Source: Candidatus Yanofskybacteria bacterium (lineage in GTDB: Bacteria > Patescibacteriota > Minisyncoccia > 2-02-FULL-40-12 > IGHO2-01-FULL-4-A). Taken from it: DNA of 64,000 nt. The stretch is from positions 259,519 to 323,518 of the forward strand of contig JACOZV010000001.1 of assembly GCA_016181175.1 (NCBI GenBank), in the 5' to 3' direction. This document shows, piece by piece, positions 1 to 64,000 of this stretch; the stretch's first letter is position 1; the number at the start of each line of letters is the position of its first letter. Below the pieces are notes generated by a model. That model was not told the DNA's origin, did no database searches, and saw nothing but the letters and a program-made list of their open reading frames with translations. Both the position numbers and the translations under genes were made by a program.

Positions 1-241
1 TATTTCAAACAACAAAGAGATTTTTGAGATTCCGATTTTTTCAAAAAAAGTGATTGATACCGTTGGTGCCGGAGACGCGTACTATTCTTTGGTGGCGCCG
101 TGTGTTCGCGCCGGACTGCCGCTTGAGTTGTGCGGTTTCATTGGCAATGCCGCCGGAGCCATAGCCACAACATATCTGGGTAACAAGACCACCGTAAATT
201 CTAAAATGTTGCTTGGTTTTGTTGATACTCTTTTAGGATAA
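1..241 (+). CDS. PfkB-family carbohydrate kinase (RfaE/HldE-like), C-terminal fragment
   Basis: PfkB signature DTVGAGD followed by GNAAGA; the ORF is cut by the window start; heptose-type neighbours nearby. Confidence 0.8.
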   Translation, partial: ISNNKEIFEIPIFSKKVIDTVGAGDAYYSLVAPCVRAGLPLELCGFIGNAAGAIATTYLGNKTTVNSKMLLGFVDTLLG

Positions 242-245
242 TATA

Positions 246-276
246 AAAACCCGCTGTAAAACGGGTTCTTTTTTTT
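246..276. terminator. Bidirectional intrinsic terminator
   Basis: AACCCG/CGGGTT hairpin with A and T tracts between convergent genes. Confidence 0.6.
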
Positions 277-284
277 GGCTAGAC

Positions 285-872
285 TTATTCGTCCAAATAT
301 TTATGTATTTGGGTAAGACATACTTCCTGTGGTTGCGAAGTATCTACGGCTAAATGTTCAAGCGCTGGCTTTCCTCCGCATCTTGCGTATCTTGCTTTGA
401 ACATATAATAGTCTTCTGGCCGTATCGGAGCTGCTTGGGTATCTTTTAATCTTTCATCTGATCTTTTTTTGATTTCTAGTTCATTGTCGTTAGTAATTTG
501 GCACCATATTATTTTTAGTTTTACTGAATACGATTCAGCTATTTGCTTAAGACGATCTTCCATGGTACCGACATGCCATTTTTTGGTAAGTGACGGCATT
601 TCCACGATCAGCGGCACATTATGGCCCGCACTATTTTTAATCGTTTCAAAGAGTTTATCATATGCTTGGGCGGTTTTCTGGTTTTCTATCGCTTCTTTTT
701 CTTGATTAGTCCAATCTTTTGGTGCCGATAAAACCGGTCCGAATAGTTTTTTCCTTATTTTGTCTAGATTGATAAAAGGAATGCCTGTTTCTTGGGCTAT
801 TATTTTGGCGAGAGTTGTTTTACCCGAAAGCTGGACTCCGAGAAAAATGATTAGTTTTGTCTGCACTGTCAT
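285..872 (-). CDS. P-loop nucleotide kinase-like protein (AAA_33 type)
   Basis: N-terminal Walker A GVQLSGKTT, then LDKIRK; 195 aa kinase-like size. Confidence 0.7.
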   Translation of the reverse strand: MTVQTKLIIFLGVQLSGKTTLAKIIAQETGIPFINLDKIRKKLFGPVLSAPKDWTNQEKEAIENQKTAQAYDKLFETIKNSAGHNVPLIVEMPSLTKKWHVGTMEDRLKQIAESYSVKLKIIWCQITNDNELEIKKRSDERLKDTQAAPIRPEDYYMFKARYARCGGKPALEHLAVDTSQPQEVCLTQIHKYLDE

Positions 873-878
873 CTCCCG

Positions 879-2090
879 TCAGATAAAATTAACATTCTTA
901 GGTAAGGAATCCGGTTGGAACGTTTCTTGTACATTTTCCGGTCCTGATTGGCGTTTCGTTTCCAAATCCCAGAGGGCTTCATTTACAAAATGCATCCTGC
1001 AATTTTTGCGGCAGGCCGAAATGTCAAAGTTTTTCATAAATTCAATGTGCTGGCGACGGCGTTCTCCCCACCAAATTTCTTTGAAGGTCTTATCTGTAAT
1101 GTTGCCGAGGTCAAAATCCGGGTTGCTGTTGTGGGCGGCACAGCTGATTATCATACCGTCCGATTGTAGATATGCCCACGACATGGGTGTAGCCAGACAT
1201 TTTTCGTATTCCCGTTTCGGCTTTTCATAGCTTAGTATTGTATTCCACCTGAAAACAACTTTAAAATTTGCATCATTCAGTTTTTGCAGTTCACCATCCA
1301 TTTTTTCAAATTCCTTCAGGAAGCCGGTATATTTCATGTCCCCATATCTTTGCATGGTTCCCAAGCTATAGGGATTTTGGCCGTATGGTTTAATCACTAC
1401 ATGATCTAACCCTGTTTCTTTGGCTTTTTTTGCCAAGTCAATAGCTTCATGCCAGTTGGCCGGCACAACCGTGCCGTCTAAATCTAGCGTGTCATTTACC
1501 AGAAGCACTGTTTGACAGCCGATTTCGCACGAATATCCGAATTTTGTTCTCATTTCTACCGCTTTTCCGAGATTGCGCCAGATTGTATCCCAATGATTGG
1601 GTCCAGCTTTGTGTATTTTTGTGTAAGTCTCTTTTTTACCGGCGTTAACGCTGGCCTTAATCCAGCTTAGGTGCGGTAGGGCGGGGTCAAGAAATTTTTC
1701 AGTTAAACCGGTGGCGTTGGTAGTGAGAGCGCTTTCAATGCCGCATCTGGCAGTTTCTGCGATAACTTCGGCCAGGTCTTTGTAGAGTGTAGGTTCACCT
1801 TCGCCCGCGTGCATTAAGCTTCTTACGCCCAAACCATCAGGGTCTTGAGATCTCAACCATGCCAGTTCTCGGATAAACCCAATCAGCCTCTCTTTAGGAA
1901 TACTTCTGTCGGGATAGCCCATTACTTCCTTGGCGCAGAAGGTACAGCGATGATTACAAAGACCAATGGGGGATATTTCGATATAAATTGGTGGCGTTGA
2001 AAAAGGATTATCTAACCATCGTTTCAACCAAGCTGGGTGATATGAAATTTTTTGACTATCAAATTGGGTGTCAATTCGTGGAGTTTCCAT
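879..2090 (-). CDS. Radical SAM protein with SPASM/Twitch domain
   Basis: CNHRCTFC motif, GEGEP, C-terminal C..DG..CAAH..GNI..CRKNCR. Confidence 0.9.
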   Translation of the reverse strand: METPRIDTQFDSQKISYHPAWLKRWLDNPFSTPPIYIEISPIGLCNHRCTFCAKEVMGYPDRSIPKERLIGFIRELAWLRSQDPDGLGVRSLMHAGEGEPTLYKDLAEVIAETARCGIESALTTNATGLTEKFLDPALPHLSWIKASVNAGKKETYTKIHKAGPNHWDTIWRNLGKAVEMRTKFGYSCEIGCQTVLLVNDTLDLDGTVVPANWHEAIDLAKKAKETGLDHVVIKPYGQNPYSLGTMQRYGDMKYTGFLKEFEKMDGELQKLNDANFKVVFRWNTILSYEKPKREYEKCLATPMSWAYLQSDGMIISCAAHNSNPDFDLGNITDKTFKEIWWGERRRQHIEFMKNFDISACRKNCRMHFVNEALWDLETKRQSGPENVQETFQPDSLPKNVNFI

Positions 2091-2216
2091 TGTGTTTCCT
2101 GTATTTTTTGTGAAATAGCTTTTGTGAGTTTATAACAATCTTGACGTATTGGCAATATACCACTTTTGTGATATTGACTTAGACAAGTTCGTTGACAAAT
2201 AATTCAGGAAAATCAT

Positions 2217-2966
2217 ATGGCCGTTTCTGTGAGCGTGGTGATGCCCGCTCACAAAGAAGCGGGCAATTTAGAGGGTGCGGTCGGGTATGTCACCGACAAC
2301 ATGAATATTTTTATCCAAAACGGGAAAGTCGTGGACTGGGAAATTATAATTGTTGATTCTCTTGAACCGGATGGTTCAAGTGATGGCACGCCAGAGCTTG
2401 CCGATAAGTTGGCAAGGCAAAATCAGCATATACGCGTTATCCACAATCAGGCCTTCGTCAATTTAGGTTTTAAATATAAGCAGGGATTAGCCATGGCGCG
2501 ATTTGGTTACTTTATGATGGTGCCTGGTAAAAATACTTTGCACGGCGATTCTTTGAAAAACCTTTTCGGTTGCCTGGAACATGCTGATGTCGTCATTGGC
2601 TATCAAGCCGATATGAGCCGCCGGCCATTTGGACGACGCCTGATTTCCAAAACATTTACCGTGTTCATGAATTTAATTTTTGGTTTGCGCCTTCGTTATT
2701 ACAATGGCACGACGATTATCCCGACCCAAATACTACGCGAGCTTAATCCCGATGCCGACGACTTTGCTTACATGGCCGAAATTTTGGTGATGCTTTTGAA
2801 AAAATACCGTCTGTCCTATGCAGAAGCGCCATTTTATACCCGCGGCCGCCGTAAATACGGTCGAACCAATGCCACAAGAATTGATAATGTTATAAGCGTT
2901 GCCAAGACCGTGCTTAAACTCATAAAAAAAGTCTATTTTTCTGGCAGGATGGGTAGAAATGTTTAA
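2217..2966 (+). CDS. Glycosyltransferase family 2 (DPM1-like)
   Basis: VSVVMPAHKE, IIVD..SSDGT; paralog of 10625..11368. Confidence 0.85.
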   Translation: MAVSVSVVMPAHKEAGNLEGAVGYVTDNMNIFIQNGKVVDWEIIIVDSLEPDGSSDGTPELADKLARQNQHIRVIHNQAFVNLGFKYKQGLAMARFGYFMMVPGKNTLHGDSLKNLFGCLEHADVVIGYQADMSRRPFGRRLISKTFTVFMNLIFGLRLRYYNGTTIIPTQILRELNPDADDFAYMAEILVMLLKKYRLSYAEAPFYTRGRRKYGRTNATRIDNVISVAKTVLKLIKKVYFSGRMGRNV

Positions 2967-3495
2967 ATCAATGCTTCGTGAAGCGGTTGTGCGCTTGAAA
3001 CATTTTATTCCCTGGCTGTCGTATGAAGACAGATTCAGATTTTACGAGGTAGAAGCGGGCAAGTTATACCGTTCATCTCAACCCGCACCTGAAGCGTTGT
3101 CTTATTTCTTCAAAAAATATGGCATAAATTCCATTATTATTTTGTTAAAACATGCCGAGGATTGGGAATTTGATTGGGCTTTGTCTCACGATCTTGCCGT
3201 TTTGCAAATTCCCATATCAGGCCGCGCTCCTAGCGACGATGAAATAAACAAATTCATTGAATTTGTTTCCTGTAAGTCTAACCAGCCAGTTTTAATTCAC
3301 TGCGTTCATGGCAGGGATCGCACCGGCTGCCTCTGTTTTTTATACAGAGTTGAAGTGATGGGCTGGGATGCCAAAGATGCCTGGCGCGAGATGAAGAAGC
3401 TGGGCTATTGCAGTTTGCCATGGCACTTTCGAGAGCAAACGCAAATAAATATCACAAGGTGGTTGGAAAATAGATATAGAGTTCAGCTCAAATAG
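2959..3495 (+). CDS. Cys-based tyrosine/dual-specificity phosphatase
   Basis: LYRSSQP and catalytic HCVHGRDRTG (CX5R). Confidence 0.9.
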   Translation: MFKSMLREAVVRLKHFIPWLSYEDRFRFYEVEAGKLYRSSQPAPEALSYFFKKYGINSIIILLKHAEDWEFDWALSHDLAVLQIPISGRAPSDDEINKFIEFVSCKSNQPVLIHCVHGRDRTGCLCFLYRVEVMGWDAKDAWREMKKLGYCSLPWHFREQTQINITRWLENRYRVQLK

Positions 3496-3597
3496 TGCGC
3501 ATTGACGCACTTTTTTCTTGACAAAATACACGCTTGATTTGTTGCCCCGGCGTGTTATATTAGCACCAAATGTTATTTAATAATTTGAGGAGGGCCA

Positions 3598-5439
3598 ATG
3601 AAACTCTCGGATTACGTGATTCATTTTTTGGCCGATTTGGGCTTGAAACATGTTTTTGTGCTGACGGGCGGTTATGCCGTTAATCTGATTGACTCATTCC
3701 ACAAAGAACCGAGATTGAAACATATCTGTGTTAATCATGAACAGGTTGGGGCCATGGCGGCCGAGGCCTACTCTCGTTTTGCCGGTTTTGGCGCTATGAT
3801 CAGCACTAATGCGCCGGGGGCACTGAATCTGCTTAATGGCATAGATGGCGCGTGGAATGATTCTATTCCCTGTATTTTTATCTGTGGGCAGGTAGTTAGG
3901 GAGAGATGGAACCGCAGCAAAGACGTTACTTCACATGGCCGCGAGATTGTAGATATGGTTACCATTGCCGGTTCGGTTACCAAGTATGCCCAATATGTGG
4001 AAGACCCGGAGAATATAAAATATTATATGGAGACAGCCGTTTCTATTGCCAACGAAGGCAGACCGGGACCGGTGCTCCTTGAGATTCCTTTGGATGTGCA
4101 AAAAGCAAATGTTGAGCCGGAAAAACTGGTTGGTTTTAATCCGGATCCGGATGCGCATTTAAGATTGCAAAAAGTTGGACCGCAAAACCAAGACAAGATT
4201 TCCACTAAAATTACAGAAGCTCTGGCAATGATTAAAGAAGCCAAACGTCCAGTTGTTTTGCTGGGCGGCGGGTTAAGACTATCAGGCACAATTGAACAGG
4301 CGCGAATATTTATTGAATCTCTCGGCATTCCAACTGTTGCCACTTGGGCCGCTTTTGACAATATGCCGCATAACCATCCGCTTTATCTGGGCAATATTGG
4401 CAGTTACGGGAACAGGCGGGCTAATTTTACCGTTCAAAACGCAGATTTGGTTATTGCTCTTGGAGCGCGCTTAAATGTCAGACAAACCGGCGGCAGTCCG
4501 AACACATTCGCGCGAGACGCTAAAAAAATCATGGTTGATATTGATGAATTTGAGCTGGCAAGGGCGAGAGTCAAAGTTGACCTGCCAATCAAATGCGATT
4601 TGCGTGACTTCTTTGACCTTTTGTTCGGTCAAAACAAATATCTCCCAAAGCTTAATATTGACTGTTGGCGCAATCAAACAACGACTTACAAAATCTTATA
4701 CACGGAAGTTTTACCTGAATATTATAAGCAAAAAAATTCTGTTAACGTTTATGTTTTTTTAAAAACACTTTCTAATATGATAGATGCTTCTGTTCCGGCA
4801 GTTACGGACTGCGGCGGAAACCTTATCTGGACAATGCAGGCCTTTGAGGTAAAAGATGGCCAAAGAGTTTTTTCTAATATGGGTTTGTCGTCCATGGGCT
4901 ATTCGCTTGCCGCGAGCATCGGTGTTTGCCTTGCCAACGACAAAAAACCAACTGTTTGTATAATCGGAGACGGGGGATTCCAGGTTCACATACAAGAATT
5001 GGAAACTATTAAGCGGTTGGGGCTGCCGATTAAAGTTTTTGTTTTGAACAACCACAGCTACGGAATCATTAAGCAGACAATTGAGTCGTGGTTTGGTATT
5101 GCAAGCACGGAAGAGCTTGAAAAAAGATGTTTGGCTGTATCATCGCGCGACGGTTATAGTTGTCCTGATTTTTTAAAAGTTGCCCGGGCTTATGGCATTG
5201 CCAATCTTAGGATCGGTAGTCATGCCGAAATGGAATCAGGAATAAGAGAAGCTTTGGATTATAATGGTCCAATCGTTTGTGATGTGGTGCTGGATGAACA
5301 TCAAAAAATCACTCCGCGGCTGGAATTCGGCAATCCGCTTGAAGACCAGCATCCGCTGTTGCCAAGGGAAGAATTAAAAAAGGTTATGCTAATTGATGTT
5401 TTGAAAAATAATGAAGAAGAGTGGATGCAGGGGATATAA
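3598..5439 (+). CDS. Thiamine pyrophosphate-binding acetolactate-synthase-like enzyme
   Basis: HEQ..MAAEAYSR, GRPGPVLLEIPLDVQ, GDGG..NN TPP motif; located in a glycan cluster. Confidence 0.9.
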   Translation: MKLSDYVIHFLADLGLKHVFVLTGGYAVNLIDSFHKEPRLKHICVNHEQVGAMAAEAYSRFAGFGAMISTNAPGALNLLNGIDGAWNDSIPCIFICGQVVRERWNRSKDVTSHGREIVDMVTIAGSVTKYAQYVEDPENIKYYMETAVSIANEGRPGPVLLEIPLDVQKANVEPEKLVGFNPDPDAHLRLQKVGPQNQDKISTKITEALAMIKEAKRPVVLLGGGLRLSGTIEQARIFIESLGIPTVATWAAFDNMPHNHPLYLGNIGSYGNRRANFTVQNADLVIALGARLNVRQTGGSPNTFARDAKKIMVDIDEFELARARVKVDLPIKCDLRDFFDLLFGQNKYLPKLNIDCWRNQTTTYKILYTEVLPEYYKQKNSVNVYVFLKTLSNMIDASVPAVTDCGGNLIWTMQAFEVKDGQRVFSNMGLSSMGYSLAASIGVCLANDKKPTVCIIGDGGFQVHIQELETIKRLGLPIKVFVLNNHSYGIIKQTIESWFGIASTEELEKRCLAVSSRDGYSCPDFLKVARAYGIANLRIGSHAEMESGIREALDYNGPIVCDVVLDEHQKITPRLEFGNPLEDQHPLLPREELKKVMLIDVLKNNEEEWMQGI

Positions 5440-5516
5440 ATACTTTAGACGCCTCACAATAGTGAGGCTTTTTATTTTTTTAAAATATAATACTATTCCA
5501 TTAAAAACCCCCGCTC

Positions 5517-5665
5517 GCCATAGAACCTTTTGGGAATTTCGAAAACCTCCAGCGAGGTTTTCTCATCTTTTGTGATTGCCGCCATTTGTCAAGACACTCA
5601 CTTCGTTCGGTCATTGACAAAACCGTGCTGGCGGCAACCCCAGAAGTCCCAAAAGGCACTATGGC
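5517..5665. repeat. Structured palindromic element, family E (divergent copy E1)
   Basis: Outer stem GCCATAG..CCTTTTGGGA/TCCCAAAAGG..CTATGGC, side hairpin GAAAACCT-CCAGCG-AGGTTTTC, inner stems, ACCGTGC bulge. Confidence 0.7.
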
Positions 5666-5831
5666 TCGCTAAATTTTTGAAATAATAGATATCGCTAGAG
5701 ATCCTTTCGTGATTTCTTAAAAGTGTCTTTGGTATCGGCTTGGGGTTTGTAATTTTTGCACCCTTGACACATCGCAAATTCATATGCTAACCTATTACAA
5801 TATTAGTAACTTTAAAAATCGGGGGTTTTAA

Positions 5832-6331
5832 ATGTTAGAGCAAGCAGCCGAAGGTAACTTACTAATTGAAAGAAAGCCAATTGAGGTCTTGCTTTCAAAA
5901 ATAGAGAAATTAAAAAAGAGCAAAGAAAAAGAAGTAGCCGATTCGCTAAAAGCAGTAAAGAGAAGATTTCTCATGTGTATTTTTTGGTATACAGGTAAGG
6001 AGTATTCTTTAGATTACTTATGTATGGAATATTCTTCTGGTCTTTCGCGCCAAGAAATAATAATACAAGAAGTAATAATAGATGTACTTAGAAAATTTTC
6101 AGATCAAGAACTAGTAACTTTAGCGACCCATCTAATCCAGGAATCCGTCAAAAGGACGGATTACATTAAAAAAACCGGAAAAAGGTGTTGGTATTGTCGT
6201 TATTTACGCTAGGAATATATTGGTGCTACCTTACTCGGAATTTTGTTTATAGTTTTGGTTTAATAATTAGCAATTTGGACAAATTCAATGTTACTCCCCT
6301 CCAAGTACTAGAGGAATTTCTAAACGAGTAG
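5832..6331 (+). pseudogene. Hypothetical membrane protein, probably frameshifted at an A7 run (6168-6174)
   Basis: ORF 5832..6212; adding one A continues into a hydrophobic segment RKKVLVLSLFTLGIYW ending at TAG 6329-6331. Confidence 0.45.
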
Positions 6332-6420
6332 CGTAAAAAACTAGAGTGAGATAGAGTTGTAACAGTGTCTTGACTTGAAAAGAAAAATTATTTACCGCCA
6401 TTGCTGGCGGTTTTGTTTTT

Positions 6421-6804
6421 TCAAAACAAATACAAAAATAAAATTGCGCCGGTGAAGTTTAATGCAAGGTCAAATAAACCATCCTTCCATTCGTAATTCA
6501 CGCTTTTAAGTCTGAATTTACTTTTTATGTATCTTGAAAGCGTCGGAGCAGACGCAATCAAAAACTCCGCCGATTCCCACAAAATGCTGATGATACCAAG
6601 ACTTATTAAAATCAAACTGACGGAGCTGAAAAAACTTGAGAAAAACATAGCTACAAAAAACCCGCCCAAAAAATGCAATGTCTGGAAAAACCAGTAATGC
6701 CGAACACCAAAACCGTAGTACATTCCCACAACCAAATTGAGAACAAAAATACCCAATAGTATGGCAACCGATGCCATCATCGTGGCAAGATTTATGTTTT
6801 CCAT
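6421..6804 (-). CDS. Hypothetical 4-TM membrane protein
   Basis: Hydrophobic helices, HFLGG..WE..E..D pattern; likely start MENINL. Confidence 0.65.
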   Translation of the reverse strand: MENINLATMMASVAILLGIFVLNLVVGMYYGFGVRHYWFFQTLHFLGGFFVAMFFSSFFSSVSLILISLGIISILWESAEFLIASAPTLSRYIKSKFRLKSVNYEWKDGLFDLALNFTGAILFLYLF

Positions 6805-6891
6805 ATTTTTATTATACAAGAATACGAGCTTTCTCAAAAATTACAAACCAAGCTCACCCTCTGATTTTCTTACAACGTCATGCCTTTCTGC

Positions 6892-7010
6892 AAATTTTCC
6901 TCACCGTGCTATTGTTCCTGGCAATTTGCGGTTATCCATTCCCCCTTCGTCTTCTGACTCCGGGGCCCGCAAATTGCCAGCGGAACAATAAACGCCCGGT
7001 TCGTTAATTT
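6892..7010. repeat. Long imperfect palindrome
   Basis: TATTGTTCC..TGGCAATTTGCGG paired with CCGCAAATTGCCA..GGAACAATA. Confidence 0.55.
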
Positions 7011-7128
7011 ACTAGTCGGCAGACGAATGACGAAAATCAAGAGGTTTCGCTTGCCTTTGGTTTGTAATTTTTTAGCGAACCATTGTGCCTTTTGTGATTT
7101 TTGTGGATAGCAAAATGGAAAAGCGAGG

Positions 7129-7330
7129 CCATTATGCCTCATAGCACCGTCAAAAGAGTGGATTGTCCCGATTCTGCTTTGCAGAATCGAGGATCCTCGA
7201 TTTTCATGAATGAAAATCGGGACATGGTTTGCGAGCAGTATAATATTTCCTCACTGCGAGCAAAATCCACGCTTTTGACGGAATGTAGAATTCTCGCTGG
7301 GAATTCAAATGGTGATAGGAGGTATAATGG
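7129..7330 (-). repeat. Family E element (E2) with a nested family F insertion (7166-7222)
   Basis: Near-identical reverse complement of 28025-28167 plus a 57-bp two-hairpin insert; enclosed by a further E1-like inverted repeat (about 7075-7094 / 7354-7373). Confidence 0.85.
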
Positions 7331-7462
7331 CGAGCTAGTTTTTGAAATTACCAAAAGGCACTATGGCGAGCTGGTTTTTGAATTTGATAAAAATAGTGAT
7401 TCGTGCTATTTTCAATAACAAGTTTTTTAAAAATTAAATTATAGCCGGAGAGGAGGTGGAAT

Positions 7463-9124
7463 ATGGCCGACAAAATTCTTTTTGTTGTAAATAACGTTGA
7501 TTACATTGACCCGATGGGAGTGATGCTAATGTCGGCCTTGGCCAAACGGGAGGGATTCGCGACATTTCTAACCGTTTTAAGTCAGGACGACTTGGGCGAG
7601 GAATTGAAGCGTATTAAACCGGATATAGTCGCGCATTGCAGTGTCAAAACCGGCGAACAACAGTTTTTTCTAAAAGCCAACGACAAAATAAAGGATTATT
7701 CAAAAAGCATCGTTACGATAATGGGCGGTCCTCACCCGACCTTCAACCCTGACATTATTGAAGAAAGCCTAATTGATGCCGTTGGTATGGGCGAATGCGA
7801 TGTTGCCTGGCCCAAACTCCTTAAGGCGTTACGGGACAGAGAAGACACAAGCAACATACCAAATATCTTTACCAGAGATTCCTGGCTTTCTAAATGGAAA
7901 AATGAAACTGAAGCAAATCGTAATCGTTTTAGACACAAATTGACCCACCCTTTGGATGGCCTGCCTTTTTATGACAGAGAGATTGTTTACAGTAAAACTC
8001 ATCTTGGCAAATTTCCAATGCGCTGTTTTATGAGTTCCTGGGGCTGTCCGTTTGAATGCACCTATTGTTTTGAGCCAAAAACGAATGCCCAACAGCGCGG
8101 TCTGGGTCCGATATATAGGAGATACTCTCCAAGACGATTATGCGCCGAACTTAAAGAATTAAAAAATAGATATTCCACCCAGTTCATTAAGTTTTATGAT
8201 GATATGTTCGTTTTGAGCCGGAGCGTTGATCCTTGGCTTGCCGAATTTGCCGAAATTTACCCTCAAGAAGTCGGCTTGCCGTTTTTCTGCTTAACGCGAT
8301 GTAATGTTTTGACCAGAGAGAATCTTACCGTCCTCAAGAAGGCCGGCCTTCATTCAATAACAATGTCCATTGAGTCAGGTAATGATTATATCAGAGAAAA
8401 AGTTATAAAACGCCATATGACTCGGCCTGAAATTGAAGAGGCCTTTGCGCTTTGCAATGAAATGGGCGTAAAAACTTTTGCTAATTCAATTTTGGCTATT
8501 CCGGTAAAAAAGGAAATAATGGCCGAACAAGATAAAACCCCGATTGATTACGATTTTGATTCCCTGGAATTGAATCTCAAATCAAGAGTTACTTTTGGAG
8601 AATTTTCGCCGGTATATCCCTACCCAGGCTGTGAGCTTTCAGAATATGTAGTGGAAAACGGCTGGTTTGACTATACTGACTTTGGAAAACTTCACGCGAG
8701 TTATCAAAACGAGAGTCCGTTAAATTGTTTTACCCCACTGGAAAAAAGAATGCAAAGCAACATGTCGTTGCTGGGAACGGTATTTCTCGCTTTCCCGTTC
8801 TTATATTCCAGGAAATTTGCCGAATTTCTGTTCAAACTGCCGCTGGCAAAACTTTATTTTATTTTATACTTTTTCGTTAAGGGTTATCTAAATGTTTTCA
8901 AAATATATCCGATGAAATTTTCAGTTGTTAGCCTTTTGTTAAATATCCGCAGAAGCATAGCGTTAGAGTACAAGAAACATGCTCCCGGCGAGCGTATTTA
9001 TGAATCCAAGAGGACCATGTCTCAAGCGACTACGCCCATGCTTGGCGGTTTGCCGCAAGGCGGACTGATACCTCCACCGCCAAAGCCAAAAAAGAAAGAC
9101 GACATTTTTAAGATAATTGATTAA
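7463..9124 (+). CDS. Cobalamin-binding (class B) radical SAM protein
   Basis: N-terminal B12-binding region (GGPHPT, GECD), WGCPFECTYC, IESG; strong GGAGG RBS. Confidence 0.9.
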   Translation: MADKILFVVNNVDYIDPMGVMLMSALAKREGFATFLTVLSQDDLGEELKRIKPDIVAHCSVKTGEQQFFLKANDKIKDYSKSIVTIMGGPHPTFNPDIIEESLIDAVGMGECDVAWPKLLKALRDREDTSNIPNIFTRDSWLSKWKNETEANRNRFRHKLTHPLDGLPFYDREIVYSKTHLGKFPMRCFMSSWGCPFECTYCFEPKTNAQQRGLGPIYRRYSPRRLCAELKELKNRYSTQFIKFYDDMFVLSRSVDPWLAEFAEIYPQEVGLPFFCLTRCNVLTRENLTVLKKAGLHSITMSIESGNDYIREKVIKRHMTRPEIEEAFALCNEMGVKTFANSILAIPVKKEIMAEQDKTPIDYDFDSLELNLKSRVTFGEFSPVYPYPGCELSEYVVENGWFDYTDFGKLHASYQNESPLNCFTPLEKRMQSNMSLLGTVFLAFPFLYSRKFAEFLFKLPLAKLYFILYFFVKGYLNVFKIYPMKFSVVSLLLNIRRSIALEYKKHAPGERIYESKRTMSQATTPMLGGLPQGGLIPPPPKPKKKDDIFKIID

Positions 9125-9166
9125 ACAAAGACCCAGATCGGGTCTTTTAATTTAGCAAGGGGGTTG

Positions 9167-9471
9167 ACCCCGCACCTTTTCAGCACAATAATCACAGCAT
9201 GCACTGGTTATACATAATTAAAAGTAAGGAAAATGGAGAATTATATATCGGCAGCACAGGAAATTTAGTGAAAAGACTGGCCGAACATAATACTGGCAAA
9301 TCTAGAGCTACGACCAGATATAAACCATGGTTTTTTGTTTATATTGAAGGCTATTTTTCTAAGGATGATGCCTTGCATCGCGAACGGAATCTGAAATACT
9401 TTGGCAAAGTCTATGCCCAATTAAAAAGACGTATTAAAAATAGCCTTCAGGGTGCTGAAAAGGTGCGGGGT
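9167..9471 (+). mobile_element. Family B element carrying a GIY-YIG nuclease (20-bp perfect terminal inverted repeats, TG duplication)
   Basis: ACCCCGCACCTTTTCAGCAC (9167-9186) and its reverse complement (9452-9471); TG on both flanks. Confidence 0.8.
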
Positions 9472-9474
9472 TGA
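9199..9474 (+). CDS. Minimal GIY-YIG endonuclease
   Basis: LYIIKS..LYIGST..KRLAEHN..RERNLK; the C-terminus is encoded by the right inverted repeat. Confidence 0.9.
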   Translation: MHWLYIIKSKENGELYIGSTGNLVKRLAEHNTGKSRATTRYKPWFFVYIEGYFSKDDALHRERNLKYFGKVYAQLKRRIKNSLQGAEKVRG

Positions 9475-9548
9475 CTTTGTATTCCATTTTGATTTACTGG
9501 TTATAAATATCAAGGTTCTTTTAAATAAAATAAAAAAGGAGACAAATT

Positions 9549-10472
9549 GTGTCTGACGAAAAAAATGCCATTCCTCTCCAATCGAAAATCAAGCGGGTGA
9601 CCATTAAAACCTTGCATGACATGAAGAAAAAAAGACCGGAGCCGGAAATTATTTGTGCTTTGAGCATCTATGATTCTTTACATGCCCGGCTATTTGACAG
9701 GGCTGGCGGAGATATGATTATTGTCGGCGATTCTGTAGGTATGACTTTGCAGGGTAGAGCTAACACCCTGCCGGTAACAATGGATGAAATGGTTATGTTT
9801 ACCCAAGCTGTAAGAAGGGGCACGGATAGATTATTTGTTGTTGGTGATATGCCCTTGGGTTCGTATGAGGTTTCAAACGAAGAAGCGGTGCGTAATGCTT
9901 TGCGCTTTGTCAAAGAAGCGGGTTGTAACGCAGTGAAGGTGGAAACCAATCTTGATTACATTGACCGCATCAGAGTTATTGCCAGCGCCTGTTTGGTGGT
10001 GGCGCATATCGGTTTAAATCCCAACAAAGCCGAGATGCTTGGAGGTTACAGGACGCAAGGTAAGACAAGAGAAAGCTTTTTGGAATTAAGCAAGGTAATT
10101 GTTGAAGCTGAAAAAGCGGGTGCCTGTATAATTTTAATAGAATCGGTTACGGAAGAAATAGCCGAAATGCTAAAGTCCAAAGTTAATATTCCAGTATTTG
10201 GCATTGCCGCCGGTCGCAAGCTTGATGGCCAGCTTGTCATCAGTTCTGATTTACTTGGATTTTTCGAATGGCCGGGCAACCCCCCGATTCACTTTGAAAA
10301 ATATCTTACAGAAAGACAGGGCATTACGATCGGTGATGTTACCCTGGATGCTTTTCGCTGGTATGTCAAAGCCGTAAAGGAAAAAAGATTTCCAAGCGAC
10401 AAACATGTCCATCACATTTCAGCCGACGAGTTAAGTCAAGTGTTACAAACCAATAACAATTCATCAGCCTAA
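9549..10472 (+). CDS. panB: 3-methyl-2-oxobutanoate hydroxymethyltransferase
   Basis: YDS..A, IVGDSVGM, DMPLGSY, AVKVE, AHIGLNP, DGQLV motifs. Confidence 0.9.
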   Translation: MSDEKNAIPLQSKIKRVTIKTLHDMKKKRPEPEIICALSIYDSLHARLFDRAGGDMIIVGDSVGMTLQGRANTLPVTMDEMVMFTQAVRRGTDRLFVVGDMPLGSYEVSNEEAVRNALRFVKEAGCNAVKVETNLDYIDRIRVIASACLVVAHIGLNPNKAEMLGGYRTQGKTRESFLELSKVIVEAEKAGACIILIESVTEEIAEMLKSKVNIPVFGIAAGRKLDGQLVISSDLLGFFEWPGNPPIHFEKYLTERQGITIGDVTLDAFRWYVKAVKEKRFPSDKHVHHISADELSQVLQTNNNSSA

Positions 10473-10624
10473 GACCGTCTTAACGGTCTTTATTTTTAGC
10501 CGTGCGATTGATTTTCAGAGAATATTGTGTTATTCAATATGCAGAAAACGAGAACTTTAAAAACGTTATCATCTACCACAAGAAGGGGGATTATGCTATT
10601 TATTAGAATGAAACACAAACAGCG

Positions 10625-11368
10625 ATGGAAAAAATGAAACCAACATTAACCGTAATAATGCCGGCCTACAATGAGCTTAAAAATCTTAGGGGGGCTTTTA
10701 TAAGCGCAACCGGGGCCCTTAAAATAGCCGGTATTTCTGATTACGAAATAATAATCATAACCAACACGAAGCGTGATGGTAGCCACGACGGTACGCCGTA
10801 TGTTGCCGAACAAATCGTGAAGGAAGATTCCAGGGTTAGGCATATTCATAACAACTCTTACGTGGGCTTGGGTTTTAAATTTAGACAAGGCATTGGAGAT
10901 GCCCGGAAGAGCTTCATAACTTGGGTGCCGGGCGATAATGAAAATATTGAGGAGTCCGTTGCCGGCATCTTCAGACATATCGGCGAAGCCGATATGATTA
11001 CCAGTTATACTTCCAACACTCAAGTCAGGAAATGGAAAAGACGTTTTGTGTCCAGATGTTTTACTGAGTTTTGTAATTTGCTGTTTGGTTTGAGATTGAA
11101 GTATTACAACGGTATTTGTATTTATCCGACGAAACTACTCCAAAAAGTGCCGACGAAGTCCGATAATTTTGCATACATGGCCGAGATTATTATTTACTTG
11201 GTCAAATCCGGAGTTAGATACAAAGAGGTTCCAATGGAAATCAAACCCACTGCAATCTCATCTTCCTTTAAGTTAAAAAGTGTTTTTGAAGCTTTGGGCA
11301 CTATCGCTTTGTTATTTTGGAATATTCATTTTAAGAGGACAAGGATTAAAATTGGTTCAATAAATTAA
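10625..11368 (+). CDS. Glycosyltransferase family 2
   Basis: VIMPAYNE, DGSHDGT, PGDNEN. Confidence 0.85.
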   Translation: MEKMKPTLTVIMPAYNELKNLRGAFISATGALKIAGISDYEIIIITNTKRDGSHDGTPYVAEQIVKEDSRVRHIHNNSYVGLGFKFRQGIGDARKSFITWVPGDNENIEESVAGIFRHIGEADMITSYTSNTQVRKWKRRFVSRCFTEFCNLLFGLRLKYYNGICIYPTKLLQKVPTKSDNFAYMAEIIIYLVKSGVRYKEVPMEIKPTAISSSFKLKSVFEALGTIALLFWNIHFKRTRIKIGSIN

Positions 11369-11431
11369 ATTCAATCGGATTATATCCGATTTTTTATTGT
11401 GAAATAATTTTGCATGTGCTAAGTTGAACTT

Positions 11432-12322
11432 ATGAATTGTATTATTTGCGGCGGAACTTCCCCGCGTTTTTTTAGGGAAAAAGATGGCTGGCAGTTAGTC
11501 GAATGTCCCAATGACGGGCTTATTTACGTTGATCCGCAGCCAACCGTGGAACAATTAACGGAATTTTATAATTCGGGAAAGTACTTTCATTCTGATGATC
11601 ATGGGGTGGGGTATAAAGATTATATCCGAGAAAAATTTTTTATAAACCTCGGGCATAAGCCAATACTTCGCAAGATTTCAAAATATTTTTCAAAGCTGAA
11701 TAAAAAAGAAGGAGCTCCACGCAAATTATTGGATGTCGGTGCCGCATATGGTTTTTTCGTTGAGTTGGCTTCAAAGTACGGGTTTGAAGCTATGGGAAAC
11801 GACATAACGCGGGAAGCGGTGGATTATGCAAAGAGCCGCAATGTAAACGTGGTTTTGGGCAAAACCAAAGAGCTTAATTTTCCGGACGGTTCTTTTGATG
11901 TTGTGACAGTTTTGGGGGTTATTGAGCATTGGTATGATCCCAAGGAAGAGTTATCGGAAATACGAAGAATTCTCAAAGTGGGGGGTCTACTAGTTGTTTT
12001 AACATTGGATACCGGAAACTTTTTAGGGAGAGGTGCGGTTAAAGTGCCGGAACACGTATTCTATTTTTCAAAAAGAAACCTAATCAGGTTTTTATCAGAT
12101 TGCGGTTTTAAAACCATTAAAACTTCAATCAACTGTACCTTTTTCAGTGTTGAAGAATTCTTCTTCCATTTATTTGGGCGTTTTTTCAAAAACGATAGTT
12201 TTGGTTGGTTGGAAAAACTCTTAGTCGGTTTGGCTCAAAAAACTCGTTTAGACAAAGTTCCTTTGCCGGTAATAGACGGCCAGATTCTTTTTATATGCCG
12301 AAAAGAAGGTAGTGCAAAATAA
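11432..12322 (+). CDS. Class I SAM-dependent methyltransferase with N-terminal Zn ribbon
   Basis: CIIC..C N-terminus, LLDVGAAYG, VIEH..P, ILKVGG. Confidence 0.85.
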   Translation: MNCIICGGTSPRFFREKDGWQLVECPNDGLIYVDPQPTVEQLTEFYNSGKYFHSDDHGVGYKDYIREKFFINLGHKPILRKISKYFSKLNKKEGAPRKLLDVGAAYGFFVELASKYGFEAMGNDITREAVDYAKSRNVNVVLGKTKELNFPDGSFDVVTVLGVIEHWYDPKEELSEIRRILKVGGLLVVLTLDTGNFLGRGAVKVPEHVFYFSKRNLIRFLSDCGFKTIKTSINCTFFSVEEFFFHLFGRFFKNDSFGWLEKLLVGLAQKTRLDKVPLPVIDGQILFICRKEGSAK

Positions 12323-12401
12323 TCCTCTTTGATTTGACCTTATTTTAGTAATGGTTTATCTTGTTTGGGTGAAAGTTCTTTTATAAAGAAGAGGATAATT
12401 T

Positions 12402-12764
12402 ATGTCGGTTGAAATAAAAAACTTAGACGGAGAAGTTGTTTTTGTTTTTCCCGGTGATTCGTTGGTTGAAGCCAATTTGAGCAATAACAAAAACTTGGGT
12501 CGGGCCGATTTTCGCGGCCAAGACATGAGAAATGTTAACCTTGGTGGCGCTCATTGCCGCGGAGCTGACTTTTCCGGTGCGGATATGTCCGGCCAGAAAA
12601 CCTGCCTAGTTTATGCGCAGTGCCAAGATGCCAAGTTTGTCGGTACCAATCTTGAAGGAGCAGACATGGAAAGAATAAACATATGCGGGGCTGACCTGAC
12701 TGGCGCCAGAAAAAATGGCGCCAGAACATCATATTGGCACTGGGATGAAGATACGAAATTTTAG
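12402..12764 (+). CDS. Pentapeptide repeat protein
   Basis: A(D/N)(L/F)xx repeats (ADFRG, ADFSG, ADMSG, ADLTG). Confidence 0.85.
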   Translation: MSVEIKNLDGEVVFVFPGDSLVEANLSNNKNLGRADFRGQDMRNVNLGGAHCRGADFSGADMSGQKTCLVYAQCQDAKFVGTNLEGADMERINICGADLTGARKNGARTSYWHWDEDTKF

Positions 12765-12769
12765 GGAGG

Positions 12770-13345
12770 GTGAAGAGAATGATAAAAATTCTGCACCGCC
12801 ATACAAGAGAATTGCTTTTTGTTTATCCTCGTGACACGTTTATCGGCCAAGACCTGCGGGGTTTCAATCTGGAGTTTGCAGACTTAAGCGGACAAGATTT
12901 AACAGAAGCAATTATGGAAGGCATGAATCTTGATGAAACCGAATTTTCTTATGCGACCTTGATTGGAGCCAAGATGGCTCGCTGTAGCTTAAGGGAAGCA
13001 ATTTTTGATAGTACCGACCTAACAGAAGCGAAACTGGATAATTGTAAATTTTCAATGACGGCCTTTGTACGAGCTGTTCTTACTCGAGCTGATTTTTCTG
13101 GTTCAGATTTTGAGGGGGTAACAAATTTTACGTACGCGATTGCTATTGGTACGAAGTTTAGGAATATTAAAAAAATTGGTTCACCAATTTTTGAAAATAT
13201 AGACTGTGGTGGCGCCGATTTTACGGGTACTGATTTAACGGTAATTTCGGAAGGCGATATTTTGGACGCAAACTTTGAGGGTGCCGTACTGGACCCGGCA
13301 TCAAAAGAATATTTGGAAAAAATTTTACGGAAGGAGATAAAATGA
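12770..13345 (+). CDS. Pentapeptide repeat protein
   Basis: ADLSG, QDLTE, TDLTE, ADFSG, ANFEG repeats. Confidence 0.85.
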   Translation: MKRMIKILHRHTRELLFVYPRDTFIGQDLRGFNLEFADLSGQDLTEAIMEGMNLDETEFSYATLIGAKMARCSLREAIFDSTDLTEAKLDNCKFSMTAFVRAVLTRADFSGSDFEGVTNFTYAIAIGTKFRNIKKIGSPIFENIDCGGADFTGTDLTVISEGDILDANFEGAVLDPASKEYLEKILRKEIK

Positions 13346-13539
13346 CCGATTCACCGTCCCCGCTTTGCGAAAACCATAAAGATACGCCCAAGCTAGAAGA
13401 TTCGGTAAAAATAAAATGCCGTATGTGTTCAACGGGTGATCCCGATTCACTTCGTGATTCATTTTATGAGGATGCCCAGCTTTGTCAGGAATGTCATGAC
13501 AACACGCAGTTCTGTATTATCTGCCAAGAACCCATCTAA
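13342..13539 (+). CDS. Small Cys-rich putative Zn-binding protein
   Basis: CENH, CRMC, CQEC, CIIC; AAGGAG RBS; overlaps the upstream stop (ATGA). Confidence 0.6.
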   Translation: MTDSPSPLCENHKDTPKLEDSVKIKCRMCSTGDPDSLRDSFYEDAQLCQECHDNTQFCIICQEPI

Positions 13540-13577
13540 ATAGGACTTACGCGCATAGTCCTATGTAGGTCCAAATT

Positions 13578-13615
13578 AAAAACCCTAGCTTAATCTAATT
13601 AGCTAGGGTGTTTTT
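13578..13615. terminator. Bidirectional intrinsic terminator
   Basis: ACCCTAGCT/AGCTAGGGT stem with A and T tails between convergent genes. Confidence 0.65.
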
Positions 13616-13619
13616 GTGT

Positions 13620-15290
13620 TTAAACAACGTCTTTAGGCTTTTCTTTGGAGTCAATTTGATCCTTTTGATGTTTGGCGGCTTCTTTCATGCCGGCCCGGAT
13701 ATTATCTAAAGGACTCGCGGGAAAAAGGCGCGGGAAAAAGGTTTTGGCGGCATAGCCCACATTTCTTAAGAACGAACCGTCGCCAATAGATTTTTTTATT
13801 TTCCAGAAAGCGTATCCGGGATTGTGAAGCGGTGAGTAAAATTCGCGATAAAACTTATTATACCAAGCCCGTAAAACTTCGGGTGTTAACTCTGGGTTGG
13901 GATGGCGGAACATGCCTTCTGCCCGATGAATATTATACAGGTCCCAACGTTCACTTAGAATTAATCCGGCTCGTTTCCAATCTTTGAATGCTCGAGTATC
14001 GGGAAAGGGAGTAAATATTGTCGCCTTGGCGAAATCTGGCCGCAACTTTTTGGCAAAATCAATAGTTTTTTGCATTGACCTTGGAGTGTCCTTAGGCGCT
14101 CCGATCATGAAAAAACCGATGGTCTCGACATTAAATTCTTTTAGCAATTTCATACATTCAATGGATTTATCTAGACTTAATGATTTTTGAATAGAATCCA
14201 GCGCGTCTTGGTCGCCTGATTCAAAGCCGGCGCCAAGAGAGTAAAGTCCGGTGCGGGTAGCTAGATCTAAGAATTCTCTGTCTATTCGGTCGGCCCGGAC
14301 TCCATTACCTAGATTTATCGCAAAATGGAGGCCGTGCTCTAACATTTTTTGATGAATGATTTTACCTCTTTTCACGTTGGTTAAATACTGATCGTCGGTA
14401 ATTCTTAATTCTTTGATATTTCTGAATTTGAAATACTTCATCAGTTCAATAACCTTATCCGGACTGAATACCCGATACGCATCTTCGGCTGAACAAAAAT
14501 TGCAATGAAATGGGCAACCGCGGCTGGTCTCAAAACCAATCCAGGGGTGTTCGTGAGCAAGAAGTCTTGGCATTTTGTAAAGATAGTAGGGATACAAGTC
14601 CAAATCCAATGGTGGCAGGTCATCCATTGTCAGAAATTTCCTGGGCGGGGTTTCTAGAACCTCCAATTTAACACTTTGTTCGGGCGGGTACATTGCGTCC
14701 AGAGCAACATAATAAGCAAGCTCGCCAGTCGAGAGGCGACGAATTATTTCATCAGTTGTTGTTTTGATGCTCCGATCATCTTCGCCAGTTCGATAAAATA
14801 CACCCCTAACATCCTTAATTGGCATACCAGAGCAGATATCAGCTAAAGTAGCCTCGCCTTCACCCTTAACGACAACATCGCACAGCGTCTCGCTAAGAGC
14901 TTCACTGGCCAAATTAGATGCGTGAACTCCGCCATGAATCAAAACTAATTCCGGACCCAAAACTTCTTTGGCGATAATGCCGGCTAATTTTGTACTAAAA
15001 AATGATGGCGTTACTACCATTAAGCCCAAATATTTAGGACGTTCCTCAAGCAGAAATCTCTTATAAGTGTGCCAAGCTAATTCTAGCTCAATTATGCCCA
15101 TATCTATCACGCAAGTCTTAAAACCCTTAAGATTAAGTTTTAGATAAGCCGATAACCATTGATAGGCCTGAATTGGAAACACCTGGGTCGCTGCATTAAT
15201 ACGGGTTCCAGTATAAGCGGTAAATATCTCTGGCATAACCGCAAAAGCGATTTTACGTTCATCCAGAACCGGATAGTTCTTTTTATTCAT
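13620..15290 (-). CDS. Cobalamin-binding (class B) radical SAM protein
   Basis: GGVHAS, GEGE, TSRGCPFHCNFC, GFESG, FMIG, PFPDT. Confidence 0.9.
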   Translation of the reverse strand: MNKKNYPVLDERKIAFAVMPEIFTAYTGTRINAATQVFPIQAYQWLSAYLKLNLKGFKTCVIDMGIIELELAWHTYKRFLLEERPKYLGLMVVTPSFFSTKLAGIIAKEVLGPELVLIHGGVHASNLASEALSETLCDVVVKGEGEATLADICSGMPIKDVRGVFYRTGEDDRSIKTTTDEIIRRLSTGELAYYVALDAMYPPEQSVKLEVLETPPRKFLTMDDLPPLDLDLYPYYLYKMPRLLAHEHPWIGFETSRGCPFHCNFCSAEDAYRVFSPDKVIELMKYFKFRNIKELRITDDQYLTNVKRGKIIHQKMLEHGLHFAINLGNGVRADRIDREFLDLATRTGLYSLGAGFESGDQDALDSIQKSLSLDKSIECMKLLKEFNVETIGFFMIGAPKDTPRSMQKTIDFAKKLRPDFAKATIFTPFPDTRAFKDWKRAGLILSERWDLYNIHRAEGMFRHPNPELTPEVLRAWYNKFYREFYSPLHNPGYAFWKIKKSIGDGSFLRNVGYAAKTFFPRLFPASPLDNIRAGMKEAAKHQKDQIDSKEKPKDVV

Positions 15291-15422
15291 CAGTTCTTCT
15301 CCCTGAAGATTTGTTCGTTTTTTAAAGTTCGTATGAATAATTTTAACCTAAATACGGTGGTTGTCAATCTGTTGTGTAGGTAACATTTTCTATGTTAAGT
15401 TTTTATCAATGTAATTTTTATT

Positions 15423-17927
15423 ATGAATAATAAACTTAAAATATTTTTTGTGAGAAAAAACATTACACGTTTTTTTATTTTTTTAACGCCCGTAATAATT
15501 ACACTGGTTTTAATCGGCCCTACTCTTTGGGGCGGCAAGGTGTTTTTGGATTCCGCGCATTCTACGGTTCAATATTCGGCCCTGTTTTCCCTAAAGAGTT
15601 CTCTTAATTCCGGTGTATGGTTTCCGGTTTGGATTTCCCAATGGACAAGCGGATTTTCCCTCTGGCTACTTCCGGCGAATTTCGGGCTATTAAACCCGCT
15701 CCATATTATTCTGACTAAATTTTTAGATTTTGCTTTGGCGTCCCATATTCTTACCCTTTTTTATTTTATAGCCGGATTTTATGCGGCATATTTTTTGGGC
15801 AGGGCGTTGAGTTTATCCAGGGCTGCCTCCCTTATTGTCGCTCTAGCTTATGCTTTTAACAGTTTTAATGTTTGGTGGGGGCTTCTCCTTTCCTTTTCGT
15901 TTCTCTATTTTCTTTTGCCTTTTTTGTTTTTGACGTTGCTTAAGGCTTATCGGGGTGAGCGCAAGTTTATATATTGGTCGGCCCTTTTTATTTTTTTGGC
16001 TTGGCCGTTCGCTCTGCCCCAGATATTTTTATACTCGCTTATTGCGACATTTGCTTTTGCTTTGTATTTAGACTTTGCCAAACGTACGGAAGGTTTAGTT
16101 CAGAAACGCTGGCTGGCCATTAAAAGTTTTTTTTACTTTATCATCCCCGGCACTTTTTTGGCTCTCATTTGGTTGCTTCCGGTTTATGATTTTATTCAGC
16201 TTTCTTCCAGAGCCGGAGGTCTTGCTTTAGAGGCGGCAGGAGAAGGACGGCTTCTACCTTGGGATCTCATTTTTTCATATATCTATCCGTCTTTTTCAAT
16301 GCCCAAACTTATCCGCGAACATTTTTTATATATCGGTATTTTACCTTTTGCTTTAGCCATTTTTTCTTTGGTAAATTTTAGAAAAGACCGGCTGGTTAGA
16401 TTTTTTTTCATCGGTTATATTTTTATTATCTCTGCTTTATTTCCCGGTTCGCCTGTTTGGAGATTATTTAACATTACTCCGGTGCTTAATCTTTTCCGAG
16501 TGCCCCTGCAGTTACTTTTCGTGGGAAATTTTTTCTTGGCGATACTTGCTGGATTCGGTTTAGACGGATTGTCGGAAAACAAAACAATCTCGTATCTAAG
16601 GTTTTTCAAAAATTATGTCCGGGGATTGAAAATAATGGTTATATTTGGACTTGCGACGGCAATGGTTATAGCATTGATTATGAAGTTTTACAGGTCTAAC
16701 CTGCAAAATTTCGGTTATAATTATTTTGTTGAAAACTTGTTGCAATATACAAAATACCGTCCCTTGGAGCACTACTATGCCTTAATCAACGGATATTTTG
16801 ATAAGTTTTCTTGGCACGTATCTTTTCTAAATCCATATTTTTTGACCGCACTGTTTACGTTGAGTGCGGTTTTCGCCCTATTTTATTTTTACAGTCGGGG
16901 CAAACTTACATTTAACAACTTTAAAATAATCGCCGTTATTATTACTGTTCTTGATTTACTTTTCGTTTGGCGTGGCCACTACAGATTTATGCCCAGGGAT
17001 TGGTTAGACCCGGCTCCGGCGGCGGTATTTCTGAATTCAAGGGATAAAGAACCATTTAGGATTTATGTCATTTCCGAAGGGTATTTAGAGCTGGAAAAAA
17101 TGGGCTATGATAAATACGACCTCTCTAATTACAAAAAAGATATGCTTTTTAAACGGAGCCGGATGCTTGGTTTTGGATTAAACGGCGTATCTGGCATACA
17201 AGGTGAAATAACGATGCTTGATACGCGCCGTTATGCCAAAATTATAGATCTTATTACAGATTCAGACGACGGAAGGAGAATAGAACTTTCAACCGCTGAC
17301 AGAATTAAAGCATGGCAATCTTTGCAAAACAGAAATTTGCTTTCAATGATGAATGTAAAATACATTATTTCATCCTTTGACTTTAAGATGCCATGGAAAA
17401 AGATATTTGAAACCAAACCGGTTGAGGACGAGAAAATTATGACTTATGTTTATGAAAATACCGAAGTTTTGCCTAGGGTCTATTTTGCTAATAATGCAAG
17501 TTTTGCAGAACCAGACGAGTCCAGCACCAGTTTAGCCAAGGCCAAACTGGTGCTGGACGAGGCCAAAGCTTTTGACGCGTTACTGGCTATTAAAAACTTT
17601 AAGAACACAACGCTTGTTGAATGTGCGAGCGGGGATTGCGCTTATTCGGGCCAGCCGAATTTCAAAGATAGTCTGGAAATCATTGAAAAAAAAGAAGGCT
17701 ATTTAAAAGTTAAAACGCAAACCAAAAATCCAAGATATTTAGTTTATTCGGAGTCTAATTTGCCGTATTGGGAGGCGAGGATTGATGGGAAAATGTCCCC
17801 GATTCTTATGGCAAATTACGCGTATCAGGCGGTTTTGGTTCCACCGGGGGAGCATTTAGTGGAATTTCAGTATCCCGGCCCAATTACGCAGTTTAAGTAC
17901 TCACTCAAAAAACTGCTTGATTTCTAG
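15423..17927 (+). CDS. YfhO-like polytopic membrane glycosyltransferase (GT-C)
   Basis: Many TM helices; C-terminal W.A.IDG..ANYAYQAV.VP.GEH.VEF.Y motif. Confidence 0.8.
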   Translation: MNNKLKIFFVRKNITRFFIFLTPVIITLVLIGPTLWGGKVFLDSAHSTVQYSALFSLKSSLNSGVWFPVWISQWTSGFSLWLLPANFGLLNPLHIILTKFLDFALASHILTLFYFIAGFYAAYFLGRALSLSRAASLIVALAYAFNSFNVWWGLLLSFSFLYFLLPFLFLTLLKAYRGERKFIYWSALFIFLAWPFALPQIFLYSLIATFAFALYLDFAKRTEGLVQKRWLAIKSFFYFIIPGTFLALIWLLPVYDFIQLSSRAGGLALEAAGEGRLLPWDLIFSYIYPSFSMPKLIREHFLYIGILPFALAIFSLVNFRKDRLVRFFFIGYIFIISALFPGSPVWRLFNITPVLNLFRVPLQLLFVGNFFLAILAGFGLDGLSENKTISYLRFFKNYVRGLKIMVIFGLATAMVIALIMKFYRSNLQNFGYNYFVENLLQYTKYRPLEHYYALINGYFDKFSWHVSFLNPYFLTALFTLSAVFALFYFYSRGKLTFNNFKIIAVIITVLDLLFVWRGHYRFMPRDWLDPAPAAVFLNSRDKEPFRIYVISEGYLELEKMGYDKYDLSNYKKDMLFKRSRMLGFGLNGVSGIQGEITMLDTRRYAKIIDLITDSDDGRRIELSTADRIKAWQSLQNRNLLSMMNVKYIISSFDFKMPWKKIFETKPVEDEKIMTYVYENTEVLPRVYFANNASFAEPDESSTSLAKAKLVLDEAKAFDALLAIKNFKNTTLVECASGDCAYSGQPNFKDSLEIIEKKEGYLKVKTQTKNPRYLVYSESNLPYWEARIDGKMSPILMANYAYQAVLVPPGEHLVEFQYPGPITQFKYSLKKLLDF
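17519..17558. mobile_element. Family D 40-bp palindrome inserted in frame, with GA duplication
   Basis: GTCCAGCACCAGTTT/AAACTGGTGCTGGAC; GA on both sides; net +42 nt; related copy in secD. Confidence 0.75.
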
Positions 17928-17928
17928 T

Positions 17929-18099
17929 TCTAAAAGCTTGGCAAATACTGCCTTCTATCACCGCTAGCAACCCCAGCGAGATTGCGTCGCTCCGTTGAAA
18001 GCGTGGATTCGCCTCGCAGTTCAACCATTATACTGCTCGGTGACCGTGCAATCCACCCTTTCAACGGTGCTATAAAGCAGTATTTGCCAAGCTTTTAGA
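17929..18099 (+). repeat. Family E element (E4) with 23-bp perfect outer inverted repeat
   Basis: TCTAAAAGCTTGGCAAATACTGC and reverse complement; CTATCACC..CCAGCGA..ACCGTGC..ACGGTGCTAT core. Confidence 0.85.
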
Positions 18100-18147
18100 C
18101 TTGACATGTAATGTGTCCGCATATTAAATTTTATATTACTTAATGCC

Positions 18148-18930
18148 ATGAAAAATTCTATTAATAAAATGTCTATGAGAAAAAACCCAATTTGTCCATT
18201 TGGGGATTTAGCTTGGAAAAAATACTATTGGTTTTATCCCAGGCGCACCCCGCATTATGAAAAAAGTTATTGGGGAGAGGCGGTAGATCCCGATGGAAAC
18301 AAAAGAAATCTTCTGAAAGAGTGGGACCAGCAGGTTAAAAACCGTAAGCATATAGCCGGATTTTTGAAACAGGTAAAACCGGGCAGGATACTTGATATCG
18401 GCTGCGGTCCCGGGTTTTTGTTGTCGGTTTTAGACAAAAAATGGGATAAATACGGGACCGATATTTCCAAGTCCAAAACGGCTCTAGATATCTGTTCTAA
18501 ATACGCGCGGGTTTATCAGGGTGAATTGCCGCGCATTAATTTTAATAAAAAATATTTTGATGTTGTGGTTTTGAATCATGTGATAGAACAGTTGCCTAAG
18601 CCACTCGAATATATTAAAGAAATAAAAAGAATACTTAAAAAAGGCGGCGTCTTAATTATAGAAACTCCTGATTTTGATTCCGGCTGTGCGAGGAGATTCA
18701 AAAAAAATTTCCGCCTGCTTCATGATTCGGATCATGTCAGTTTATTCACTTCGTTTTCCTTGGTAAAGATGCTGGAAGATTATGGTTTTGAAATAATGCG
18801 TGTTGAATATCCATTTTTTGATTCCGCTTACTTTACGAAGGAAAACCTTCTTCGCCTATTTGATAATAAAAAAGTTTCCCCGCCCTTTTACGGCAACAAT
18901 ATTTTTGTTTGTTCACGACTCACCCGGTAA
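18148..18930 (+). CDS. Class I SAM-dependent methyltransferase
   Basis: ILDIGCGPG, HVIEQ, ILKKGG..ETP. Confidence 0.85.
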   Translation: MKNSINKMSMRKNPICPFGDLAWKKYYWFYPRRTPHYEKSYWGEAVDPDGNKRNLLKEWDQQVKNRKHIAGFLKQVKPGRILDIGCGPGFLLSVLDKKWDKYGTDISKSKTALDICSKYARVYQGELPRINFNKKYFDVVVLNHVIEQLPKPLEYIKEIKRILKKGGVLIIETPDFDSGCARRFKKNFRLLHDSDHVSLFTSFSLVKMLEDYGFEIMRVEYPFFDSAYFTKENLLRLFDNKKVSPPFYGNNIFVCSRLTR

Positions 18931-19011
18931 CGCATAATACCCTTGACGTAAGTTAGTTTGTTTTGTAATTTGAAATTAAGACAGCACCTTGTCAATAAAA
19001 CAGGAGAAAGA

Positions 19012-20064
19012 ATGCCATTTCCGAAGCTTGATCCTAAAAAAGTCCGACAGCTTCCGCTTTCCATGCGTCGGGATAAAATGACCTTTCAGAAAATAAAGTA
19101 TTTGGACGAGCCGGTGCCATCAATTAACAGCCCCGAAGTCCAACAAGAAATTAACGGCCTGGCCAAGAAAATTGCCGAGGCGCACAGGAATAACCGTCCA
19201 GTTATTTGGATGACAGGAGACCACGTCACTTTGAGGCGCGGTAACCAGCGCTATCTTATAGATTTGATGGAACGAGGCATAGTAACCCATCTTGCAGGAA
19301 ATGGTGCCGTTCCAATACACGATTTTGAGCTCGCGCTTATCGGCTCAACACTTGAAGACGTTGAATTTTATATCCGCGATGGCAAGTTTGGAAACTGGGA
19401 CGAAGTCGGTTTTGCAATCAATGAAGCGGCCAAATGGGCTGCTGAATTCAAGTGGGGTTTTGGCGAAACAATCGGCTGGATGATAGAAAATGACCGTTTT
19501 GACTTCAAGTTCCCGCACAAGGATATAAGTATTTTTGCCGCGGCTCATCGTTTGGGAATTCCGGCTACGGTACATGTTCTTATTGGCGCCGACATTGTTC
19601 ACCAGCATCCGAATATGGACGGCGCGGCTACTGGCCAGGCAACTTACACAGATTTACTTATTTTTGCTCGCGCGCTTAGAAATCTTGAAGGCGGGGTATT
19701 TTTAAACCTTGGCACGGCGGTTCACGGGCCTGAAGTATATCTCAAGGCCTTGTCTATGGCCAGAAACGTTGAGCTTCAAGAGGGCCGTGAAAATATTTTG
19801 AATTTTACCACGGCAGTTTTTGACATTTTGGATTTGGGTAACTGGCGTGAGTCACGAAAAGAGATTTACGACTGGCGTCGCGATATGAAAGCCATGGATA
19901 ATGGAGATAAAGAAAATCTTGACTCCAGATATTATTTTCGTCCCGGAAAAACTATTTTAACTCGCACGGTTGCCGGAGGATTCGGACAAAGCTTTTATAT
20001 AAGAGGCGATTGCGGTATTACCGTGCCGAATCTTTATCAGAGCATTATGAAAGAATTGGGATAA
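19012..20064 (+). CDS. Conserved protein with deoxyhypusine-synthase-like fold, function unknown
   Basis: GNGA..IHDFE, TVHV.IG.DI.HQHP, G.AV.GPEVYLKALSMARN; AGGAG RBS before the ATG at 19012. Confidence 0.55.
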   Translation: MPFPKLDPKKVRQLPLSMRRDKMTFQKIKYLDEPVPSINSPEVQQEINGLAKKIAEAHRNNRPVIWMTGDHVTLRRGNQRYLIDLMERGIVTHLAGNGAVPIHDFELALIGSTLEDVEFYIRDGKFGNWDEVGFAINEAAKWAAEFKWGFGETIGWMIENDRFDFKFPHKDISIFAAAHRLGIPATVHVLIGADIVHQHPNMDGAATGQATYTDLLIFARALRNLEGGVFLNLGTAVHGPEVYLKALSMARNVELQEGRENILNFTTAVFDILDLGNWRESRKEIYDWRRDMKAMDNGDKENLDSRYYFRPGKTILTRTVAGGFGQSFYIRGDCGITVPNLYQSIMKELG

Positions 20065-20211
20065 ACTGCAACATAATAAATTTGACAAGGTAGCGGCGCG
20101 AATTATCACGCCGTTTTTATTTACGCATAAACCACTTGGTCAACTAACTATTTTAAAAATCTTAAAGATTGCCATTGGCTCAGAAAATAAAACTATGTTA
20201 TTAATCTAATT

Positions 20212-20796
20212 ATGACCAGAGATAAATTTTTTGAGATAATAGACAAGAAGATGGGCTTTGAAGGTAGAGAGCAGATAGAATGGGCTTATGTGTTGGCTAA
20301 ACAATTTCATAGAGAGCAGGTACGGGATGAGGGTGTAAGATATTTTGAGCATTGTCGTGACGTGGCCCTTATTTTGATAAAGTATGGACCGACTAATCCC
20401 GATGAATTAATTGTCGGACTTTTGCATGATGTTTATGAAGATCAGTTTGTTCCCAGGGGCATGATAAGGCAACTTTTCGGTAATGAAGTTGACGAAGCTC
20501 TGAAGGCTTTATCTCACGAAAAGCTATTCTACAAAAGTCACGGTAAAATTACCAAAACACCAGAAAATAAAAAAGAATATTTTGATTCAATTAAACGTGG
20601 TTCTATTCTAATAAGAAGGGTAAAACTTGCCGATAGATTACACAATCTTTTAACCCTGGAGTTCTGTAAACCAGAGAAACGAATTAGAAAAATTAAAGAA
20701 ACAATGGCGCATATTTTACCGATAGCCCAAGAGACAGACTTGAGGTTTTTAAAAGCCATTAAAAATAGATGCGACTATTGGGAGCGTAAGTCTTAA
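20212..20796 (+). CDS. RelA/SpoT-type HD hydrolase (small alarmone hydrolase, Mesh1-like)
   Basis: H..Q.R..G..YFEH, LLHDVYED, VKLADRLHNL; no synthetase domain. Confidence 0.85.
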   Translation: MTRDKFFEIIDKKMGFEGREQIEWAYVLAKQFHREQVRDEGVRYFEHCRDVALILIKYGPTNPDELIVGLLHDVYEDQFVPRGMIRQLFGNEVDEALKALSHEKLFYKSHGKITKTPENKKEYFDSIKRGSILIRRVKLADRLHNLLTLEFCKPEKRIRKIKETMAHILPIAQETDLRFLKAIKNRCDYWERKS

Positions 20797-20926
20797 ATAC
20801 CAAATATGTTTTCCTTGACACATAACAGACCAATATGTTAACCTATTTATGTTGTTGGAGAGCCATAAAAAGCCCCAGCAAATTGGTCTTTTTCAATTAA
20901 ATTGAATAGAGGAAGGAGAAGTTAAA

Positions 20927-21622
20927 ATGAATTCTTTGCAACCAACCAAACCAGAAACATTATTTCAAAGGCTTCATAAATCAATTACAAAAACAAGAAG
21001 AAACGCTAAAAAATCTGCTAAATTAAAACTTGAAACCGAAAGCGCAAACGCCAAGAGAGAAGCAGAGGGAATGTATGTGGAAATTGAAATACTTAGAAAA
21101 AAGGCACAAAAAAATTTGGAGAAAACACTTCGTGAATCTCCTAGTTTTAAAAAGTTTTTGTTAAAAAAACTTTCTTCTTCTCCTAGCGGCTTAGAAGATC
21201 GGGAAGAATTTATTCCAAGATTGGGTTTTAAACTTATTCCTAATCAGGATGAGTTTAGCCAATGGTTATCTGATGAGGATATTAAGGATTTGAATAAACA
21301 ATGGTTATCTGAATCTTTATCTAACTATTATGTTACAATAGACGAGAAACTTAGAATTGGTATTATGCATTATGGCAGTCCATTTAAAGATGGGGAAAAT
21401 ATATTCTTGTCTGGGATATGGCACGATCTTGGCTCACATAGAAATGAGTGGCAACTGAAAAACAAAGAAATCTATCCAACATTAAAAAGACTCCTTGAGC
21501 TTTTTTGTAATTCGGAGGCGTTGATCAAATTTTTACTCTATCTGAATTGGACCGACTTGGATTATCTTGGTAAAAATCAAGTTAAATATTTTGGCTTTTA
21601 CTATTTTCCTGAATGCTTTTGA
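20927..21622 (+). CDS. Hypothetical protein (N-terminal coiled coil)
   Basis: 231-aa ORF with AGGAG RBS; no family recognised. Confidence 0.6.
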   Translation: MNSLQPTKPETLFQRLHKSITKTRRNAKKSAKLKLETESANAKREAEGMYVEIEILRKKAQKNLEKTLRESPSFKKFLLKKLSSSPSGLEDREEFIPRLGFKLIPNQDEFSQWLSDEDIKDLNKQWLSESLSNYYVTIDEKLRIGIMHYGSPFKDGENIFLSGIWHDLGSHRNEWQLKNKEIYPTLKRLLELFCNSEALIKFLLYLNWTDLDYLGKNQVKYFGFYYFPECF

Positions 21623-21807
21623 GTGGGCTGATTCTTTAAGGGGTTAAATACCATTTTGCTTAGGTCACGAAGGATAAGGAATCAATACCCGCTTGATGAA
21701 TGCCCGTCATAATTGATGGGTTTTATTTTCCTAACTATTTGAGCCACCACCAAAACCGGTCTCGGTCAAATTGGCTATAAAAAAACCCGCCAAGTCAGAC
21801 TTGGCGG

Positions 21808-22428
21808 TTATTTATTTTCTTTAGTCAAAAGATAAATATCCAAAATGCAGTCGAGAATGAAAAGGTGGGTTCTTTCGGTGTGACGATAGGCAGTTGATGG
21901 TACCGCATATTTAGTCAGTAATGGCACATAGAAATTAATGTCGCCCATTTGACGCAATCTGTTATTCGACTGAAAACCGGATAGAGTGATTATGGCTAAA
22001 CCCTTAGATTTGGCTGTGGCAACCGCGTTAATAATATTTTGTGATTCGCCGGAACTTGAAATTGCGATTAAAATATCGCCCGCTTGCCCAAAAGTATCAA
22101 GTGGCAGTTCAAAAACTCTTTCCCAACCCATGTCGTTTGCCGTGGCGGTGAGCATGGCCGGATCGTTGAAAGTATGAGCCTTCAAACCGCAAAACTTCCA
22201 AAAACGATTTGCCGTTTCGCTGGCAATTGAGGCGCTTCCACCGTTTCCGATTATAAAAATACGACCGCCGGATTGTTTTAGAACCTTTAACTTTGAGATG
22301 GCCGCAAAAACCACCCTTGAAAATTTTCTTGGAACGTCACAACAATCAGCCTCAATTGAACTAATAGAATCTACACATTGTTTAAAATATTCTTTGCATG
22401 CTGAATCTCGCCAGTCTAAAGTGTCCAT
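21808..22428 (-). CDS. gmhA: SIS-domain phosphoheptose isomerase-like protein
   Basis: IGNGGSA, TATAND.G, ISSSGES.NI. Confidence 0.75.
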   Translation of the reverse strand: MDTLDWRDSACKEYFKQCVDSISSIEADCCDVPRKFSRVVFAAISKLKVLKQSGGRIFIIGNGGSASIASETANRFWKFCGLKAHTFNDPAMLTATANDMGWERVFELPLDTFGQAGDILIAISSSGESQNIINAVATAKSKGLAIITLSGFQSNNRLRQMGDINFYVPLLTKYAVPSTAYRHTERTHLFILDCILDIYLLTKENK

Positions 22429-22560
22429 GCTTTTACCTCGTCAAGTTTTGGATTGTTAATAGTGCTAATAAATGGATACCCAATTTCAGGAATAATTGCA
22501 ATAGAATTTGTAGATGCCCCATTTTCACGACTTTAATTAAGTGTTAATCTAACGGGATGA

Positions 22561-22691
22561 ATCCCGAACGAGACAGCCTTTGCCAACAACAAGGAAGGGT
22601 TACGATGGCTATCTAAACGGGATTAATAAAGTATTTTTAATAGGCACGGAAATGATTTACTCAATAAATCATTTCCTGTCTCGTACGGGAT
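22561..22691 (+). mobile_element. Family A non-autonomous element (A1) at the start codon of the downstream gene
   Basis: ATCCCGAACGAGACAG ... CTGTCTCGTACGGGAT; GA duplication; the right end supplies the ATG at 22690. Confidence 0.85.
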
Positions 22692-23652
22692 GAGACGATA
22701 CCTATTTTTATTAATTCAGATTGTTGTCAGCGCGATGCTGGTTTTTTTTATTTTTCAAAATATTCATTTCGGTGACCTCTCGGGAGCGTTTAAGAACGTG
22801 CAGATAGAATATATTTTTATTGCTTTGGTGTTTTCCATTCCCGCGTGGCTTGTGGGTATTTTCAAATGGCAATTCCTGGCCAAAACCATCGTGGACAAAA
22901 CCCCGCCTTTTAGATTTTTTATTTCATACTATCTTGTGGGATATTTCTACGCTTTATTTGTGCCAGGCGGCCAACTTCTAGGCGAAGGAATGAAGGCTTG
23001 GAGGATGTCTAACAAGTCAGAATTCAAACCCCAGTTGTATTTATCGGTTTTTGCCGATAAGGCCATAGGTTTTATGGCTCTAGGCTGTCTGGTTTTAATA
23101 TCTTTTTTGACACAGCCTGTTTTATACGGCGACAGATTGAGTATTTTGAGTCTCGCGGTAAGTGCCGCCATTGTGCTGGCCGGTATTATGATTTTCTTCA
23201 GTCGCGTTTTGCTGGAATACTTTTATAAGGTTCCTGAATTTTTAGTCAAATTTTTGCCGTTATTTATAGCCGGCCACGTCGCCATTTTAAAGGGACTTCT
23301 CATTAAATACAATCAGCGCAGAAAATCTACTCTTATAGGTATCGGAATCGGAGCCATTGCACAGCTTATATGGGTTTTGGTTATATATTTTATTGCCCTC
23401 TCATTTAATCTCCATGTACCATTTTTATTTATTGCCTGGACTTTTTTGATAATGTCTGTAGCCACTTTTCTGCCGGTATCCTATGCCGGCTTGGGAGTGA
23501 GAGAGGGAACGTTTGTCTATTTTTTTTCGTTGTTGGGCGTATCCCGTGAGCTAGCCTTAAGCATATCGCTTATGCTATTCGGTTTTCAGGTGCTGGCTGC
23601 TTTAATCGGGGGAGGTTTTGAATTAAAAGAATTATGGAGTAGAATAAAATAA
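22690..23652 (+). CDS. Lysylphosphatidylglycerol-synthase TM domain / putative glycolipid flippase (UPF0104)
   Basis: PGG..GE..K and LPVSYAGLGVRE motifs; about 8 TM helices. Confidence 0.8.
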   Translation: MRRYLFLLIQIVVSAMLVFFIFQNIHFGDLSGAFKNVQIEYIFIALVFSIPAWLVGIFKWQFLAKTIVDKTPPFRFFISYYLVGYFYALFVPGGQLLGEGMKAWRMSNKSEFKPQLYLSVFADKAIGFMALGCLVLISFLTQPVLYGDRLSILSLAVSAAIVLAGIMIFFSRVLLEYFYKVPEFLVKFLPLFIAGHVAILKGLLIKYNQRRKSTLIGIGIGAIAQLIWVLVIYFIALSFNLHVPFLFIAWTFLIMSVATFLPVSYAGLGVREGTFVYFFSLLGVSRELALSISLMLFGFQVLAALIGGGFELKELWSRIK

Positions 23653-23658
23653 AATCAC

Positions 23659-25956
23659 ATGCGCGAGCTATTACTAGTCAAAATCACTAAATATTTAGTT
23701 TATGCCACGGCCTTTGTGCCGTTGATTATATTCTCGCAATTCATATCGCCATTCCATTTCGGCAAAGTGGTGGTTTTTCGTTCGCTTGTGGAGATAATGG
23801 CCGTTTTTTATTTTATTCTGATCATCAAAGACAGAGGTTATTTTCCCAAAAAGCATATACTTCTGACAATTTTCTCTCTTTTCACGCTGATTTTTGTCAT
23901 TTCAACTTTTATCAGCGTCAACCCTTATCTAAGTTTTTGGGGTTCGCTTGAACGTATGGGCGGACTCTGGAGTTTTATCCATTATCTTGTCTATTTCATA
24001 ATTCTTATTTCCATATTCAAGACCCGCGAGGACTGGCTGCGGTTGTTTAAGATAGTTATTTTTGTCGGAGCTCTTTCCGCGTTTTATGGTTTTGGCCAAA
24101 AGACAAATATTGAATTTTTCATAGGTTCTGGGAAACGCGAGAGGATATTTGGCACTATCGGCAATGCCGCTCTGTTTGCTGGTTATCAGATTATAATTTT
24201 ATTCCTTGCTTTGTCTTTGGCTCTTTCTTCTTGGGTATCGACTAAACACAGAGGTTATTTTTTTACCGCCGCTCTTATAAACACAGTTGCTGTTTTAATG
24301 ACTGCCGTTAGGGGTTCTATATTGGGTGTTGGCGTAGGTTTTTTACTTTTTGCTTTCCTTTACACTATTTCTTCTCATTCGCGTACGGCAAAAAAGATTT
24401 TATTGGGCTTGGTCGGTTTGGCTGTTATTTTTGTCGGGTTTGCTTTTGCTTTCAAAACCTCCAATTTTGTAAAAAGTTCCGGTTACTTGACGCGTTTGAC
24501 TGATTTTTCATTCCAGACGCTTACGGTTCAAACTCGTTTTTGGGCTTGGCGAGCTGGGTTAACCGGCTGGGTGGAGACACCAAAAACAATTTTATTCGGC
24601 TGGGGTCCGGAAAACTTTAATGTCCCTTTTTCCAAGCATTTTAATCCCAAGTTTTTCCGCGGTATTGGTTCTGAAACTCTTTTTGACCGTGCCCATAATC
24701 AGTTCGTTGAGATTTTAGTAACAATGGGCGCATTGGCATTTCTGCTCTATATAGCCCTGTTTGCTGTAGCCATGCGTTTGTTGTGGAAACGCGTAGTGCA
24801 AAACGGAAAAGAAAGGGCGATTGGTGTGGGTTTGATATCTTTAATTACCGCATATATTATTCACAATTCATTCATATTTGACACCTCGGCTAATTTTATA
24901 ATATTTTTTACGGTTTTAGGTTTTATTGCATGGTTGACCCCGCACCTTTCTGCGGCAGGTAACATGGGCTTGCGCGAAGCGCAGCCGCAGAAAGGTGCGG
25001 GGCAAGCCCCCATTACCAGTTACCAGTTACCAGTTACCAGTTATAAATTAACCGTCGGTCAACAAACCCTATTGTTTCTTTTGCTGATTGGCGCGGCAGT
25101 CCTGATTTATCGGACGAATATCACGCAGTCCAAGGCTAATTACACAACCACACGTGCCATTGTTAGAAGTTGGTCTGGGGATTTTGATGGTGCTTTGGCT
25201 AAGTATAAAGAAGCGTTGGCTTACGATATACCCGGCAAATATGAGTATCGCCACCGTTTTGCCCAGTGGCTTCTTGAATATGCAAATGGCAAAAAACGGG
25301 GAGAAAAAGAAGAGGCCGCTTTGACGTATGCCATACAGCAAGTGCAGAAAAATGCTGATGAGTCTAATCAGGACTATTTACCATATCTTTACATTTCGCG
25401 TGCCTATATAATTTTAGGCAAAGACGATCTGAAATCGCCGTATAACGACGAAGCATTAAAAAATTCTATGAAAGCATTGGAAATTTCTCCAAGTTTTGTA
25501 AGAGCGTATTACGAAGTAGCGCAGGCTTTTCTAAATAAAAAAGATTATAGCAATGCTATAAAATATTTTGAGCAGGCAGTTAAATTAAACCCCGATGTTG
25601 GTTTGAGCCATTGGTACTTGGGGGCAATCCTAATAGAAACGGGCGATATCGAGGGGGGATTAAAGGCGGTTAGCAGAGCCACTGAACTGGGTTATATGCT
25701 TTCCGAATCCGATACCTTAAGACTGATCAACCTTTACATTAAAACCGGCGATCTTAACAAAATAACTTTCCTTTTTGAGAGATTGATTAGTATAAAGCCC
25801 AATAACCCGCAATATCGTGCTTCGTTGGCGGCAGGTTATGCAAAAATCGGAAAAATAGATGAAGCAGTTGAACAGGCACGTGCCGCTGCTCAACTAGACA
25901 AAACTTTTGAAAGTGAAGCTCGTTCGTTTGTGCGGAGTTTGGGCAGGGAGTGGTAA
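23659..25956 (+). CDS. O-antigen ligase-family membrane protein with C-terminal TPR repeats
   Basis: GTIGN, RGS, G.GPENF, DRAHN motif; TPR helices at the C-terminus. Confidence 0.85.
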   Translation: MRELLLVKITKYLVYATAFVPLIIFSQFISPFHFGKVVVFRSLVEIMAVFYFILIIKDRGYFPKKHILLTIFSLFTLIFVISTFISVNPYLSFWGSLERMGGLWSFIHYLVYFIILISIFKTREDWLRLFKIVIFVGALSAFYGFGQKTNIEFFIGSGKRERIFGTIGNAALFAGYQIIILFLALSLALSSWVSTKHRGYFFTAALINTVAVLMTAVRGSILGVGVGFLLFAFLYTISSHSRTAKKILLGLVGLAVIFVGFAFAFKTSNFVKSSGYLTRLTDFSFQTLTVQTRFWAWRAGLTGWVETPKTILFGWGPENFNVPFSKHFNPKFFRGIGSETLFDRAHNQFVEILVTMGALAFLLYIALFAVAMRLLWKRVVQNGKERAIGVGLISLITAYIIHNSFIFDTSANFIIFFTVLGFIAWLTPHLSAAGNMGLREAQPQKGAGQAPITSYQLPVTSYKLTVGQQTLLFLLLIGAAVLIYRTNITQSKANYTTTRAIVRSWSGDFDGALAKYKEALAYDIPGKYEYRHRFAQWLLEYANGKKRGEKEEAALTYAIQQVQKNADESNQDYLPYLYISRAYIILGKDDLKSPYNDEALKNSMKALEISPSFVRAYYEVAQAFLNKKDYSNAIKYFEQAVKLNPDVGLSHWYLGAILIETGDIEGGLKAVSRATELGYMLSESDTLRLINLYIKTGDLNKITFLFERLISIKPNNPQYRASLAAGYAKIGKIDEAVEQARAAAQLDKTFESEARSFVRSLGREW
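24938..25002. mobile_element. Family B non-autonomous element inserted in frame in a CDS
   Basis: 19-bp inverted repeat CCCCGCACCTTTCTGCGGC; same GGTTGACCCCGCACCTTT left junction as the 9167 element. Confidence 0.75.
25013..25040 (+). repeat. Heptamer tandem repeat (TTACCAG)x4 within a CDS
   Basis: Four perfect copies read directly from the sequence. Confidence 0.9.
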
Positions 25957-25969
25957 GCGTGTTTTGGGT

Positions 25970-26968
25970 TTATATGACTTTTCCCTTGGCTACTAACTTC
26001 ATATCCGATTCAACCATCATTTTGACCAAATCTTTGAATTTTGTTTTGGGTTTCCAGCCGAGAATTTTGCGGGCTTTGGAATAGTCGCCAATTAGTAGAT
26101 TGACTTCGGATGGACGAATGTCGGCTGAATTATTCCATACGATATATTTTGCCGGATTAAGTCCGGCAACCCTGAACGCTTCTTCGGCAAATTCTCTAAC
26201 CGAGTGATTTTCTCCGGTAGCGATAACATAATCATCGGGTTTTGGCTGCTGCATCATCATCCACATGGCTTGAACAAAATCCCCGGCATAGCCCCAGTCA
26301 CGCTTAGCGTTTGGATTGCCGAGATATAACTTACTGGCTAGGCCGTGTTTGATAAGCGCGGCGGTGTGAGTAATTTTTCTGGTCACGAATTCTATACCGC
26401 GGCGAGGACTTTCGTGGTTAAAAAGTATGCCGCAAACGGCAAACATCTTAATAGCAGGATGGTTACGGTAGTAGCGCGTCATATGATGGCCGGTAACCTT
26501 GGATATTCCGTAAGGGGATCGCGGGTTAAACGCGGTCAGTTCAGTTTGCGGCACCTCCAGGACGTCCCCGAACATCTCGCTTGAAGCTGCGAAGTAAAAC
26601 TTTGCCTTTGGTACGATTTGGCTTATAGCCGCTAAAACAAAATGCACCCCAGAAACATTCGTGTGCATTGTTGAATGCTCATCTTCAAAAGAGTAAGAGA
26701 CAAAACTTTGTGCGGCTAAGTGGTATACCTCGTCGGGTTTTACTTTGGTTAAAACGTTGCAAATACTCGGGTAGCTTTCCAAGGATGCGCCATGCAGTTT
26801 AATGCGACCAGTTTTGATTAGATGGTTAATCCTGGAAAAGCGGTTATCGCTGTCCTCAAAAGCAACCCGGCGTACCATGCCGTGAACCCGATAGCCTTTT
26901 TTTAATAAAAATTCGGCTAGATAAGAGCCGTCTTGGCCAGTTATTCCCGTTATTAGTGCCTTTTTCAC
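25970..26968 (-). CDS. gmd: GDP-mannose 4,6-dehydratase
   Basis: ALITGITGQDGSYLAE, LAAQSFV, PRSPYGISK, FNHESPRRG, RDWG. Confidence 0.95.
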   Translation of the reverse strand: MKKALITGITGQDGSYLAEFLLKKGYRVHGMVRRVAFEDSDNRFSRINHLIKTGRIKLHGASLESYPSICNVLTKVKPDEVYHLAAQSFVSYSFEDEHSTMHTNVSGVHFVLAAISQIVPKAKFYFAASSEMFGDVLEVPQTELTAFNPRSPYGISKVTGHHMTRYYRNHPAIKMFAVCGILFNHESPRRGIEFVTRKITHTAALIKHGLASKLYLGNPNAKRDWGYAGDFVQAMWMMMQQPKPDDYVIATGENHSVREFAEEAFRVAGLNPAKYIVWNNSADIRPSEVNLLIGDYSKARKILGWKPKTKFKDLVKMMVESDMKLVAKGKVI

Positions 26969-27041
26969 TTTTTTAAGTTATTAAACATTGGTTATATTGT
27001 CAATCTTGTTTTTGGATATAAATATGTCATAATTTTTTTGG

Positions 27042-27527
27042 ATGAAACTTAGAGAACATCTGATAATTGGCGTTGTGTCTGTGATTATTTTAACTCCGCA
27101 TTGGGGCCTGTGGCGGGCGCTTTTATTTTGGGGAGCGGAGGTACTGATAGACGCCGACCATTATTGGGACTATTTGTGGCGGAGCAAGTTTCAGGATTGG
27201 AGCGGTTGGCGGATGTTTAGGTATTATAACCGAATAACCGAGCACATGCATGATAAAAACTTTTTTGCAATCAGCATATTGCATACCGTCGAAGTTTTTA
27301 TCGGCGTGTATTTGTTGGCCAGTTATTGGAATTACAACTTTTTTATGACGATTTTTTGGGGGTTGGTGTTTCATCTGATTTTGGATATGATTTATCAGTT
27401 GAAACTCAAATGCTTCTTCGTTCGCGCCTACTCAATAGTTGAGTATTTAATTCGCAAACGTTTAATGCTTAATCGCGGCCTCAACCCCGATGGCTTTTAC
27501 AAAAAAATGTTTGAGCTGTCAAAGTGA
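27042..27527 (+). CDS. Membrane protein, possible metal-dependent hydrolase
   Basis: EH, D.DH, LH, HL.LD pattern among TM helices. Confidence 0.6.
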   Translation: MKLREHLIIGVVSVIILTPHWGLWRALLFWGAEVLIDADHYWDYLWRSKFQDWSGWRMFRYYNRITEHMHDKNFFAISILHTVEVFIGVYLLASYWNYNFFMTIFWGLVFHLILDMIYQLKLKCFFVRAYSIVEYLIRKRLMLNRGLNPDGFYKKMFELSK

Positions 27528-27994
27528 ATTTGACAGTATTTTCACCGGTGCTAGACTAAATGTCATGAAGAAGGATTTAAATAAAAAAGATAAATTAGTT
27601 ACCGAAAGTATTCTAGAGCGGAAACTTAAAAATGCGCTCGAACCTTATGTTACCAAGGATTTCTTGAAGAAAGAGTTTGTCAGACAAAACGAAAGAAATT
27701 TGGCGATTTTTGCGACCAAGCAAGACCTGAAAGAAGGATTGGGTGGGCTAGAAGAAAAAATGAATTGGAAGTTTGATAAATTACTAACTGCTTCAGAAAA
27801 AATATACGCCAAGCTGGAAAAGAAAGAACTTGAGGGTGTGGTGCATAGCTACCTCCACAAATCTGCAGAAGACCAATTGGCTAACCACGACAAACGAATC
27901 ACAAATCTTGAAAAAACTGTCCTGACGCAATGAGCTTTACCGCAGCCTCAACCCCGATGGCTTTTACAAAAAAATGTTTGAATTTTCAAAATAA
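27467..27994 (+). repeat. 61-bp direct repeat (27467-27527 / 27934-27994) duplicating a gene 3' end
   Basis: 37-bp identical core GCCTCAACCCCGATGGCTTTTACAAAAAAATGTTTGA; both copies end in a stop codon. Confidence 0.85.
27565..27933 (+). CDS. Small coiled-coil hypothetical protein
   Basis: VTK.FL / ATKQDLK repeats, HDKRI.NLE; TTGACA..TAGACT promoter just upstream. Confidence 0.65.
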   Translation: MKKDLNKKDKLVTESILERKLKNALEPYVTKDFLKKEFVRQNERNLAIFATKQDLKEGLGGLEEKMNWKFDKLLTASEKIYAKLEKKELEGVVHSYLHKSAEDQLANHDKRITNLEKTVLTQ

Positions 27995-28024
27995 CACTTG
28001 CCCCCATCAAAAATTATCGCTCGC

Positions 28025-28167
28025 CATTATGCCTCCTATCACCATTTGAATTCCCAGCGAGAATTCTACATTCCGTCAAAAGCGTGGATTTTGCTCGCAG
28101 TGTTTTACTATTATACTGCTCGCAAACCGTGCAATCCACTCTTTTGACGGTGCTATGAGGCATAATG
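28025..28167 (+). repeat. Family E element (E3)
   Basis: CATTATGCCTC/GAGGCATAATG outer stem; GAATTC-CCAGCGA-GAATTC hairpin; CCGTCAAAAG..GTGGATT inner stem. Confidence 0.85.
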
Positions 28168-28229
28168 CTTTGACCGAATTAGAAAAATAAAAACCGCCTC
28201 AGCCATGAAAGCATCGACGGTAGATTTAT

Positions 28230-28661
28230 TTATAAAGGAAAACGCTTGAACCTATCTTCATAGGTACGCATAAGTTCATTAAACTCCCGTTCGGTTATAC
28301 CAAGTTTTTCCCAAGAAATTTCACCGCAATGCACCCCTTTTCTAATGGCGGTGGCAGATGCTCTTGCATGATAAGGATAGTTTGCTGCACGACGGAGTTC
28401 TTTTAATGCCAAGGGGTAATAAAGAAGCTTGTTTTGTAAAACCAGTTCTTTTAATTTCCCCGGCGTTGTTCCAAGCTCTTCCCATGAAATAACGGCATCA
28501 GAAACAGAAGATAGAATTTCTTGAGCCGAATATTCAGCGTGGAATGGTAACATTCCAAGGCAAAAATGAATCATATTTCGCAGTTGCTTAATATTTTCTA
28601 GTGCTATTCTTTTTCTTTGCTTACGAGTAGGCTTGTTTTGTAATGTTTCACACCTTGTCAT
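28230..28661 (-). CDS. Hypothetical protein with an internal duplication
   Basis: ISWEELGTT / ISWEKLGIT repeated; AGGAG RBS. Confidence 0.6.
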   Translation of the reverse strand: MTRCETLQNKPTRKQRKRIALENIKQLRNMIHFCLGMLPFHAEYSAQEILSSVSDAVISWEELGTTPGKLKELVLQNKLLYYPLALKELRRAANYPYHARASATAIRKGVHCGEISWEKLGITEREFNELMRTYEDRFKRFPL

Positions 28662-28831
28662 TTTAATCTCCTATTTTTAAAAAACTAGTTTAAAACAGCA
28701 TAGCATAAATAGTGATATGTTGTCAAATTTTTGCTATGTTTCAGAATGCTTTCTCAAAAATTAAAAAACCTAAGCCGTCAACAGACGGCGGTTTTTATCA
28801 CTCCCATAATTGTTAAGGAGAGGATGTCAGT

Positions 28832-28907
28832 TTCCGGCGCAGGCGGACCCTTTTTGTGAAAAATCCCAGCAGGGTGGATTGAACAAAAAGGGTCCGCGGA
28901 GCCGGAA
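28832..28907. repeat. Intergenic GC-rich palindrome
   Basis: TTCCGGC..GCGGACCCTTTTTGT / ACAAAAAGGGTCCGC..GCCGGAA. Confidence 0.6.
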
Positions 28908-28949
28908 GATAAACTATTATGCTACCTTATTTTAATTTTTGAGGTCTAA

Positions 28950-30284
28950 CTAGCGGAATGCTTTTTTTAAGAGGATATTTATTGTTTTAAGTAAAATTCC
29001 CAGGTCTAAGATCAATGACCTGTTTTTTATGTAAAACAAATCATGCTGGAGTTTTTCATACGTATCTTTGATGGTCATGCCGCCGCGGAAGTCCAGCTTA
29101 TATTTGATTTGCGCCCAACCGGTCAGTCCCGGCTTGACCAAGTAGCGTTCTTCGTAAAAAGGGATTTCAGATTTTAATTTCTGGTGGAACTCGGGTCTTT
29201 CCGGGCGAGGCCCAACAAATGACATTTCGCCGCGCAATATGTTCCAAATTTGCGGTAGTTCGTCAATTCTTGTTTTGCGCAAAAACTTGCCGACTCGCGT
29301 AGTTCGAGCATCATTTTCAGCGGCCCAAATCGGACCCGTACTTTTTTCAATCTCCTGAAACATTGTCCTGAACTTTATTACGGTGAAAATTTTGCCGATT
29401 CGTCCCATTCGTCCTTGGTGATAGAAAACTTGACCACGCGAATCAAGTTTTATAGCTAAGATTATCAAGGGATAAAACGGCAGGGTCAGCAGCCCTATGA
29501 TTATGGTGCCGATTAAATCTAAAATTCTTTTTCCAGTTTCGTATCCGCGTCGGCTACCCTGAGAGAGGTTTTCCAAAAACCAAACCTGATCTATAGTTTC
29601 CAGTGGTATTCTTCCGGCAACTCGTTCATAAAAATCGGACAAGTTGAAAAAATTTATCCCAAAACCTACCAGGTGGTAAAACACGTCTATTATGTGCGGT
29701 ATCTTATAAACCGTCGGAGCCAGAACCAATGTCCGGATATTTTTTCTCTTAATCAGGTTGTCTAAAATTGCAGAAGCGGTTTTATCTCCAATATCAAGTA
29801 TGCCTAAGACGCCGTATCCCAGTTGTGGATTATTCAACAAAAAGTCGTAAAGCTCTTGAGATTGTTGACTCAAGCCGACTATTAATGTATTATTTTTGTA
29901 GCCGTTTTTGGCGGTGAGCCGATTAAAGAAAAAGCGCCAAAATCCTTGTAAGGCTGCAATAATGACAATAAAAACAAATAAGTTGGTTTTGGGGGCGATT
30001 CTAAAAAACTGGACAAAATAGAAGAAAAAAATAGAGATAGACGAAATAACGGCAATTGTATAAAAAAGATCGGAAAAAAAGCGGGCGTTATTTTTAGAAA
30101 GACCTATTTCATACAGATTGGAAATATAAAAAACTATTACCCAAACAACAAAAATAATGGTGAACGGTAGAAAGTGCATGCTGATCTGCTCGTCAAAACT
30201 ACGCCCATACCTTGCATAGAGGGTCAAAAAAAGCGCTAGATATAGGGTAATAATGTCGCCCAAGAAGAGTAAAAATTTACGCAT
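28950..30284 (-). CDS. Polyprenyl glycosylphosphotransferase (WcaJ/WbaP family)
   Basis: [34 protein letters not shown]; true start likely MRKFLL at 30284. Confidence 0.9.
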
Positions 30285-30381
30285 CCCGTACGAGACAGGA
30301 AATGATTTATCTGAGTAAATCATTTCCGTGCCCATTTAATCTACTTTATTAATCCCGCCTAGATAACCATCGTAACCATTT
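30283..30381 (-). mobile_element. Family A element (A2), truncated, lacking the left inverted repeat
   Basis: About 95 bp similar to the reverse complement of 22598-22691; supplies the ATG of the WcaJ-like gene. Confidence 0.8.
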
Positions 30382-30382
30382 C

Positions 30383-31345
30383 GGTATTGGAATGGTGGGG
30401 GAACCGATTAAAAGGTGGTTTGAAGAAAACCAAAAATATAGACGCGGAAAGGAACTGTTTTGTTACGATGCCGATCCCAAAAAGGGTTATAGCGATGACG
30501 TTAATTTGGCTGATATTATTTTTGTTGCCGTACCGACACCAACAAATCCTGATGGTAGCTGTAATGTTTCTATTGTACAAAGCGTTACCTCAACAATTAA
30601 TGACGGTAAGATCGTGATTATTAAATCTACAGTGCCGCCGGGGACAGTGGAGGGGCTGCAAAAGAAATATCCTAGCAAGAAGTTTGTTTTTAATCCGGAA
30701 TTTTTAACCGAGTCACAAGCTTGGCTTGATTTTATAAAGCCAAGCCGTCAGATTCTTGGCCACACAGCCCGAAGCTATGCTGACGTAAAAGAAATTATGG
30801 CTTTGCTTCCTCAAGCGCATTTTGAGCGCCCCTGGGCGAGTGATTATAGCAAGAAAGATATCAACGCTACCGAAGCGGAACTTGCCAAATATGCCAGCAA
30901 CGTTTTTGGCTATATCAAGGTAATTTATGGCAATATTTTAGCTGATCTGTGCCATGCTCTCGCAGTCAATTTTAAAAACAATAAAATAAATTCGGAAGTT
31001 ACCTACGAAAATATAAAAGAAGTTATTTCTGCAGATCCCAGAATCGGCCCGGCATGGCTCAATGTGGAGCATGGCAATTATTGCGGAGCCGGCGGATATT
31101 GTTTTCCCAAGGATATGAACGCCCTGATAAGTTTTGCAGAAAGTTTGGTTAAAGACTTGTCCAAGAATAAAAAGAACTTGGATTTGGTCACTTCTTTAAA
31201 AAAGGGTGTAGCTGTTTTAAGGGCTGTTACGGATTACAATAAGTCAATTCTTAATTTGCAGGGATTAACCATTGAAGATGTCTCGCGTCACGATAAAGAA
31301 ATTATTACGCTAAAACGCAAGCCGATACGAGTTAGAAAATCATAA
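30383..31345 (+). CDS. ugd: UDP-glucose/GDP-mannose dehydrogenase family protein, N-terminally truncated
   Basis: GIGMVG, FVAVPTP, KSTVPPG, NPEFL, GGYCFPKD; first beta strand missing. Confidence 0.75.
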   Translation, partial: GIGMVGEPIKRWFEENQKYRRGKELFCYDADPKKGYSDDVNLADIIFVAVPTPTNPDGSCNVSIVQSVTSTINDGKIVIIKSTVPPGTVEGLQKKYPSKKFVFNPEFLTESQAWLDFIKPSRQILGHTARSYADVKEIMALLPQAHFERPWASDYSKKDINATEAELAKYASNVFGYIKVIYGNILADLCHALAVNFKNNKINSEVTYENIKEVISADPRIGPAWLNVEHGNYCGAGGYCFPKDMNALISFAESLVKDLSKNKKNLDLVTSLKKGVAVLRAVTDYNKSILNLQGLTIEDVSRHDKEIITLKRKPIRVRKS

Positions 31346-31349
31346 AAAA

Positions 31350-32369
31350 ATGATCGATCAAATTATAAAAAAACGAAAAAAAGCAGTGGTAACCGGCGGG
31401 GCTGGTTTTATCGGGTCGCACTTAACGGACGCGTTGATAAAAGACGGTTTTGACGTTGTGGTTTTGGATAATCTTTCAACCGGCAAGAGATCGCAAGTCA
31501 ATAAAGCAGCCAAGTTCGTCAAAACAGATATCCGGAATCTTAAAAAAATCAAGCCATATTTCAAAGGAGCGGAATTGGTTTTTCATACCGCGGCTCAAGC
31601 GCGAATGCAGCCATCAATAAAAGATCCGACCCTTACTTTGGATAATAACGTAACAGGAACACTCAATGTTTTAATTGCGGCTAGCGATGCCGGAGTTAAG
31701 CGGTTAATTTACTCGGCTTCGTCTTCTTTTTACGGCGATCAAGAAACAGTGCCGTTTCATGAAGAAATGACACCAAATTTTAAAAATCCTTACGCGCTAT
31801 TCAAATATGTGGGTGAAAAACTATGCCAGCTTTTTACCGATTTGCATGGCTTAGAAACCGTTTCTTTAAGATATTTTAATGTCTATGGTCCGAGGCAATT
31901 GTCATCCGGTAATTATGCCACGGTAATTGGTATTTTTCTAAAACAAGAAAAACAGGGTAAGCCCCTTACAATTGTTGGTGATGGTAGAATGCGTCGAGAT
32001 TTCACACACGTTTATGATGTGGTAAGGGCAAATATGCTGGCGGCCCAATCCAAGAAAGTAGGCAGGGGTGAAGTAATAAATATCGGACCCGGCAAAAGTT
32101 ATTCAATAAACGAAGTGGCGGCAATGATTTTGGCACCAGATACATTCCAGTCGATGGGCGGTTCGCAGGCCAGAACCGTTGCAATTGAAAATTCACAACC
32201 CGAAGTTGTGCTTGCGGCCGCTCTTAAAAGTAACCGTGCTAAATATATTCCCCCGCGTATTAATGAATCTCAGCGCAGTTTAGCTAATAACTCAAAAGCC
32301 CGTGAACTTCTCGACTGGAAACCAACAATTTCATTTGAAGACGGCTTGGCGATGTTAAAAAAAATTTAA
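31350..32369 (+). CDS. NAD-dependent nucleotide-sugar epimerase/dehydratase
   Basis: VTGGAGFIGSH, YALFK, RYFNVYGPRQ, RDFTHV.D. Confidence 0.9.
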   Translation: MIDQIIKKRKKAVVTGGAGFIGSHLTDALIKDGFDVVVLDNLSTGKRSQVNKAAKFVKTDIRNLKKIKPYFKGAELVFHTAAQARMQPSIKDPTLTLDNNVTGTLNVLIAASDAGVKRLIYSASSSFYGDQETVPFHEEMTPNFKNPYALFKYVGEKLCQLFTDLHGLETVSLRYFNVYGPRQLSSGNYATVIGIFLKQEKQGKPLTIVGDGRMRRDFTHVYDVVRANMLAAQSKKVGRGEVINIGPGKSYSINEVAAMILAPDTFQSMGGSQARTVAIENSQPEVVLAAALKSNRAKYIPPRINESQRSLANNSKARELLDWKPTISFEDGLAMLKKI

Positions 32370-32436
32370 TTTATCTACTTTGAAGCAATTAAAAACCGGC
32401 TAGGCCGGTTTTTAATATTAGTGTAAGATTATTAGA

Positions 32437-34212
32437 ATGGAAAATAAAATTAAGTTGTACACTGTTTCTATTTTTGTATTTTTTATTTCGGTTTCTTTTA
32501 GCGCGAGTGCAGATACTCTTGGCCAAAATCAGCGGTTTTTTATCAGTTCGCAATATGACGCTCAATCACGCGAGTCAACTTCGGCTACCCTTAGGCATGT
32601 TTCAGAACACGCCTATTTTTATATTGCTGATGACTATTGGAATGTCATAAGTACGAATGCGCGTAATCAGGTTTTGAACAAAGTAGAAATTATTGCTCGT
32701 GAGTTCGACGGACGTATTTATCCTATTGAGACTCAATTTTTCGGTTCCGAACCCAATCCGGGTATTGATGGCGATTCTCGTATTACGATTCTAATGGCGC
32801 CGCTTATAGAAAACGCCGGTGGTTATTTTGATGCGGTTAATCAGTATAGCATTTCCGAAGCCAACAACTCTAACCAGAGGGAGATTATTTATCTGAACGT
32901 CAAAGAAGTGGCTGATCAAGCCAGGATGTTTATTTTTCTAGCCCATGAATTTCAGCACCTTATTTCTTTTAATCAAAAAGAAAAACTCCGAAATATCTAC
33001 GATGACATTTGGCTCAATGAGTTGAGGTCGGAATACGCGCCCACCCTGCTTGGTTATAACGATATCTTCCTGGGTTCAAATTTAGAAAAGCGTAGCCTTG
33101 ATTTATCAGATGCGCCATCCGACAGTTTAACCGAATGGAAAAACCTTCCGGCAGATTACGGTCAGATTGGCATGTTCAGTGAATATATAGCCGAACACTG
33201 GTCGCCTCAAGTAATAGCCGATACACTGAAGAATAATCTTAAAAGTATACCCAGTTTTAATTATGCGCTTTCGCAAAACGGATTTTCCGACAACTTCACT
33301 GATGTTTATCGAGATTGGCTTATTTCTAATTACTTGAACGACGATTCTTATAACGGTAAATTTGGTTATTCAAGGATAGACTTGGCCAATTTCAAGGTGT
33401 CAGCCACAAAAACCTTAAGTAATCTTGACGATAATGCTGCATTTCTTGTTTCTGGTTCTATAAAAGATTGGCAAGGCAGATGGTACGATCTTATTCAACT
33501 TGCGCCTGGTCAGAAGAACGTCTTGAAGATTTCTTTTACCTCGTCGTCACTGGCCAGTTTTTACGTTCCTTATGTTGTTTTTGATTCTACTGGTAAACAT
33601 CAATTATACATTTTCAATCCTACGCCTAGTTCTAACGCTATTTATGTTTCAAACATAGGAGCCGATGTTAGAAGAGTTTTGATTTTGCCTATTAAAAAAG
33701 ACAAACTTTCCAATTTTTTTATTAATGAAACGTCCGTACGGTTGGATACTACTTTTGAACGTGTTGCTTCGGTGCCGTCAATCATTTCCGCACCCGTTTC
33801 TGTAATGGCTGATTCTGTGCCATCTGTGTCTGATACTAAATACGAAATACCTAAAAATAATTTTCCCGACGGTTCTTTGATCCGCGCGCGCGGAGATTAC
33901 AAGGTTTATGTCGTAAAGGGTAAATGGCGAAGACACATAATAGATTCAAGGATTTTCAATTTTTATCCCGGACTTGGTTTTGAAAAAGTAACGGAAGTTG
34001 AACCGTCTATATTAAATCAGTATCAGGAAAGCGACCTTGTCCGTTATGCTGATAGCCAGCGAGTTTATAGTATTGATAAGATTGGTGTCCGCCACTGGTT
34101 AGATATAAGCGGCGCGCAATTCACTGCTTCTGGCCGTGCGTGGGACGCTATTTTTGAAGTTAATATAAGAGAGTTGAATTTCTACAAGATCGGGACTAGT
34201 ATAGTGGAATAG
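32437..34212 (+). CDS. Secreted zinc metallopeptidase-like protein (M30-like)
   Basis: Signal peptide, GGYF, AHEFQHLI..WLNE; C-terminal repeated surface domain. Confidence 0.7.
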   Translation: MENKIKLYTVSIFVFFISVSFSASADTLGQNQRFFISSQYDAQSRESTSATLRHVSEHAYFYIADDYWNVISTNARNQVLNKVEIIAREFDGRIYPIETQFFGSEPNPGIDGDSRITILMAPLIENAGGYFDAVNQYSISEANNSNQREIIYLNVKEVADQARMFIFLAHEFQHLISFNQKEKLRNIYDDIWLNELRSEYAPTLLGYNDIFLGSNLEKRSLDLSDAPSDSLTEWKNLPADYGQIGMFSEYIAEHWSPQVIADTLKNNLKSIPSFNYALSQNGFSDNFTDVYRDWLISNYLNDDSYNGKFGYSRIDLANFKVSATKTLSNLDDNAAFLVSGSIKDWQGRWYDLIQLAPGQKNVLKISFTSSSLASFYVPYVVFDSTGKHQLYIFNPTPSSNAIYVSNIGADVRRVLILPIKKDKLSNFFINETSVRLDTTFERVASVPSIISAPVSVMADSVPSVSDTKYEIPKNNFPDGSLIRARGDYKVYVVKGKWRRHIIDSRIFNFYPGLGFEKVTEVEPSILNQYQESDLVRYADSQRVYSIDKIGVRHWLDISGAQFTASGRAWDAIFEVNIRELNFYKIGTSIVE

Positions 34213-34237
34213 TTTTTTCAAAATTGGGAGGATAAAT

Positions 34238-35176
34238 ATGAAGTTGCCGGACTTTATAAGACAAAATGTTCCATTGGCCGGCTACTCTACGCTGGGAGTG
34301 GGCGGTACGGCTGACTATTTTACTGATATCAAAAGGATCAAAACATATAATTCCAGGTCTGAAGAAACTTACATTCAGGAAGCCAAGGCGGAGTTTTTTG
34401 TTAATCTGTGCGAAACTCATGAATTTGCAAAAGAAAACGGACTTGATATTTTTGTTCTTGGGCGTGGTTCTAATATTATGTTTGCCGATTCCGGTTTTCG
34501 GGGATTAGTTTTGCGCATGGGCATGTCGCGGGTGCATTTTTACAATGACGAATTATGGGTTGAAGCGGGAGTATTAGTTTCTGAACTGGTTACGCTGTAC
34601 GAAAATGGTTACATGGGATTGGAGTGTTTTGCAGGTTTACCCGGCACTGTTGGCGGTGCAATCTTCGGAAATGCCGGTTGTTACGGCGGACAGTTCTGGG
34701 ATGTGGTTGAGGAGGTTATGTTTTTTGACGGGGAATATTTTAAAACTATAAAAAAAGACCCGGTTCTGTTCGGCTATCGCCAGAGTATTTTTAAAAGAAA
34801 TCCCAACTGGATTATTACTGGCTGTCGTTTAAAATTTGAGCCAAAAGACAGAGAACTAGTTGTAAAAGAAACAAAAAGAATAAGAAAATTGCGCCAGACA
34901 AGTCAGCCAAAATCGCCCAGCGTTGGTTGCATTTTTAAAAATCCGGATGTTGACGGTGAAAAAGTATCAGCCGGTTTGCTTATTGAAAGAGCCGGTCTTA
35001 AGGGTATGTGCATTGGCGGGGCGATGATATCTTACGAGCATGCCAATTTTTTTATAAATCTTGGTGGCGCCATTGCAAGCGATTTTCTTAAGCTGATTAA
35101 AGTTGCCAAGAGCCGCGTTCTTGAACAATCAGGAATTTTACTGGAAGAAGAAATTATTCAAATCGGAGAGTTTTAA
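34238..35176 (+). CDS. murB: UDP-N-acetylenolpyruvoylglucosamine reductase
   Basis: GGTA, LGRGSN, GLPGTVGGA..GNAG, GCIFKNP, HANFFIN. Confidence 0.95.
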   Translation: MKLPDFIRQNVPLAGYSTLGVGGTADYFTDIKRIKTYNSRSEETYIQEAKAEFFVNLCETHEFAKENGLDIFVLGRGSNIMFADSGFRGLVLRMGMSRVHFYNDELWVEAGVLVSELVTLYENGYMGLECFAGLPGTVGGAIFGNAGCYGGQFWDVVEEVMFFDGEYFKTIKKDPVLFGYRQSIFKRNPNWIITGCRLKFEPKDRELVVKETKRIRKLRQTSQPKSPSVGCIFKNPDVDGEKVSAGLLIERAGLKGMCIGGAMISYEHANFFINLGGAIASDFLKLIKVAKSRVLEQSGILLEEEIIQIGEF

Positions 35177-35407
35177 CCCGCCATTAAGGCGGTTTTAATT
35201 TGCCGCCAAGTTATCCACTTTTTTATAATAAAAAAATTTTTTCGTGATATAATTAATAAGTAAGTGGAAAATATTTTTGATAACAAAAATATTTTTGAAA
35301 ACTTTTGACGGCTTGGTCAGTCGTCATATTAGGAGGGCGAGATAACTGATCGCTAGAAACTAGTTTCTAGGAACTAGCAAAAAGTTGTCTCGTGACTTCA
35401 AAGCCAA

Positions 35408-35449
35408 ATGGCAAAGAAAAAGAAGGCAAAGAAGAAGAAGAGAATATAA
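35408..35449 (+). CDS. Putative 13-aa lysine-rich peptide MAKKKKAKKKKRI
   Basis: TGnTATAAT at 35245-35253, AGGAGG at 35331 separated from the ATG by a hairpin, terminator at 35477-35501. Confidence 0.45.
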   Translation: MAKKKKAKKKKRI

Positions 35450-35476
35450 GCTTCTTCGCGCCGGAAGGCGTACTCC

Positions 35477-35501
35477 GAAAACCCCGCGTTGCGGGGTTTT
35501 C
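35477..35501 (+). terminator. Intrinsic terminator
   Basis: GAAAACCCCGC/GCGGGGTTTTC hairpin. Confidence 0.65.
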
Positions 35502-35529
35502 AATTTGTTTATTTTGTGATAAATTATAG

Positions 35530-35692
35530 GGGCTTAGCGAATAATACCTTCTATCACCATTTGTCGCCCCAGCGAGGCGACTGCATTCCGTCAAAAATAT
35601 TAATTTTGATTTTGTTGAAGAAATATTGTAACAAAATCAAACCATGCAATTAACACTTTTGACGGTGCTATAAGGTATTATTCGCTAAGCCC
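35530..35692 (+). repeat. Family E element (E5) with 21-bp perfect outer inverted repeat, 8 nt before hpf
   Basis: GGGCTTAGCGAATAATACCTT and reverse complement; GTCGCC-CCAGCGA-GGCGAC hairpin. Confidence 0.85.
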
Positions 35693-35700
35693 GTTCATAT

Positions 35701-36036
35701 ATGCGTACAATGATTCATACTAAAAACCTGGAGCTGACTCCGTCAATAGAAATTTTTGTTAAACAAAAGATGGATACGATTGCCAAGCTTTTTAAGCCAG
35801 GTGAACAATTAACCGAGGCGCGTATTGAAATTGGTAAGCCCTCTAGTCATCACCAAAAAGGCCCGGTTTATTATGCCGAGATTAACCTCAAAATAGGCGG
35901 CAAGTTATTGAGAGCTACTACCGAACACGTGGATCTTCGAACCGCCATTGACTTTGCTAGGGACGAAGTTGAACGTCAAATCAAAAAATTTAAATCTAAA
36001 ATTAGAGATACACAGAGGATTCCAAAACGGTCATGA
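35701..36036 (+). CDS. hpf: Ribosome hibernation promoting factor (RaiA/HPF)
   Basis: KNLELTP, AEINL..G, DL..AID.A.D..ERQI.K.K; directly upstream of secA. Confidence 0.85.
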   Translation: MRTMIHTKNLELTPSIEIFVKQKMDTIAKLFKPGEQLTEARIEIGKPSSHHQKGPVYYAEINLKIGGKLLRATTEHVDLRTAIDFARDEVERQIKKFKSKIRDTQRIPKRS

Positions 36037-38768
36037 ATTTATTATCCAAAATATTCGGTGATGCCAATCAGCGGACAGTTGATAGTTACAAGCCGATTGT
36101 CCAGAAAATAAACGAGCTCGAACCGACGTTCGAGCGTTTTTCATTTGATGAACTTCGGAGCAAGACAACTGAATTTAAACAACGGCTTGCTGGTGGTGAA
36201 TCACCAGATGACATATTGCCTGACGCCTTTGCTATGGTCCGTGAAGCATCCAAGCGCACGCTTGGCCAGAGGCACTTTGATGTTCAGCTGATGGGTGGCG
36301 TAGCGCTTCATCAAGGTAAAATTTCTGAAATGAAAACCGGTGAAGGCAAGACTTTGGTCGCAACTCTGCCAGCCTATCTCAATGCGCTTACTGGGCGCGG
36401 TGTCCACATAGTAACCGTTAACGATTATCTTTCACGACGCGATGCGGTTTGGATGGGTCAAATATATCACTTGCTTGGATTAACTGTGGGATGTATTAAC
36501 CACGAATCATCTTTTGTATACGATCCGCTACATAGTGAAATTCAAAATGATAATTTAAAATTTAAAAGTGAAAAGGAAAATGAAAAATCAGAAAAGTTAG
36601 ATGAAATACGCGATACAACCGGTTCATTTCGGGTTGTGCATGAATTCTTAAGACCGGTTACAAGACAAGAGGCTTACGAGGCGGACATAACCTATGGTAC
36701 CAACAATGAATTCGGTTTTGATTATCTGCGTGACAATATGGCTTATGAGCTGGTGCAAATTGCACAAACTAAATCCCACAATTACGCAATAGTAGACGAG
36801 ATTGATTCCATTTTGATAGATGAAGCGCGCACTCCACTCATTATTTCCGCGCCAGACTCCGATTCAACCAAACTTTACGAAACTTTTGCCAAAATCGTTC
36901 CGCGTCTTCATGAAAACGAAGATTACAATGTTGATGAAAAATTAAAGGCCGTGTCAATTACCGAGAAAGGTATTGAAAAAGTTGAAGGCATGCTTAACTT
37001 AAAAAATATTTACGAAGAAGGCGGTACTCGCTATGTCCACCACCTTGAGCAAGCGTTAAAGGCGGAAATACTTTTTCACCGCGACAAAGACTACGTTGTT
37101 AAAGATGGAGAAGTTATTATAGTTGATGAGTTTACGGGGCGTTTGATGCCGGGCCGACGCTGGTCGGAGGGATTGCATCAGGCCGTGGAGGCTAAGGAGG
37201 GCGTTTACGTGCAGAAAGAATCGCGCACATTTGCCACGATTACTTTTCAAAATTATTTTCGTTTGTACAAAAAACTGGCAGGCATGACCGGTACGGCGCA
37301 GACATCTGCTGAAGAATTCCACAAAGTTTACAAACTTGATGTTGTTTCAATTCCGACAAATAAACAAATGGTTCGTAACGATTTACCCGATCGCATTTAC
37401 AAAACTGAAGCCGGCAAATTAAGGGCGATTGTCGCTGAAATCAAAGATCGTCATTTGAGGGGTCAACCGGTGCTTGTCGGCACCGCGGCGATTACCAAGA
37501 ATGAACTTTTATCGGTTCATCTCAATCGGGAAGGTATTCCGCATAAAGTATTAAATGCTAAAAATCACGAGCAGGAAGGTGAAATCATTGCTCAAGCTGG
37601 TCGTCCGGGTGCCGTAACGGTAGCGACCAATATGGCGGGAAGGGGAGTTGATATTATTCTTGGCGGCAATCCGCTAGACACAGAAGAAGCAATCAGGGTT
37701 CGCGAATATGGTGGTTTGCACGTTATGGGCACTGAGAGACACGAGGCGAGACGGATTGACAACCAATTGCGCGGGCGCGCTGGTCGTCAAGGCGATCCCG
37801 GTTCCTCACAATTTTTTGTATCCACCGAAGATGAATTAGTGCGCATATTCGGCGGTGACCGTTTAAAGAACCTCATGGATCGCTTGGGAGTGGGCGAGGA
37901 TGATGTTATTGAAAACCGATTTATTTCACGCGCTATTGAACAAGCGCAATCCAAGATTGAGGGCAACAACTTTGACATAAGAAAATACGTCTTAGAATAT
38001 GACGATGTAATGAATAAGCACAGAACAGCGATTTATGGATTGCGCAACGATATACTTAGATCGGCTAATACCAGAGAAAAAACACTAGATTATGTCCACA
38101 ATCAAATTGATAAAATTTTGCAATTCCATACAAGTGTCACTTCGGAATCTTTTAGTGAGGGATGGAATATTGAAGAAATTGCCGAAAACATCAAAACTAT
38201 TATACCCATTGAAAATGACCTGCACGGCAAGTTAAAAGAAATTTCAACCACAAAGGACCCGAACCAATTATCAGAATTTTCTCACAAAATAATTGATGAT
38301 GCCTATGCTGCACGTGAAAAGCAGGTTGGTGTTGAAGCAATGAGGCATCTTGAAAAAATGGTTTTACTACGTGTGATTGACGAATTGTGGGTTGACCATC
38401 TTGAGCAAATGGAATATCTGCGTGATTCGGTGCGTTTACGCGCCTACGGTCAGCGTGACCCGTTGGTTGAGTATAAAATAGAAGGCCAGAAAATGTTCAA
38501 CCAATTGCAAGAGGCAATCGGCGCGCAAGTCGCCGGCATGATTTTTAAAGTAGGATTTGTTCACCCCGAACGAAGCCGTAAGGGAACGCAGCATGCTCTT
38601 GCTTCATCTGGAGTTCAGAAATCGAATGCTATGGTAATTGAAGAAAAGCGTCGCAATGATCAAGAACAAAGTCGGTTGGCAAATGTTCATGACCATAATA
38701 AAATAGGCAGGAATGATCCCTGCCCTTGCGGGTCTGGTAAAAAATATAAGAAGTGTCATGGAAAGTGA
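36033..38768 (+). CDS. secA: Preprotein translocase ATPase SecA
   Basis: EMKTGEGKT, VTVNDYL, DEIDSILIDEARTPLIIS, QLRGRAGRQGDPG, SEC-C GRNDPCPCGSGKKYKKCHG. Confidence 0.98.
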   Translation: MNLLSKIFGDANQRTVDSYKPIVQKINELEPTFERFSFDELRSKTTEFKQRLAGGESPDDILPDAFAMVREASKRTLGQRHFDVQLMGGVALHQGKISEMKTGEGKTLVATLPAYLNALTGRGVHIVTVNDYLSRRDAVWMGQIYHLLGLTVGCINHESSFVYDPLHSEIQNDNLKFKSEKENEKSEKLDEIRDTTGSFRVVHEFLRPVTRQEAYEADITYGTNNEFGFDYLRDNMAYELVQIAQTKSHNYAIVDEIDSILIDEARTPLIISAPDSDSTKLYETFAKIVPRLHENEDYNVDEKLKAVSITEKGIEKVEGMLNLKNIYEEGGTRYVHHLEQALKAEILFHRDKDYVVKDGEVIIVDEFTGRLMPGRRWSEGLHQAVEAKEGVYVQKESRTFATITFQNYFRLYKKLAGMTGTAQTSAEEFHKVYKLDVVSIPTNKQMVRNDLPDRIYKTEAGKLRAIVAEIKDRHLRGQPVLVGTAAITKNELLSVHLNREGIPHKVLNAKNHEQEGEIIAQAGRPGAVTVATNMAGRGVDIILGGNPLDTEEAIRVREYGGLHVMGTERHEARRIDNQLRGRAGRQGDPGSSQFFVSTEDELVRIFGGDRLKNLMDRLGVGEDDVIENRFISRAIEQAQSKIEGNNFDIRKYVLEYDDVMNKHRTAIYGLRNDILRSANTREKTLDYVHNQIDKILQFHTSVTSESFSEGWNIEEIAENIKTIIPIENDLHGKLKEISTTKDPNQLSEFSHKIIDDAYAAREKQVGVEAMRHLEKMVLLRVIDELWVDHLEQMEYLRDSVRLRAYGQRDPLVEYKIEGQKMFNQLQEAIGAQVAGMIFKVGFVHPERSRKGTQHALASSGVQKSNAMVIEEKRRNDQEQSRLANVHDHNKIGRNDPCPCGSGKKYKKCHGK

Positions 38769-38810
38769 GGATAAAAAACCGTTGGTTGGACCAACGGGTG
38801 ACAAAAAAAT

Positions 38811-39107
38811 TTACTCTCTAATTGGGCAGACAATTCTAGTTTCTTTGCCATTATTTTTAATGTGCCTATCTTGAGGATTTTGGAGGTCAATTGCCGATTT
38901 GCAGTTGGGGCAAGTCTTCAGATTGTTCGGGTAAACAAATTGCCCGCATTCCGTACACCATTCCACAATAGTGCCATTGCGCTTTATTCCATAGCGGAAA
39001 GGAGAATTGCCGCAGAGCGGATGGAAGCGTCCTTTGTTGGGGCACAGGTCTTTAATTCCTAAGCTGCGTGCATCTTCCTCAAGCTCACTAAGCATTTTAG
39101 ACCTCAC
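38811..39107 (-). CDS. Small Cys-rich hypothetical protein (Zn ribbon)
   Basis: CTECG, CPNCK; GTG start. Confidence 0.5.
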   Translation of the reverse strand: MRSKMLSELEEDARSLGIKDLCPNKGRFHPLCGNSPFRYGIKRNGTIVEWCTECGQFVYPNNLKTCPNCKSAIDLQNPQDRHIKNNGKETRIVCPIRE

Positions 39108-39161
39108 CTGATTTTAAGCCGCTTTCATGTTTAAAATTAACTGTTAATATTAATAGAGTCA

Positions 39162-39235
39162 ACCCCGTTAGAAGTCTCGCTCGTGCCTAATGGCACGAGT
39201 CCGAAGGACATCGGCGAGGCCACTTCTAACGGGGT
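39162..39235. mobile_element. Family C palindromic element (C1) with CA duplication
   Basis: ACCCCGTTAGAAGT/ACTTCTAACGGGGT; CA on both flanks; internal hairpins. Confidence 0.8.
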
Positions 39236-39276
39236 CAACCCGTCCCCACTTGGAAAGCATTTGCTTTTTATCTTTC

Positions 39277-39720
39277 ATGAAAAACAAAAATAAAATTATT
39301 ATAGTCGTGTCAGGCGGTATGGATCCGCTTCATCCGGGCCACATACGTCTTTTCCAGGAAGCCAAGAAGTTGGGCGATGAGCTTGTTGTCATTCTAAATA
39401 ACGACAACTGGTTGAAAAAGAAAAAAGGTTACGTGTTTATGTCTGAAAAAGAACGCAAGGAAGTCATTGAGGCAATCAAGGGGGTTGATCGGGTAATTCT
39501 TACTAAACATTCGTCTAAGACGTTAGATATGAGTGTGCGTGCCGAACTGAAAAAAATTCGGCCCCACATTTTTGCAAACGGCGGCGACAGAAACGAAGGT
39601 AATATTCCAGAAATTGCTGTTTGCAAAAAAATAGGATGCAAGGTGGTTTTTAATGTCGGACGAGGAGGCAAAATCGCTTCAAGTTCTAAACTTGTTGCCG
39701 GCTTTGCAAAAGAAAGTTAA
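39277..39720 (+). CDS. Cytidylyltransferase-family nucleotidyltransferase
   Basis: SGGMDPLHPGH (HxGH), ANGGDR, K..SSS; likely start MKNK. Confidence 0.85.
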   Translation: MKNKNKIIIVVSGGMDPLHPGHIRLFQEAKKLGDELVVILNNDNWLKKKKGYVFMSEKERKEVIEAIKGVDRVILTKHSSKTLDMSVRAELKKIRPHIFANGGDRNEGNIPEIAVCKKIGCKVVFNVGRGGKIASSSKLVAGFAKES

Positions 39721-39726
39721 TAATGA

Positions 39727-39849
39727 ATCCCGAACGAGACAGCTAATTTTTACCTTGCTAAATAATTGCCGTGTTATTAGTTGTCATTTATGGCGGGATT
39801 ACTTATAATCAACGGAAATGCATAAAGCATTTCCTGTCTCGTACGGGAT
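39727..39849 (+). mobile_element. Family A non-autonomous element (A3) at a start codon
   Basis: Same 16-bp inverted repeats as A1; GA duplication; supplies the ATG at 39848. Confidence 0.85.
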
Positions 39850-40408
39850 GAATATTCAAAAAGTAATTTCGGAGACGAGAGATATATTTCTCAAGTCGGA
39901 CGTGTCTTTACCGCTTTTGCTTAAAATAAAAACCACCGAGCTGGTTTTGAATCTTATGGCCCATCAAAAAAATTTTGGTCTTTTTATAATACTTGGCTGG
40001 CAGGATAAATGGCAGGAATATACGGATATTTCTGATGCCGCTCAGGATATTTTTGTTGCTCACCGCATAAACCTGAACGATATAGAAAATCACTCTGATT
40101 GGTATCTTGAGGTGGAGTCTACGGTTGGTTTTGACGGTGCTATCCTGATAGATGGTAACGGCGTGATACAACACTCCGGCGTTATATTGGAAGGTTTGCG
40201 TCCCCGAATGGTTGCCGACGCGATAAATCCGGGTCAGTTCAAGGACTTGTCAGAACAGTTTGGTTTCAAGCAAAAAGTCCATTCAAGACATCTTTTTGCC
40301 ATTACTTCTTCTCATGTTTTTAAAAATACCGCCGTTTTTACTGTTTCTGAAGAGAACAACACTTTCCACATTTTTGAAGCCGGAAAGATTGTTTACTCAA
40401 CAGACTGA
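39848..40408 (+). CDS. Stand-alone DAC/DisA_N (diadenylate cyclase-like) domain protein
   Basis: FDGAILIDG.G, SRHLFA (RHR-like), FTVSEE. Confidence 0.7.
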   Translation: MNIQKVISETRDIFLKSDVSLPLLLKIKTTELVLNLMAHQKNFGLFIILGWQDKWQEYTDISDAAQDIFVAHRINLNDIENHSDWYLEVESTVGFDGAILIDGNGVIQHSGVILEGLRPRMVADAINPGQFKDLSEQFGFKQKVHSRHLFAITSSHVFKNTAVFTVSEENNTFHIFEAGKIVYSTD

Positions 40409-40794
40409 TGCAATTTAAACCTCCTAAAAACGACGATAAATACCAGTGGACTAACCATGTTAAAGGCAAGATGGTTTATTACGGGATTTCTGAAAGTTTA
40501 ATAAAACGTATAACTAGATTTCCTAAACGTAAAGAAGTTGGCATTGCGACCAATACCGTTGCAGTTATGCAGTCGACTAGCAACAAGAATAAACCGCAAG
40601 AAGTGTGGGTGATGTTTCAACCCGTGGGTTCTGGACGCACAAGTAACAATAAGTCACCGGTTTTTGATTTCAAGCAAAATAAGATAAGAATAATTTCCGC
40701 GTGGCGTTACCCCGGCGTAAGTCCGGTTGGCAAAACCGTACCCATACCCGATGAAATTTTACAGGAACTTAGCAATTTGATAGAGTTGGCTTAA
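40408..40794 (+). CDS. Conserved hypothetical protein
   Basis: [19 protein letters not shown]; translationally coupled to its neighbour. Confidence 0.65.
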
Positions 40795-40795
40795 C

Positions 40796-41476
40796 ATGAA
40801 AATTTTAGTTTTACTTTTCGCAATAGCGGTCGTAGCCCTTGGTGGTTATTTTGCCATGAAGAAAGGTGGTGGCGTCAATGTAAGCGCATCGCCAGAGCCG
40901 TCACCGACACCGACTGCTCCTGTAGACATTCAGTCACAAGAACCATTGCCAGATGTAGTCAAAGCCATACTGGTAACCGCTCGCGGCAATATTGAGCTTG
41001 AACTTTACCAGAAAGTGGCGCCCAAAACCGTTGCTAACTTTGTAAAATTAGCCGCATCGGGTTTCTACGATGGCACCAAGTTTCATCGGGTCATTGACGA
41101 TTTTATGATACAAGGGGGCGATCCATTATCTAAAACTGACGATCCTCGCGTGGGCACAGGCGGGCCCGGTTATCAATTTGAAGACGAAATTAACCTCAAA
41201 TCACTTGGCGCTCCGGATGAACTAATTGCCCAATATGAAGCGCAAGGTTATAAATATAGCAACATCCTTCAGTCATTGCCTGTGGATCCGGGTTACATTG
41301 CCATGGCTAATGCCGGACCTAATACCAATGGCAGTCAGTTTTTTATCGTGACAACTAAACCCCAACAACATCTCTATGGCAAACACACGGTATTTGGCAA
41401 AGTGGTTAAGGGAATGGATGTGGTGTTAAAAATCAAACAGGGAGATTTATTAAAGAAGGCAGTTGTTAATTTTTAA
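40796..41476 (+). CDS. Membrane-anchored cyclophilin-type peptidyl-prolyl isomerase
   Basis: [44 protein letters not shown]. Confidence 0.95.
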
Positions 41477-41525
41477 ACATTGATATTTATTTAAAAATTA
41501 AAAATTGGAAATTAAAAATTCTTGA

Positions 41526-42233
41526 ATGTCGTTTGTAAGAACCTCAAAACTACTAAAAATATCCCGCGCCAATATTCAGCTGATGAAAGAATGTCCGCGC
41601 TGTTTTTGGTTATACAAGCATAAGGGTATCGGTCGGCCGCAGGGCTATCCGTACACGCTTTCAATAGCAGTAGACCAGTTGCTTAAGCATGAGTTTGACG
41701 AGTATCGGGAGAGGGGAGAGATGCACCCGGTTTTAGTTGGATTTGATGGGCTGGCGGAAGCTCATCTTTTTTCTGACCAAGGACAGCTTCAAAAGTGGCG
41801 CAATAATTTTGAAGGACTTAAATACCACGACGAGGGTCTGGATGCCACGCTTTTCGGTGCGGTTGACGATATGTTGGAGTTTTCCGATGGTTCGCTTGCG
41901 GTGATAGATTATAAATCTTCAGGTGCCAAGGAAATATCCGTTTATGATGATTACAAAATGCAGATGGATGTCTATACGTATATTTTGGAACAACTCGGTT
42001 ATAAGACTGCCCGAAAAGGGTATTTCGTATTTTTTCAGGTAGACAAAACAGACGGTTTTAGAGGGCGTTTGCCGTTTCGTGGTGAAATACGTGATGTGGA
42101 TGCTGATCCAAGCTATATTTATGATCTTTTTGCTAAGGCCGTTACCTTGGCTCGTTCAGACAATCCACCTCCGTCTCATGCCGAGTGTCAATATTGTATG
42201 TATGCGGAGCACCATAAACATATAAATGAATAA
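41526..42233 (+). CDS. PD-(D/E)XK nuclease family protein
   Basis: CPRC, GAVDD..IDYKS, QM.VY, C-terminal C..C. Confidence 0.85.
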   Translation: MSFVRTSKLLKISRANIQLMKECPRCFWLYKHKGIGRPQGYPYTLSIAVDQLLKHEFDEYRERGEMHPVLVGFDGLAEAHLFSDQGQLQKWRNNFEGLKYHDEGLDATLFGAVDDMLEFSDGSLAVIDYKSSGAKEISVYDDYKMQMDVYTYILEQLGYKTARKGYFVFFQVDKTDGFRGRLPFRGEIRDVDADPSYIYDLFAKAVTLARSDNPPPSHAECQYCMYAEHHKHINE

Positions 42234-43689
42234 AATGGTTGATAAAAAACCAAAACTTACCGGCGAACATTTTTATAAATTTTTCCAATGTCCGCATTGG
42301 ATTTGGTATGATATCTATGCCGATCAAACCAAAAAGGGTGGAATTCCTCCTCTGATAGAGATGATTCACCGGGGCGGTCTCAAGCATGAAAAAGAAATGA
42401 TCCAGACGCGCAAGTTTGAAGAAATAAAGCCGGAACTTTTTCGCGATCTTGATGAAGCTTTTTTGTCTACGCTTGAGCTGATGAAACAAGGGAAAAATAT
42501 CTACCACGGTGTGTTGATGGATCAGAATTGGGTTGGCATTCCGGACCTGCTTGAAGCGCGGCCAGTGGAGAAAGGAATGAAATCTAACTTTGGTGACCAT
42601 TACTATGTTGTATATGATGTTAAAACCGGCAAAGAAATGCGTGACGAATACAAATTCCAGCTGGTTTTCTACAGTTTAATTTTGGAACGACTGCAGGGGG
42701 TTTTGCCGCGCGATGCTTTTATCGTCAACTCTGACGGCGAGGAGCGTTCATTCATGGTTGATGACTTTCTTGACTATTTTCACTTGACCAGGGAGAGAAT
42801 TGAACGAGTTTTGGCCGGCGAAAAACCGCCACCATTTCTTAAAAGTGGCTGCAAGCAATCGCCATGGTATTCACTTTGTGTTGATGAGACAAAGGGTTGC
42901 GACGATGTCTCGTTGATTTACAGGTTGAGCCAGAACGACCAACGGCGTTTTTATGAACTTGGTATACATAGCGTAAAAGATTTGGCTTCAGCCGATTTGG
43001 ATAACTTACGTTCGCGGCTTGAAGACTGGCCGTTTGATAAAATCCTGCGTTTTTATAATCAGGCCCAAGTACTGGTTTCAAACGAGCCAAAAGTTCTCAA
43101 GAAAAGCGAGTTTCCTCAAGTAGAAAACGAAATATATTTTGATATTGAATCTGATCCAACGGAGGGCATCGATTATCTTTTTGGGATGCTCATAAAAAGC
43201 GGAAACAAAAAACCCGAATACAAATATTTTTTGGCACAGGATAAAAAGGACGAGGAAAGGGTGTGGCGTGATTTTTTGGATTTTCTCGAATCTCTTAATG
43301 ACTTTGTCATTTATCACTATTCTTATTACGAAAGAGAAGTTTTTAAGCGTTTGGGCAATGAATATGGTATTTCAGTGGCGCTTGAAGATAAGTTCAAAAA
43401 TAATACAATTGATTTACACTGGAAATTTATTGAAGCAGCAGTTTTGCCAATTTATTTTTACAGCCTAAAAGATGTTGCCAAGTATCTTGGCTTCAAATGG
43501 CAGGCCGATGACGCTGGCGGAGCAGAATCGGTGGTTTGGTACAATGATTGGTTGCAGAAGCATGACCAAAAAATCATGGACAAAATCATCAAATATAATG
43601 AGGACGATGTAAAAGCTACACTGTTTCTCAAGGAGTGGTTGGATAAACAAAAACCCCGAACAAGCAAGGAGCGACTGCCGGAAGACTAG
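42226..43689 (+). CDS. TM0106-family RecB-like nuclease with RNase H-like C-terminal domain
   Basis: G.PDLL..YDVK..QL.FY, YFDIE, YSLK.VA..LGF.W, YNEDDV.AT. Confidence 0.85.
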   Translation: MNKMVDKKPKLTGEHFYKFFQCPHWIWYDIYADQTKKGGIPPLIEMIHRGGLKHEKEMIQTRKFEEIKPELFRDLDEAFLSTLELMKQGKNIYHGVLMDQNWVGIPDLLEARPVEKGMKSNFGDHYYVVYDVKTGKEMRDEYKFQLVFYSLILERLQGVLPRDAFIVNSDGEERSFMVDDFLDYFHLTRERIERVLAGEKPPPFLKSGCKQSPWYSLCVDETKGCDDVSLIYRLSQNDQRRFYELGIHSVKDLASADLDNLRSRLEDWPFDKILRFYNQAQVLVSNEPKVLKKSEFPQVENEIYFDIESDPTEGIDYLFGMLIKSGNKKPEYKYFLAQDKKDEERVWRDFLDFLESLNDFVIYHYSYYEREVFKRLGNEYGISVALEDKFKNNTIDLHWKFIEAAVLPIYFYSLKDVAKYLGFKWQADDAGGAESVVWYNDWLQKHDQKIMDKIIKYNEDDVKATLFLKEWLDKQKPRTSKERLPED

Positions 43690-43778
43690 TGTTTATATTA
43701 AAACAAGAAAAAAATCAGCTTATGCTGATTTTTTGGTGACTTGATTTTTAAATAATAGTATTTTACTATCAAATTTAA

Positions 43779-43892
43779 TCCCGTTAGAAGTCGCCCTAAC
43801 GGGTTCGCGGTCATAATTAGCAAATAATTTAAAGTCTTATTGTTTAGCCGTAACTTATGTATAAGGCTACACAGTAGCGACTTCTAACGGGA
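43779..43892. mobile_element. Family C palindromic element (C2), 3 nt before the secD start
   Basis: 16-bp inverted repeat TCCCGTTAGAAGTCGC/GCGACTTCTAACGGGA. Confidence 0.75.
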
Positions 43893-43895
43893 CAA

Positions 43896-45287
43896 GTGTT
43901 ACGTAGATTTACTCCATTGATAATTTTAGCCGTTGCTCTGTTTTTGGGCGTTTTTGCTTATCCTCAAGGTTGGGATATGGGCGCGGACATAGTAAATTCA
44001 AAACTCAAAATCCAAAATTCAAAATATAAGATTCCACGTATGTTTAAAATTCCGCCATTTCGTCTTGGTCTTGACCTGTTGGGCGGTACCCACTTAGTTT
44101 ATCAAGCCGATTTGTCTGGAACCGAGGGTCAAAGCGCTGGTGACGCTATGTCTGGTGTGCGTGACGTTATCGAGCGCAGAGTTAATCTTTTTGGCGTTGC
44201 AGAACCGTTGGTGCAAATTGAAGGCAACGATCGTCTTGTGGTGGAATTGGCCGGCATCAAAGATGTAAATCAGGCAATACAGATGATTGGTCAGACGCCA
44301 TTTTTGGAATTCAAAGAAGAACGTCCGTCAGAAGAGTCGCAAAAAATTATTGAAGCCCAACAAAAAGGTTCATCCAGCACCAGTTTGGACAGCCCCGAAC
44401 TGGTGCTGGACAAGCAACAGTTTGAAGATCCGTATTTTAAGCCAACCGGTTTAACCGGTCGATATCTTAAGCGTTCCCAATTGACATTTGATCAGACAAC
44501 ATCACAACCGGAGGTTTCGCTGGAATTAAACGACGACGGAGCAAAATTATTTGCTGAAATTACAAAGCGAAATATTGGGAAGCGTGTTGCAATTTATGTT
44601 GACGGCGTGGGCATAAGCGCACCGACGGTTCAAAGCGAAATTCCAAGCGGTCGTGCCGTGATCAGTGGCAGTTTTTCCATAAAAGAAGCCAGGGATTTAG
44701 TTAACAATCTTAATGCCGGGGCACTGCCGGTACCGATAAATTTAATTTCACAACAGACGGTGGGCCCTTCTTTGGGGCAGGAATCACTGCAAAAATCATT
44801 GACGGCCGGCTTATACGGATTGCTTGCGGTAGCCATTTTCATGATATTGTTTTACCGTTTGCCCGGCCTTGTGTCAGTTGTCGCTTTGTTGGTGTATGTT
44901 GCAATTGTTCTGACTGTCTATAAAGTAATTCCGGTAACGCTGACTTTGGCCGGAATAGCAGGTTTTATATTGTCTTTGGGTATGGCTGTGGATGCCAATA
45001 TTTTGATTTTTGCCAGAATGCGCGAAGAGTTAAAGGCTGGCAATTCTTTAGCACAGTCATTTGCAAGCGGTTTCCACCGAGCTTGGTACTCAATCCGTGA
45101 CAGTCACGTTACAACTTTGCTCGGCGCTTTTGTGCTGTATGCTTTTTCAACATCTGTGGTTAGGGGATTTGCTTTGACGCTTGGAATCGGAGTTTTGGCA
45201 AGTTTGTTTACGGCCATTGTTATTACTAAATCATTTTTAAGGTTGTTTATTGGACACAAAATGGAGAAAACAAAGTGGATGTTTTAA
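43896..45287 (+). CDS. secD: Protein translocase subunit SecD
   Basis: LGLDLLGG, IERRVNLFGVAEP, GALPVP, GMAVDANILIF.R. Confidence 0.97.
   Translation: MLRRFTPLIILAVALFLGVFAYPQGWDMGADIVNSKLKIQNSKYKIPRMFKIPPFRLGLDLLGGTHLVYQADLSGTEGQSAGDAMSGVRDVIERRVNLFGVAEPLVQIEGNDRLVVELAGIKDVNQAIQMIGQTPFLEFKEERPSEESQKIIEAQQKGSSSTSLDSPELVLDKQQFEDPYFKPTGLTGRYLKRSQLTFDQTTSQPEVSLELNDDGAKLFAEITKRNIGKRVAIYVDGVGISAPTVQSEIPSGRAVISGSFSIKEARDLVNNLNAGALPVPINLISQQTVGPSLGQESLQKSLTAGLYGLLAVAIFMILFYRLPGLVSVVALLVYVAIVLTVYKVIPVTLTLAGIAGFILSLGMAVDANILIFARMREELKAGNSLAQSFASGFHRAWYSIRDSHVTTLLGAFVLYAFSTSVVRGFALTLGIGVLASLFTAIVITKSFLRLFIGHKMEKTKWMF
44373..44410. mobile_element. Family D palindrome in frame within secD
   Basis: TCCAGCACCAGTTTGG/CCGAACTGGTGCTGGA encoding SSTSLDSPELVLD. 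Confidence 0.7.
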
Positions 45288-45289
45288 AT

Positions 45290-45574
45290 ATGAATCCCAA
45301 ACGAGACAGCAAAACCATGTTTTATACATATGTTTTAAGAAATAAAAAAAGCCGCTTTTATGTTGGTTTTACTTATGATTTACGGAAACGCTTCAATGAA
45401 CATAATAATAAAAAATCAACTTATACAAAATATCGTGGCCCATACGAACTTATTTACTATGAAGCTTGTCTTGATGAGAATGACGCTCGTTAAAGAGAAA
45501 AGTATTTTAAATCTGGAACAGGTAAACGCTACTTCAAAAACAGATTGAAGCGTTTCCTGTCTCGTACTGGATGA
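45290..45574 (+). pseudogene. GIY-YIG endonuclease with a single in-frame TAA (45491-45493)
   Basis: FYTYVL..FYVGFT.DLRKR..EHN..DAR*REKYFKSG..FLSRTG*; terminal TGA overlaps the secF ATG. Confidence 0.85.
45294..45572 (+). mobile_element. Family A element carrying a GIY-YIG nuclease (A4) between secD and secF
   Basis: ATCCCAAACGAGACAG ... CTGTCTCGTACTGGAT; GA duplication; supplies the secF ATG. Confidence 0.85.
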
Positions 45575-46461
45575 AACCCATATATACAATTATGTTTTTT
45601 ATTTCCATGGCGCTGACTGTCGCGGCCGTTATTTTGGTGGCAGTTTTTGGTTTGCGTTTTGGGGTAGATTTCAAGGGCGGCTCTTTACTGGAAATTGCCT
45701 TTGTTAATCCTCGTCCATCAACCGGAGAAATACAAAATATTATAAGCGGGATTGACGGTGTCAAAAACATAAATGTAAATCCGGTGGGTGACAACGGTGC
45801 TTTAATAAGGCTAAATGATATCAATGAGCAGACTCATCAAGATATTTTAACTAAGATTTCCGGAAGTTTTGGTGAGATAATGGAAAATCGCTTTGATTCC
45901 ATAGGTCCTGTAGTCGGCAATGAGTTGAGAGATAAGAGCGTTAAGGCAATAGTAATTTTATTAATAGCTATAATTATTTATCTCGCTTTTGTTTTTAGGA
46001 AAATTTCACGCGTTCTTTCCTCTTGGGCTATGGGTTTAGCTGCCATTGTTGCGCTGGTTCATGATGTTATTATACCCGTTGGCGTTTTTGCGTTACTTGG
46101 GCATTATTATGGAATTGAGATTACGGCAATTTTTGTGGCGGCCGCATTAACTATTTTGGGGTATTCGCTTTCTGACTCCGTTGTTATTTTTGATAGAGTA
46201 AGAGAAAACGTGCTTCGTTTGGGCATTTCTCATCAAAGTTTCGGAGCACTTGTCCACAAAAGTGTCTTACAAACCCTGGTCCGTTCCATTAATACGACCC
46301 TCACAACGCTATTTTCTCTGATTGTGATTTACTTTTTTGGAGGAGAATCAATAAAATACTTTTCTTTAGCCCTAATTATAGGTATTTTTTCAGGCGCTTA
46401 TTCTTCAATTTTTGTTGCTTCTCCGATTCTAGTTTGGCTTAGCAATCGACGCAAGAGTTAA
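45571..46461 (+). CDS. secF: Protein translocase subunit SecF
   Basis: GVDFKGG, IGPVVG.EL, ALVHDV, GYSLSDSVVIFDRVREN, GAYSSIFVASP. Confidence 0.97.
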   Translation: MKPIYTIMFFISMALTVAAVILVAVFGLRFGVDFKGGSLLEIAFVNPRPSTGEIQNIISGIDGVKNINVNPVGDNGALIRLNDINEQTHQDILTKISGSFGEIMENRFDSIGPVVGNELRDKSVKAIVILLIAIIIYLAFVFRKISRVLSSWAMGLAAIVALVHDVIIPVGVFALLGHYYGIEITAIFVAAALTILGYSLSDSVVIFDRVRENVLRLGISHQSFGALVHKSVLQTLVRSINTTLTTLFSLIVIYFFGGESIKYFSLALIIGIFSGAYSSIFVASPILVWLSNRRKS

Positions 46462-46628
46462 AAAATATGGTGGTATTGACATGTCAGGCGCACGGTTATA
46501 TGTTGATATGTTAAGCAGTTGACCCATTTAAAACTATATGGTATCTTTATAAATAACAACCAACTAATGGTTAGAAAATAGTAATAATTAGTTTACTTTT
46601 TACTATTATTTGTTGGCATAAGTGATAC

Positions 46629-47684
46629 TTGACAAATTTGAATAGTACAATCAGGGGGGTAGTCGGACAGGTGCTTTATGTTTTAAACACCAGAAATAAG
46701 GATGTGATATCCCGGCGTTTTGGTTTGAAAACCGGCAAAAAAGAGACGCTGGAATCGATTGGTAAAAGCTACGGTATTACTCGTGAAAGAGTCAGGCAGA
46801 TTGAAGAAGCATCGCTAAAGCAGATTAGGGAAAATTTAAATTCCAGCCTGGCCAGTAAGGTGAAGCCCTTTGTTGACCTTGCTGAAAACACTCTTGAACA
46901 AGCCGGAGGTGTAACCAGCGAAGATAATCTTTTTGCAAAGTTTTCGGGTGTTGCTAAAGAAAATCCGGCCAATGCTACACTAGTCTTTTTTCTTTCTTTG
47001 GATGGCAGACTCAGGAAATTTATTGAGACTGATGATTTTAATACTTTTTGGGCATTATCCGATCAGCATGCCGAATCATTTAATAAGTCCATTTTTGCTT
47101 TTATCGACGCTCTAAAAAAGTTAGGGACGCCAATTGCCGAATCGGCAGTTGTCGATTTTTATAAGAAATCTGGTGCCACCCTCAAAGATGTAACGTCTGC
47201 AACTGTTGCTTCTTTTATTTCAGTTTCTAAGAATATTGCCAAAAACAACTTTGGCCAGCTTGGTTTGACTAGTTGGCCTGACATAAAACCTCGTGGCGTA
47301 AAAGATAAGGCCTTTCTTGTGCTTAAGCGTGATGGTAAGCCCCGACATTTCAGGGAAATAACCCAATTGATTAATACGTCAAGTTTTGGTAACCGCAAGG
47401 CTAATGTACAAACAGTTCACAACGAACTAATCAAGGACAAAAGATTTGTTTTAGTTGGCCGCGGTTTATACGGTTTGACCGAATGGGGATATAAGGCGGG
47501 AACCGTTAAAGATGTTATAGTTGACATATTGCGTTCTACCGGTCAGCCCATGCATAAAAAAGACATTGTAACCCAGGTTTTATCTAATCGTATGGTTAAA
47601 GAAAATACGATTCTTTTAAATTTACAGAACCCCAAAGTCTTTGAAAGAAAAGGCAATGGAGTCTACGCACTTAAAGAAGCATAA
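46629..47684 (+). CDS. Sigma-70 region 4 HTH plus winged-helix (HARE-HTH/RNAP delta-like) protein
   Basis: RRFGL..ETLESIG..GITRERVRQIE; TVHNELI.D.RFVLVGRG.Y.L.EWG. Confidence 0.75.
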   Translation: MTNLNSTIRGVVGQVLYVLNTRNKDVISRRFGLKTGKKETLESIGKSYGITRERVRQIEEASLKQIRENLNSSLASKVKPFVDLAENTLEQAGGVTSEDNLFAKFSGVAKENPANATLVFFLSLDGRLRKFIETDDFNTFWALSDQHAESFNKSIFAFIDALKKLGTPIAESAVVDFYKKSGATLKDVTSATVASFISVSKNIAKNNFGQLGLTSWPDIKPRGVKDKAFLVLKRDGKPRHFREITQLINTSSFGNRKANVQTVHNELIKDKRFVLVGRGLYGLTEWGYKAGTVKDVIVDILRSTGQPMHKKDIVTQVLSNRMVKENTILLNLQNPKVFERKGNGVYALKEA

Positions 47685-47690
47685 ATGCTT

Positions 47691-47772
47691 CCAGTAAACG
47701 GTAATCAGTAACCAGTAATCAGTAATTTATTTTTTGATTTTTCCAGTTACCAGTTACGAGTTACTAATTACT
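47691..47772. repeat. Opposed heptamer arrays (GTAAYCA)n / (CCAGTTA)n
   Basis: Read directly; the second array is the same heptamer family as 25013-25040. Confidence 0.7.
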
Positions 47773-47779
47773 TTGTATT

Positions 47780-49057
47780 TTGTTCTACGACGTTTTTAGT
47801 CCACTAAAAACCGCTTTTTCTCTTATCTTGCTCTATTGGTGGATTTTCACCCCGTTTTTATTTTTTTTCGGCGCACTTGACGGCTGGCTTTTTTATAAAA
47901 GAAAAAAGCACCTGCTCTCCATCAGGTGGGTTTTACTTGAGGTTAAGCCTCCACCTGACGTCCAAAAAAGTCCCAAAATAGCTGAAAATATATTTTCTGG
48001 CCTTCACGCTGTTTATTCGGGACCAAAAAGCTGGAAGGACAAATTTTTTAAAGGCGAAGTTCAGCCCTGGTTTTCGTTTGAAATCGTTGGCAATGGCGGT
48101 GAAATTAACTTTTATGTCAGGACACCAGAAGACCTGCGCAACTTAGTCGAAGCTCAAATTTTCGCGCAGTATCCAGACGCGGAAATTAAAATTGCTGATG
48201 ATTACATAAGCCAACTTCCCGAGCATTTGCCCAACAATGACTATGATATGTTCGGCACCGAACTCGTATTTTCAAAACCAAACGCCTATCCAGTCAAAAC
48301 GTATCCGTTTTTTGAAGAGGAGTCCGGCAAGGACGAATTCAGGCGGACGGATCCACTGGCACCGCTTGCAGAAATAATGAGTGCGTTGGAATCAGGCGAG
48401 CACATCTGGGTGCAGCTTTTAATAAGGGCTACTGGCGATGCGTGGGTTAAAGAAGCAAAGATTGAGATAGACAAACTAGTCGGCAAAGAGCCAAAAATTG
48501 AACGCGATGCGCTTGGCAAAGCTGTTGACTTTGTGGACCAGCTTTTGCCTGGCGGAACACCACCGCAGGAAGAAAAGAAAAAAGAAGATTTTTCACCGCA
48601 AAAACTTACGCCGGGTCAGAAATTTACTCTTGAACAGGTTGAAAATAAAATTTCAAAACTGGGCTTCAAATCCGGTTATAGATTTTTTTACATTGCGCGC
48701 AAAGACCGTTTTCATGGGTCACATATTTCAGCGGTTATGGGCATGTTCAAACAGCTTTATTTCAATAACCTTAACAGTTTCAAACCCAATAAAAGGGTTA
48801 TTACCAAGGACAAAGGATGGTTCCCATGGCTTTTCCCTTCGGAAAAAGGATTTTTTTATCGTGAACGTGAATATAGGCGCAAGGAGTATCTTTATCAGAA
48901 ATACCGCGAGAGGGCTTTTGTCGACCAGTTTATAATTTTAAACACTGAAGAACTAGCCACATTATTCCATTTGCCTGGCATTGGCGTGAAGGCGCCGGCA
49001 TTTCCAAGGGTTGAAGCGAAGAAGGGGCAACCGCCTGCCGGTTTACCAACAGGGTAG
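47780..49057 (+). CDS. Conserved membrane-anchored protein associated with a TraG/HerA-like ATPase
   Basis: N-terminal TM, FSFEI, AQYPDAEI, ILNTEELATLFHLP. Confidence 0.65.
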   Translation: MFYDVFSPLKTAFSLILLYWWIFTPFLFFFGALDGWLFYKRKKHLLSIRWVLLEVKPPPDVQKSPKIAENIFSGLHAVYSGPKSWKDKFFKGEVQPWFSFEIVGNGGEINFYVRTPEDLRNLVEAQIFAQYPDAEIKIADDYISQLPEHLPNNDYDMFGTELVFSKPNAYPVKTYPFFEEESGKDEFRRTDPLAPLAEIMSALESGEHIWVQLLIRATGDAWVKEAKIEIDKLVGKEPKIERDALGKAVDFVDQLLPGGTPPQEEKKKEDFSPQKLTPGQKFTLEQVENKISKLGFKSGYRFFYIARKDRFHGSHISAVMGMFKQLYFNNLNSFKPNKRVITKDKGWFPWLFPSEKGFFYREREYRRKEYLYQKYRERAFVDQFIILNTEELATLFHLPGIGVKAPAFPRVEAKKGQPPAGLPTG

Positions 49058-49139
49058 AATGTTGATAATTTTTAATTTCCAATTTTTAATTTTTAAACAT
49101 TAGAAATTATTTATAAAATTAAAAATTTAAAAATTTTTC

Positions 49140-50828
49140 ATGAACGTAGTGAATGACAATCCAGTCGTATTATTTGGTGAAACTAACTTTCGCAATAAGA
49201 AAGTGACTTTTGGTGTTAAGATGGATGACCGCCGCCGCCATATGTATGTAATCGGTAAAACCGGTATGGGCAAATCAGAACTGCTCAAAAATATTGCCAT
49301 ACAGGATATTCAGGATGGCAGGGGGCTTGCTTTTGTTGATCCGCACGGGGATCCTGTTGAAGACCTGTTTGATTACATTCCAGAAGACAGAATAAAAGAT
49401 GTTATTTATATAAATCCTGCCGATTTGGAATATCCGATTGCTTTCAATGTCATGGAACAAGTTGATCCAGACAAGCGCCACCTGGTTGCTGACGGTGTGA
49501 TGGGCGTATTCAAAAAAATATGGGTTGACGTATGGTCGCCGCGCATGGAATACATCCTCAATAACACCATCTTGGCTTTGTTGGAAACTCCGGATGCGAC
49601 ACTGCTTGGCATTAATAGAATGCTTGCCGAGAAGGAATATCGGGCAAAAGTTGTGAATCAGCTAACTGATCCGGTTGTAAAAGCGTTTTGGACTGAAGAA
49701 TTTGCCAAATACGCCGACAGATTTGCTTCGGAGGCAACAGCGGCGATACAAAACAAAGTTGGTCAGTTCGTATCCTCATCTTTAATCCGCAACATTATTG
49801 GCCAATCGAAATCCACGCTTGATATGCGAAAAATTATGGACGACGGTAAGATTCTGCTGGTCAATATTTCAAAGGGAAGAATCGGCGAAGATGCCTCGCG
49901 ATTGCTTGGTGCGTTGATTATCACCAAAATTCAGCTTGCGGCAATGTCTCGTGTTGACATGCCAGAGCGGGAGCGCAAGGATTTTATACTTATGGTAGAC
50001 GAATTCCAGAATTTTGCCACTGCTTCATTCGCCAATATTTTATCGGAGGCCCGCAAATATCATTTAAGTTTGGTTATTGCACACCAGTATGTTGCACAAA
50101 TGGACGAAGGTGTCAGAGATGCGGTTTTTGGCAATGTGGGAACAATTGTTTCTTTTAGAGTGGGCGCAGAAGATGCAGAATTACTGGAAAAAGAATTAGC
50201 GCCGGAATTCATGGCAACCGATATAGTTAATCTAGGCAAAAGGCAGATATATTTGAAGCTTATGATTGACGGTGTGGCGTCGCGCGCTTTTTCAGCAATG
50301 ACGATGGATACAATTAAACGCTTACCCATCGGTTATCGCCAAAGAATTATCGACTATTCAAGAGAACATTATTCTGCTCGCCGTGAAGATGTGGAGAAAA
50401 AAATTGCTGACTGGCATGCCCCGGTAACTGCTGATATTAGCAGATTCGACAAATCCACCGCGGGCAGATTTTATGATGAACGTCCGCAACGCGAAATGCG
50501 TTCGCCACGCCCAAATTATGGCGAGTCAAACCGATTCGATACTCTTCCAACACGATTTGAACCCAGACCCCAAGTTTTTCAGCATCGTCCCGCACCCAGC
50601 GAGGTTAGGGCCGTGCCTGGACCCATGCGATCTAATCCCATTGCTTCATCTAAACCACCAATTAAACCAATTTCTTTTTCAGAAGCCATAAAAAGCGGTC
50701 CTGTTGATTTTAAGGGGCGCAAACTTGAGCCAAAAACAGTTGTGCCGCGACCAAAAGTTGAAGTTGATGTCGGTGGATTGCGTAAGATTCTGGAAGAGAG
50801 CATGAACAAAGAAGAAAGCCCTGATTAG
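49140..50828 (+). CDS. TraG/VirD4/HerA-like P-loop ATPase
   Basis: HMYVIGKTGMGKS, DPHGD, VDEFQNF, SEARKY, AHQY. Confidence 0.85.
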   Translation: MNVVNDNPVVLFGETNFRNKKVTFGVKMDDRRRHMYVIGKTGMGKSELLKNIAIQDIQDGRGLAFVDPHGDPVEDLFDYIPEDRIKDVIYINPADLEYPIAFNVMEQVDPDKRHLVADGVMGVFKKIWVDVWSPRMEYILNNTILALLETPDATLLGINRMLAEKEYRAKVVNQLTDPVVKAFWTEEFAKYADRFASEATAAIQNKVGQFVSSSLIRNIIGQSKSTLDMRKIMDDGKILLVNISKGRIGEDASRLLGALIITKIQLAAMSRVDMPERERKDFILMVDEFQNFATASFANILSEARKYHLSLVIAHQYVAQMDEGVRDAVFGNVGTIVSFRVGAEDAELLEKELAPEFMATDIVNLGKRQIYLKLMIDGVASRAFSAMTMDTIKRLPIGYRQRIIDYSREHYSARREDVEKKIADWHAPVTADISRFDKSTAGRFYDERPQREMRSPRPNYGESNRFDTLPTRFEPRPQVFQHRPAPSEVRAVPGPMRSNPIASSKPPIKPISFSEAIKSGPVDFKGRKLEPKTVVPRPKVEVDVGGLRKILEESMNKEESPD

Positions 50829-50884
50829 GCAAACCCTGGAGTTACATCAAAAATTACAAATTTAATTAGCAAAAAAGATTATTT

Positions 50885-50952
50885 GCCGGCTACGCGCACG
50901 TGTTTTGCTGGCCCTCTTGGACAGGCGCAAAACGCGCGCGCCTCCGCCGGTA
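50885..50952. repeat. Intergenic GC-rich palindrome
   Basis: TGCCGGC..GCGCACGTGTTTTGC / GCAAAACGCGCGCGC..GCCGGTA. Confidence 0.5.
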
Positions 50953-51077
50953 AGTAACATCCTCTGCTTAGCAATTATGGGAGTGATAAAAACCGCCGAT
51001 TGGTATCGGCTTTTGTTTTGTAATTTTTGATGATAGCAATTTGATTTTTTGTATTTTTTGATATTTAATCAAAGGTA

Positions 51078-52364
51078 ATGGCTACTCATAAATGGATTCC
51101 GTGGCCGGGCATAGGACAGGTGGACAAGGGGAGCATCTCTCCGGTTGTAGACAATCATTTTTTCCGACGTTTGAGCGATAAGCGCCAGCTCGCTTTCAGT
51201 TACTTGGTTTTTCCCGGGGCGACACATGACCGCCGTCAGCATTCAATGGGCGCTTACATTAAAACTTGCGAGTTTACCGCGCGGATGGTTGAGCGCGGTT
51301 TTTTAACCAAAAAACAAGCCTTGAACCTCGGCCTTTACGCACTGTTACACGATATCGGCCACGGTCCCTTTTCTCATATTATAGAACCGTTTACCAAGAT
51401 TAACCACAAGGAATACGGCCTTAAGATTGTGGATAGGATGACGGATGATATTAAAAAATGCGGCGGTGATATTAAGCTGATAAAAAGCTATATGAAAAAA
51501 AAGGATCCGGCTTGGCGGATAGTCAGCGATAAGAATTTTGGCATGGAAAAAATGGATTACCTGGTTCGCGATCAAGAAGCGACAGAATTCGGCCCTAATA
51601 TACGTCGCTGTGTGGAGAGCGTTTTTAACCATTTGGAATATAAAAACGGCAGTCTTACGGTTGATTTAAAAGCGTTGGATGCGGCTATTGAAATACAGAG
51701 AGCTTACATCTATTTTTACAGAAACGTTCATCTGGAGAAAAGCGCCTATTTAATCCAGCGTTTTATGCAGAAGCTGATGTACAGATTACTCAATACGCCC
51801 AAAAAACTCGGTGGGATTACCGAAGACGAGCTGTGGGAGATGGTAGACGGCGACTTGATTCATGCTTTGAAAAAATGCCGTGACGAGACCGTCAGAAATG
51901 GCATAGCGATTTTTGATAACGGTGTGCGCCATTTTCCAAAGACTGCTTTGGCAATCCGTTTAACAGGATATAAGTGGCTTGAACGGCGCGCTGGCAAGCA
52001 GATAAAGGTTGTTGAAGCTGATAAGAAATTTTTTGATAAGTTTTTTGTAAAATCCAGCGCCGCCGATTTGGAAAAAATAGAAACAGCAATTGCCAAATTG
52101 TTGGGCATAGAAAGTTGGAAAATGGCCGTAAGCCATATAGTGGAGAAAAACCGCTTTATTCCAGAGGATATTTTATTTTTTGACGGACCGAAAACTTATT
52201 CATTAAAACAGCAAGATCCGAGTTATTTTGAACTTCTTGAAAAAGAATTGGATAAATATTTGTGTGTCAGGGTCTGCGTGGTGCCTGAACATCGCCAGGC
52301 GCTATATTCCAAATGGAAAGAAGTTTTTGATCTTGTTTGCAAATATGTTGGTCATAAACCATAA
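51078..52364 (+). CDS. HD-domain phosphohydrolase (SAMHD1/dNTP triphosphohydrolase-like)
   Basis: RL...QL..LVFPGATH.R..HSMG, LLHDIGHGPFSH, MDYLVRD. Confidence 0.85.
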   Translation: MATHKWIPWPGIGQVDKGSISPVVDNHFFRRLSDKRQLAFSYLVFPGATHDRRQHSMGAYIKTCEFTARMVERGFLTKKQALNLGLYALLHDIGHGPFSHIIEPFTKINHKEYGLKIVDRMTDDIKKCGGDIKLIKSYMKKKDPAWRIVSDKNFGMEKMDYLVRDQEATEFGPNIRRCVESVFNHLEYKNGSLTVDLKALDAAIEIQRAYIYFYRNVHLEKSAYLIQRFMQKLMYRLLNTPKKLGGITEDELWEMVDGDLIHALKKCRDETVRNGIAIFDNGVRHFPKTALAIRLTGYKWLERRAGKQIKVVEADKKFFDKFFVKSSAADLEKIETAIAKLLGIESWKMAVSHIVEKNRFIPEDILFFDGPKTYSLKQQDPSYFELLEKELDKYLCVRVCVVPEHRQALYSKWKEVFDLVCKYVGHKP

Positions 52365-52398
52365 AACCGGCTTAAGCCGGTTTTATGGTTTATGAGGG

Positions 52399-52671
52399 TC
52401 CGTCCACCAGGAATCGAACCTGGAACCTTCTCCTTAAAAGGGAGCTGTCCTGGTTTTGTAAACAAAATCGAGGATTCTCGATACAAAGTCCGTCCACCAG
52501 GAATCGAACCTGGAACCTTCTCCTTAAAAGGGAGCTGCTCTACCAATTGAGCTATGGACGGACTTTGTATCGGAACTCTTCCGGGGAATTTTTTGACGGA
52601 AATCGAGACGATTTCCTAAAATTACCGTCAAAGCCAAGCAGTTGGTTTTGACCCAACTGAGCTAAGGGCGG
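52399..52671 (-). pseudogene. Outer, interrupted tRNA-Lys(UUU) gene in three pieces
   Basis: 5' piece CCGCCCTTAGCTCAGTTGG (52671-52653), AGAG (52579-52576), 3' piece 52447-52399 identical to the inner tRNA. Confidence 0.65.
52489..52561 (-). tRNA. tRNA-Lys (anticodon UUU), intact, no encoded CCA
   Basis: CCGTCCA/TGGACGG acceptor stem, GCTC/GAGC D arm, CTTTTAA anticodon loop, CCAGG-TTCGATT-CCTGG T arm. Confidence 0.92.
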
Positions 52672-52679
52672 AAAGTAAC

Positions 52680-52708
52680 ATTCTAGCATAGAAAACGAGT
52701 TTACTCAA
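52680..52708 (-). promoter_or_regulatory. Sigma-70 promoter of the tRNA locus
   Basis: TTGAGT-17 nt-TAGAAT with an extended TG, 8 nt upstream of the outer tRNA 5' end. Confidence 0.7.
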
Positions 52709-52864
52709 TAAAAAAGCCTCGTGTGCATGAGCTACACGAGGCTTGCCAGTTCAGTATGGAACTTGACGGTTTACTGCTTGGGGCTTGTCCGAGGAATACT
52801 CATGTCTAGCCCGAGCTCTCTTGCCGTTTTGGTGGATAGCACAGTCAGCACTATCCTGTTGTGA

Positions 52865-53938
52865 TTACTTTTGTGGCAATTGGAGAAAAGGAATAGCTCC
52901 ACCACCATTGTAGGTCGGTAGGTTGCCGTTCCATTTGACGATCGCCTGGCCTTGTAGCTCTAGGCGTCGCCACTCCAGGAGTGTTGGCGAGAGCGAACTC
53001 GTGAGGATCTTGTTTGACTCCGCTTCGCCTTCGGCTGCTGCGATTCGTTTCTGTGCCTCTGCCCTAGAGGTTCGCAATTGGTTCTCCGCCATGATGGCTT
53101 GCTGGATGGCCCTTACCTTTTCGTTGATTGCGTCCACAACTGCTTGAGGTGGTCGTGGTGCACCAATGAAACCGAACTGATCGAGAATTACCCCCTGCGG
53201 CTCCAGTTCTTCTTGGAGGGCCTTCCTGGTATCTGCCAGGAACTTAGCGTTGTCGCCCATGATGTCCTCTATTTTATACTTGCCGGCTATGTTGTCGAAC
53301 TTCTCGCGGGCCATGTTACGGAGAAAACCGTGCGTAAACGTTTGCAGATCGTCAGACCTGAACTTGACGTAAAATGCAGGCACTTTCTCTGCAACGAGAT
53401 GGTAGGCCAAACTGATGTCCGCGTCCACCTTCATCTGGTCACCGGTGGTGAACGTAATTTCCTCATTCACCGGATTTCCTTCTTCAAGCGACTTTGTCCA
53501 GGCCACTGTTTGGACGAAGGTAGGATATTCCTCAATTTCTGTCGAAATCGGGTTGTAAAATACCCAGCCCGTTTTCAATGTGAAGTCCTGAACTCCACGC
53601 TGGCTGCCAGCAAGATCCACTTCAATCCCCACATGGCCAGGGCCGATCCGCGTACAGCCACTGCCGGCTAGCATTGAAGAAGCAACCGCCAAAATAATGA
53701 CGGCTGACCTTACGTTGTCTTCCCTCTGCTCGCCAGTCAGGCATGGCTTCAGTATCCTTTTGCAGTAGTAGAATCCGCAAATTCCGACTGTGAGCAGAAT
53801 CGCTACACCCTCGACGACGCCAGCGTCGCTCGGTGAGTTGATCAGAGCGAAAGCGAAGTTAACGACCCGGATGGCGACAAGACCTAAAACGATCGTCAGA
53901 ACAACGGTTCAGACACTAAACTTCTTTCGTATCCGCAT
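52865..53938 (-). pseudogene. SPFH/band 7 (prohibitin) membrane protein with an in-frame TGA at codon 10
   Basis: PGHVGI.V, R.P..V..AI..K..A.Q, EA.K.IA.AEGEA, KWNG.LP; AGGAG-preceded ATG at 53938 is in frame except for TGA at 53911-53909. Confidence 0.75.
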
Positions 53939-54065
53939 GAGATTTCTCCTTCTGCTATTTTTAGGCCTTTTGCCTCGGCATAGCTACCAGTTTGGTTGTC
54001 AGCGAACTACTTCTACATTCTAACAAACAGCTACATTTTTGTCAAACAAGACAACGACTCAAAAA

Positions 54066-56072
54066 TTATAACTGTTTTCGGAGCTTAAGCATCTGTTCCC
54101 GCAGATACATCGCCTTTTCAAATTTGAGTTCTTTGACTGCCCGTTCCATTTCTTTTTGCAGGCGTTCTACTTGCATTGTGGGCGTTAGATGTTCTATTTC
54201 TTTTTCTTTGTCGGATAAATCATAACTATACCACTTGCTGATTCGTGCTTTTTTTGCCGAAGGTAAATCCGAGCGTTTAACCGCTTTTTGTATGGATGTA
54301 GGAGTAACGCCATGCTTGCGATTATATTCTTCCTGCACCTTGCGCCTGCGTTCCGTTTCTTTTATTGCATTAGCCATTGAACGCGTTATTTTGTCGGCAT
54401 ACATAATGACATGGCCGTCCAAATGCCGTGCCGCACGGCCCATGGTCTGTATCAATGTGGTGGCGTTGCGCAGAAAACCTTCTTTATCGGCATCCAAAAT
54501 TGCGATCAATGAGACTTCCGGTAAGTCCAACCCTTCCCGAAGCAAATTAACGCCGACAATGACATCATAGTTACCAAGTCGCAGGTCATGTATAATCTCA
54601 AGCCGTTGGAGAGTTTTGATTTCTGAATGTATGTAGTTGACCTTGATACCGTTGTCGGCCAAGTGTTCCGACAAATCCTCGGCCATTCTTTTGGTAAGTG
54701 TTGTAACCAAAATTCTCTGGCCATTAGTTATACGTTTTTTTATTTCACCGAGCAGATGTTTTATTTGATTTTTGGTTGGTCTGATTTCAATAGTCGGATC
54801 AAGTAGTCCGGTAGGTCGTACCAGTTGCTCGGCTATACCCTTTTTGCCGGATTTCTTGAGCTCATATTCCTTGGGAGTGGCTGACATATATATTGTCTGG
54901 CCGACATTTTTTTTGAATTCATCAAAACGGAGCGGACGGTTATCCAGCGCCGATGGCAAGCGGAAGCCATATTCAACTAGCGTGGCCTTGCGGGAGTAAT
55001 CGCCGGCATGCATGCCGTTTAATTGTGGGATCGTGAGGTGTGATTCGTCTATGATCGTCAAAAAGTTGCTTTTAGTTTTGAAGAAGTCAAGCATTGTAAA
55101 AGGTGGTGCGCCGGGGGTGCGGAAATCAAGGTGGCGCGAGTAATTTTCAATGCCATGGCAGTAACCGGTTTGTTTTATCATTCGGATATCGCGTTCAGTG
55201 CGTTCTTTTAGCCTGGCTGCTTCAAGGGCTAGCCCATTTCGTTCAAGTTTTTTTATGTGCCACTGAAGCTCGGTTTTTATGTTTTCAATAGCCAGATCTA
55301 TTTTATCGTCTGCGGCTATCCAGTATTTGGCCGGAAAAATTTTAGTTTCAATGATTTTCTCATATGCCGGATCTGTATAAATAAGAGAATCCAAATCCAC
55401 GCCATCGGCAACGGCGATTTTTTCTATGTGATTGTTTTTTGTTTTGATCCTTGTGATTTTGTTGCCAGTCGCCGAAACTATTTCTATTTCATCAGTTGAT
55501 TTACGAAATGTTCCTCGCTTGAGTTCTATGTCCTGGGCGTATTGTAATTTCAGTAGGGAGAATGCCAATTGTTTTAAATTTATTTTTTGTCCTTCAAAAA
55601 GGTGAAGCGACATTTTCTGGTAATCTTCGGGCGAGCCGAGGTTATAAATGCAGGAAACCGAAGCTATTACTATGACGTCATCGCGAGTCATAACTGCCTG
55701 AGTTGCCGCGTGGCGCAAGCGGTCTATTTCCTCGTTTATGCGGGCATCCTTTTCTATGTAAGTGTCGGTGTGGGGAATGTAGGCCTCGGGCTGATAGTAG
55801 TCGTAATAACTGACAAAGTAGTGAACGGAATTATGGGGGAAAAACTCCCTGAATTCCTGATAAAGTTGTGCGGCTAATGTTTTGTTGTGGGAAATGATAA
55901 GCGTCGGCTTTTTGATGTTGGCGATTACGTTAGCGATTGTGTAGGTTTTACCGCTACCAGTTACGCCGACCAAAGTTTGATGTTTTGCGCCGCGCTCAAG
56001 CCCACGAGTTAGTTTTGCTATGGCATCAGGCTGGTCGCCAGTCGGCTTGAATTTTGAGTTTAGGTTAAACAT
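54066..56072 (-). CDS. uvrB: Excinuclease ABC subunit B
   Basis: PTGDQP.AI, GVTGSGKT, YYDYYQPEAY, DESH, NLLREGLDLPEV, DADKEGFLR; likely start MFNL at 56072. Confidence 0.97.
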   Translation of the reverse strand: MFNLNSKFKPTGDQPDAIAKLTRGLERGAKHQTLVGVTGSGKTYTIANVIANIKKPTLIISHNKTLAAQLYQEFREFFPHNSVHYFVSYYDYYQPEAYIPHTDTYIEKDARINEEIDRLRHAATQAVMTRDDVIVIASVSCIYNLGSPEDYQKMSLHLFEGQKINLKQLAFSLLKLQYAQDIELKRGTFRKSTDEIEIVSATGNKITRIKTKNNHIEKIAVADGVDLDSLIYTDPAYEKIIETKIFPAKYWIAADDKIDLAIENIKTELQWHIKKLERNGLALEAARLKERTERDIRMIKQTGYCHGIENYSRHLDFRTPGAPPFTMLDFFKTKSNFLTIIDESHLTIPQLNGMHAGDYSRKATLVEYGFRLPSALDNRPLRFDEFKKNVGQTIYMSATPKEYELKKSGKKGIAEQLVRPTGLLDPTIEIRPTKNQIKHLLGEIKKRITNGQRILVTTLTKRMAEDLSEHLADNGIKVNYIHSEIKTLQRLEIIHDLRLGNYDVIVGVNLLREGLDLPEVSLIAILDADKEGFLRNATTLIQTMGRAARHLDGHVIMYADKITRSMANAIKETERRRKVQEEYNRKHGVTPTSIQKAVKRSDLPSAKKARISKWYSYDLSDKEKEIEHLTPTMQVERLQKEMERAVKELKFEKAMYLREQMLKLRKQL

Positions 56073-56086
56073 GTTATTATAAAGAC

Positions 56087-56677
56087 ATGATTGGCTATAT
56101 ATCAGGCACAATTCAGGCGATTTCAGGTAAGTATGCCATTGTTGATGTCCATGGCGTGGGTTATCGCGTGACTATGCCAACTAAAAGCCTGAATAGTATA
56201 GCAAAAATAGGGGAGACAGTCAAGCTTTTTACGCACTATCAAACCAACCCCAGAGACGGTTCGGTAGAGTTATATGGTTTTACCACACCCGAGGAACTGA
56301 ATTTCTTTGAATTGCTTACTACTGTGTCAGGTATTGGCCCAAAATCAGCCCAAGCAATATTGGCTTCAGCTGAATTGCAGACTCTACAAATTGGCATAAT
56401 CCGTGGTGACGGCGATTATTTACATAAAGTATCCGGAATTAGTGAGAAAACCGCCCACCGGCTTGTGCTTGAACTTAAAAACAAAATTATGACCGCCGAC
56501 GTCGGTGTTGTCGCAGATTCAGATGCTGGCACGGATTCGGATGCCATAGATGCTCTTGTAACTCTTGGTTACTCACAGTATCAGGCCAGAGACATACTTA
56601 AGCATGTTGGAAAAACCGCCAAGACATCGGAAGAAAAAATAAAAGAAGCACTGAGAATTCTTGGGTCTAAAAAATAA
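56087..56677 (+). CDS. ruvA: Holliday junction branch migration protein RuvA
   Basis: MIGYISG, GVGY, LYGF, VSGIGPKSA, AL..LGY. Confidence 0.95.
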   Translation: MIGYISGTIQAISGKYAIVDVHGVGYRVTMPTKSLNSIAKIGETVKLFTHYQTNPRDGSVELYGFTTPEELNFFELLTTVSGIGPKSAQAILASAELQTLQIGIIRGDGDYLHKVSGISEKTAHRLVLELKNKIMTADVGVVADSDAGTDSDAIDALVTLGYSQYQARDILKHVGKTAKTSEEKIKEALRILGSKK

Positions 56678-56759
56678 AAAGCCGCATTTCTACAGAAGTA
56701 TACTTTGCGGCCATAGGTGTGCCTACGCCAAGAGTAACTTTTGGCAGGTTCCAGGTTTG

Positions 56760-56855
56760 TTACTGGAACAATGCCCAAACAACTACTGCTATTGAGGCAA
56801 TACCTGCGAGAGCACTAATGATCGCGGCCCACCTTACTAATTCTTTGTTATTCAT
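56760..56855 (-). CDS. Unannotated 31-aa single-TM peptide
   Basis: MNNKELVRWAAIISALAGIASIAVVVWALFQ with a GAGGAGGGG RBS. Confidence 0.6.
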   Translation of the reverse strand: MNNKELVRWAAIISALAGIASIAVVVWALFQ

Positions 56856-56903
56856 TTAGCCCCCTCCTCTTTGTTAGTATTAGTATATCAAATAAGTTAC
56901 GAT

Positions 56904-57818
56904 ATGTCAATATTTCTGCAATCCAAACAATGGATGGAATTTCAAAAGTCGCTGGGGCGGGAGGTTTTTGAATATGAGAAAGGGGGGATATCAGCCAAGA
57001 TAATAAAGCATGATTTACCACTCGGCAAGAATTACTTATACATTCCCTATGGGCCGGATATGGATTTTAACCAAATGATCGGCGGGTTCAAAAATCCGGT
57101 TGCTAATTTTGTCGGGTGGCTGCGCGAAGAAGCCAAAATGCGCAAATCTATTTTTGTAAAAATTGAACCGATGACCGACGGCGTGGCACAGGTATTGGCT
57201 GAACATAAATTTAAAAAATCTAAAAAAGAAGTCCAGCCTAGCAAAACTGTGGTTATTGATTTAAGCAAAGGCGAGGAAGAGTTACTTGCCGAGATGCACC
57301 ACAAAACCCGCTATAACATTGGGGTCGCTGACAGGCACGGCGTGGTTGTTGGCGAGCATAGCGACTCAGATTCTTTCTTGGGCTTACTTAAAAAAACTAC
57401 TAAAAGAGATAAGTTCAATCCGCACCCAGCTGATTATTATAAAAAACTTTTTGATTGCAGAGAATTGCAAACCAAACTATATTTTGCCAATCACAACGGT
57501 AAACCTGTTGCGGCGGCTTTAGTTTTAGTTTTTGGCGATACCGGTTACTATCTCCATGGCGCGTCAGACTATGAGTATCGGTCGTTGATGGCGCCCTATG
57601 CCCTTCATTGGCACATAATTAAACAATTAAAAACTGAAGGATTGAAACAGTATGACTTTTGGGGTATAGATGCCCGTAAGTGGCCCGGCGTCACCCGTTT
57701 CAAGCTGGGCTGGGGAGGTAAAACCGTTGAATACCCGGGTTCATTCAATTTGCCTATTTCTAAGTTTTGGTATATGGTTTATAAAATAACTCAAAAGTTG
57801 TCAGTAATACGCATTTGA
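56904..57818 (+). CDS. FemAB/FemX-family peptidoglycan bridge aminoacyltransferase
   Basis: FLQS..W..F, YIPYGP, KTRYNI, YLHGAS, YDFWGI, GVTRFK.GWGG. Confidence 0.9.
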   Translation: MSIFLQSKQWMEFQKSLGREVFEYEKGGISAKIIKHDLPLGKNYLYIPYGPDMDFNQMIGGFKNPVANFVGWLREEAKMRKSIFVKIEPMTDGVAQVLAEHKFKKSKKEVQPSKTVVIDLSKGEEELLAEMHHKTRYNIGVADRHGVVVGEHSDSDSFLGLLKKTTKRDKFNPHPADYYKKLFDCRELQTKLYFANHNGKPVAAALVLVFGDTGYYLHGASDYEYRSLMAPYALHWHIIKQLKTEGLKQYDFWGIDARKWPGVTRFKLGWGGKTVEYPGSFNLPISKFWYMVYKITQKLSVIRI

Positions 57819-57843
57819 CGAATCAAGCCAGTTCTCATATGCT
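57815..57843 (+). promoter_or_regulatory. Putative sigma-70 promoter of arc
   Basis: TTGACG-17 nt-TATGCT. Confidence 0.55.
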
Positions 57844-57879
57844 TTTTTATTATTAGTACTTTTATAACTGGAGAGTGAT

Positions 57880-59703
57880 ATGCCGGAACAGACACAGCCA
57901 CACCCGCTGCGCAGATTTATTATTTCCCTTAAGTTATACAGGGCACACATAGGATTGGGTAGTAACGAAAAGCTTATTAAGTTTGTTGATGAGCTTGTTC
58001 AAAGTGCTGAAAGAATTGAAACAAGGCAGGAGGCATCGGGCAGATCGGTTGGGTTAAGTTTTGAGTTTTTAGATTCAGTTTGCGGTTTCCTTTATAACCA
58101 ACTGCAAAAAGTAACAGCAGAAAACAATAAAAATAAGGCCGAAGCCAATAAATTATTGGAAAACCTGAAAAGTGCCGTTGAAGAAATAAAAGCTCTTCAA
58201 CGCCCTCCCCATTCGTTTGTTTTTTTTCAGAAGTTGGAAGAAAGAGGTGGCGAATTTTGGATTCGTACAAAAGATAGTACTGCTTTAGTATTTTCAGACG
58301 AATTGGTTGAGAAACTAAAAACCGCCAAAGCGGGCCAAAAGGTTCGGCTCAACGAATCCGGTGTAGCCATAGAATTGTTGGACGAGTTTGATAAAGACGG
58401 CGACATGGTGCAAGTTCTCGAGTTGTTGGGTGACAACCGATTGAGGGTTAGCCAAGAAAATAGGGGTGAAAGCATAGTTTTTATTTCTCCTTGTGTCCAA
58501 GAGGCGGATCTCAAAATAGGCGATAAGGTTTTACTTTCGCGATATAACAATTTAGTTACTGAAAAATTGTCCAGCTCCGAAGTAACCGAACTGGTTTTGC
58601 ATAAAGTTCCTAATTATACCTGGGATGATATTGGTGGTTTGGAAGAACAAATTGGTGCGTGGCGGGACGAAGTTGAAACCAACCTGGTTGATCCCGAATC
58701 AGCCAAAATTTACGGAATTGAGCAAACGAAAGGCGTTTTAATTACCGGTCCGCCCGGAGTCGGTAAGACTTTTCTCGTAAAAGTCGCGCTTAGCGAAACC
58801 GTAAAGTTTGTTAATCAGCAAACAGGCAGAAATATCGAGGGTTTTTATATCCTTGTAAACGGTCCAGCCGATATTTTGCGCGGTATTGTGGGGGATTCGC
58901 CGCGGCGAATCCAATATCTTTTCGCTGAAGCCAAAAGAAGGGCCAAGGAAGGCCATTTGGTTTTTATAATTTTGGATGAGTTCGAATCGTTATTTAGAAT
59001 ACGCGGCTCAATGGTTTTGGATGCCGGGGTTGGCAATGAAGATGTTAACCAGTTAAATGCTGAAATGGACGGCATTGAAGAATTGGATGGCGTACTGGTT
59101 GTGGCTTTGTCAAACAGGGCTGACCTAATTGACCCCGCCGTAATCAGACCCGGCAGGTTTGATCTCAAGATAGAAATTCCGAGATATGATAAAAAAACTG
59201 CCGCCAAAGTCTTTAGCAAATACATCAAACCGACACTCAAGTTCCATCACCAATATAAAAATCAAGACCCGGAACAAACTGCAAACCTGTTTGTTAACAA
59301 CATCGTTGATCTGTGTTATGACAGTCAGAGACCAGAAAATCAGCTGGCAGAAGTCATAGATGATGACTCCGGAGAATCTATCGTGTTCACTATTGGCAAC
59401 TTTATGTCCGGAGCTTTGATTAAAAACATAGTTTCAAGGGCAAAAAAAATTGCCCGTCGCCGGTTTGTGAATATTCCCAAAGAACAAGGCGAGAAAAGAG
59501 AATTAGAAGGGCTTATGTTGGACGACTTTTTCCAATCCATTGCAATAATTATCAGAAGCGAAATTAAATTACCGACCGGCGAGCAGGCACTAGAAGAATG
59601 GCTTCAAATTGAAGGTTATCAACACAGAAAAATAAGAAGAATGCGTTTTCTTTTGGACAAGAAAGATCCGTCCCGGACACCGGAACGCAGGGTCATGTCT
59701 TAA
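57880..59703 (+). CDS. arc: Proteasome-associated AAA+ ATPase (ARC/Mpa family)
   Basis: Coiled coil plus OB-like region (LQRPP, GQKVRLNE), DIGGL..QI, GPPGVGKT, LDEFES, SNR.DLIDPA.IRPGRFD, FMSGA.I.NIV.RAK; locus context. Confidence 0.9.
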   Translation: MPEQTQPHPLRRFIISLKLYRAHIGLGSNEKLIKFVDELVQSAERIETRQEASGRSVGLSFEFLDSVCGFLYNQLQKVTAENNKNKAEANKLLENLKSAVEEIKALQRPPHSFVFFQKLEERGGEFWIRTKDSTALVFSDELVEKLKTAKAGQKVRLNESGVAIELLDEFDKDGDMVQVLELLGDNRLRVSQENRGESIVFISPCVQEADLKIGDKVLLSRYNNLVTEKLSSSEVTELVLHKVPNYTWDDIGGLEEQIGAWRDEVETNLVDPESAKIYGIEQTKGVLITGPPGVGKTFLVKVALSETVKFVNQQTGRNIEGFYILVNGPADILRGIVGDSPRRIQYLFAEAKRRAKEGHLVFIILDEFESLFRIRGSMVLDAGVGNEDVNQLNAEMDGIEELDGVLVVALSNRADLIDPAVIRPGRFDLKIEIPRYDKKTAAKVFSKYIKPTLKFHHQYKNQDPEQTANLFVNNIVDLCYDSQRPENQLAEVIDDDSGESIVFTIGNFMSGALIKNIVSRAKKIARRRFVNIPKEQGEKRELEGLMLDDFFQSIAIIIRSEIKLPTGEQALEEWLQIEGYQHRKIRRMRFLLDKKDPSRTPERRVMS

Positions 59704-59713
59704 TAAAATAAAT

Positions 59714-59743
59714 AAAACCTCGCTTTACTTGGCGAGGTTTTTT
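59714..59743 (+). terminator. Intrinsic terminator after arc
   Basis: AAAACCTCGC/GCGAGGTTTT hairpin plus T tract. Confidence 0.65.
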
Positions 59744-59789
59744 ACTTAGAGTGGTTTAATTAGTGCAGATCTTTAAAAACGAGAGGAAT

Positions 59790-61445
59790 ATGAGTATTAA
59801 AAAAATTGTTGGAATAGAAACCGAGCTAAGACTTGACTGCGTCGATCCCGAAAATGACAAAAACCGAAAGAATTCTGGAGAATTGGAAGATTACGTGCTT
59901 CCGGGGAGTGTTGTTAAAAACGCGTTGAGCCAATCTGGTGGAGTTGTCGCCGTTGGTTCCGACACGCAACCCGCAAATTTGCAAAAAAATTTGGCGATTG
60001 TGGAAAATTTAAAAAAACTTTATCCGTCGTCACAAAAAGCCATACAAGAGCATTTGGAAAACAGAAGCGCAAGAAAGCGGGACCGTGGCATATCTGAAGA
60101 AGACTGCCTTGATACATATCAAAGATTTGGCCTTTCGGGCGGTTATACGTTTTCGGGTTTTAGGATTTATGTTGATGGAACTCATCCCGAAGTGTCAACG
60201 CCTGAATGTGCCACTCCTTTTGATTTGGTTTGCCGGCAAAAAGCCGGGGAAAGGATCATAGAAGAGGGCAGAAAGAAAACCGAAGAAGAAACCGGACGAC
60301 GGATTACGCTTTCGGCTGACAACAGCGACGGTTTGGGGGGAAGCTGGGGTTCTCACGAAAATTACCTTGTAAGCGATGAGCTTTTCGAGAGCCTTACTGA
60401 GGAAGGATGCCACCGTCACGATTTTCGCAGAACCCTTAATTCATATCAGGACTTTTGGGCCTCTTTTTTGGTGACACGTTTTGTATTTTGTGGTTCTGGC
60501 AAAATGGGCAGTGAAATTGACCAGGATTTGGAAAATAAATTTTTGATTTCGCAAAGAGCGGAGTTTATAAGCTGTAATTTTAGTCATAGAACCATGGAAC
60601 ACCGTCCCATTATAAATCTGCGCGATATTCCTTATGTTGGACCCGGATTTGGCCGGAGGCTGCACGTAATAATTGGTGACTCTAACATGTGTGAACCGGC
60701 AATTTACCTAAAAGTTGGCACGGCGATGATAATGCTGATGATGTTAGAAGATAATTTTATTTCTGAAGGTTCTTTCCCTATTTTTGAAAAACCGGTTAAA
60801 GCCTTGCAAACCGTCATGTCTGACGTTGATTGCTCCAATCTCCTAGATGTCTATGTTGGCGGTCAGTTTAGACACATGACCGCGATAGATATACAGAAGT
60901 TTTTTTGCGAATTGGCGGCAAAATGGCTTGAAGAACGTTTTAAAAATACCAGCGACAAAAAATCTGTTTCTTGGGTTTCGGAAGTTTTGTTCAGATTAGA
61001 TCAAGTTTTGACCAAGTTAAAAAATGATCCCATGGATCTTTTTGGCACAATTGACTGGGTGACCAAGTATGGCTTATGTTGTTCTGAACTTGAAAACCGA
61101 AATGCTGGTTGGACAGACGTAACCTCGCGTTCGAACCCGCTATTTCGCCGTTTGATCGGGATATGCGGCGCATATCATAGGTTAGACGAACTTGGCATAT
61201 ACAATAAATTAGAAGAAGCTCAAGAAGTTGAACGTATTGTTCAGGACGTTAATATTCACATTGCTTGTCTTGAGCCGCCGCAAGGCACCAGGGCTTTTGA
61301 GAGGGGCAAATTTCTTAGACATTTCAGGGACGACATATATCTTGTAAACTGGAACCTCATTTGCATTAAACGCAATCCTTACAAAATATTTCTAAACAGT
61401 CCATATTCATTTTCACCCGCTTTAGATGTGGAGCAAGAATCATGA
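59790..61445 (+). CDS. dop: Pup ligase/deamidase family protein, Dop-like
   Basis: GIETE, YVDGTHPEVSTPEC, NSDG.G.SWGSHENYL, ISQRA.F, RPIIN.RD.P, RRLHVIIGDSNM; long Dop-loop-like insertion. The Dop versus PafA assignment is an inference. Confidence 0.75.
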   Translation: MSIKKIVGIETELRLDCVDPENDKNRKNSGELEDYVLPGSVVKNALSQSGGVVAVGSDTQPANLQKNLAIVENLKKLYPSSQKAIQEHLENRSARKRDRGISEEDCLDTYQRFGLSGGYTFSGFRIYVDGTHPEVSTPECATPFDLVCRQKAGERIIEEGRKKTEEETGRRITLSADNSDGLGGSWGSHENYLVSDELFESLTEEGCHRHDFRRTLNSYQDFWASFLVTRFVFCGSGKMGSEIDQDLENKFLISQRAEFISCNFSHRTMEHRPIINLRDIPYVGPGFGRRLHVIIGDSNMCEPAIYLKVGTAMIMLMMLEDNFISEGSFPIFEKPVKALQTVMSDVDCSNLLDVYVGGQFRHMTAIDIQKFFCELAAKWLEERFKNTSDKKSVSWVSEVLFRLDQVLTKLKNDPMDLFGTIDWVTKYGLCCSELENRNAGWTDVTSRSNPLFRRLIGICGAYHRLDELGIYNKLEEAQEVERIVQDVNIHIACLEPPQGTRAFERGKFLRHFRDDIYLVNWNLICIKRNPYKIFLNSPYSFSPALDVEQES

Positions 61446-62956
61446 AACCACTAACCAGTTTTGCATGTGAGCTGGACCGGATTTACGGTACGGAAACAGA
61501 ATACGGCCTCTATTGGAATACCAATAAAACCGACATTTTTGATTTGATGGATAGAAATTTTGCTCTATCCATTACGGATTATGAAAACCTTTTTAACTGT
61601 TTTGATAACTTAAATTTTAGTCGATTGTCCGAATTTTTTGTTCAAAATGGCGGTTTAATCAAGAAAGATAATCCAAATGATTACTGTGATTGTACGCCAG
61701 AATTTGCCACACCGGAATGTAAATCAGCCAGAGACGCGGTTTGTTGGGAAAAAGCCGGGGAAATAATAATGCGGGGCTTGTTCGATCTTTCAGGTGCGAA
61801 TAATTCTGTTTTTTTGATGGTCAAGCACGGCCGCGGCATGGCAAATTATTGGGGTTTGGACGGCACAGTAGTGGAAGTTTCTTGCGGCCATCATGAAAAT
61901 TATTCATATGACGAAGAACTTAAAGCAAGATTAAAAAAAGACAGCTGGGAATCCTGCGTATTTGTTTCGTTTCTTGCCTCGCGTATTCTATTTAGCGGAG
62001 CAGGTTGGTTGGATTCAAAAGGTTTGGGTTATAAGTTAAGTCAACGGGTTGATTTTTTAGAACAAATTAAAGGTTTGAGCACAACCGAAAAACGAGCCCT
62101 GATTTGTACTCGTGATGAACCATTGGGAACACTAAGTCCGCCACGATTGCATCTTATTGCCGGCGATCATTTAATGTCGGAAGTGGCCTTGTATTTAACC
62201 CTTGGATCCACGGGTTTGGTTGTGAGGATGTTGGAATCGGGATACGATTTTGCCGGTGTGCCAATTTTGGAAAATCCGATTTTGGCCTTGCGTATATTTA
62301 ATTCGGACCCGTTGTTAAAAAATAAGGCAATGCTTAGCGGACTCCAAAAAGAAATAACTGCTCTTGAAATTCAGGAATATTTTTGTGCCAGAGCCGGTGA
62401 GTTTATTAATTGTAACCCGTCGACTGAAGAAGAAAATGATATTGTAGCCTATTGGGCAAGCGTGCTGAAGCGTCTCAAAAAAGATATTTACTCTCTTTAT
62501 GGTGAACTCGACTGGGTTACCAAATTGTGTTTAATGGAATCTTATTTGGAAAAATACGGCATTTGTCCCGAGAGGATTAGGGAGACCAATGGTTTGCCGC
62601 TAGAAACTTTAAATTGTTGCATGAGCCTTGATCTGACATATCATTTTATCACGCCTGACGGCCTGTATAACAAACTTAAAGAAGCGGGTTTGATCAAAAG
62701 GCTTCTGTCTGACGAAGAAATAACTCATGCCGTGACCAATCCGCCGCAAGATACCAGAGCAAGAATTAGGGGAGAAATGATTCAACTTATGAAGTCTGGC
62801 AAAATAGAAGGCCGAGTTGGCAATTGGAATAGCTTTAGCTTAAGTGGTCTTCCGCCGCACCAGCGTTTGGTTAGATCCGTCATAGGCATGGAAGATCCTT
62901 TTGATTTTTATTGCAAAGTATGGCAAGATCAAAAAAGATCATTAGGCTTCTCTTAA
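61442..62956 (+). CDS. pafA: Pup ligase/deamidase family protein, PafA-like
   Basis: RIYGTETEYG, QNGG, PEFATPEC, KAGE, GHHENY, LSQR, TRDEP, RLHLIAGD..MSE, LDWVTK, PPQDTRA..RG. Confidence 0.75.
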   Translation: MKPLTSFACELDRIYGTETEYGLYWNTNKTDIFDLMDRNFALSITDYENLFNCFDNLNFSRLSEFFVQNGGLIKKDNPNDYCDCTPEFATPECKSARDAVCWEKAGEIIMRGLFDLSGANNSVFLMVKHGRGMANYWGLDGTVVEVSCGHHENYSYDEELKARLKKDSWESCVFVSFLASRILFSGAGWLDSKGLGYKLSQRVDFLEQIKGLSTTEKRALICTRDEPLGTLSPPRLHLIAGDHLMSEVALYLTLGSTGLVVRMLESGYDFAGVPILENPILALRIFNSDPLLKNKAMLSGLQKEITALEIQEYFCARAGEFINCNPSTEEENDIVAYWASVLKRLKKDIYSLYGELDWVTKLCLMESYLEKYGICPERIRETNGLPLETLNCCMSLDLTYHFITPDGLYNKLKEAGLIKRLLSDEEITHAVTNPPQDTRARIRGEMIQLMKSGKIEGRVGNWNSFSLSGLPPHQRLVRSVIGMEDPFDFYCKVWQDQKRSLGFS

Positions 62957-62967
62957 GAGGTGATGAA

Positions 62968-63150
62968 ATGTCGCAGGAAGAAAAAACCAAAAAAAGGCCT
63001 GGCGATAATCGCGAACCGCAAGAAGAATCAAGAAAAAAAGCAGAACGAGAGCGAAGATCAAAAAAGCATAAAGACATTCTTGAAGACCTTCAAGATGTAA
63101 TAGGTGAAACGGAAAAACAAAGGCAGAAGGGCCGCAAGGGCGGTCAGTAA
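62968..63150 (+). CDS. pup: Pup/UBact-like protein modifier, 60 aa, C-terminal GGQ
   Basis: GAGGTG RBS; charged low-complexity N-terminus, amphipathic DILEDLQDVI, ending RKGGQ; lies between ligase-family genes and prcB. Confidence 0.85.
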   Translation: MSQEEKTKKRPGDNREPQEESRKKAERERRSKKHKDILEDLQDVIGETEKQRQKGRKGGQ

Positions 63151-63173
63151 AGCGGATTTAATCCGCTTTTTTT
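63150..63173 (+). terminator. Intrinsic terminator after pup
   Basis: AAGCGGATT/AATCCGCTT plus T tract; followed by TTGACT-18 nt-TAAACT. Confidence 0.6.
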
Positions 63174-63241
63174 CTTGACTTCAGCATGGTATCTAGGATA
63201 AACTTTTAGCAACTTGCTGTTTGAAATTTATAGGGGATATT

Positions 63242-64000
63242 ATGGAATTTCTAACCGCCGAAGAGGTTTTTGATAAATCTAGTGCTGAAGCGTTTAAGGG
63301 GTTAAATGATACAAATGGCGTCAGTATTGCTGACATTGGAAAGTTTTTATTGCACGGCACGACTGATTTAGCCATTCTTTTTGAGAGCGGGATAGTGTTA
63401 GCTACAGACGGCCGAGCCGCCGGACAAGATATGCATATCGGAGATGAATTTTTTGACAAAACATGCATGCTTGATAGTCACTCCCTGATTGCAATTTCTG
63501 GCGTTCCCGGGCTGGGTTTTTCCATGGCGAAACTAATAAGAGCAAGATTCATGTTTTCAGCAATGGACCACGAAAACCTTCCGCTTCCTGCCGAGACCAA
63601 AGCCAATGTCGTTGCCGCAAGCATCAGGGATAATTTGGGTTTGGTGTTAACTCACAAACTGGTTGTTCAGCCAATTTTGGCAATTTTTGATTTAAGTGAA
63701 TCCAAACCGTGCGGTAAAATTTTTAGCATCTGGATTGACGGAACGGTGCAAAAAGGAAACCGCTACGTTACTTGCGGTTCTGGCGGTCAAGTCGCGGACG
63801 TTGTTCTGGACCTGGCCCTTAACGTTATAAAAAAGAAACCGGACCAACTTTCACTCCAGGATGCCCAACATCTAGCGGTCTTAGCGCTTGAGTATGCCCA
63901 CAAAAGAGATGCGGCCACCGGAGGAAAGATATTTATGCGCGTTATTACCAAACACGGCGTAGAGTCCGTTTCGGAAGAAGAGATAAGCGGGTTTAGCGAA
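63242..64000 (+). CDS. prcB: 20S proteasome beta subunit (runs off the window end; absent from the ORF track)
   Basis: Manual translation: 39-aa propeptide ending LLHG, then TTDLAI..GIVLATDGR..FDK, CGSGG, RDAATGG. Confidence 0.92.
   Translation, partial: MEFLTAEEVFDKSSAEAFKGLNDTNGVSIADIGKFLLHGTTDLAILFESGIVLATDGRAAGQDMHIGDEFFDKTCMLDSHSLIAISGVPGLGFSMAKLIRARFMFSAMDHENLPLPAETKANVVAASIRDNLGLVLTHKLVVQPILAIFDLSESKPCGKIFSIWIDGTVQKGNRYVTCGSGGQVADVVLDLALNVIKKKPDQLSLQDAQHLAVLALEYAHKRDAATGGKIFMRVITKHGVESVSEEEISGFSE

Follow-up and report, generated by a model that had tools for sequence, protein, structure and literature searches.

Family E, the structured repeat found in five copies in the 64-kb stretch of DNA analysed here (the window), is a mobile, Y-shaped repeat without genes that occurs in ultra-small (CPR) bacteria. 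The form in which its shape is maintained appears to be folded single-stranded DNA (ssDNA), not RNA. The reading that we prefer, with a probability of about 0.6, is that of a non-autonomous element whose folded ssDNA is recognised and which is moved in trans. The five window copies are genuine. All of them were found at the coordinates and on the strands reported in the first-pass annotation (Table 1), and the window has 5 matches to the loop-plus-bulge pattern, whereas 100 shuffles gave 0.05 on average and never reached 5.

Elements are about 125–240 nt long. On the strand that carries TCGCTGG, they form a three-way junction in which an outer stem meets two hairpins: a short one with a conserved 7-nt loop, and a long one bearing a conserved 7-nt bulge and tandem G.A pairs. 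The perfect outer stems of 23 and 21 bp noted earlier belong to copies 3 and 5, the side stems differ around the common loop as described, and the compensatory change in the inner stem (CCGTCAAAAG/CCGTTGAAAG) was confirmed. The bulge, first given as ACCGTGC/ACCATGC, is present as ACCRTGC, and in copy 2 it is split by a 57-nt palindrome. The CCAGCGA loop is conserved, but it is not strictly fixed as had been claimed: in copy 1 it is 8 nt long (TCCAGCGA), and searches without a loop requirement returned CCGCTGG (loci L482 and L488), a 6-nt form (the hpf copy of G006), and a TCGCTGA sister of the family. Copy 1 represents a distinct subtype B, and the loop, bulge, topology, and ends are all that it has in common with subtype A (copies 2–5). 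The covariance model R2 is subtype-specific and found subtype A in 5 of 151 genomes of the class.

Table 1. Family-E copies in the window and their parts.
Feature	Position	Strand	Remarks
Copy 1, subtype B	5517..5665	-	folding strand minus
Copy 1, terminal tandem-G.A module			widens copy to about 5513-5669
Copy 1, side-hairpin loop	5549-5555		
Copy 1, bulge	5622-5628		
Hollow subtype-B shell, left remnant	7074..7094	+	encloses copy 2, same orientation
Copy 2, subtype A	7129..7330	+	folding strand plus
Copy 2, bulge	7165 and 7223-7228		in two parts
Nested palindrome, 57 nt	7166..7222		unrelated; splits copy 2 bulge; directly 3' of minus-strand ATG
Copy 2, -10-like TATAAT	7239-7244		
Copy 2, loop	7294-7300		
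Hollow subtype-B shell, right remnant	7351..7371	+	around copy 2
Copy 3, subtype A	17929..18099	-	
Copy 3, arms	17929-17951/18077-18099		perfect, 23 bp
Copy 3, loop	17973-17979		
Copy 3, bulge	18043-18049		
Copy 4, subtype A	28025..28167	-	between convergent ORFs; standard ends reach about 28019
Copy 4, loop	28054-28060		
Copy 4, bulge	28126-28132		
Copy 5, subtype A	35530..35692	-	between murB and hpf
Copy 5, arms	35530-35550/35672-35692		perfect, 21 bp
Copy 5, loop	35569-35575		
Copy 5, bulge	35641-35647		

Stem positions are paired in 98% of cases, and both sides have changed in 25 of 47 pairs. The covariation from which selection on structure had been proposed is thus real, but alone it is no proof of selection, because template switching is able to create and fix stems together with compensatory changes (PMC8794818). 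The case is carried instead by features that go beyond template switching, namely the 2-bp junction helix, whose two pairs both covary and which is formed in 49 of 50 cells, and the non-canonical pairs, the tandem G.A being retained in 22/25 and 20/25. Part of the outer-stem covariation may still be due to template switching.

The suggestion that TCGCTGG marks the functional strand is borne out in so far as this is the strand that folds. The side-stem C.A mismatch of copy 3 reads G-T on this strand, which has the lower folding energy in 95 of 96 elements; outer-stem mismatches on it are G-T rather than A-C (99 vs 29) and A-G rather than C-T (164 vs 11). Among 170 distinct tip loops, computed with RNA energies, 35 are C(GNA)G triloops, none are the reverse, 3 are GNRA, and none are UNCG; closed minihairpins are split between the strands 50 vs 2. 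GCGNAGC minihairpins are extraordinarily stable in DNA but far less so in RNA (PMC13037366). RNA and DNA alike can have G-U and G.A pairs, and the only discriminators are the triloops and the antisense placement described below. The tip loops of the window copies are long and lack GNA triloops, and the GNA tips elsewhere could be co-oriented nested mini-repeats. For copy 4, folding z-scores on the two strands are -7.0 and -8.0 as RNA and -8.5 and -7.0 as DNA. An ssDNA substrate, one of the two options offered at first, fits best given the tip triloops, and the fold under selection is probably that of ssDNA exposed in replication or transformation.

Element mobility and polarisation at stop codons had both been missed in the earlier reading. 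By automatic gene calls, the gene next to the side-hairpin end lies on the CCAGCGA strand and points into the element for 68 of 92 elements, and genomes with this polarity outnumber the others 33 to 11 (3 ties; p 0.001; because elements share descent, p values here overstate the significance). Of 19 elements between convergent genes, 17 have the side-hairpin end as the nearer of the two. Where an element abuts a stop codon, its folding strand is usually antisense to the gene concerned. In a second, GTDB-wide set the polarity is weaker (22 vs 14, p 0.24; 15 vs 3 within 65 nt). TAG makes up 26 of 50 adjacent stops, compared with backgrounds of 77/254 and 126/502, an enrichment absent in the second set (5/15). 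Within the window only copy 3 abuts a stop codon, starting 1 nt past the TAG (17925–17927) of the ORF at 15423–17927. An origin of the far arm by inverted copying of the host gene end was rejected at ndk, where the ORF enters the element arm, which supplies TAA. Over 3–4 nt it may apply at rplN (G000) and at hpf (G006), where the host TGA pairs with a TCA.

A structured RNA transcribed from the TCGCTGG strand (an ncRNA, a ribozyme, or an element with an RNA intermediate), whose antisense copies survive as those in sense orientation would cut or block the mRNA, is unlikely; an ncRNA or ribozyme-like motif had been the other option offered at first, and it is not supported as the lead reading. 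The G-U pairs, tandem G.A, three-way junction, and covarying 2-bp helix of family E are of a type usual in RNA motifs, and toxicity would fit the avoidance of the sense orientation. Subtype B also contains an AUGA-stem-GAA(A) stretch, which may resemble the hammerhead core; subtype A lacks it. The folding strand is usually untranscribed and the tips are neither GNRA nor UNCG, which makes this explanation less likely. There is no promoter upstream of the element, and the -10-like TANAAT conserved at the tip (34 of 96 elements on one strand, 0 on the other) would yield the 3' half only. Rfam, proposed as a check, gave no family at the gathering threshold, and on seven loci the best match, with an E-value of 0.11, scored far below the cut-off. 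In 14 co-directional copies the folding strand is the sense strand. Other possible resemblances are to the plasmid ssoA CS-6 motif, the DnaG CTG site, and Chi.

Mobility is evident from filled and empty sites among relatives, from nesting, and from in-frame copies within genes. The 776-kb genome holds 13 copies and one divergent copy; core-pattern matches, some of them by chance, occur in 67 of 301 genomes of the class, and several genera reach 10–27 pattern matches per 0.7–0.9-Mb genome. The rplN–rplX spacer is empty in G005 and G001; family E occupies it in G000 and G003, as do other repeats in G006 and G004. At ndk, a copy is present in G000 and G006, and the site is empty in G014, G016, and G007; the site of copy 5 is empty in the relative G006, which carries a copy at the hpf stop, a position without one in the window. 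Two in-frame copies lie in uvrC and dnaX, outside the window, and decayed copies exist (e.g., C1:119681). Neither a consistent target duplication nor sharp ends were seen across elements: a duplication of at least 4 bp at the stem base occurs in 1 of 94 (null 0.9), the ends being ill-defined, and the GCGAG motif that belongs to the element itself makes up most of the excess obtained when the ends may slide, with a 4–5-bp repeat at the ndk site only. The standard terminal end is present in 13 of 96 elements. By GC skew, the copies of G000 are split 5 vs 8 between replichores, which is uninformative. Contigs from four DNA runs had no joint skipping copy 3, 4, or 5 among the 15 joints listed of 41.

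No copy with an ORF inside was found. Flanking genes are varied housekeeping genes with no cluster of more than three members, and the consistently linked protein gene that had been suggested as a lead was not found. Shared ends enclose other cores, all non-coding; scans with the end motifs (3 metagenome and 2+15 genome loci) gave non-coding cores or solo ends only, among the 13 loci listed. In viral contigs, a loose pattern returned 120 rows, four with a 5–6-bp side stem and none with the family architecture on inspection, and two specific patterns had 0 matches. A screen for GIY-YIG, Y1, IS110, DUF559, and IntI proteins linked no moving enzyme to family E. In five high-copy genomes a copy lies near 1 of 25 GIY-YIG loci (about 1.2 kb off) and 0 of 7 Y1 loci. 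In G000 the count is 0 of 1, and a separate 23-nt palindrome accompanies that Y1 gene. These genomes commonly carry small GIY-YIG genes (7 in G000), and those seen have other flanks; one decayed copy in G000 adjoins a GIY-YIG gene bearing its own inverted repeats. Small GIY-YIG genes were not found in G037 (17 pattern matches), nor Y1 in G016, G009, and G008. IS110 was detected in 1/5 genomes (weakly) and DUF559 in 0/5; IntI (TIGR02249) remained below the cut-off in 5/5, with only a Xer-like gene scoring (81–86 bits vs 265).

Given an ssDNA fold, it is somewhat short of an even bet that a protein encoded elsewhere, a strand-specific reader of ssDNA hairpins, moves family E. Candidates would be an HUH/Y1 transposase like that of REPINs, or a small GIY-YIG nuclease of the Ssn type. 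Such a protein would bind the loop, bulge, and ends, excise or copy the element, and insert it in fixed orientation beside a short motif rich in T and A, TAG or TAA for instance. Such a motif would be available at stop codons, the least harmful place, where the element end can rebuild TAG, and targeting them in fixed orientation would account for the polarity. Purifying selection would clear most other insertions; the arms would then drift, and template switching probably turns some of them into long locus-specific palindromes.

It is also conceivable, though quite unlikely, that family E is a class-wide folded ssDNA of RNA-like complexity that has no transposase of its own, either because a housekeeping protein of the host moves it or because it is catalytic itself. 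It would then be a natural DNA aptamer or a deoxyribozyme-like mobile element, and the shared ends around unrelated cores would represent a modular ssDNA "language" of CPR genomes. The conserved loop and bulge may touch in three dimensions.

A host regulatory module placed after genes, i.e., a terminator, a 3'-UTR stabiliser, or a portable promoter, is improbable. Stop-codon adjacency and polarity would suit it, as would the persistence of orthologous copies with compensated arms (5 of 6 differences between the ndk arms of G000 and G006 are matched by compensation) and the one-strand TANAAT. However, the better-folding strand differs from the mRNA strand, TANAAT copies show no bias towards a downstream sense gene (13 vs 20), and copy 1 sits behind a separate terminator-like hairpin (5451–5468). 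Empty sites in relatives, decaying copies, and in-frame copies in genes also argue against such a role.

Still less probable is the view that the repeats are decaying, that their structure is not under selection, and that most of the covariation is a mutational side effect of template switching. Stems can arise and become fixed in this way (PMC8794818). In copy 5, whose upper stem has lost the tandem G.A mismatch, and in several relatives, mismatches are swapped for perfect palindromes, and the long perfect arms differ from copy to copy. Nevertheless, template switching should give strand-symmetric perfect pairs and cannot keep tandem G.A, the bulge, or G-T over A-C at 99:29; it would presumably have removed the internal loop adjacent to the 2-bp helix that covaries, and the core is retained across the whole class.

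Least probable is a retron-like cycle, in which host read-through RNA of the CCAGCGA strand is copied by a reverse transcriptase (RT) into TCGCTGG-strand DNA that folds and integrates: it would jointly explain the sense placement behind genes and the DNA-type folding of the opposite strand, the CCAGCGA-strand RNA would have the retron ncRNA order (arm, small hairpin, long hairpin, arm), and RT is present in 5/5 high-copy genomes tested, yet RT also occurs in 49/60 relatives, including element-free genomes, was not found in G001 (8 matches), and has next to it a region resembling a template repeat and a small ORF in antisense, a DGR-like arrangement, with no family-E copy in the listed flanks of seven RT loci, while retron arms pair in RNA and the family-E arm wobbles favour the opposite strand.

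CPR genomes are regarded as stripped down, and despite this family E inserts at stop codons and within core genes. If the ssDNA reading is true, its DNA fold is far more elaborate than REP, SRM, and attC hairpins and points to a new enzyme that reads ssDNA structure. For RNA-motif mining, family E is a warning that a DNA element can give strong covariation with G-U and G.A pairs; a census of tip loops combined with strand polarity provides a cheap discriminator between DNA and RNA elements. No description of family E was found in the literature; since supplements, like subscription papers, lay outside that search, a motif table in some supplement could hold it.

Among known systems, integron attC sites resemble family E in position, lying after a gene with the antisense strand folded. 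The boxes at the attC stem base, RYYYAAC and GTTRRRY in the consensus, occur in 0/96 elements. The conserved terminal inverted repeats that a classical MITE has in common with a transposase-bearing element were likewise not seen. The attC sites are imperfect hairpins recognised on one strand as ssDNA, with extrahelical bases and variable stems (PMC2095811), as in family E, which differs in its lack of cassette arrays, its housekeeping-gene flanks, and its three-way junction.

REP/REPIN elements (RAYT, TnpA-REP, Y1 HUH) are also gene-less extragenic palindromes located mostly downstream of genes, presumed ssDNA hairpin substrates with some copies within ORFs, and their GTAG ends often supply TAG stops (PMC3733652). 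Family E is similarly extragenic, downstream of genes, and stop-supplying, but REP units measure 20–40 bp, in contrast to a branched fold of 125–240 nt with a conserved loop and bulge. A GTAG/GGAG tag at the hairpin foot occurs in 9/96 elements on one strand and 7/96 on the other, and no Y1 gene flanked by family E was found. The NTS/SRM repeats share strand specificity as ssDNA hairpins with family E: SsnA acts on its hairpin repeat in ssDNA form, cuts a single strand of it, and leaves RNA alone. They are simple hairpins of 20–50 nt found in 71% of ssnA flanks (PMC11893778), whereas family E lies near 1/25 GIY-YIG loci in the five high-copy genomes. The bcr1 repeat of the Bacillus cereus group is about 155 nt long, branched with compensatory changes, patchy between strains, and without a known enzyme; it differs in having direct repeats of 5 bp, and its description is that of a transcribed repeat which folds as RNA (PMC3184786). 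Compared with it by description only, family E has no consistent duplication, and it is usually the untranscribed strand that folds, with DNA-type tips. ERIC and RPE are further orphan structured repeats of this kind, and RPE, like some copies of family E, is inserted in frame.

All five copies of family E, a gene-less repeat with a CCAGCGA loop, lie where the first-pass annotation had placed them, and its perfect outer arms of 23 and 21 bp are present at both lengths. The combined loop and bulge pattern has five occurrences in the window, compared with a mean of 0.05 for shuffled sequences. The genome of the window (G000; 776 kb, seven contigs), CPR-like in its size and gene content, carries 13 full copies, all intergenic, plus a divergent one; nine are of subtype A (including copies 2–5) and four of subtype B (including copy 1). 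The Rfam search proposed earlier gave nothing at the gathering threshold and, for seven loci at a relaxed threshold, chance-level matches only. Elsewhere in the window of this CPR genome, a proteasomal ATPase gene is followed by two genes of the Pup-ligase family.

Coordinates of family E copies and other features (window positions unless a contig, genome or locus is named)
Feature	Location	Remark
Copy 1	5517–5665	subtype B
Copy 2	7129–7330	subtype A
Copy 3	17929–18099	subtype A
Copy 4	28025–28167	subtype A
Copy 5	35530–35692	subtype A
TATAAT-like hexamer at tip	7239–7244	folding strand
TATAAT-like hexamer at tip	18027–18032	folding strand
TATAAT-like hexamer at tip	28110–28115	folding strand
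Palindrome in copy 2 bulge	7166–7222	57 nt
Piece of this palindrome	G000 C3:194562	25 nt
Proteasomal ATPase, Pup-ligase-family genes	57880–62956
Small GIY-YIG gene	9199–9474
Small GIY-YIG gene	45317–45570
Small GIY-YIG gene	G000 C1:119909
Small GIY-YIG gene	G000 C3:49825
Small GIY-YIG gene	G000 C3:111623
Small GIY-YIG gene	G000 C4:8284
Small GIY-YIG gene	G000 C6:75817
Y1 transposase-like gene	G000 C6:40050–40780
RT	G000 C3:2700–4300	330–350 aa
In-frame copy, host ORF	L260 518–1936
In-frame copy, host ORF	L318 58–1656
In-frame copy, host ORF	L307 235–1926
TCGCTGA-loop sister family	G006 C1	L228, L443, L440, L225
TCGCTGA-loop sister family	G004	L226
TCGCTGA-loop sister family	G005	L224
Non-coding core, subtype-B-like ends	G000 C6:117037–117300	right end missing
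Non-coding core, subtype-B-like ends	L480, L481, L487

Family E is mobile. Between rplN and rplX there are 2 nt in the relative G005 and 16 nt in G001; the spacer contains family E in G000 and G003 and different repeats in G006 and G004. Across these six genomes of the genus, three repeat types occupy the spacer in four and two are empty; it is an insertion hot spot within a ribosomal operon. The site of copy 5 is empty in G006, the sole relative read there, and the hpf stop carries a copy in G006 and none in the window. Upstream of ndk, G000 and G006 carry an element that G014, G016 and G007 lack; it lies within the final codons of the gene preceding it, whose stop is provided by the element arm. 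The 400 nt upstream of mreB contain family E in one of seven genomes of the genus. Long ORFs contain three copies in frame: one in uvrC, one in dnaX and one in a membrane protein gene with no Pfam match. Genes neighboring the 96 elements of our first set (104 candidates, less eight with weak arms or ORF overlap) are housekeeping genes, the largest cluster having at most three members.

Copy 2 bears a nested palindrome and is itself enclosed by a hollow subtype-B shell. The palindrome directly follows a minus-strand ATG, and a 25-nt piece of it recurs at G000 C3:194562. Family E ends also surround other non-coding cores, of which there are at least three; a TCGCTGA loop marks one of them. This sister family has subtype A ends, occurs in long and short forms, and is found at rplN, mreB and ddl and before secA; two more cores of about 250 nt lie within subtype-B-like ends.

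The core pattern is present in 46 of 60 relatives, with 15 matches in all for a backwards control, and in 67 of the 301 class genomes, with at least 14 control matches among those listed. Hence, single matches may be due to chance; many are clearly structured. Relatives retrieved by pattern have Parcubacteria and Patescibacteria titles. Outside the family, a compact form predominates. A GTDB-wide scan for it yielded at least 120 loci; among the matches listed, 93 distinct loci have a side stem of at least 5 bp, 80 have a bulge variant, and most record titles name Patescibacteria. A few structured matches are titled Planctomycetes, Thermotogae, WOR-3 or Omnitrophota, the labels being those of the titles. 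Two specific patterns detected no family E in viral contigs.

On the strand carrying TCGCTGG, the layout is outer arm, long hairpin, junction, side hairpin, outer arm. The long hairpin has a 7-nt GCAYGGT bulge and tandem G·A pairs, and the side hairpin comprises 6–7 bp and a TCGCTGG loop. The covariation claimed for the stems is upheld in subtype A: in eight subtype-A copies of G000, 98.1% of cells are paired and 25 of 47 pairs have changed on both sides. None of 500 shuffles reached the observed pairing and covariation, and slid structures were 34–44% paired, a comparison favoring the test structure, since it was derived from one of the eight. MAFFT was used to align 25 of the 32 subtype-A matches (seven divergent or insertion-bearing ones excluded); there, the side hairpin is paired in 150/150 cells and the 2-bp junction helix in 49/50, with all six and both pairs covarying, respectively; the tandem G·A is retained in 22/25 and 20/25. 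Copy 5 has lost the G·A pair and forms a perfect palindrome instead. Loop and bulge are invariant in this alignment, which is partly circular, as most loci were retrieved with those motifs; variants turned up once the search no longer demanded them. A TATAAT-like hexamer is retained at the subtype A tip on the folding strand (34/96 vs. 0), including in copies whose stem sequences diverge.

Family E has one folding strand and a polarity relative to genes. Under either energy set, 95 of the 96 elements fold better on the TCGCTGG strand. Outer-stem mismatches on that strand are biased toward G-T over A-C (99 vs. 29) and A-G over C-T (164 vs. 11), as counted in alignments unbiased to either strand, with part of the mismatches inherited from common ancestors. 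The TCGCTGG strand is usually not the transcribed one: in 68 of 92 cases (33 vs. 11 genomes), the gene flanking the side-hairpin end is oriented toward the element, with CCAGCGA on its sense strand, and of 19 elements between convergent genes, with stop codons on both sides, 17 lie closer to the gene at their side-hairpin end. In the second, GTDB-wide set, polarity is not significant overall (22 vs. 14) and stands at 15 vs. 3 within 65 nt, among the matches listed. In the window, copy 3 alone abuts a stop codon. The 13 copies of G000 have no replichore bias.

Compensatory changes can arise without selection by template switching, as reported in PMC8794818, and the long copy-specific arms may be its products; when the arms at the ndk site are compared between two genomes, five of six differences have a matching change. 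Yet template switching is strand-symmetric and erases mismatches, and so would not explain the retained G·A pairs, the bulge, the wobble bias or a 2-bp helix across an internal loop. We infer selection on the core, most simply during copying of the element.

Tip loops of the long hairpin discriminate between DNA and RNA. C(GNA)G triloops, with each of the four bases at N, close 35 of 170 distinct tips (folded with RNA energies), compared with none for the reverse motif, three for GNRA and none for UNCG. As described in PMC13037366, DNA minihairpins of the GCGNAGC type have extraordinary stability, far above that of their RNA equivalents, the RNA melting figure there referring to a four-base-loop form. 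Window copies have long tip loops, and the triloop evidence stems from compact relatives, whose tips could alternatively be co-oriented mini-repeats. We favor a fold of single-stranded DNA, with a probability of about 0.7.

A protein reading ssDNA hairpins would act in trans to move such elements. A short oriented target available at every stop codon, together with loss of harmful insertions, would account for their placement, convergent pairs included. TAG constitutes 26 of 50 adjacent stops in the first set (background 25–30%) and 5 of 15 in the second, among the matches listed. Many element ends read TAG-CTCGC, so that the first base of the element can rebuild TAG, and GTAG REP ends likewise rebuild TAG stops, according to PMC3733652. 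PMC11893778 describes SsnA, a GIY-YIG protein of 94 residues, which cleaves a single strand of a hairpin repeat in ssDNA form and does not act on RNA.

In five high-copy genomes, family E was found near one of 25 GIY-YIG loci and none of seven Y1 loci, and high-copy genomes variously lack GIY-YIG or Y1. IS110, DUF559 and IntI each failed as the linked enzyme, as did an RT, nearly universal in the order (49 of 60 relatives). No copy with an internal ORF was found among the matches listed, nor any consistent target duplication. Small stand-alone GIY-YIG genes number seven in G000. Several of them have short inverted repeats of their own; one contains a TAA in its reading frame, one carries an internal deletion, and one is located in the 23S rRNA region. 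The Y1 transposase-like gene of G000 is flanked on both sides by a 23-nt palindrome, of which two further, degenerate copies lie within the coding sequence. The RT locus includes an AAC-rich region resembling template repeats and a small antisense ORF overlapping the RT start; at another locus (L459), a branched palindrome with CCAGCGA begins a few bases past the RT stop codon.

Family E does not qualify as a REP, Ssn, attC, MITE or retron element by the membership tests applied, and no published description was found in the article texts searched. Family E is real, apparently undescribed in print, and belongs as a variant among orphan palindromic mobile repeats, probably with an ssDNA fold. 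It would work similarly to REPINs or SRMs; it resembles attC (PMC2095811), which likewise follows a gene and folds on the antisense strand, and shares its size and branched covarying fold with bcr1, as described in PMC3184786.

Follow-up and report, generated by a model that had tools for sequence, protein, structure and literature searches.

To our knowledge, bacterial transposons are mobilised by DDE, HUH, serine, tyrosine, DEDD or Cas1 enzymes, and the GIY-YIG enzymes are known to us for hydrolysing DNA, with no joining step that we know of. I-TevI, a member of this class, leaves a 2-nt 3' overhang. The nearest published system is Ssn/SRM (cd10448), in which the NTS-ssnA-NTS arrangement, according to its authors, resembles an insertion sequence (Chenal et al. 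2025, PMC11893778, accessible text). The Slx1/UPF0213 (YhbQ-type) nucleases are described, in the accessible part of PMC1564403, as passed on mostly by vertical descent, with a predicted role in repair, and not as mobile-element genes. GIY-YIG inserts in CPR rRNA have been judged to lie outside homing, in a paper whose accessible text has no occurrence of 'inverted repeats' and proposes no element structure (PMC11270868). In the literature searched, we found no description as a system of the class reported here, namely elements of ~275-320 bp that on balance appear to be very small DNA transposons of CPR/Patescibacteria, with an Slx1-type GIY-YIG nuclease as their only gene and with gene-less derivatives that retain the arms.

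The window, by which we mean the whole 64-kb stretch of DNA analysed, contains the ten short elements of four arm types (A to D) listed in the original prediction. Paired arms ending in RYCCMG, the junction it had described, bound nine of the ten, A2 having a single arm only, and its limits hold for seven elements, B2, C2 and D2 each being one base longer on either side. B1 (9167-9471, plus strand; strands are given where assigned) is full-length, with 305 bp and perfect 20-bp arms, and lies ahead of panB within a TTGAC box that it rebuilds, between two copies of TG (9165-9166 and 9472-9473). Its nuclease gene (9199-9474, plus strand) is intact and encodes a single-domain protein of 91 aa, PF01541 (E 5.7e-19) being the only domain; the final codons lie within the right arm, and the TGA consists of the duplicated TG and a host A. 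A promoter-like site of this gene, TTGACC and AATAAT with 17 nt between them (9164-9192, plus strand), spans the left junction and, as a candidate promoter, matches the consensus at 10 of 12 positions; five of the seven B-type copies displayed have a TTGACC followed, at a distance of 16-18 nt, by a -10-like hexamer. A4 (45294-45572, plus strand; full-length, 279 bp, GA duplicated) sits on the start codon of secF, and its end provides the secF ATG (45571), overlapping the nuclease TGA. The original claim of nuclease-only A and B copies stands for B1 and needs amending for A4, whose 85-codon GIY-YIG gene (45317-45574, plus strand) is broken by an in-frame TAA (45491-45493, codon 59); since A4 is covered, with no differing letter, by a contig of another run, this stop is not an assembly error.

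The end of the gene-less A1 (22561-22691, plus strand; 131 bp) provides the ATG (22690) of a PF03706 gene, and its left flank is a remnant of an earlier element end; A3 (39727-39849, plus strand; gene-less, 123 bp) likewise supplies an ATG at 39848. A2 (30283-30381, minus strand) is a truncated, unpaired arm whose junction gives a minus-strand ATG to a sugar transferase gene. C1 (39162-39235; gene-less, 74 bp) has TTGAC at both junctions on the minus strand, and C2 (43778-43893, plus strand; gene-less, 116 bp, flanks TA and AA) lies two bases ahead of the secD start codon. In frame within protein genes are B2 (24937-25003; gene-less, 67 bp, flanks TG and AA; O-antigen-ligase/TPR gene) and two 40-bp hairpins that each make up 14 in-frame codons, D1 (17519-17558; 834-aa ORF) and D2 (44372-44411, flanks TC and AA; SecD). 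The six exact 2-nt duplications noted originally are all present (GA at A1, A3, A4 and D1, TG at B1, CA at C1), and in six of six the element's last two bases equal the two bases preceding the left copy; in B2, C2 and D2 the arms are paired but the dinucleotide differs between the sides. As had been proposed, host signals are rebuilt at the junctions, be it an ATG (A1, A2, A3 and A4) or a TTGAC box (B1). The elements contain no recombinase-class, DDE or HUH gene, their full-length copies holding only GIY-YIG, and no intron family was found in the window.

That these are mobile insertions is borne out by empty orthologous sites, with the congener G006 lacking seven of the ten window elements at the orthologous site. 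D1 and D2 each add exactly 42 bp in frame: the D1 site in G006 is exactly 42 bp shorter and has a single GA, and the D2 insert is missing from SecD of 29 of 29 relatives. A4 is also missing in 29 of 29 relatives, the secD-secF gap being 286 nt here versus 2-124 nt there. In G006, the B1 site has one TTGACT and no element, A3 is absent, and A2 is absent with the start codon aligned with the junction; C2 was not seen there nor, by eye, upstream of secD in the relatives displayed. The left flank of A1 has no homologue in G006, with no arm visible in the 130 nt displayed upstream of the orthologue, the B2 locus there has a 34-nt linker and is not a clean empty site, and the C1 locus, where G006 is not collinear, fell outside the comparison. 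Across the 50 orthologous sites located, a projected gap of exactly -2 was the commonest value (12 sites). The elements insert, adding their own length plus 2 bp.

In the 776-kb genome as a whole there are 67 paired-arm elements, compared with 0, 1, 0, 0 and 0 in five block shuffles, A- plus C-type arms accounting for 50 of the 67. Flanking dinucleotides are identical in 43 of the 67 (permutation mean 7.3, maximum 19 in 20,000), and across 151 elements the duplication is limited to two positions (identity 0.65 and 0.72; shuffled 0.30 and 0.34). As a rule, the 2-bp duplication of the original prediction has to be qualified: it is exact in 81 of 138 copies, with non-identical dinucleotides in the other 57 (~40%), and a tRNA-targeting lineage has, by inspection, repeats of 3-5 nt instead. 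Within the non-identical class, 24 of 57 differ at both positions and arm decay is no greater than in other copies, an outcome that plain fill-in does not predict; six similar 52-bp copies have four different dinucleotides between them, matched on both sides in five of the six.

The target is a symmetric Y-NN-R site, like the joined ends of the element itself. This resemblance speaks for a homing-like route in which the nuclease drives spread without being a transposase, nicking or cutting element-free look-alike sites at which host repair copies in the hairpin by template switching over a few homologous bases. So do two near-identical full-length copies in the relative G003 (277 bp, 3 nt apart, in different pilin genes; a sign of recent copying), which have 10 bases of left flank in common beyond the arm, and sites at which two congeners have different elements, for example one of 73 bp here where G006 has a full-length one of 282 bp. 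Flank likeness to the element ends beyond ~3 bases on each side is, however, at the level of shuffled pairs, far too little for ordinary homologous recombination, the sites lie in unrelated genes, and the GIY-YIG inserts of CPR rRNA were judged to be something other than homing (PMC11270868, accessible text); we regard this route as rather unlikely.

Within ORFs, length plus two is divisible by three in 19 of 20 elements. The interiors of gene-less copies hold no remnant of the nuclease gene, so that these copies are not simple deletion products. As single strands, the elements fold strongly (z -2.9 to -8.8 versus mononucleotide shuffles), a fold that inverted repeats alone would give, and by inspection copies are located in stable-RNA genes, one arm-bounded copy of this genome lying in 23S rRNA-like sequence (rRNA identity by inspection). 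Strong folding, such locations and the one PF00078 reverse-transcriptase gene of the genome would suit spread through an RNA copy, with reverse transcriptase acting in trans and GIY-YIG used as in Penelope-like elements; set against the precise paired ends, the lack of tails or of a one-sided truncation series in a census with two strong unpaired A arms, and the absence of a reverse-transcriptase gene from every element, we find this scarcely credible.

The full-length form contained, as predicted, nothing but a GIY-YIG gene at 14 of 14 metagenome loci found by the A-arm pair pattern (12 distinct sequences), and full-length partners with this gene only exist for all four arm types. Short GIY-YIG genes, when searched for flanking arms as the original prediction had proposed, had them at 87 of 187 copies versus 1 of 300 random sites; of the 27 homologues in a phylum-wide sample, 17 had no arms, as had 30 of the 56 in the 80-100 bit class. 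Median dN/dS was 0.08 (76 pairs) and 0.13 (32 pairs), ~0.1 overall, with downstream genes visibly different, and the nuclease is under purifying selection while at unrelated sites. Although A- and C-type elements predominate here, an intact A/C-clade nuclease is missing from this genome, a point against the transposon reading. In comparisons with a fold model, Slx1 chains took 10 of the first 12 Foldseek ranks, and the UPF0213 proteins 1zg2 and 1ywl were the only PDB sequence matches; the fold is a minimal Slx1-like one with conserved Tyr, Gly, Tyr, His and Glu. The analogy with I-TevI originally drawn did not hold up, since I-TevI ranked 13 by structure (E 0.07), Slx1 being far better, and TIGR01453 scored 22.8 against a cut-off of 56. 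A predicted B1 homodimer scored 0.63 (best of three controls 0.00), passing a mark that 20 of the 30 solved pairs and 1 of the 23 single chains attained, with runs agreeing in at least 97% of contacts at pLDDT of at least 85; a resemblance to Slx1 structures already solved may account for this pass.

Arm type tracks the lineage of the nuclease, as had been expected, with 38 changes on the protein tree versus 88.4 when shuffled and 0 of 200 shuffles as low (72 columns, quick search, kin not independent, 9 of 13 A rows collected by arm pattern). Mantel rho is 0.38 (null maximum 0.16; 59 dereplicated copies), the A4 gene falls in the A-arm clade (SH-aLRT 98), and arm sharing is little greater for same-genome pairs than for others (0.49 vs 0.44). 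Arms and nuclease evolve together. This tracking of the nuclease rather than of the host genome, with full-length copies of five arm types within one genome, counts against a reading with integration at a 2-nt core by an enzyme of the host, a large serine recombinase being the most plausible candidate, and with GIY-YIG as cargo that aids persistence. Inverted arms around a 2-nt core are indeed the geometry of serine recombinases, which exchange across such a core, the genome has four large serine-recombinase genes and one tyrosine recombinase, and non-identical dinucleotides with a net +2 insertion make up seven of the 12 sites with a gap of -2. The targets have only 4-6 bases in common, however, and the arms do not bracket those genes, the nearest element lying at least 2 kb from each serine-recombinase match; we consider this reading improbable. 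Convergent same-type arm pairs were found around none of the genome's recombinase, reverse-transcriptase or Y1 genes, and the four DDE profiles searched (PF01609, PF13358, PF00665 and PF12762) had no match in the genome. The joined-end core that a circular intermediate would have was not among the joints listed (15 of 138), these coming from contigs along a stretch that does not include B1. Within the tests run, nothing appeared of what the original prediction had named as speaking against it, namely a lack of empty sites, arms without a link to GIY-YIG, or arms around a DDE or HUH gene.

Purifying selection would also be expected if the nuclease served the cell as an Ssn-like host system, for example by trimming incoming ssDNA at hairpins, with another enzyme, such as a Y1, spreading the hairpins. 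The homologous fold, a profile match to SRM-flanked proteins (98.6%, 65 columns) and the one PF01797 (Y1 transposase-like) gene in the genome agree with this, but that gene has no enclosing arm pair and stands beside a different palindrome family, SRM is at chance, and the nuclease genes occupy unrelated, lineage-specific sites with target duplications, which Y1 enzymes are not known to make. We hold this to be highly improbable. Membership of Ssn itself was rejected, the SRM motif having two matches in the genome versus 0-3 in 10 shuffles, and no match lying within 300 nt of the small GIY-YIG genes collected up to that stage. Also rejected was a shared clade with Ssn-type proteins, holding B1 and A4 with five SRM-flanked viral-contig proteins and three sisters (p-AU 2.6e-5; 30 rows, LG+G4, with proxies in place of SsnA and the group named after the larger tree was seen).

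From these sequence comparisons, we judge it likely that spread depends on the nuclease in one way or another, and we lean towards the nuclease being the enzyme that recognises the ends and mobilises the element. A possible chemistry, tentative in its exact stagger-and-seal form, is that a symmetric nuclease dimer would bind its own arm sequence, as ssDNA hairpin or extruded cruciform, and cut both junctions and a look-alike target with a 2-nt stagger, after which host polymerase and ligase would close the gaps, usually duplicating NN and sometimes leaving a foreign dinucleotide on one side. The element end, by mimicking its target, would rebuild a start codon, a -35 box, a tRNA 5' end or a prepilin cleavage motif, so that the host would survive and the site stay open to another hit. 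Doubtful to a similar degree is the idea that the 85-91-residue GIY-YIG dimer might itself be the transposase or recombinase, cutting and rejoining across the 2-nt core. On this novel and speculative reading, a donor dinucleotide would sometimes be carried to the new site, and the ~280-bp units might be transposons of a new catalytic class, probably the smallest that are autonomous; lineages would then specialise on start codons, -35 boxes, tRNA 5' ends or prepilin cleavage sites via signal-rebuilding ends.

If mobilisation by the nuclease is right, a widespread element with only a 90-residue GIY-YIG protein would extend the known catalytic classes by one, offer a function for thousands of small 'hypothetical' nucleases, and account for the in-frame palindromes, the shifted start codons and the non-intron rRNA inserts of CPR genomes. 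It would also allow a test of whether the Ssn/SRM repeats have their origin in a mobile element. With an intact gene, perfect arms, a putative junction promoter and a known empty site, B1 is ready for assay, and its small size, together with end recognition specific to the lineage, could make such an enzyme a useful tool.

Of the known systems, Ssn has in common with these elements a single-domain GIY-YIG protein of ~90 aa, flanking inverted repeats that also recur gene-free, and covariation of protein and repeat (PMC11893778, accessible text). There, each flank forms a tagged hairpin of its own (20-50 nt), upstream of which the enzyme cuts ssDNA, and mobility is a hypothesis (PMC11893778, accessible text), whereas here a single arm pair surrounds the gene, with duplications and empty sites. 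REP/RAYT and TIRtron/TIRYT likewise place one small nuclease gene between dispersed inverted repeats, but their enzymes are HUH tyrosine transposases, unlike the GIY-YIG enzyme with 2-bp duplication described here, and 'GIY' does not occur in the accessible main text of PMC3733652, from which this comparison is drawn. Slx1/UPF0213 proteins are closest to the nuclease in fold and sequence; unlike homing endonucleases such as I-TevI, which are modular proteins, usually intron-borne, with one long conserved target, it has no DNA-binding extension, no intron and many unrelated targets. No mobilising gene is known for the Rickettsia palindromic elements, whereas every arm type here has a full-length partner. 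They too are short palindromes in frame in protein genes, as are 19 of 20 here (they are mentioned in the accessible text of PMC3733652). The GIY-YIG ORFs in non-intron inserts of CPR rRNA (PMC11270868, accessible text) are probably the same elements at rRNA sites. On a conservative reading, the elements are a variant of the IS plus MITE pairing known from DDE enzymes (for example IS630, with its 2-bp TA duplication), with which they have inverted repeats, duplication, autonomous and gene-less copies and a putative junction promoter in common; unlike DDE insertion sequences (0.8-2 kb; PMC3733652, accessible text), they measure ~280 bp, their dinucleotide varies, and their end mimics and rebuilds the target.

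The elements are real, mobile and widespread in the CPR, and a candidate role of the GIY-YIG enzyme in moving them is strongly indicated. All ten elements that the original prediction placed in the window (A1-A4, B1, B2, C1, C2, D1 and D2, lettered by arm type) were found in its sequence; their terminal inverted repeats, or arms, pair in nine of the ten, A2 having a single arm. The six proposed 2-nt duplications proved exact, and in all six the last two bases of the element are the two bases preceding the target; the arms of B2, C2 and D2 are good and their flanking dinucleotides unequal. With respect to the two copies thought to hold a nuclease and nothing else, B1 (9167..9471) carries an intact gene (9199..9474) for a 91-aa GIY-YIG protein, whose closest named homologue is a Patescibacteria record at 69% identity, whereas the gene in A4 (45294..45572, on the secF start codon) is broken by an in-frame TAA at codon 59, a stop confirmed by a contig from another run that spans A4 with zero differences. 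A search for the repeats throughout the genome (776 kb, 7 contigs, rated 100% complete), anchored two bases inward of the termini, which left both termini and flanks unselected, recovered 67 paired elements as against 0-1 in five shuffles; the flanking dinucleotides are identical in 43 of these (permutation mean 7.3, maximum 19).

The elements are insertions. Empty orthologous sites were found in the congener G006, where contigs C1 and C2 (361 kb of about 900 kb) were compared and B1, D1, A2, A3, C2, D2 and A4 are missing; the D1 site there is exactly 42 bp shorter with a single GA, the B2 position is a 34-nt linker, and the A1 left flank and C1 region have no comparable sequence. At A4, the secD-secF gap is 286 nt long here, compared with 2-124 nt in 29/29 relatives, many of which have the short length expected after removing A4 and one GA, while D2 is a 42-bp in-frame insert missing from the SecD genes of 29/29 relatives. 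When elements of the two genomes were projected onto each other, 50 sites were located (29/67 and 21/32), and the projected gap was exactly -2 at 12 of the 50, the commonest value; since automatic projection is rough in intergenic DNA, exact -2 values alone were counted. For elements within long ORFs, length plus two is divisible by three in 19/20. Certain sites are occupied by one element here and by another in G006, and end-to-end stacking also occurs, as expected if every insertion rebuilds its target. Contigs of four runs were also aligned to window positions 26600-46500 at 85% likeness, an alignment dominated by other organisms, and two of the runs have small shares that say nothing about habitat; precise-excision or joined-end joints numbered 0 among the 15 of 138 joints listed, in contigs, which lose rare variants.

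Insertion adds two base pairs: for 151 distinct elements drawn from all the DNA collected, identity of the direct repeats is high at two positions only (0.65 and 0.72, against 0.30 and 0.34 shuffled), the positions neighbouring the dinucleotide lying about 0.1 above shuffle. The host bases bordering the dinucleotide are complementary in 61%, and the target is therefore symmetric, T-NN-A or C-NN-G, resembling the joint of the element's two ends. A duplication of 4 bp, ATGN, was rejected: where the second arm base is informative, 53 cases preserve the pairing of the arms and 0 preserve the direct repeat; a T-NN-A 4-bp reading is disfavoured by the first arm base (7 against 3 for the 2-bp reading, 73 uninformative). 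Six similar 52-bp copies show four different dinucleotides, matching on both sides in 5/6, so the dinucleotide is as a rule a copy of the target's. Among the 138 elements with 2-nt geometry (13 tRNA-type rows excluded), the two dinucleotides agree in 81, disagree at a single base in 33 and at both bases in 24, and the arms of these three classes pair at 0.92, 0.91 and 0.95, respectively; the 12 sites with a gap of exactly -2 include 7 mismatched ones. Mismatch classes with well-paired arms count against a pure fill-in model. The 24 double mismatches with intact arms, together with a CAAG core recurring at 15/302 junctions, suggest carry-over of the dinucleotide from the donor, the congeners being too diverged to tell its host side; adjacent deletions and drift explain some of the mismatched cases.

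The idea that insertion restores host signals could be followed across the 67 elements, of which 23 provide a start codon, 6 are located in a TTGAC box, 20 fall within ORFs and 18 are unclassified. RTG-R-A junctions open a gene in 20/29 cases, compared with 36% expected (p 3e-4) from start plus non-start intergenic sites of the same sequence with rough ORF calls; these start-site counts come from a simple ORF caller, and targeting and survival are not fully separable in them. Of the full-length copies of the A type and of the further AC and Ax types, 23/28 have an open start (ATG or GTG) at their right end, in visibly different genes. The left junction of B1 forms a promoter-like site for its own gene, as in 5/7 of the B-type copies displayed. 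In the congener G003, three adjacent pilin-like genes (L433, contig C27, 2236-5644) each contain a full-length 277-bp element, in frame in the leader at a Gly-Phe-Thr motif that is rebuilt, so that translation would yield the nuclease as a leader peptide. Two of these copies differ by 3 nt and their flanks are unrelated except for 10 adjoining bases. Spread by homing-like repair is an unlikely, if still credible, route for such elements.

By inspection, further lineages occupy the 5' ends of tRNAs, where the repeats are 3-5 nt long, and also lie within what we take to be rRNA, RNase P and tmRNA genes. At five loci of relatives (L337, L363, L405, L379 and L415) the arm stem lies within sequence that is presumably RNase P RNA-, tmRNA- or 16S rRNA-like, where it apparently replaces a native helix. 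Three intact, arm-bounded GIY-YIG genes of the genome under study occupy sites resembling, by inspection, 23S rRNA (L002, C3:111591-111901), the start of ribosomal protein L32 (L005, C1:119882-120198) and a tRNA 5' end (L007, C4:8220-8515).

The nuclease is tied to the arms. PF01541 matches eight frames in the genome: one is long and UvrC-like, two lack arms, and five are short, arm-flanked genes (B1, A4 and three beyond the window). Among the GIY-YIG ORFs collected, 87/187 copies have an arm score of at least 12, as against 1/300 random sites, and the share falls with profile-match class from 54/64 in the best through 26/56 and 4/31 to 3/36, the profile having been built from arm-bearing copies. 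A mixed-lineage alignment proved too diverse for seeding collection scans. In a phylum-wide sample arms flank 10/27 homologues and thus mark only part of the GIY-YIG family; small clades without arms (L121, L039-L054) occupy separate branches, and one Bacteroidota record has four tandem arm-less copies between tRNA-like sequences. Conversely, searching metagenomes for A-arm pairs at a fixed spacing of 230-260 nt, a pattern to which larger elements with other genes are undetectable, returned a GIY-YIG gene in 14/14 loci. Full-length partners exist for the A (L087, L324, L332), B (L107, L336), C (L361, L073) and D (L381) families, and the proposed pairing of nuclease lineage with repeat is borne out by co-evolution: arm type changes 38 times on the protein tree, compared with 88.4 when shuffled (0/200 as low), on a quick tree of few columns built from the first 72 residues with codons inside the arm excluded. 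The A clade has support 98, A and C types falling within one larger clade, and proteins that are more alike also have more similar arms (rho 0.38, null maximum 0.16), a correlation to which shared genome adds little. The genome has no intact A/C-clade nuclease, yet A/C-type arms on 50/67 elements; G006 has two such nucleases.

The nuclease is under selection, with median dN/dS of 0.08 and 0.13 and internal stops in 4/87 arm-bearing copies. No NCBIfam family scored above cut-off, and the predicted structure (pLDDT 83.7) matches Slx1 best, with I-TevI 13th. Structure prediction supports a homodimer (0.63 against 0.00 for the best control, the mark being reached by 20/30 solved pairs and 1/23 single chains; contacts agreeing in at least 97%, pLDDT at least 85), with a putative interface that takes in residues 50, 57 and 78, each of which is invariant among the aligned sequences; part of this score may come from resemblance to Slx1 structures already solved. 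We regard a dimeric nuclease as probably the mobilising enzyme: a symmetric dimer would bind its own arms and make cuts staggered by 2 nt at the element junctions and at the target, which host enzymes would seal.

Other enzymes were surveyed in the same genome, which gave no match to the four DDE-type transposase families searched and encodes one Y1 enzyme, one tyrosine recombinase, four large serine recombinases and one reverse transcriptase (330 aa; L427, C3, 2429-3421). No Y1, tyrosine or serine recombinase or reverse transcriptase gene lies between convergent same-type arms here; mobilisation by a host serine recombinase is improbable, and an RNA route hardly credible. Deletion as the origin of gene-less copies was rejected because their interiors show no protein or DNA remnant of the gene; these interiors fold well. 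Viral contigs gave no match to the AC-arm pair pattern or the A-clade protein, and plasmids one weak match (40% identity), so no vehicle was seen in these searches, which do not establish its absence.

Several other repeats were noted. A Y1/RAYT-like gene (L432, C6:40068-40772) adjoins its own palindrome family, distinct from the GIY-YIG elements and with 29 matches in the genome. Nested hairpins of about 140-170 bp make up a fifth dispersed family (window 7130-7335, 17929-18099, 28019-28167 and 35530-35692), with an inner arm beginning CCGT and 16 arm matches in the genome, and a dispersed inverted repeat with a CCCAAAAGGCA core (5505-5692 and 7071-7394) has 8 genomic matches and, in G006, a copy that lies upstream of secD. 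A perfect 50-bp direct repeat (52398-52447 and 52488-52537, 90 bp apart) is one end of tRNA-Lys (52488-52561, minus strand) and resembles an attachment-site scar. Tandem TTACCAG heptamers (25013-25043 and 47688-47770; 6 triple runs in the genome) include one run translated within an O-antigen-ligase gene directly after B2, and a 57-nt direct repeat (27467-27523 and 27934-27990, 89%) lies at the ends of two neighbouring unannotated ORFs.

The nearest described system is Ssn/SRM, which, in the portion of the source available (PMC11893778), likewise couples a very small GIY-YIG gene to its cognate inverted repeats. Membership was rejected, SRM, its motif, occurring in the genome at chance level and a shared clade being rejected with proxy sequences rather than SsnA itself; an Ssn-like host function is quite improbable. 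GIY-YIG ORFs are known from non-intron rRNA inserts of CPR, in an account whose accessible part leaves inverted repeats unmentioned (PMC11270868), and prokaryotic Slx1-like domains were taken, in the part seen of another, as mostly vertical (PMC1564403). TIRtrons are analogous HUH-based elements, GIY-YIG being unmentioned in the accessible part of their description (PMC3733652), and we found no description of a GIY-YIG-only transposon in the openly accessible literature. Compared with an IS and its MITEs, the architecture is the same, but the enzyme here is a GIY-YIG nuclease, outside the known transposase types.

Follow-up and report, generated by a model that had tools for sequence, protein, structure and literature searches.

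A candidate minimal insertion element with a GIY-YIG nuclease gene at rebuilt host start codons in Patescibacteria

Bacterial MITEs such as Correia, RUP and ERIC are short non-coding elements with terminal inverted repeats (TIRs), target duplications and stable folds, which arise when a coding parent undergoes internal deletion. GIY-YIG homing endonucleases such as I-TevI and Seg are selfish genes placed so that the host gene is spared. The borrowing of host translation signals is not itself new, IS900 being the precedent; work by Doran et al. (1997) is said to be associated with IS900 and its hed ORF. In the passages of PMC8141618 that describe it, IS900 of Mycobacterium avium subsp. paratuberculosis is a 1,451-bp element with a DDED-family transposase, which targets translation initiation signals; its second ORF, hed, lies on the opposite strand, is without its own RBS and start, and uses those of the host. 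SsnA (Chenal et al. 2025, PMC11893778) is presented, in the passages devoted to it, as a single-domain GIY-YIG protein of ~94 aa tied to NTS/SRM hairpin repeats. Its authors remark on the IS-like layout of Ssn, which they liken to IS200/IS605 and REPs, and the same passages of PMC11893778 draw no link to mobility or to start codons.

Family A, described here, is hosted by ultra-small groundwater bacteria (Patescibacteria). Its full-length members measure about 275-282 bp, their sole ORF is a GIY-YIG gene of 85-95 aa, and their ends are 13-14-bp TIRs (TCCCG…CGGGA) showing covariation. TIRs and a target duplication are shared with classical insertion sequences, and no transposase of a known family (DDE, DEDD or HUH) is present in these 275-282-bp elements, the DEDD transposase of the IS110/IS900 group included. 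We put a probability of roughly 0.55 on family A being a minimal insertion element of Patescibacteria, mobilized by its Slx1/YhbQ-like GIY-YIG nuclease and accompanied by MITE derivatives. Like IS900, it inserts at host translation initiation signals, but the full-length copy studied here has 277 bp, a GIY-YIG gene only, TIRs and a 4-bp duplication, and it rebuilds the ATG. Like Ssn as described in those passages, family A ties a small single-domain GIY-YIG protein to structured repeats; unlike in Ssn, a TIR pair encloses the gene and overlaps its codons, 4-bp duplications are found and the sites are start codons. The published degenerate SRM pattern matches 0 of 130 element ends and occurs twice in the whole genome. 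Compared with Correia, RUP and ERIC, family A differs in a parent without known transposase and in a fixed orientation at start codons. It also differs from homing endonucleases, as it has TIRs, duplications and many unrelated targets and is without intron or extra DNA-binding domain; the single conserved site of a homing endonuclease does not agree with the dozens of unrelated target genes, nor with the secD-secF junction, which is empty in 29/29 relatives. No published description of the element was found in the literature searched, most subscription papers lying outside that search.

The window, that is the whole 64-kb stretch of DNA analysed, contains four family A copies (Table 1). Pfam assigns the genes downstream of A1 to A4 to LPG-synthase-TM, Bac_transf (WcaJ-like), DAC-like and SecF, respectively, the DAC-like match (E 8e-5) being under the Pfam cut-off. 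Immediately 5' of the A1 upstream flank, a sister element has left a right-end remnant, and the 4-mers flanking A1 are unequal (TGAA left, TGAG right). A2 is identical to a copy located ahead of an ssb-like gene elsewhere in the source genome and adjoins a UDP-glucose dehydrogenase-like ORF deprived of its N-terminus; it may be an assembly error. The original secF start at A4 is 2 nt past the secD stop, and the in-frame TAA of A4 shows no differences across three covering contigs, all from one study and one of them perhaps from the source sample. Rfam at gathering scores detects tRNA alone in the 64-kb window, a search of NCBIfam gave no match above cut-off, and none of the contig joints listed (15 of 39) is a precise-excision joint skipping a whole copy.

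Table 1. Coordinates of family A copies and their parts in the window.
Feature	Position	Strand	Description
A1 upstream flank	22557..22561	+	retained upstream ATG and left target 4-mer TGAA
A1	22562..22690	+	129-bp MITE bounded by TIRs TCCCG...CGGGA; final base forms the A of the LPG-synthase-TM gene ATG
A1 inner hairpin	22648..22676	+	stacks on right TIR
A2	30284..30382	-	partial copy (right ~100 nt) without left TIR; final base forms the A of the WcaJ-like ATG
A2 inner hairpin	30327..30298	-	
A3 upstream flank	39723..39727	+	retained upstream ATG and left target duplication TGAA
A3	39728..39848	+	121-bp MITE; final base forms the A of the DAC-like ATG
A3 inner hairpin	39814..39834		
A3 right duplication	39849..39852		TGAA
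A4 upstream flank	45290..45294	+	original secF ATG and left duplication TGAA; now in-frame start of the nuclease ORF
A4	45295..45571	+	full-length element of 277 bp with slight decay in both TIRs; final base forms the A of the secF ATG
A4 GIY-YIG nuclease gene	45290..45574	+	own ATG at 45317; broken in frame by TAA at 45491-45493; the TGA at 45572-45574, overlapping the secF ATG, is the ancestral stop
A4 inner stem, left arm	45384..45394	+	11-bp stem; codons of LRKRF
A4 inner stem, right arm	45547..45557	+	codons of KRFL; abuts right TIR
A4 right target duplication	45572..45575	+	TGAA; gives the TG of the secF start

The initial annotation held that all four copies end in GGA|TG on a host ATG, with ATGA ahead of the three complete ones, and both observations are borne out, the upstream flank reading ATGAA in each complete copy. 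Its further statement that the element donates the host ATG has to be split: the ATG is rebuilt, but the element supplies the A only, TG being part of the 4-bp target duplication. The starts themselves appear to be correctly placed, as the secF ATG lies at the same codon in 26/29 relatives, the wcaJ-like start is the same in 4/4 and the DAC-like start agrees within 1-2 codons in 5/5; in another genome, a sister element occupies the same wcaJ-like ATG. Genome-wide, 15/15 family A right ends form an ATG opening an ORF of 118-1050 aa, which excludes random placement. Class-wide, TG follows 71/77 ends, with none flipped, and metagenome matches follow the start pattern in 31/31 cases at 24 distinct sites (the search pattern having a fixed T and a free G). 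The target duplication is 4 bp in 88/119 cases, 3 bp in 12 and absent in 16/119. A 2-bp duplication model was rejected, since the fourth base tracks the target in 10/13 informative cases, the other 3 still fitting that model. Conversions of GTG to ATG were also observed, with GTGG or GTGA as left flank and ATG on the right.

Insertions lie in a single orientation, with the A^TG of a start codon as their site and a preference for TGRA. This need not involve any sensing of starts: an oriented 4-5-bp target (RTGRA) combined with purifying selection against in-gene insertions could give the same picture in gene-dense genomes, where mostly starts would be left, and we regard this alternative as a credible one, at somewhat less than an even chance. 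Targets differ from generic starts only at positions +4/+5 (A 0.85 and 0.88 vs 0.38 and 0.34), no upstream target motif was detected, Shine-Dalgarno included (SD-like in 5% of targets vs 14% of all called starts), and the asymmetric target alone would set the orientation. In addition, genes do get struck, because sister elements of 50 and 71 bp with related ends occur in frame within them, and upstream non-coding DNA is shorter than 52 nt at 8/13 scored sites. On the other hand, starts represent only 0.15-0.43 of the tolerated TGAA sites and 0.42-0.73 of the tolerated ATGAA sites in the source genome (on rough gene calls), so that the observed bias exceeds the most lenient null (15/15, p 0.009; 68/71, p 6e-7, with kin being non-independent and the null based on a single genome). 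Several copies whose duplications are of another kind also lie 3-5 nt 5' of a start and share this orientation.

As for the gene carried by full-length elements, the A4 nuclease ORF belongs to the GIY-YIG superfamily (PF01541, 46.3 bits vs a cut-off of 22.6, E 5e-12). Seventeen residues are invariant in 64 homologues, including Y14, Y24, R34, H38, E58 and R69. TIGR01453, which bears on the comparison with homing endonucleases, scores 17-23 bits for a cut-off of 56. The best sequence matches are 1zg2 and 1ywl, and the best fold matches of the model are 1zg2, Slx1 and HIGLE (Z 7.5, rmsd 3.3, 83 aligned), a Z below 8 bearing on fold only, not function. The modelled fold is nearest HIGLE, Slx1 and UPF0213 (YhbQ), minimal GIY-YIG proteins which family A resembles in sequence and fold, although these are host or repair enzymes without enclosing TIRs. 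A phylum-wide profile search matched 3/151 genomes at E<=1e-30, searches centred on two element-rich genomes yielded no further family A sites, and the 2 isolated matches in viral contigs are both without element.

The nuclease might instead be a passenger or maintenance gene, with another transposase moving the TIR elements in trans, which we judge improbable. TIRs and 4-bp duplications are classic DDE products, GIY-YIG enzymes are hydrolases for which we know of no joining activity, and the source genome contains ~50 TIR elements while its only cognate nuclease gene is broken, no intact one being detected there at E<=1e-30. However, among the six transposase and reverse transcriptase (RT) families searched, none is common to the five element-rich genomes, which are incomplete drafts: DDE_Tnp_1, DDE_Tnp_1_4 and DEDD_Tnp_IS110 (PF01548) are found in 0/5 each, rve in 1/5, Y1 in 3/5 and RT in 2/5. 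Moreover, the nuclease is conserved, its codons encode the right TIR and the inner stem, and copies with GTAC-type ends group on one side of the nuclease tree with good support (100/99). Three near-identical intact copies (L035-L037) lie at three different gene starts of one genome.

The empty copies are MITEs: short (116-141 bp), non-coding and multicopy, with TIRs and a target duplication. They retain about 85-93 nt from the left end to the inner stem, and derive from the full-length element through loss of the DNA between the inner-stem arms. In full-length copies, the same stem spans a ~150-nt loop and, like the right TIR, is written into nuclease codons. It is conserved by compensatory changes, as 504 of 517 pairs are Watson-Crick vs 450 +/- 5 (maximum 468) after partner shuffling, a procedure which ignores relatedness. 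The hairpin noted just before the ATG of empty copies is real. Full-length copies share it as a long-range stem that covaries within the nuclease gene, so it is probably a mobility signal, and a role in tuning translation would not be the simplest reading.

The initial annotation also pictured an element taking over the host start and re-initiating the host gene by coupling. The retained upstream ATG of A4 is indeed in frame with the GIY-YIG ORF, but the nuclease stop does not overlap the secF start, since the A4 ORF ends at its internal TAA, 78 nt before secF. The overlapping TGA is thus the stop of the intact ancestor, and the A4 nuclease is uncoupled from secF today. Among 45 intact relatives, 24 have the upstream ATG in frame. 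Takeover does occur but is optional, as in 17 others the upstream ATG is out of frame and the nuclease has retained an ATG of its own. Copies without their own Met represent 7/24 of the former vs 0/17 of the latter (Fisher p 0.029, with four or more distinct changes on the tree). Coupling would be possible in intact relatives, whose nuclease stop is a TGA overlapping the host ATG in 42/45 cases, but not in most MITEs, where upstream reading halts early in 42/49, so that host genes, among them rplD-, ssb- and rpoB-like ORFs, persist without it. Coupling would be a bonus for new insertions rather than a requirement.

That the empty copies owe their retention to a tuning of host translation by hairpin and coupling is, in our view, very unlikely. 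Essential genes do lie 3' of copies, and in 7/14 MITEs in nuclease phase (0.8 expected), against 0/35 in other phases (1.3 expected), the frame of the upstream ATG stays open as far as the overlapping TGA. Against this stand the early stops of most MITEs, the presence of the stem in full-length elements and the fact that copy sites differ between relatives; 3 of the 7 open-frame MITEs look like one subfamily. An element-borne promoter was rejected as well: A3 has an 11/12 sigma-70 match, but the family has 2/54 against 2.7 after shuffling, and the reverse strand shows as large a -10 excess. Frame conservation of the in-hairpin ATG was left uncounted, since the seeming avoidance of one phase (20/19/3) comes from about seven loop lengths in family A and from a stop that is fixed in one of the end types. 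Equally remote is movement via RNA, or mRNA/ribosome reading, with a structured RNA copy inserted at translation starts: the strict sense orientation, the slight excess of G-T over A-C pairs (19 vs 8, p 0.05, weak evidence for folding of the sense strand) and the RT gene of both the source genome and the genome with three recent copies speak for it, while RT is not found in 3/5 element-rich genomes, TIR boundaries are exact at both ends and SsnA is inactive on RNA according to the passages of PMC11893778. The runs listed for the element include no RNA sequencing run.

Under the reading that the nuclease mobilizes family A, it would recognize a folded single strand, made of the terminal stem with the inner stem stacked on it, and cut at its base. 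The excised piece would be joined into a 4-nt staggered cut whose gaps host repair would fill. The 4-bp duplication leaves the old ATG upstream, while the terminal A and the duplicated TG remake that of the host. For its translation the intact element would use either the captured host start, as in about half of the copies and in some of them as the only start, or an ATG of its own. The nuclease stop overlapping the rebuilt ATG would make re-initiation possible. The choice of start codons would result from the oriented short target and removal of in-gene insertions, probably with a positional cue. In its strongest form, this proposal holds that the sub-100-aa GIY-YIG protein of a ~280-bp autonomous element is a transposase of a new type, with a folded single strand as its substrate. 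The element would not be guided to starts by sequence alone but by a positional cue (e.g., a displaced sense strand or the initiation complex), and it would capture the host start for its own expression and rebuild the ATG; we advance this proposal tentatively and consider it rather unlikely as a whole.

We know of no insertion-sequence family whose single gene encodes a GIY-YIG protein. Family A would thus appear to fall outside known families, a newness that relates to family membership and not to activity. If the nuclease mobilizes the element, the chemistry of its transposition would be new and the element performing it unusually small, and a start-codon-directed, non-disruptive inserter of less than 300 bp would be a useful tool. 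In the streamlined genomes which host it, family A illustrates a way for selfish DNA to spread while leaving essential operons intact (secDF, ribosomal-protein and rpoB-like genes), namely by inserting at the start codon and rebuilding it.

The window contains four copies of family A (A1 to A4; see table), an insertion element with terminal inverted repeats (TIRs, TCCCG...CGGGA) whose only gene encodes a GIY-YIG nuclease. All four lie where the initial annotation had placed them, and each terminates in GGA followed by TG. A matching left end preceded by ATGAA is present in three of them, A2 being without a left end. A1 and A3 are MITEs (non-coding derivatives), and A4 is a full-length copy between secD and secF. 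The GIY-YIG ORF of A4 is indeed in frame with the ATG at 45290, and it is interrupted by an in-frame TAA (45491-45493), covered with 0 differences by contigs from three runs of one study (one of which may be the source). The reported overlap of the nuclease stop with the secF start thus holds for the ancestral gene only. A2 (30284-30400) is identical over ~100 nt to a copy located upstream of an ssb-like gene (contig C3 of the genome, G000, at ~131837-131940). Both are left-truncated with a breakpoint at the same five bases, and in both cases the adjoining gene is cut short (the UDP-glucose dehydrogenase-like one at its N-terminus, the RpsF-like one at its C-terminus); we slightly favour a scaffolding error over two real deletions.

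Family-A copies and inner stem of A4 (window coordinates)
Feature	Position	Strand	Downstream ORF
A1, terminal A	22690	+	LPG-synthase-TM protein
A2, terminal A	30284	-	WcaJ-like sugar transferase
A3, terminal A	39848	+	DAC-like protein, below Pfam cut-off
A4, terminal A	45571	+	SecF
A4, inner stem arms	45384-45394 with 45547-45557	+	

Element boundaries, taken as TCCCG...CGGGA, were analyzed in 119 copies with both flanks readable, leaving out ends without a detectable left end, ends with N, and locus L068. An exact 4-bp duplication is found in 88 copies, with duplications of 3 bp in 12, 5 bp in two, 2 bp in one, and none in 16. The 88 duplicated targets include TGAA (64), TGGA (10), and TGAG (8). 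In 13 cases the target has a base other than A at its fourth position; 10 of these duplicate it, and A1 is among the three exceptions. Because of the 4-bp duplication and of this fourth base, the element does not donate the host ATG, as had been proposed: it supplies only the A, the TG being host DNA. GTG-to-ATG conversion is directly visible where a left-hand GTG is paired with a right-hand ATG. Target context is that of starts in general, except at +4 and +5, and is SD-poor. Related longer elements with CCCGG...CCGGG ends (L070, L084, and L092) duplicate TATG, so that the whole ATG lies within the duplication.

The predicted placement at start codons extends genome-wide, as all 15 family-A right ends in the 776-kb G000 genome make the ATG of a 118-1050-aa ORF; these ORFs include, judging by N-termini, what we take to be RplD, Ssb, and RpoB. 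In a metagenome scan whose pattern fixed T and left G free, G came next in 31 of 31 hits (24 distinct sites). A class-level scan with a pattern stopping short of TG matched 40 of 401 genomes, the named relatives being Patescibacteria. Outside G000, it provided 77 right-end matches. TG comes next in 71 of them, and in 67 an ORF begins with ATG there and either reaches at least 60 aa or runs on to the edge of the locus; one more precedes a 38-aa ORF (presumably RpmJ-like), one of the 77 (L180) looks like a chance match, and none shows a flipped target. We regard family-A placement at starts as established. Different subfamilies have hit ssb-like genes (G000, L101, L245, and L260) and rpmJ-like genes (G000 C6 64833 and L257) in different genomes.

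Comparison with relatives bears on whether the downstream ATGs are true starts. The element is absent from the secD-secF junction in 29 of 29 relatives (gaps of -1 to 121 nt), and one junction, TAA-AT-ATG, has the layout expected here after element removal. The secF start is an ATG at the same codon in 26 of them, the remaining three having a TTG, a GTG, and an ATG one codon earlier. All four WcaJ-like orthologues share the start codon, one carrying a sister element (a relative with related ends) at that ATG. The start is 1-2 codons later in five of five DAC-like orthologues. At the codon matching the A1-built ATG, the only LPG orthologue reads ACA.

Start placement might be accounted for by a short asymmetric target combined with purging of long in-gene insertions. 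Such a target would by itself set orientation, and genes do get hit, since short sister elements sit in frame within genes; long insertions there are presumably purged. According to rough gene calls in G000, starts represent 0.15-0.43 of the TGAA sites that are tolerated; with ATGAA as the target, their share is 0.42-0.73. Under the most lenient null, taken from one genome and with related copies counted as independent, p is 0.009 for finding 15 of 15 copies at starts and 6e-7 for 68 of 71. In L253, L259, and two G000 sister copies, which carry other duplications, a start follows after 3-5 nt with the orientation unchanged; this hints at a positional cue. Unlike the placement itself, active sensing of starts by family A is only suggested.

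The element had also been proposed to take over the host start and to re-initiate the host gene by translational coupling. Start capture fits many intact full-length copies at an ATG without being obligatory: the retained upstream ATG reads through in frame in 24 of 45, a set recovered in part by a search that used the in-frame N-terminus as its seed, and 17 are out of frame; the upstream start is lost in four. The nuclease's own Met is lost in seven in-frame copies versus none of the 17 out-of-frame ones (Fisher, p = 0.029), corresponding to six changes, at least four of them forced by well-supported branches, on a tree whose bootstrap is not fully settled. The inner Met is missing in 13 of 75 homologues with a TIR-encoded N-terminus (among 120 listed of 164), and 17 positions are invariant across 64 aligned homologues. 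In 42 of the 45 intact copies, the nuclease gene ends at a TGA that overlaps the host ATG. Upstream reading stops early in 42 of 49 MITEs; seven of the 14 in nuclease phase, however, can be read as far as the overlapping TGA (0.8 expected), compared with none of the 35 in other phases. This modestly suggests that coupling is kept in some cases or that other read-throughs were purged.

The hairpin thought to tune translation is present in the empty copies but is not MITE-specific, as full-length elements carry the same 11-bp stem, pairing LRKRF codons with KRFL codons beside the right TIR. The role first assigned to it is probably wrong. The hairpin differs among MITEs by paired changes. Across 47 of 52 full-length sequences (our script did not place the motif in the other five, A4 included), Watson-Crick pairing holds at 504 of 517 positions, versus 450 ± 5 (maximum 468 in 5000) after partner shuffling, a control that ignores kinship. 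As many as four kinds of base pair are seen at a single column, with variation at synonymous sites as well as coupled amino-acid changes. Left end and stem are 77-93 nt apart in MITEs (58 copies) versus 82-94 in full-length elements, and the spacer sequence drifts. The substrate may be a folded single strand with terminal and inner stems stacked; on the sense strand, 19 G-T versus 8 A-C pairs (p = 0.05) point weakly to it as the folding strand. No family-wide promoter was found in family A; A3 shows an 11/12 sigma-70 promoter match directly before the hairpin (39781-39809), which is not family-wide.

The nuclease is a bare GIY-YIG domain (predicted structure, pLDDT 86), nearest to UPF0213, Slx1, and HIGLE. 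In one genome, three different starts each carry an intact copy, and the three copies are near-identical. Among five element-rich genomes, DDE_Tnp_1, DDE_Tnp_1_4, and DEDD_Tnp_IS110 were detected in none, rve in one, Y1 in three, and RT in two, so that no tested family is common to all. The best reading, we infer, is that the nuclease mobilises family A; joining by a hydrolase might involve host ligase and gap repair. As the only close cognate nuclease in G000 is the broken A4, copies in this genome are probably stranded. Ssn/SRM provides the nearest biochemistry (PMC11893778), its SRM motif matching none of 130 element regions. IS900/hed, whose enzyme is unrelated, is a functional precedent for an element that borrows the initiation signals of its host (PMC8141618).

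Other repeats were observed. A sister-element right-end remnant (window 22547-22556) abuts the upstream ATG of A1; the same stacking occurs in L043, L045, L090, and L260, and as a tandem in L235, which suggests repeated insertion at one start. In L046, L049, L062, and L088, which look like one conserved locus, the right end of a nuclease copy is followed by TAA and directly by another left end. A 114-bp sister element (window 43778-43892; G000 C3 303297-303410) lies 3 nt before the secD GTG, so that an element is present at the secD start as well as at that of secF. Four sister elements duplicate TTGA (window 39162-39233; G000 C4 95859, C6 100092, and C6 104555), and three of them have CCCCG...CGGGG ends; they lie directly 5' of TTGAC-type hexamers, candidate -35 boxes by resemblance. 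A 50-bp family with family A's TIR lies away from starts (G000 C3 64946, 196636, and 240703), two copies being in frame within genes. Six further small GIY-YIG genes have other flanks (G000 C3 49792, 111623, and 268699; C1 119906; C4 8308; C6 75820), one within a 23S rRNA region and one adjoining tRNA-like sequence. An unrelated second inverted-repeat family of ~170 bp (window 7130-7335, 17929-18099, 28019-28167, and 35530-35692) and a 50-nt exact repeat, part of a tRNA gene duplicated 90 nt apart (52398-52537), are also present.

No description of family A was found in the literature searched. Family A is a real and widespread start-codon insertion element, apparently undescribed so far.

Follow-up and report, generated by a model that had tools for sequence, protein, structure and literature searches.

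A replacement tRNA-Lys gene probably carried by a 128-bp hairpin element inside a broken tRNA-Lys gene of Candidatus Yanofskybacteria

Bacterial MITEs, the REP, REPIN and BIME repeats and the double-hairpin elements of mitochondria are all short, non-coding, multi-copy palindromes, and they nest in one another. A second group of related systems involves tRNA genes directly. In the tRNA-dependent lysogeny of actinobacteriophages, as outlined in PMC10865867, an entire prophage is the mobile unit, equipped with a tyrosine integrase and sharing a common core of about 10 bp. On a smaller scale, the Ssn nucleases are encoded by small GIY-YIG genes with their own flanking hairpin repeats (NTS/SRM), and they cut single-stranded DNA beside the hairpin (PMC11893778). 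The loop of this hairpin can be removed or extended, and the authors liken the layout to that of insertion sequences (PMC11893778). The main text of that report contains 0 mentions of tRNA, CPR or Patescibacteria, describes no cargo and does not show mobility. SegB of phage T4, a free-standing GIY-YIG enzyme, is described as recognising a tRNA gene sequence and spreading together with neighboring tRNA genes (PMC2330249). Finally, there are intron-containing, split and permuted tRNA genes, whose pieces are rejoined at the RNA level according to PMC10714607.

Here we analyse a stretch of 64,000 nucleotides (the window) from a Candidatus Yanofskybacteria genome (G000; 776 kb in 7 contigs, numbered C1 onwards below). 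From comparison of sequences, we propose that a dead tRNA-Lys(UUU) gene in this window probably contains a double-hairpin element that is mobile and non-coding and that carries a working tRNA-Lys(UUU) as its cargo.

Anatomy of the nested tRNA-Lys locus

The nest lies on the minus strand, flanked by an SPFH gene and a convergent HD-domain gene. The original prediction had read, in order, a promoter, a tRNA 5' piece, an insert in the D-loop, the letters AGAG, a 128-bp insert and a tRNA 3' piece, and all of these are present. The old tRNA gene is preceded by a sigma-70-type promoter-like site with an extended -10 (52680-52708); our site search found 3 such sites in 651 bases compared to 0.6 expected, and the intact tRNA-Lys gene of the relative G006 is also preceded by a similar one. 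The 5' piece (52653-52671, 19 nt) represents positions 1-19 of an ancestral tRNA-Lys(UUU) and matches the 5' end of the intact tRNA-Lys genes that occupy the same locus in relatives. It is also identical to the 5' end of the tRNA-Lys(CUU) gene of G000. We considered a chimera with this second gene and rejected it because the relatives' intact tRNA-Lys(UUU) genes start alike.

Insert 1 (52581-52652, 72-73 nt) is a structured, two-hairpin element with relatives in broken Ser, Leu, Lys and Ala tRNA genes of G000 and of related genomes. The insertion point of this family is after the GG of the D-loop, and D-loop base 20 was missing or changed in 7/7 copies examined. Elsewhere in G000 (C1:4010-4130, C1:7735-7850, C1:43450-43720 and C4:124905-125015), Ser and Leu tRNA genes stand behind a broken 5' copy with an insert-1-like hairpin, and at the Ser(UGA) locus an older 5' half is present in addition, with the newer copies enclosed by an 11-nt arm pair.

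After AGAG (52576-52579), which corresponds to old tRNA positions 21-24, the 128-bp double-hairpin element (52448-52575) sits between old positions 24 and 25, with neither a target duplication nor an ORF. Inside it, the complete tRNA-Lys(UUU) that had been predicted (52489-52561, CCA not encoded) was called by both ARAGORN and Rfam (70.9 bits). A 5' arm of 11 nt (52562-52572) and a 3' arm of 11 nt that starts at the discriminator base (52479-52489) lengthen its acceptor stem, and the predicted 11-bp extension is indeed paired perfectly over all 11 positions, compared to 0-2 pairs in the remaining 44 tRNA genes of G000. A conserved core of 8 nt (52471-52478), defined by family comparison, joins the two hairpins of the element. 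The second hairpin (52451-52470) is tRNA-free and, judging from its fold and from comparison with the relative G005, partly decayed. The outer 3' piece of the old tRNA follows (52398-52447) and is the same as the inner copy: 52447-52398 is an exact 50-nt copy of 52537-52488. Beyond it lies a perfect 44-bp palindrome (52352-52395), likely a two-way terminator shared with the convergent HD-domain gene, and a similar hairpin occurs in G006. In the predicted fold of the nest (z = -4.8), the inner D, T and acceptor stems sit atop an 18-bp stem.

The inner gene is the sole tRNA-Lys(UUU) found in G000, and AAA is the commonest codon in the long reading frames of this genome (5.6%). This single-copy status suggests that the inner copy complements the broken tRNA-Lys. 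The outer gene looks dead, to judge from its second insert, its lost D-loop base and its converted 3' half.

Two gene blocks of the window deserve mention in their own right. Upstream of the promoter, a GC-rich (51-54%) SPFH gene block (52865-53940, minus strand) was not found at the locus in G005 or G006. Further along the window, 57880-62956 holds a gene for a proteasome-type ATPase and, behind it, two genes of the Pup-ligase family, although the genome is of CPR size.

We compared the tRNA-Lys loci of relatives. G005, a member of the same genus, has the same nest with 91% identity over 283 bp, while G006 has one plain, intact tRNA-Lys in the same arrangement at the HD-gene locus, and an intact single gene was seen in other relatives too. 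The segment containing the promoter and the tRNA (L003:385-1499 compared to L002 and to window 52398-52710) has opposite orientations in G005 and in G006 and G000, even though the nest is common to G005 and G000; several other relatives have the G005 orientation. The nest of G000 and G005 may have been inherited rather than moved.

The two acceptor mismatches noted in the original prediction are present in G000, where the outer acceptor stem pairs 5/7. However, they appear to be secondary, because the outer 3' half in G005 pairs 7/7 with the 5' piece and differs from that genome's own inner tRNA at 9/50 positions. The outer 3' piece of G000 has 0 differences to its inner copy and 8 to the outer copy of G005. 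The exact duplicate and the acceptor mismatches in G000 would most simply be explained by gene conversion after insertion.

Sequencing data were also brought to bear on the 50-bp duplicate. Both junctions are crossed, with 0 differences, by unitigs (62, 99 and 228 bp) of run X1, which is possibly the source sample, although they reach only 29-32 letters per side of the junctions and none spans the whole nest. Three further runs of the same study contain identical or variant pieces of the nest, again with none spanning it as a whole.

A dispersed element family and its matched tRNA cargo

The core of the element was found in 3 copies in G000, in 13/26 family genomes and in up to 13 copies in one relative, compared to 0 for the reversed control. 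We fetched 57 loci for the core sites (21 + 36, leaving out the Lys site of G000) and parsed 56 distinct cores. The plan of the family is constant: short inverted ends, a hairpin, the 8-nt core and another hairpin. The tips of the hairpins are hypervariable palindromes, often with further hairpins inside. The common plan that had been pointed out for the 128-bp insert and its tRNA-free sister at 7165-7223 (plus strand) holds, and it extends across further copies. That sister is itself nested in a larger hairpin element. This larger inverted-repeat element, a target of the double-hairpin element, is represented by a full and an empty form (window 7146-7280 and G000:C1:114723-114800).

No target duplication was seen in full and empty pairs (window 7165 compared to C1:114723-114800; L124, L127, L170 and L177), and sister elements of the family also occur in non-tRNA DNA. 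The proposed TG^C insertion site turned out to be looser than claimed. A strict G^C target was rejected, as many of the 26 sites left unbounded by the parser have other flanking bases, and the 30/56 bounded sites show G^C by construction because the parser required G and C. The double-hairpin element resembles a MITE in being short, non-coding and multi-copy with inverted ends, but it lacks a target-site duplication. We found no cognate transposase with the same ends near the cores in the 57 loci, and the one weak Y1_Tnp match in G000 has other repeats. Viral contigs gave 0 matches for the armed tRNA and 0 for the element.

Other tRNAs embedded in the element were then sought, as the original prediction had proposed, and Ala, Glu, Ile and Lys(CUU) were found. 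Intact tRNAs occur at the tip in 4/56 parsed cores, and the broken gene around them is always of the matching type, namely Ala(UGC) in G001, G016 and G024, and Glu(CUC) in G016. Searching the whole class by pattern further yielded Ile in Ile and Lys(CUU) in Lys(CUU). The anticodons of cargo and host are the same in 10/10 clear cases (Lys, Ala, Glu and Ile; L075, which is ambiguous, and L054 and L024, which are unreadable, are left out of the count), matching the same-isotype complementation of tRNA-dependent lysogeny. None of the copies seen outside tRNA genes carries a tRNA. The Ala locus of G024 repeats the whole layout of the window's nest: its D-loop holds an insert-1 element, and its arm is 14 bp long. 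When the empty sites were rebuilt (n = 56), 5 of them gave an ARAGORN tRNA call spanning the joint, and these 5 were all from loaded copies. Across 401 class genomes, a generic T-loop-plus-core pattern matched 15 times, in 13 genomes, compared to 3 matches in the control, and tRNA cassettes were seen only in G000, G141 and G291 on the basis of the matched strings and 6 loci inspected. Named records with similar nests are those of Ca. Yanofskybacteria, Paceibacterota and Vogelbacteria.

To describe the arms more generally, we collected tRNA-Lys genes preceded by GT. These were found in 8/401 class genomes, at 8 loci in genome contigs and at 31 in metagenomes, duplicates included. With armed defined as a score of 7 or more, and with duplicates and loci cut by contig ends removed, 35/36 tRNA-Lys genes with GT before and AC after were armed, compared to 34/1256 cross-pairings; the search pattern fixes two of the arm pairs and some of the loci are kin. 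Remnants of an old tRNA on both sides were seen at 17/26 armed GT-selected loci, at 0/5 unarmed ones and at 0/26 unarmed loci of relatives. The corresponding numbers for any remnant were 23/26, 2/5 and 8/26, the relatives' set being not fully unbiased because 15 regions were chosen partly for long matches. Armed Lys(UUU) nests are present in at least 5/401 class genomes, and in 4/17 family genomes with the locus read (G000, G005, G003 and G024), representing three origins.

In a gap-free alignment of nine Lys cassettes of the window's family, arm cells were paired in 98/99 cases and 7/11 pairs were changed on both sides, a result equalled by 0/500 shuffles. Kinship inflates these covariation tests, yet pairing drops to 37-47% when the partners are slid. 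The difference amounts to 59% at the variable positions of the arms and to 13% in the tRNAs. The arm pairing may be kept by selection at the RNA level, or it may be remade by fold-back at the DNA level. The predicted probability of the inner acceptor stem was 0.97; shuffling the arms (30 shuffles each) lowered it to 0.74 in G000 and 0.93 in G005, suggesting a modest benefit of the arms for folding. Two pairs between leader and 3' end are reported to lower RNase P efficiency 13-fold (PMC9433436), so the 11 arm pairs may hinder processing, and the 18-bp stem must probably be opened or cut before RNase P. Armed tRNA-Lys genes were also found in other hairpin families, and arming is therefore a general habit rather than that of one element. 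In L042, L024, L036, L060 and L075 we observed armed tRNA-Arg(UCG) within tRNA-Arg and multi-layer nests with an armed tRNA-Lys re-broken and re-replaced.

Competing explanations for the nest

The idea in the original prediction that a palindromic element broke a tRNA gene and brings a replacement is supported by the intact relatives, the tRNA-free sisters and the matched payloads. We envisage that a tRNA gene in single-stranded DNA would be a closed hairpin and could in this way be both target and cargo. Where an essential tRNA gene is present in a single copy, its disruption would be survivable only if the invading element had the cognate tRNA on board. The old promoter would transcribe the nest, the arms would make the inner cloverleaf fold rather than mispair with the old halves, and host RNases and the CCA-adding enzyme would free the inner tRNA; G000 has RNase P RNA, RNase III, RNase J and a CCA/poly(A) polymerase-family gene. 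The outer halves would later gather more hairpins, among them insert 1, which most simply arrived after the rescue, and would be homogenised by gene conversion. The least certain steps are that a small GIY-YIG nuclease nicking hairpin DNA would start the movement and that the loaded cassette would spread between lineages by recombination into a matching tRNA gene.

Nine Lys cassettes of the window's family, from different genomes, align without gaps and share the same exact length and site. This argues against a local rescue, in which repair copied the tRNA gene into the tip of a hairpin, fold-back synthesis made the arms and the product was then only inherited. We consider such an origin unlikely, although several observations speak for it. 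Inner and outer copies are nearly identical in several of the GIY-YIG cassettes described below and in L127, as local duplication gives, and the 3' arm of L127 mirrors the first six bases of its tRNA. On the other hand, the cargo often differs from its host, as it does in G005 (9/50), G003, L074, L124, L170 and L177. The many unrelated arm sequences and the hypervariable palindromes at the tips of empty elements are also what a local origin would produce, but near-identical cargo tRNAs with different anticodons occur in different genomes: the inner tRNA of the window and the L074 cargo tRNA, which has the other Lys anticodon, differ at 2/72 positions.

The second alternative raised in the original prediction, that the inserts are unusual introns, with the outer tRNA respliced and the inner tRNA a by-product, is largely refuted and in our view very improbable. 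No group I or group II family was present among 20 matches at E<=10, whereas a positive control (group I, C4:72300-72606) scored 91.9 bits. Introns of groups I and II are far longer than both inserts. Both inserts are structured, and as predicted their removal in silico gave an ARAGORN-callable tRNA-Lys in G000 and G005; however, the wild-type D-loop was not regained since base 20 is lost or changed. A clean tRNA-Lys was obtained from L124, which has the sole clean, restorable outer tRNA among the family cassettes read and fits a recent insertion. Most of the outer copies have further lesions, decaying through extra hairpins, lost bases and truncations, and the outer acceptor stem of G000 is imperfect as described above. 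The sister elements in non-tRNA DNA also argue against introns, as does the result that neither the tRNA splicing endonuclease (PF01974) nor RtcB (PF01139) was found in G000, a genome rated 100% complete, although missing sequence is conceivable.

A true group I intron does interrupt a tRNA gene elsewhere in G000, which lends the intron idea some credit. This gene (C4:72253-72560, minus strand) has an intron of 235 nt (RF00028, 91.9 bits); ARAGORN calls it Thr(UGU), while its exon ends point to Asn(GUU), for which the G000 list has no other gene. Group I introns in tRNA genes of Patescibacteria are reportedly the subject of a paper.

The 50-bp direct repeat of the tRNA 3' part might suggest an attL/attR scar, left by an integrated phage or island of which just the tRNA survives, but the exact repeat is absent in G005. 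Phages that break and complement tRNA-Lys(UUU) are known (PMC10865867), and the GC-rich gene block upstream could be taken as a trace of one. However, we found no prophage with an integrase and attP/attB sites, there being no integrase near the nest, and the only tyrosine-recombinase match in G000 lies on another contig. The loci read included no longer allele with an integrase between the same ends, the insert belongs to a dispersed repeat family, and neither the element nor the armed-tRNA pattern was found in viral contigs. As the original prediction had argued, a plain scar fails to explain the locus, and we regard this origin as extremely improbable.

Misassembly around a short repeat, for which the exact 50-bp duplicate and the want of a single unitig over the whole nest could be cited, is unlikely to the point of being negligible, because the nest is present independently in G005, where the outer 3' half is different, and the X1 unitigs cross each junction with 0 differences, and the design recurs in many genomes.

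GIY-YIG nucleases and comparison with known systems

The Lys nest of G024 contains an 82-aa GIY-YIG-like gene. Searching 401 class genomes with it at E<=1e-22 gave 7 hits in 6 genomes. An intact tRNA-Lys lies close behind the gene in 7/7 hits and is armed in 4/6 measurable ones, and most of the hits are inside a broken tRNA-Lys, with a hairpin-bearing anticodon arm repeated on both sides. The small gene in these cassettes is flanked on both sides by one hairpin repeat. The best matches of the 82-aa protein were to the UPF0213 protein 1ywl (E=3e-5), TIGR01453 being below the cut-off; its motif presumably resembles the SLX1-like group more than the cd10448 Ssn clade. In L058, L065, L071, L103 and L106 the AAGGAG of the broken anticodon arm lies shortly 5' of the nuclease start and is a possible ribosome-binding site.

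G000 has 8 GIY-YIG matches, one of them in a 461-aa frame, and the clade linked to tRNA-Lys was not found in this genome. Three GIY-YIG genes lie near the cores in the 57 loci; two have unrelated ends and one is that of a separate Lys cassette. We infer a mobiliser of the double-hairpin element only indirectly, because no nuclease found near these cores shares the ends of the element.

Several other arrangements were observed in G000. In the window, a small GIY-YIG gene with an in-frame stop (45317-45530) lies between secD and secF and is bounded by another repeat. At C3:370330-370690, the intact tRNA-Gln(UUG) gene lies behind a broken 5' copy of itself and the remnant of a GIY-YIG gene, and a degenerate 3' copy follows. 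The loci C4:8100-8760, C4:81780-81970, C3:56350-56500 and C1:100690-100865 comprise a GIY-YIG gene in front of tRNA-Thr(GGU) and, behind Tyr, Ser, Val and Asp genes, structured repeats that end in a copy of the tRNA 3' end.

More broadly, and with somewhat less than even confidence, we suggest that these loci might belong to an undescribed class of hairpin mobile DNA in CPR that is driven by minimal GIY-YIG single-strand nucleases. Hairpins would invade and capture hairpins, with arm-clamped tRNA genes as cargo, and essential tRNA genes would be repeatedly replaced and moved between lineages with anticodon switching, in units down to 128 bp. Among openly accessible papers we came across no account of CPR tRNA genes that are nested or armed, although CPR homologues or repeats may be listed in the supplements to PMC11893778.

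If our reading of the locus is true, a hairpin and a tRNA with no protein gene would form about the smallest self-rescuing mobile unit. It would explain broken or duplicated CPR tRNA genes that are annotated as pseudogenes, introns or assembly errors, and it would imply that core tRNA genes turn over horizontally in genomes that are streamlined. It would also pose a processing puzzle, namely the maturation of a precursor with an 18-bp acceptor stem. The question whether small GIY-YIG nucleases mobilise hairpin repeats, as raised for Ssn (PMC11893778), would gain substrates.

How then does the locus compare to the systems described so far? Compared to MITEs and REP, REPIN or BIME repeats, the double-hairpin element has no target duplication, no cognate transposase that we could find and hypervariable tips, and it carries a functional gene as cargo. 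A layout like that of Ssn and its SRM repeats (PMC11893778) is seen in the 82-aa tRNA-Lys cassettes, while the window's element is itself gene-free. SegB is a phage enzyme that cuts double-stranded DNA, and its abstract contains neither a nested tRNA nor hairpin arms (PMC2330249); a nuclease within the unit, as in the SegB case, is absent from the window's element. With intron-containing, split and permuted tRNA genes, as described in PMC10714607, the nest has in common that pieces of a tRNA are separated by structured sequence. In contrast to those genes, the outer pieces decay here, and it is apparently the inner gene that works.

In its logic, the nest is like tRNA-dependent lysogeny as outlined in PMC10865867, seen here in miniature, a broken host tRNA apparently being complemented by the tRNA of the element. 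There, a whole prophage is involved; here, the unit is 128 bp long, has no gene and no core repeat, and holds its tRNA at the tip of a hairpin inside the old gene. As judged from sequence, the nest would thus represent a known logic, that of the self-supplied replacement tRNA, in an unusually small form for which we found no prior description.
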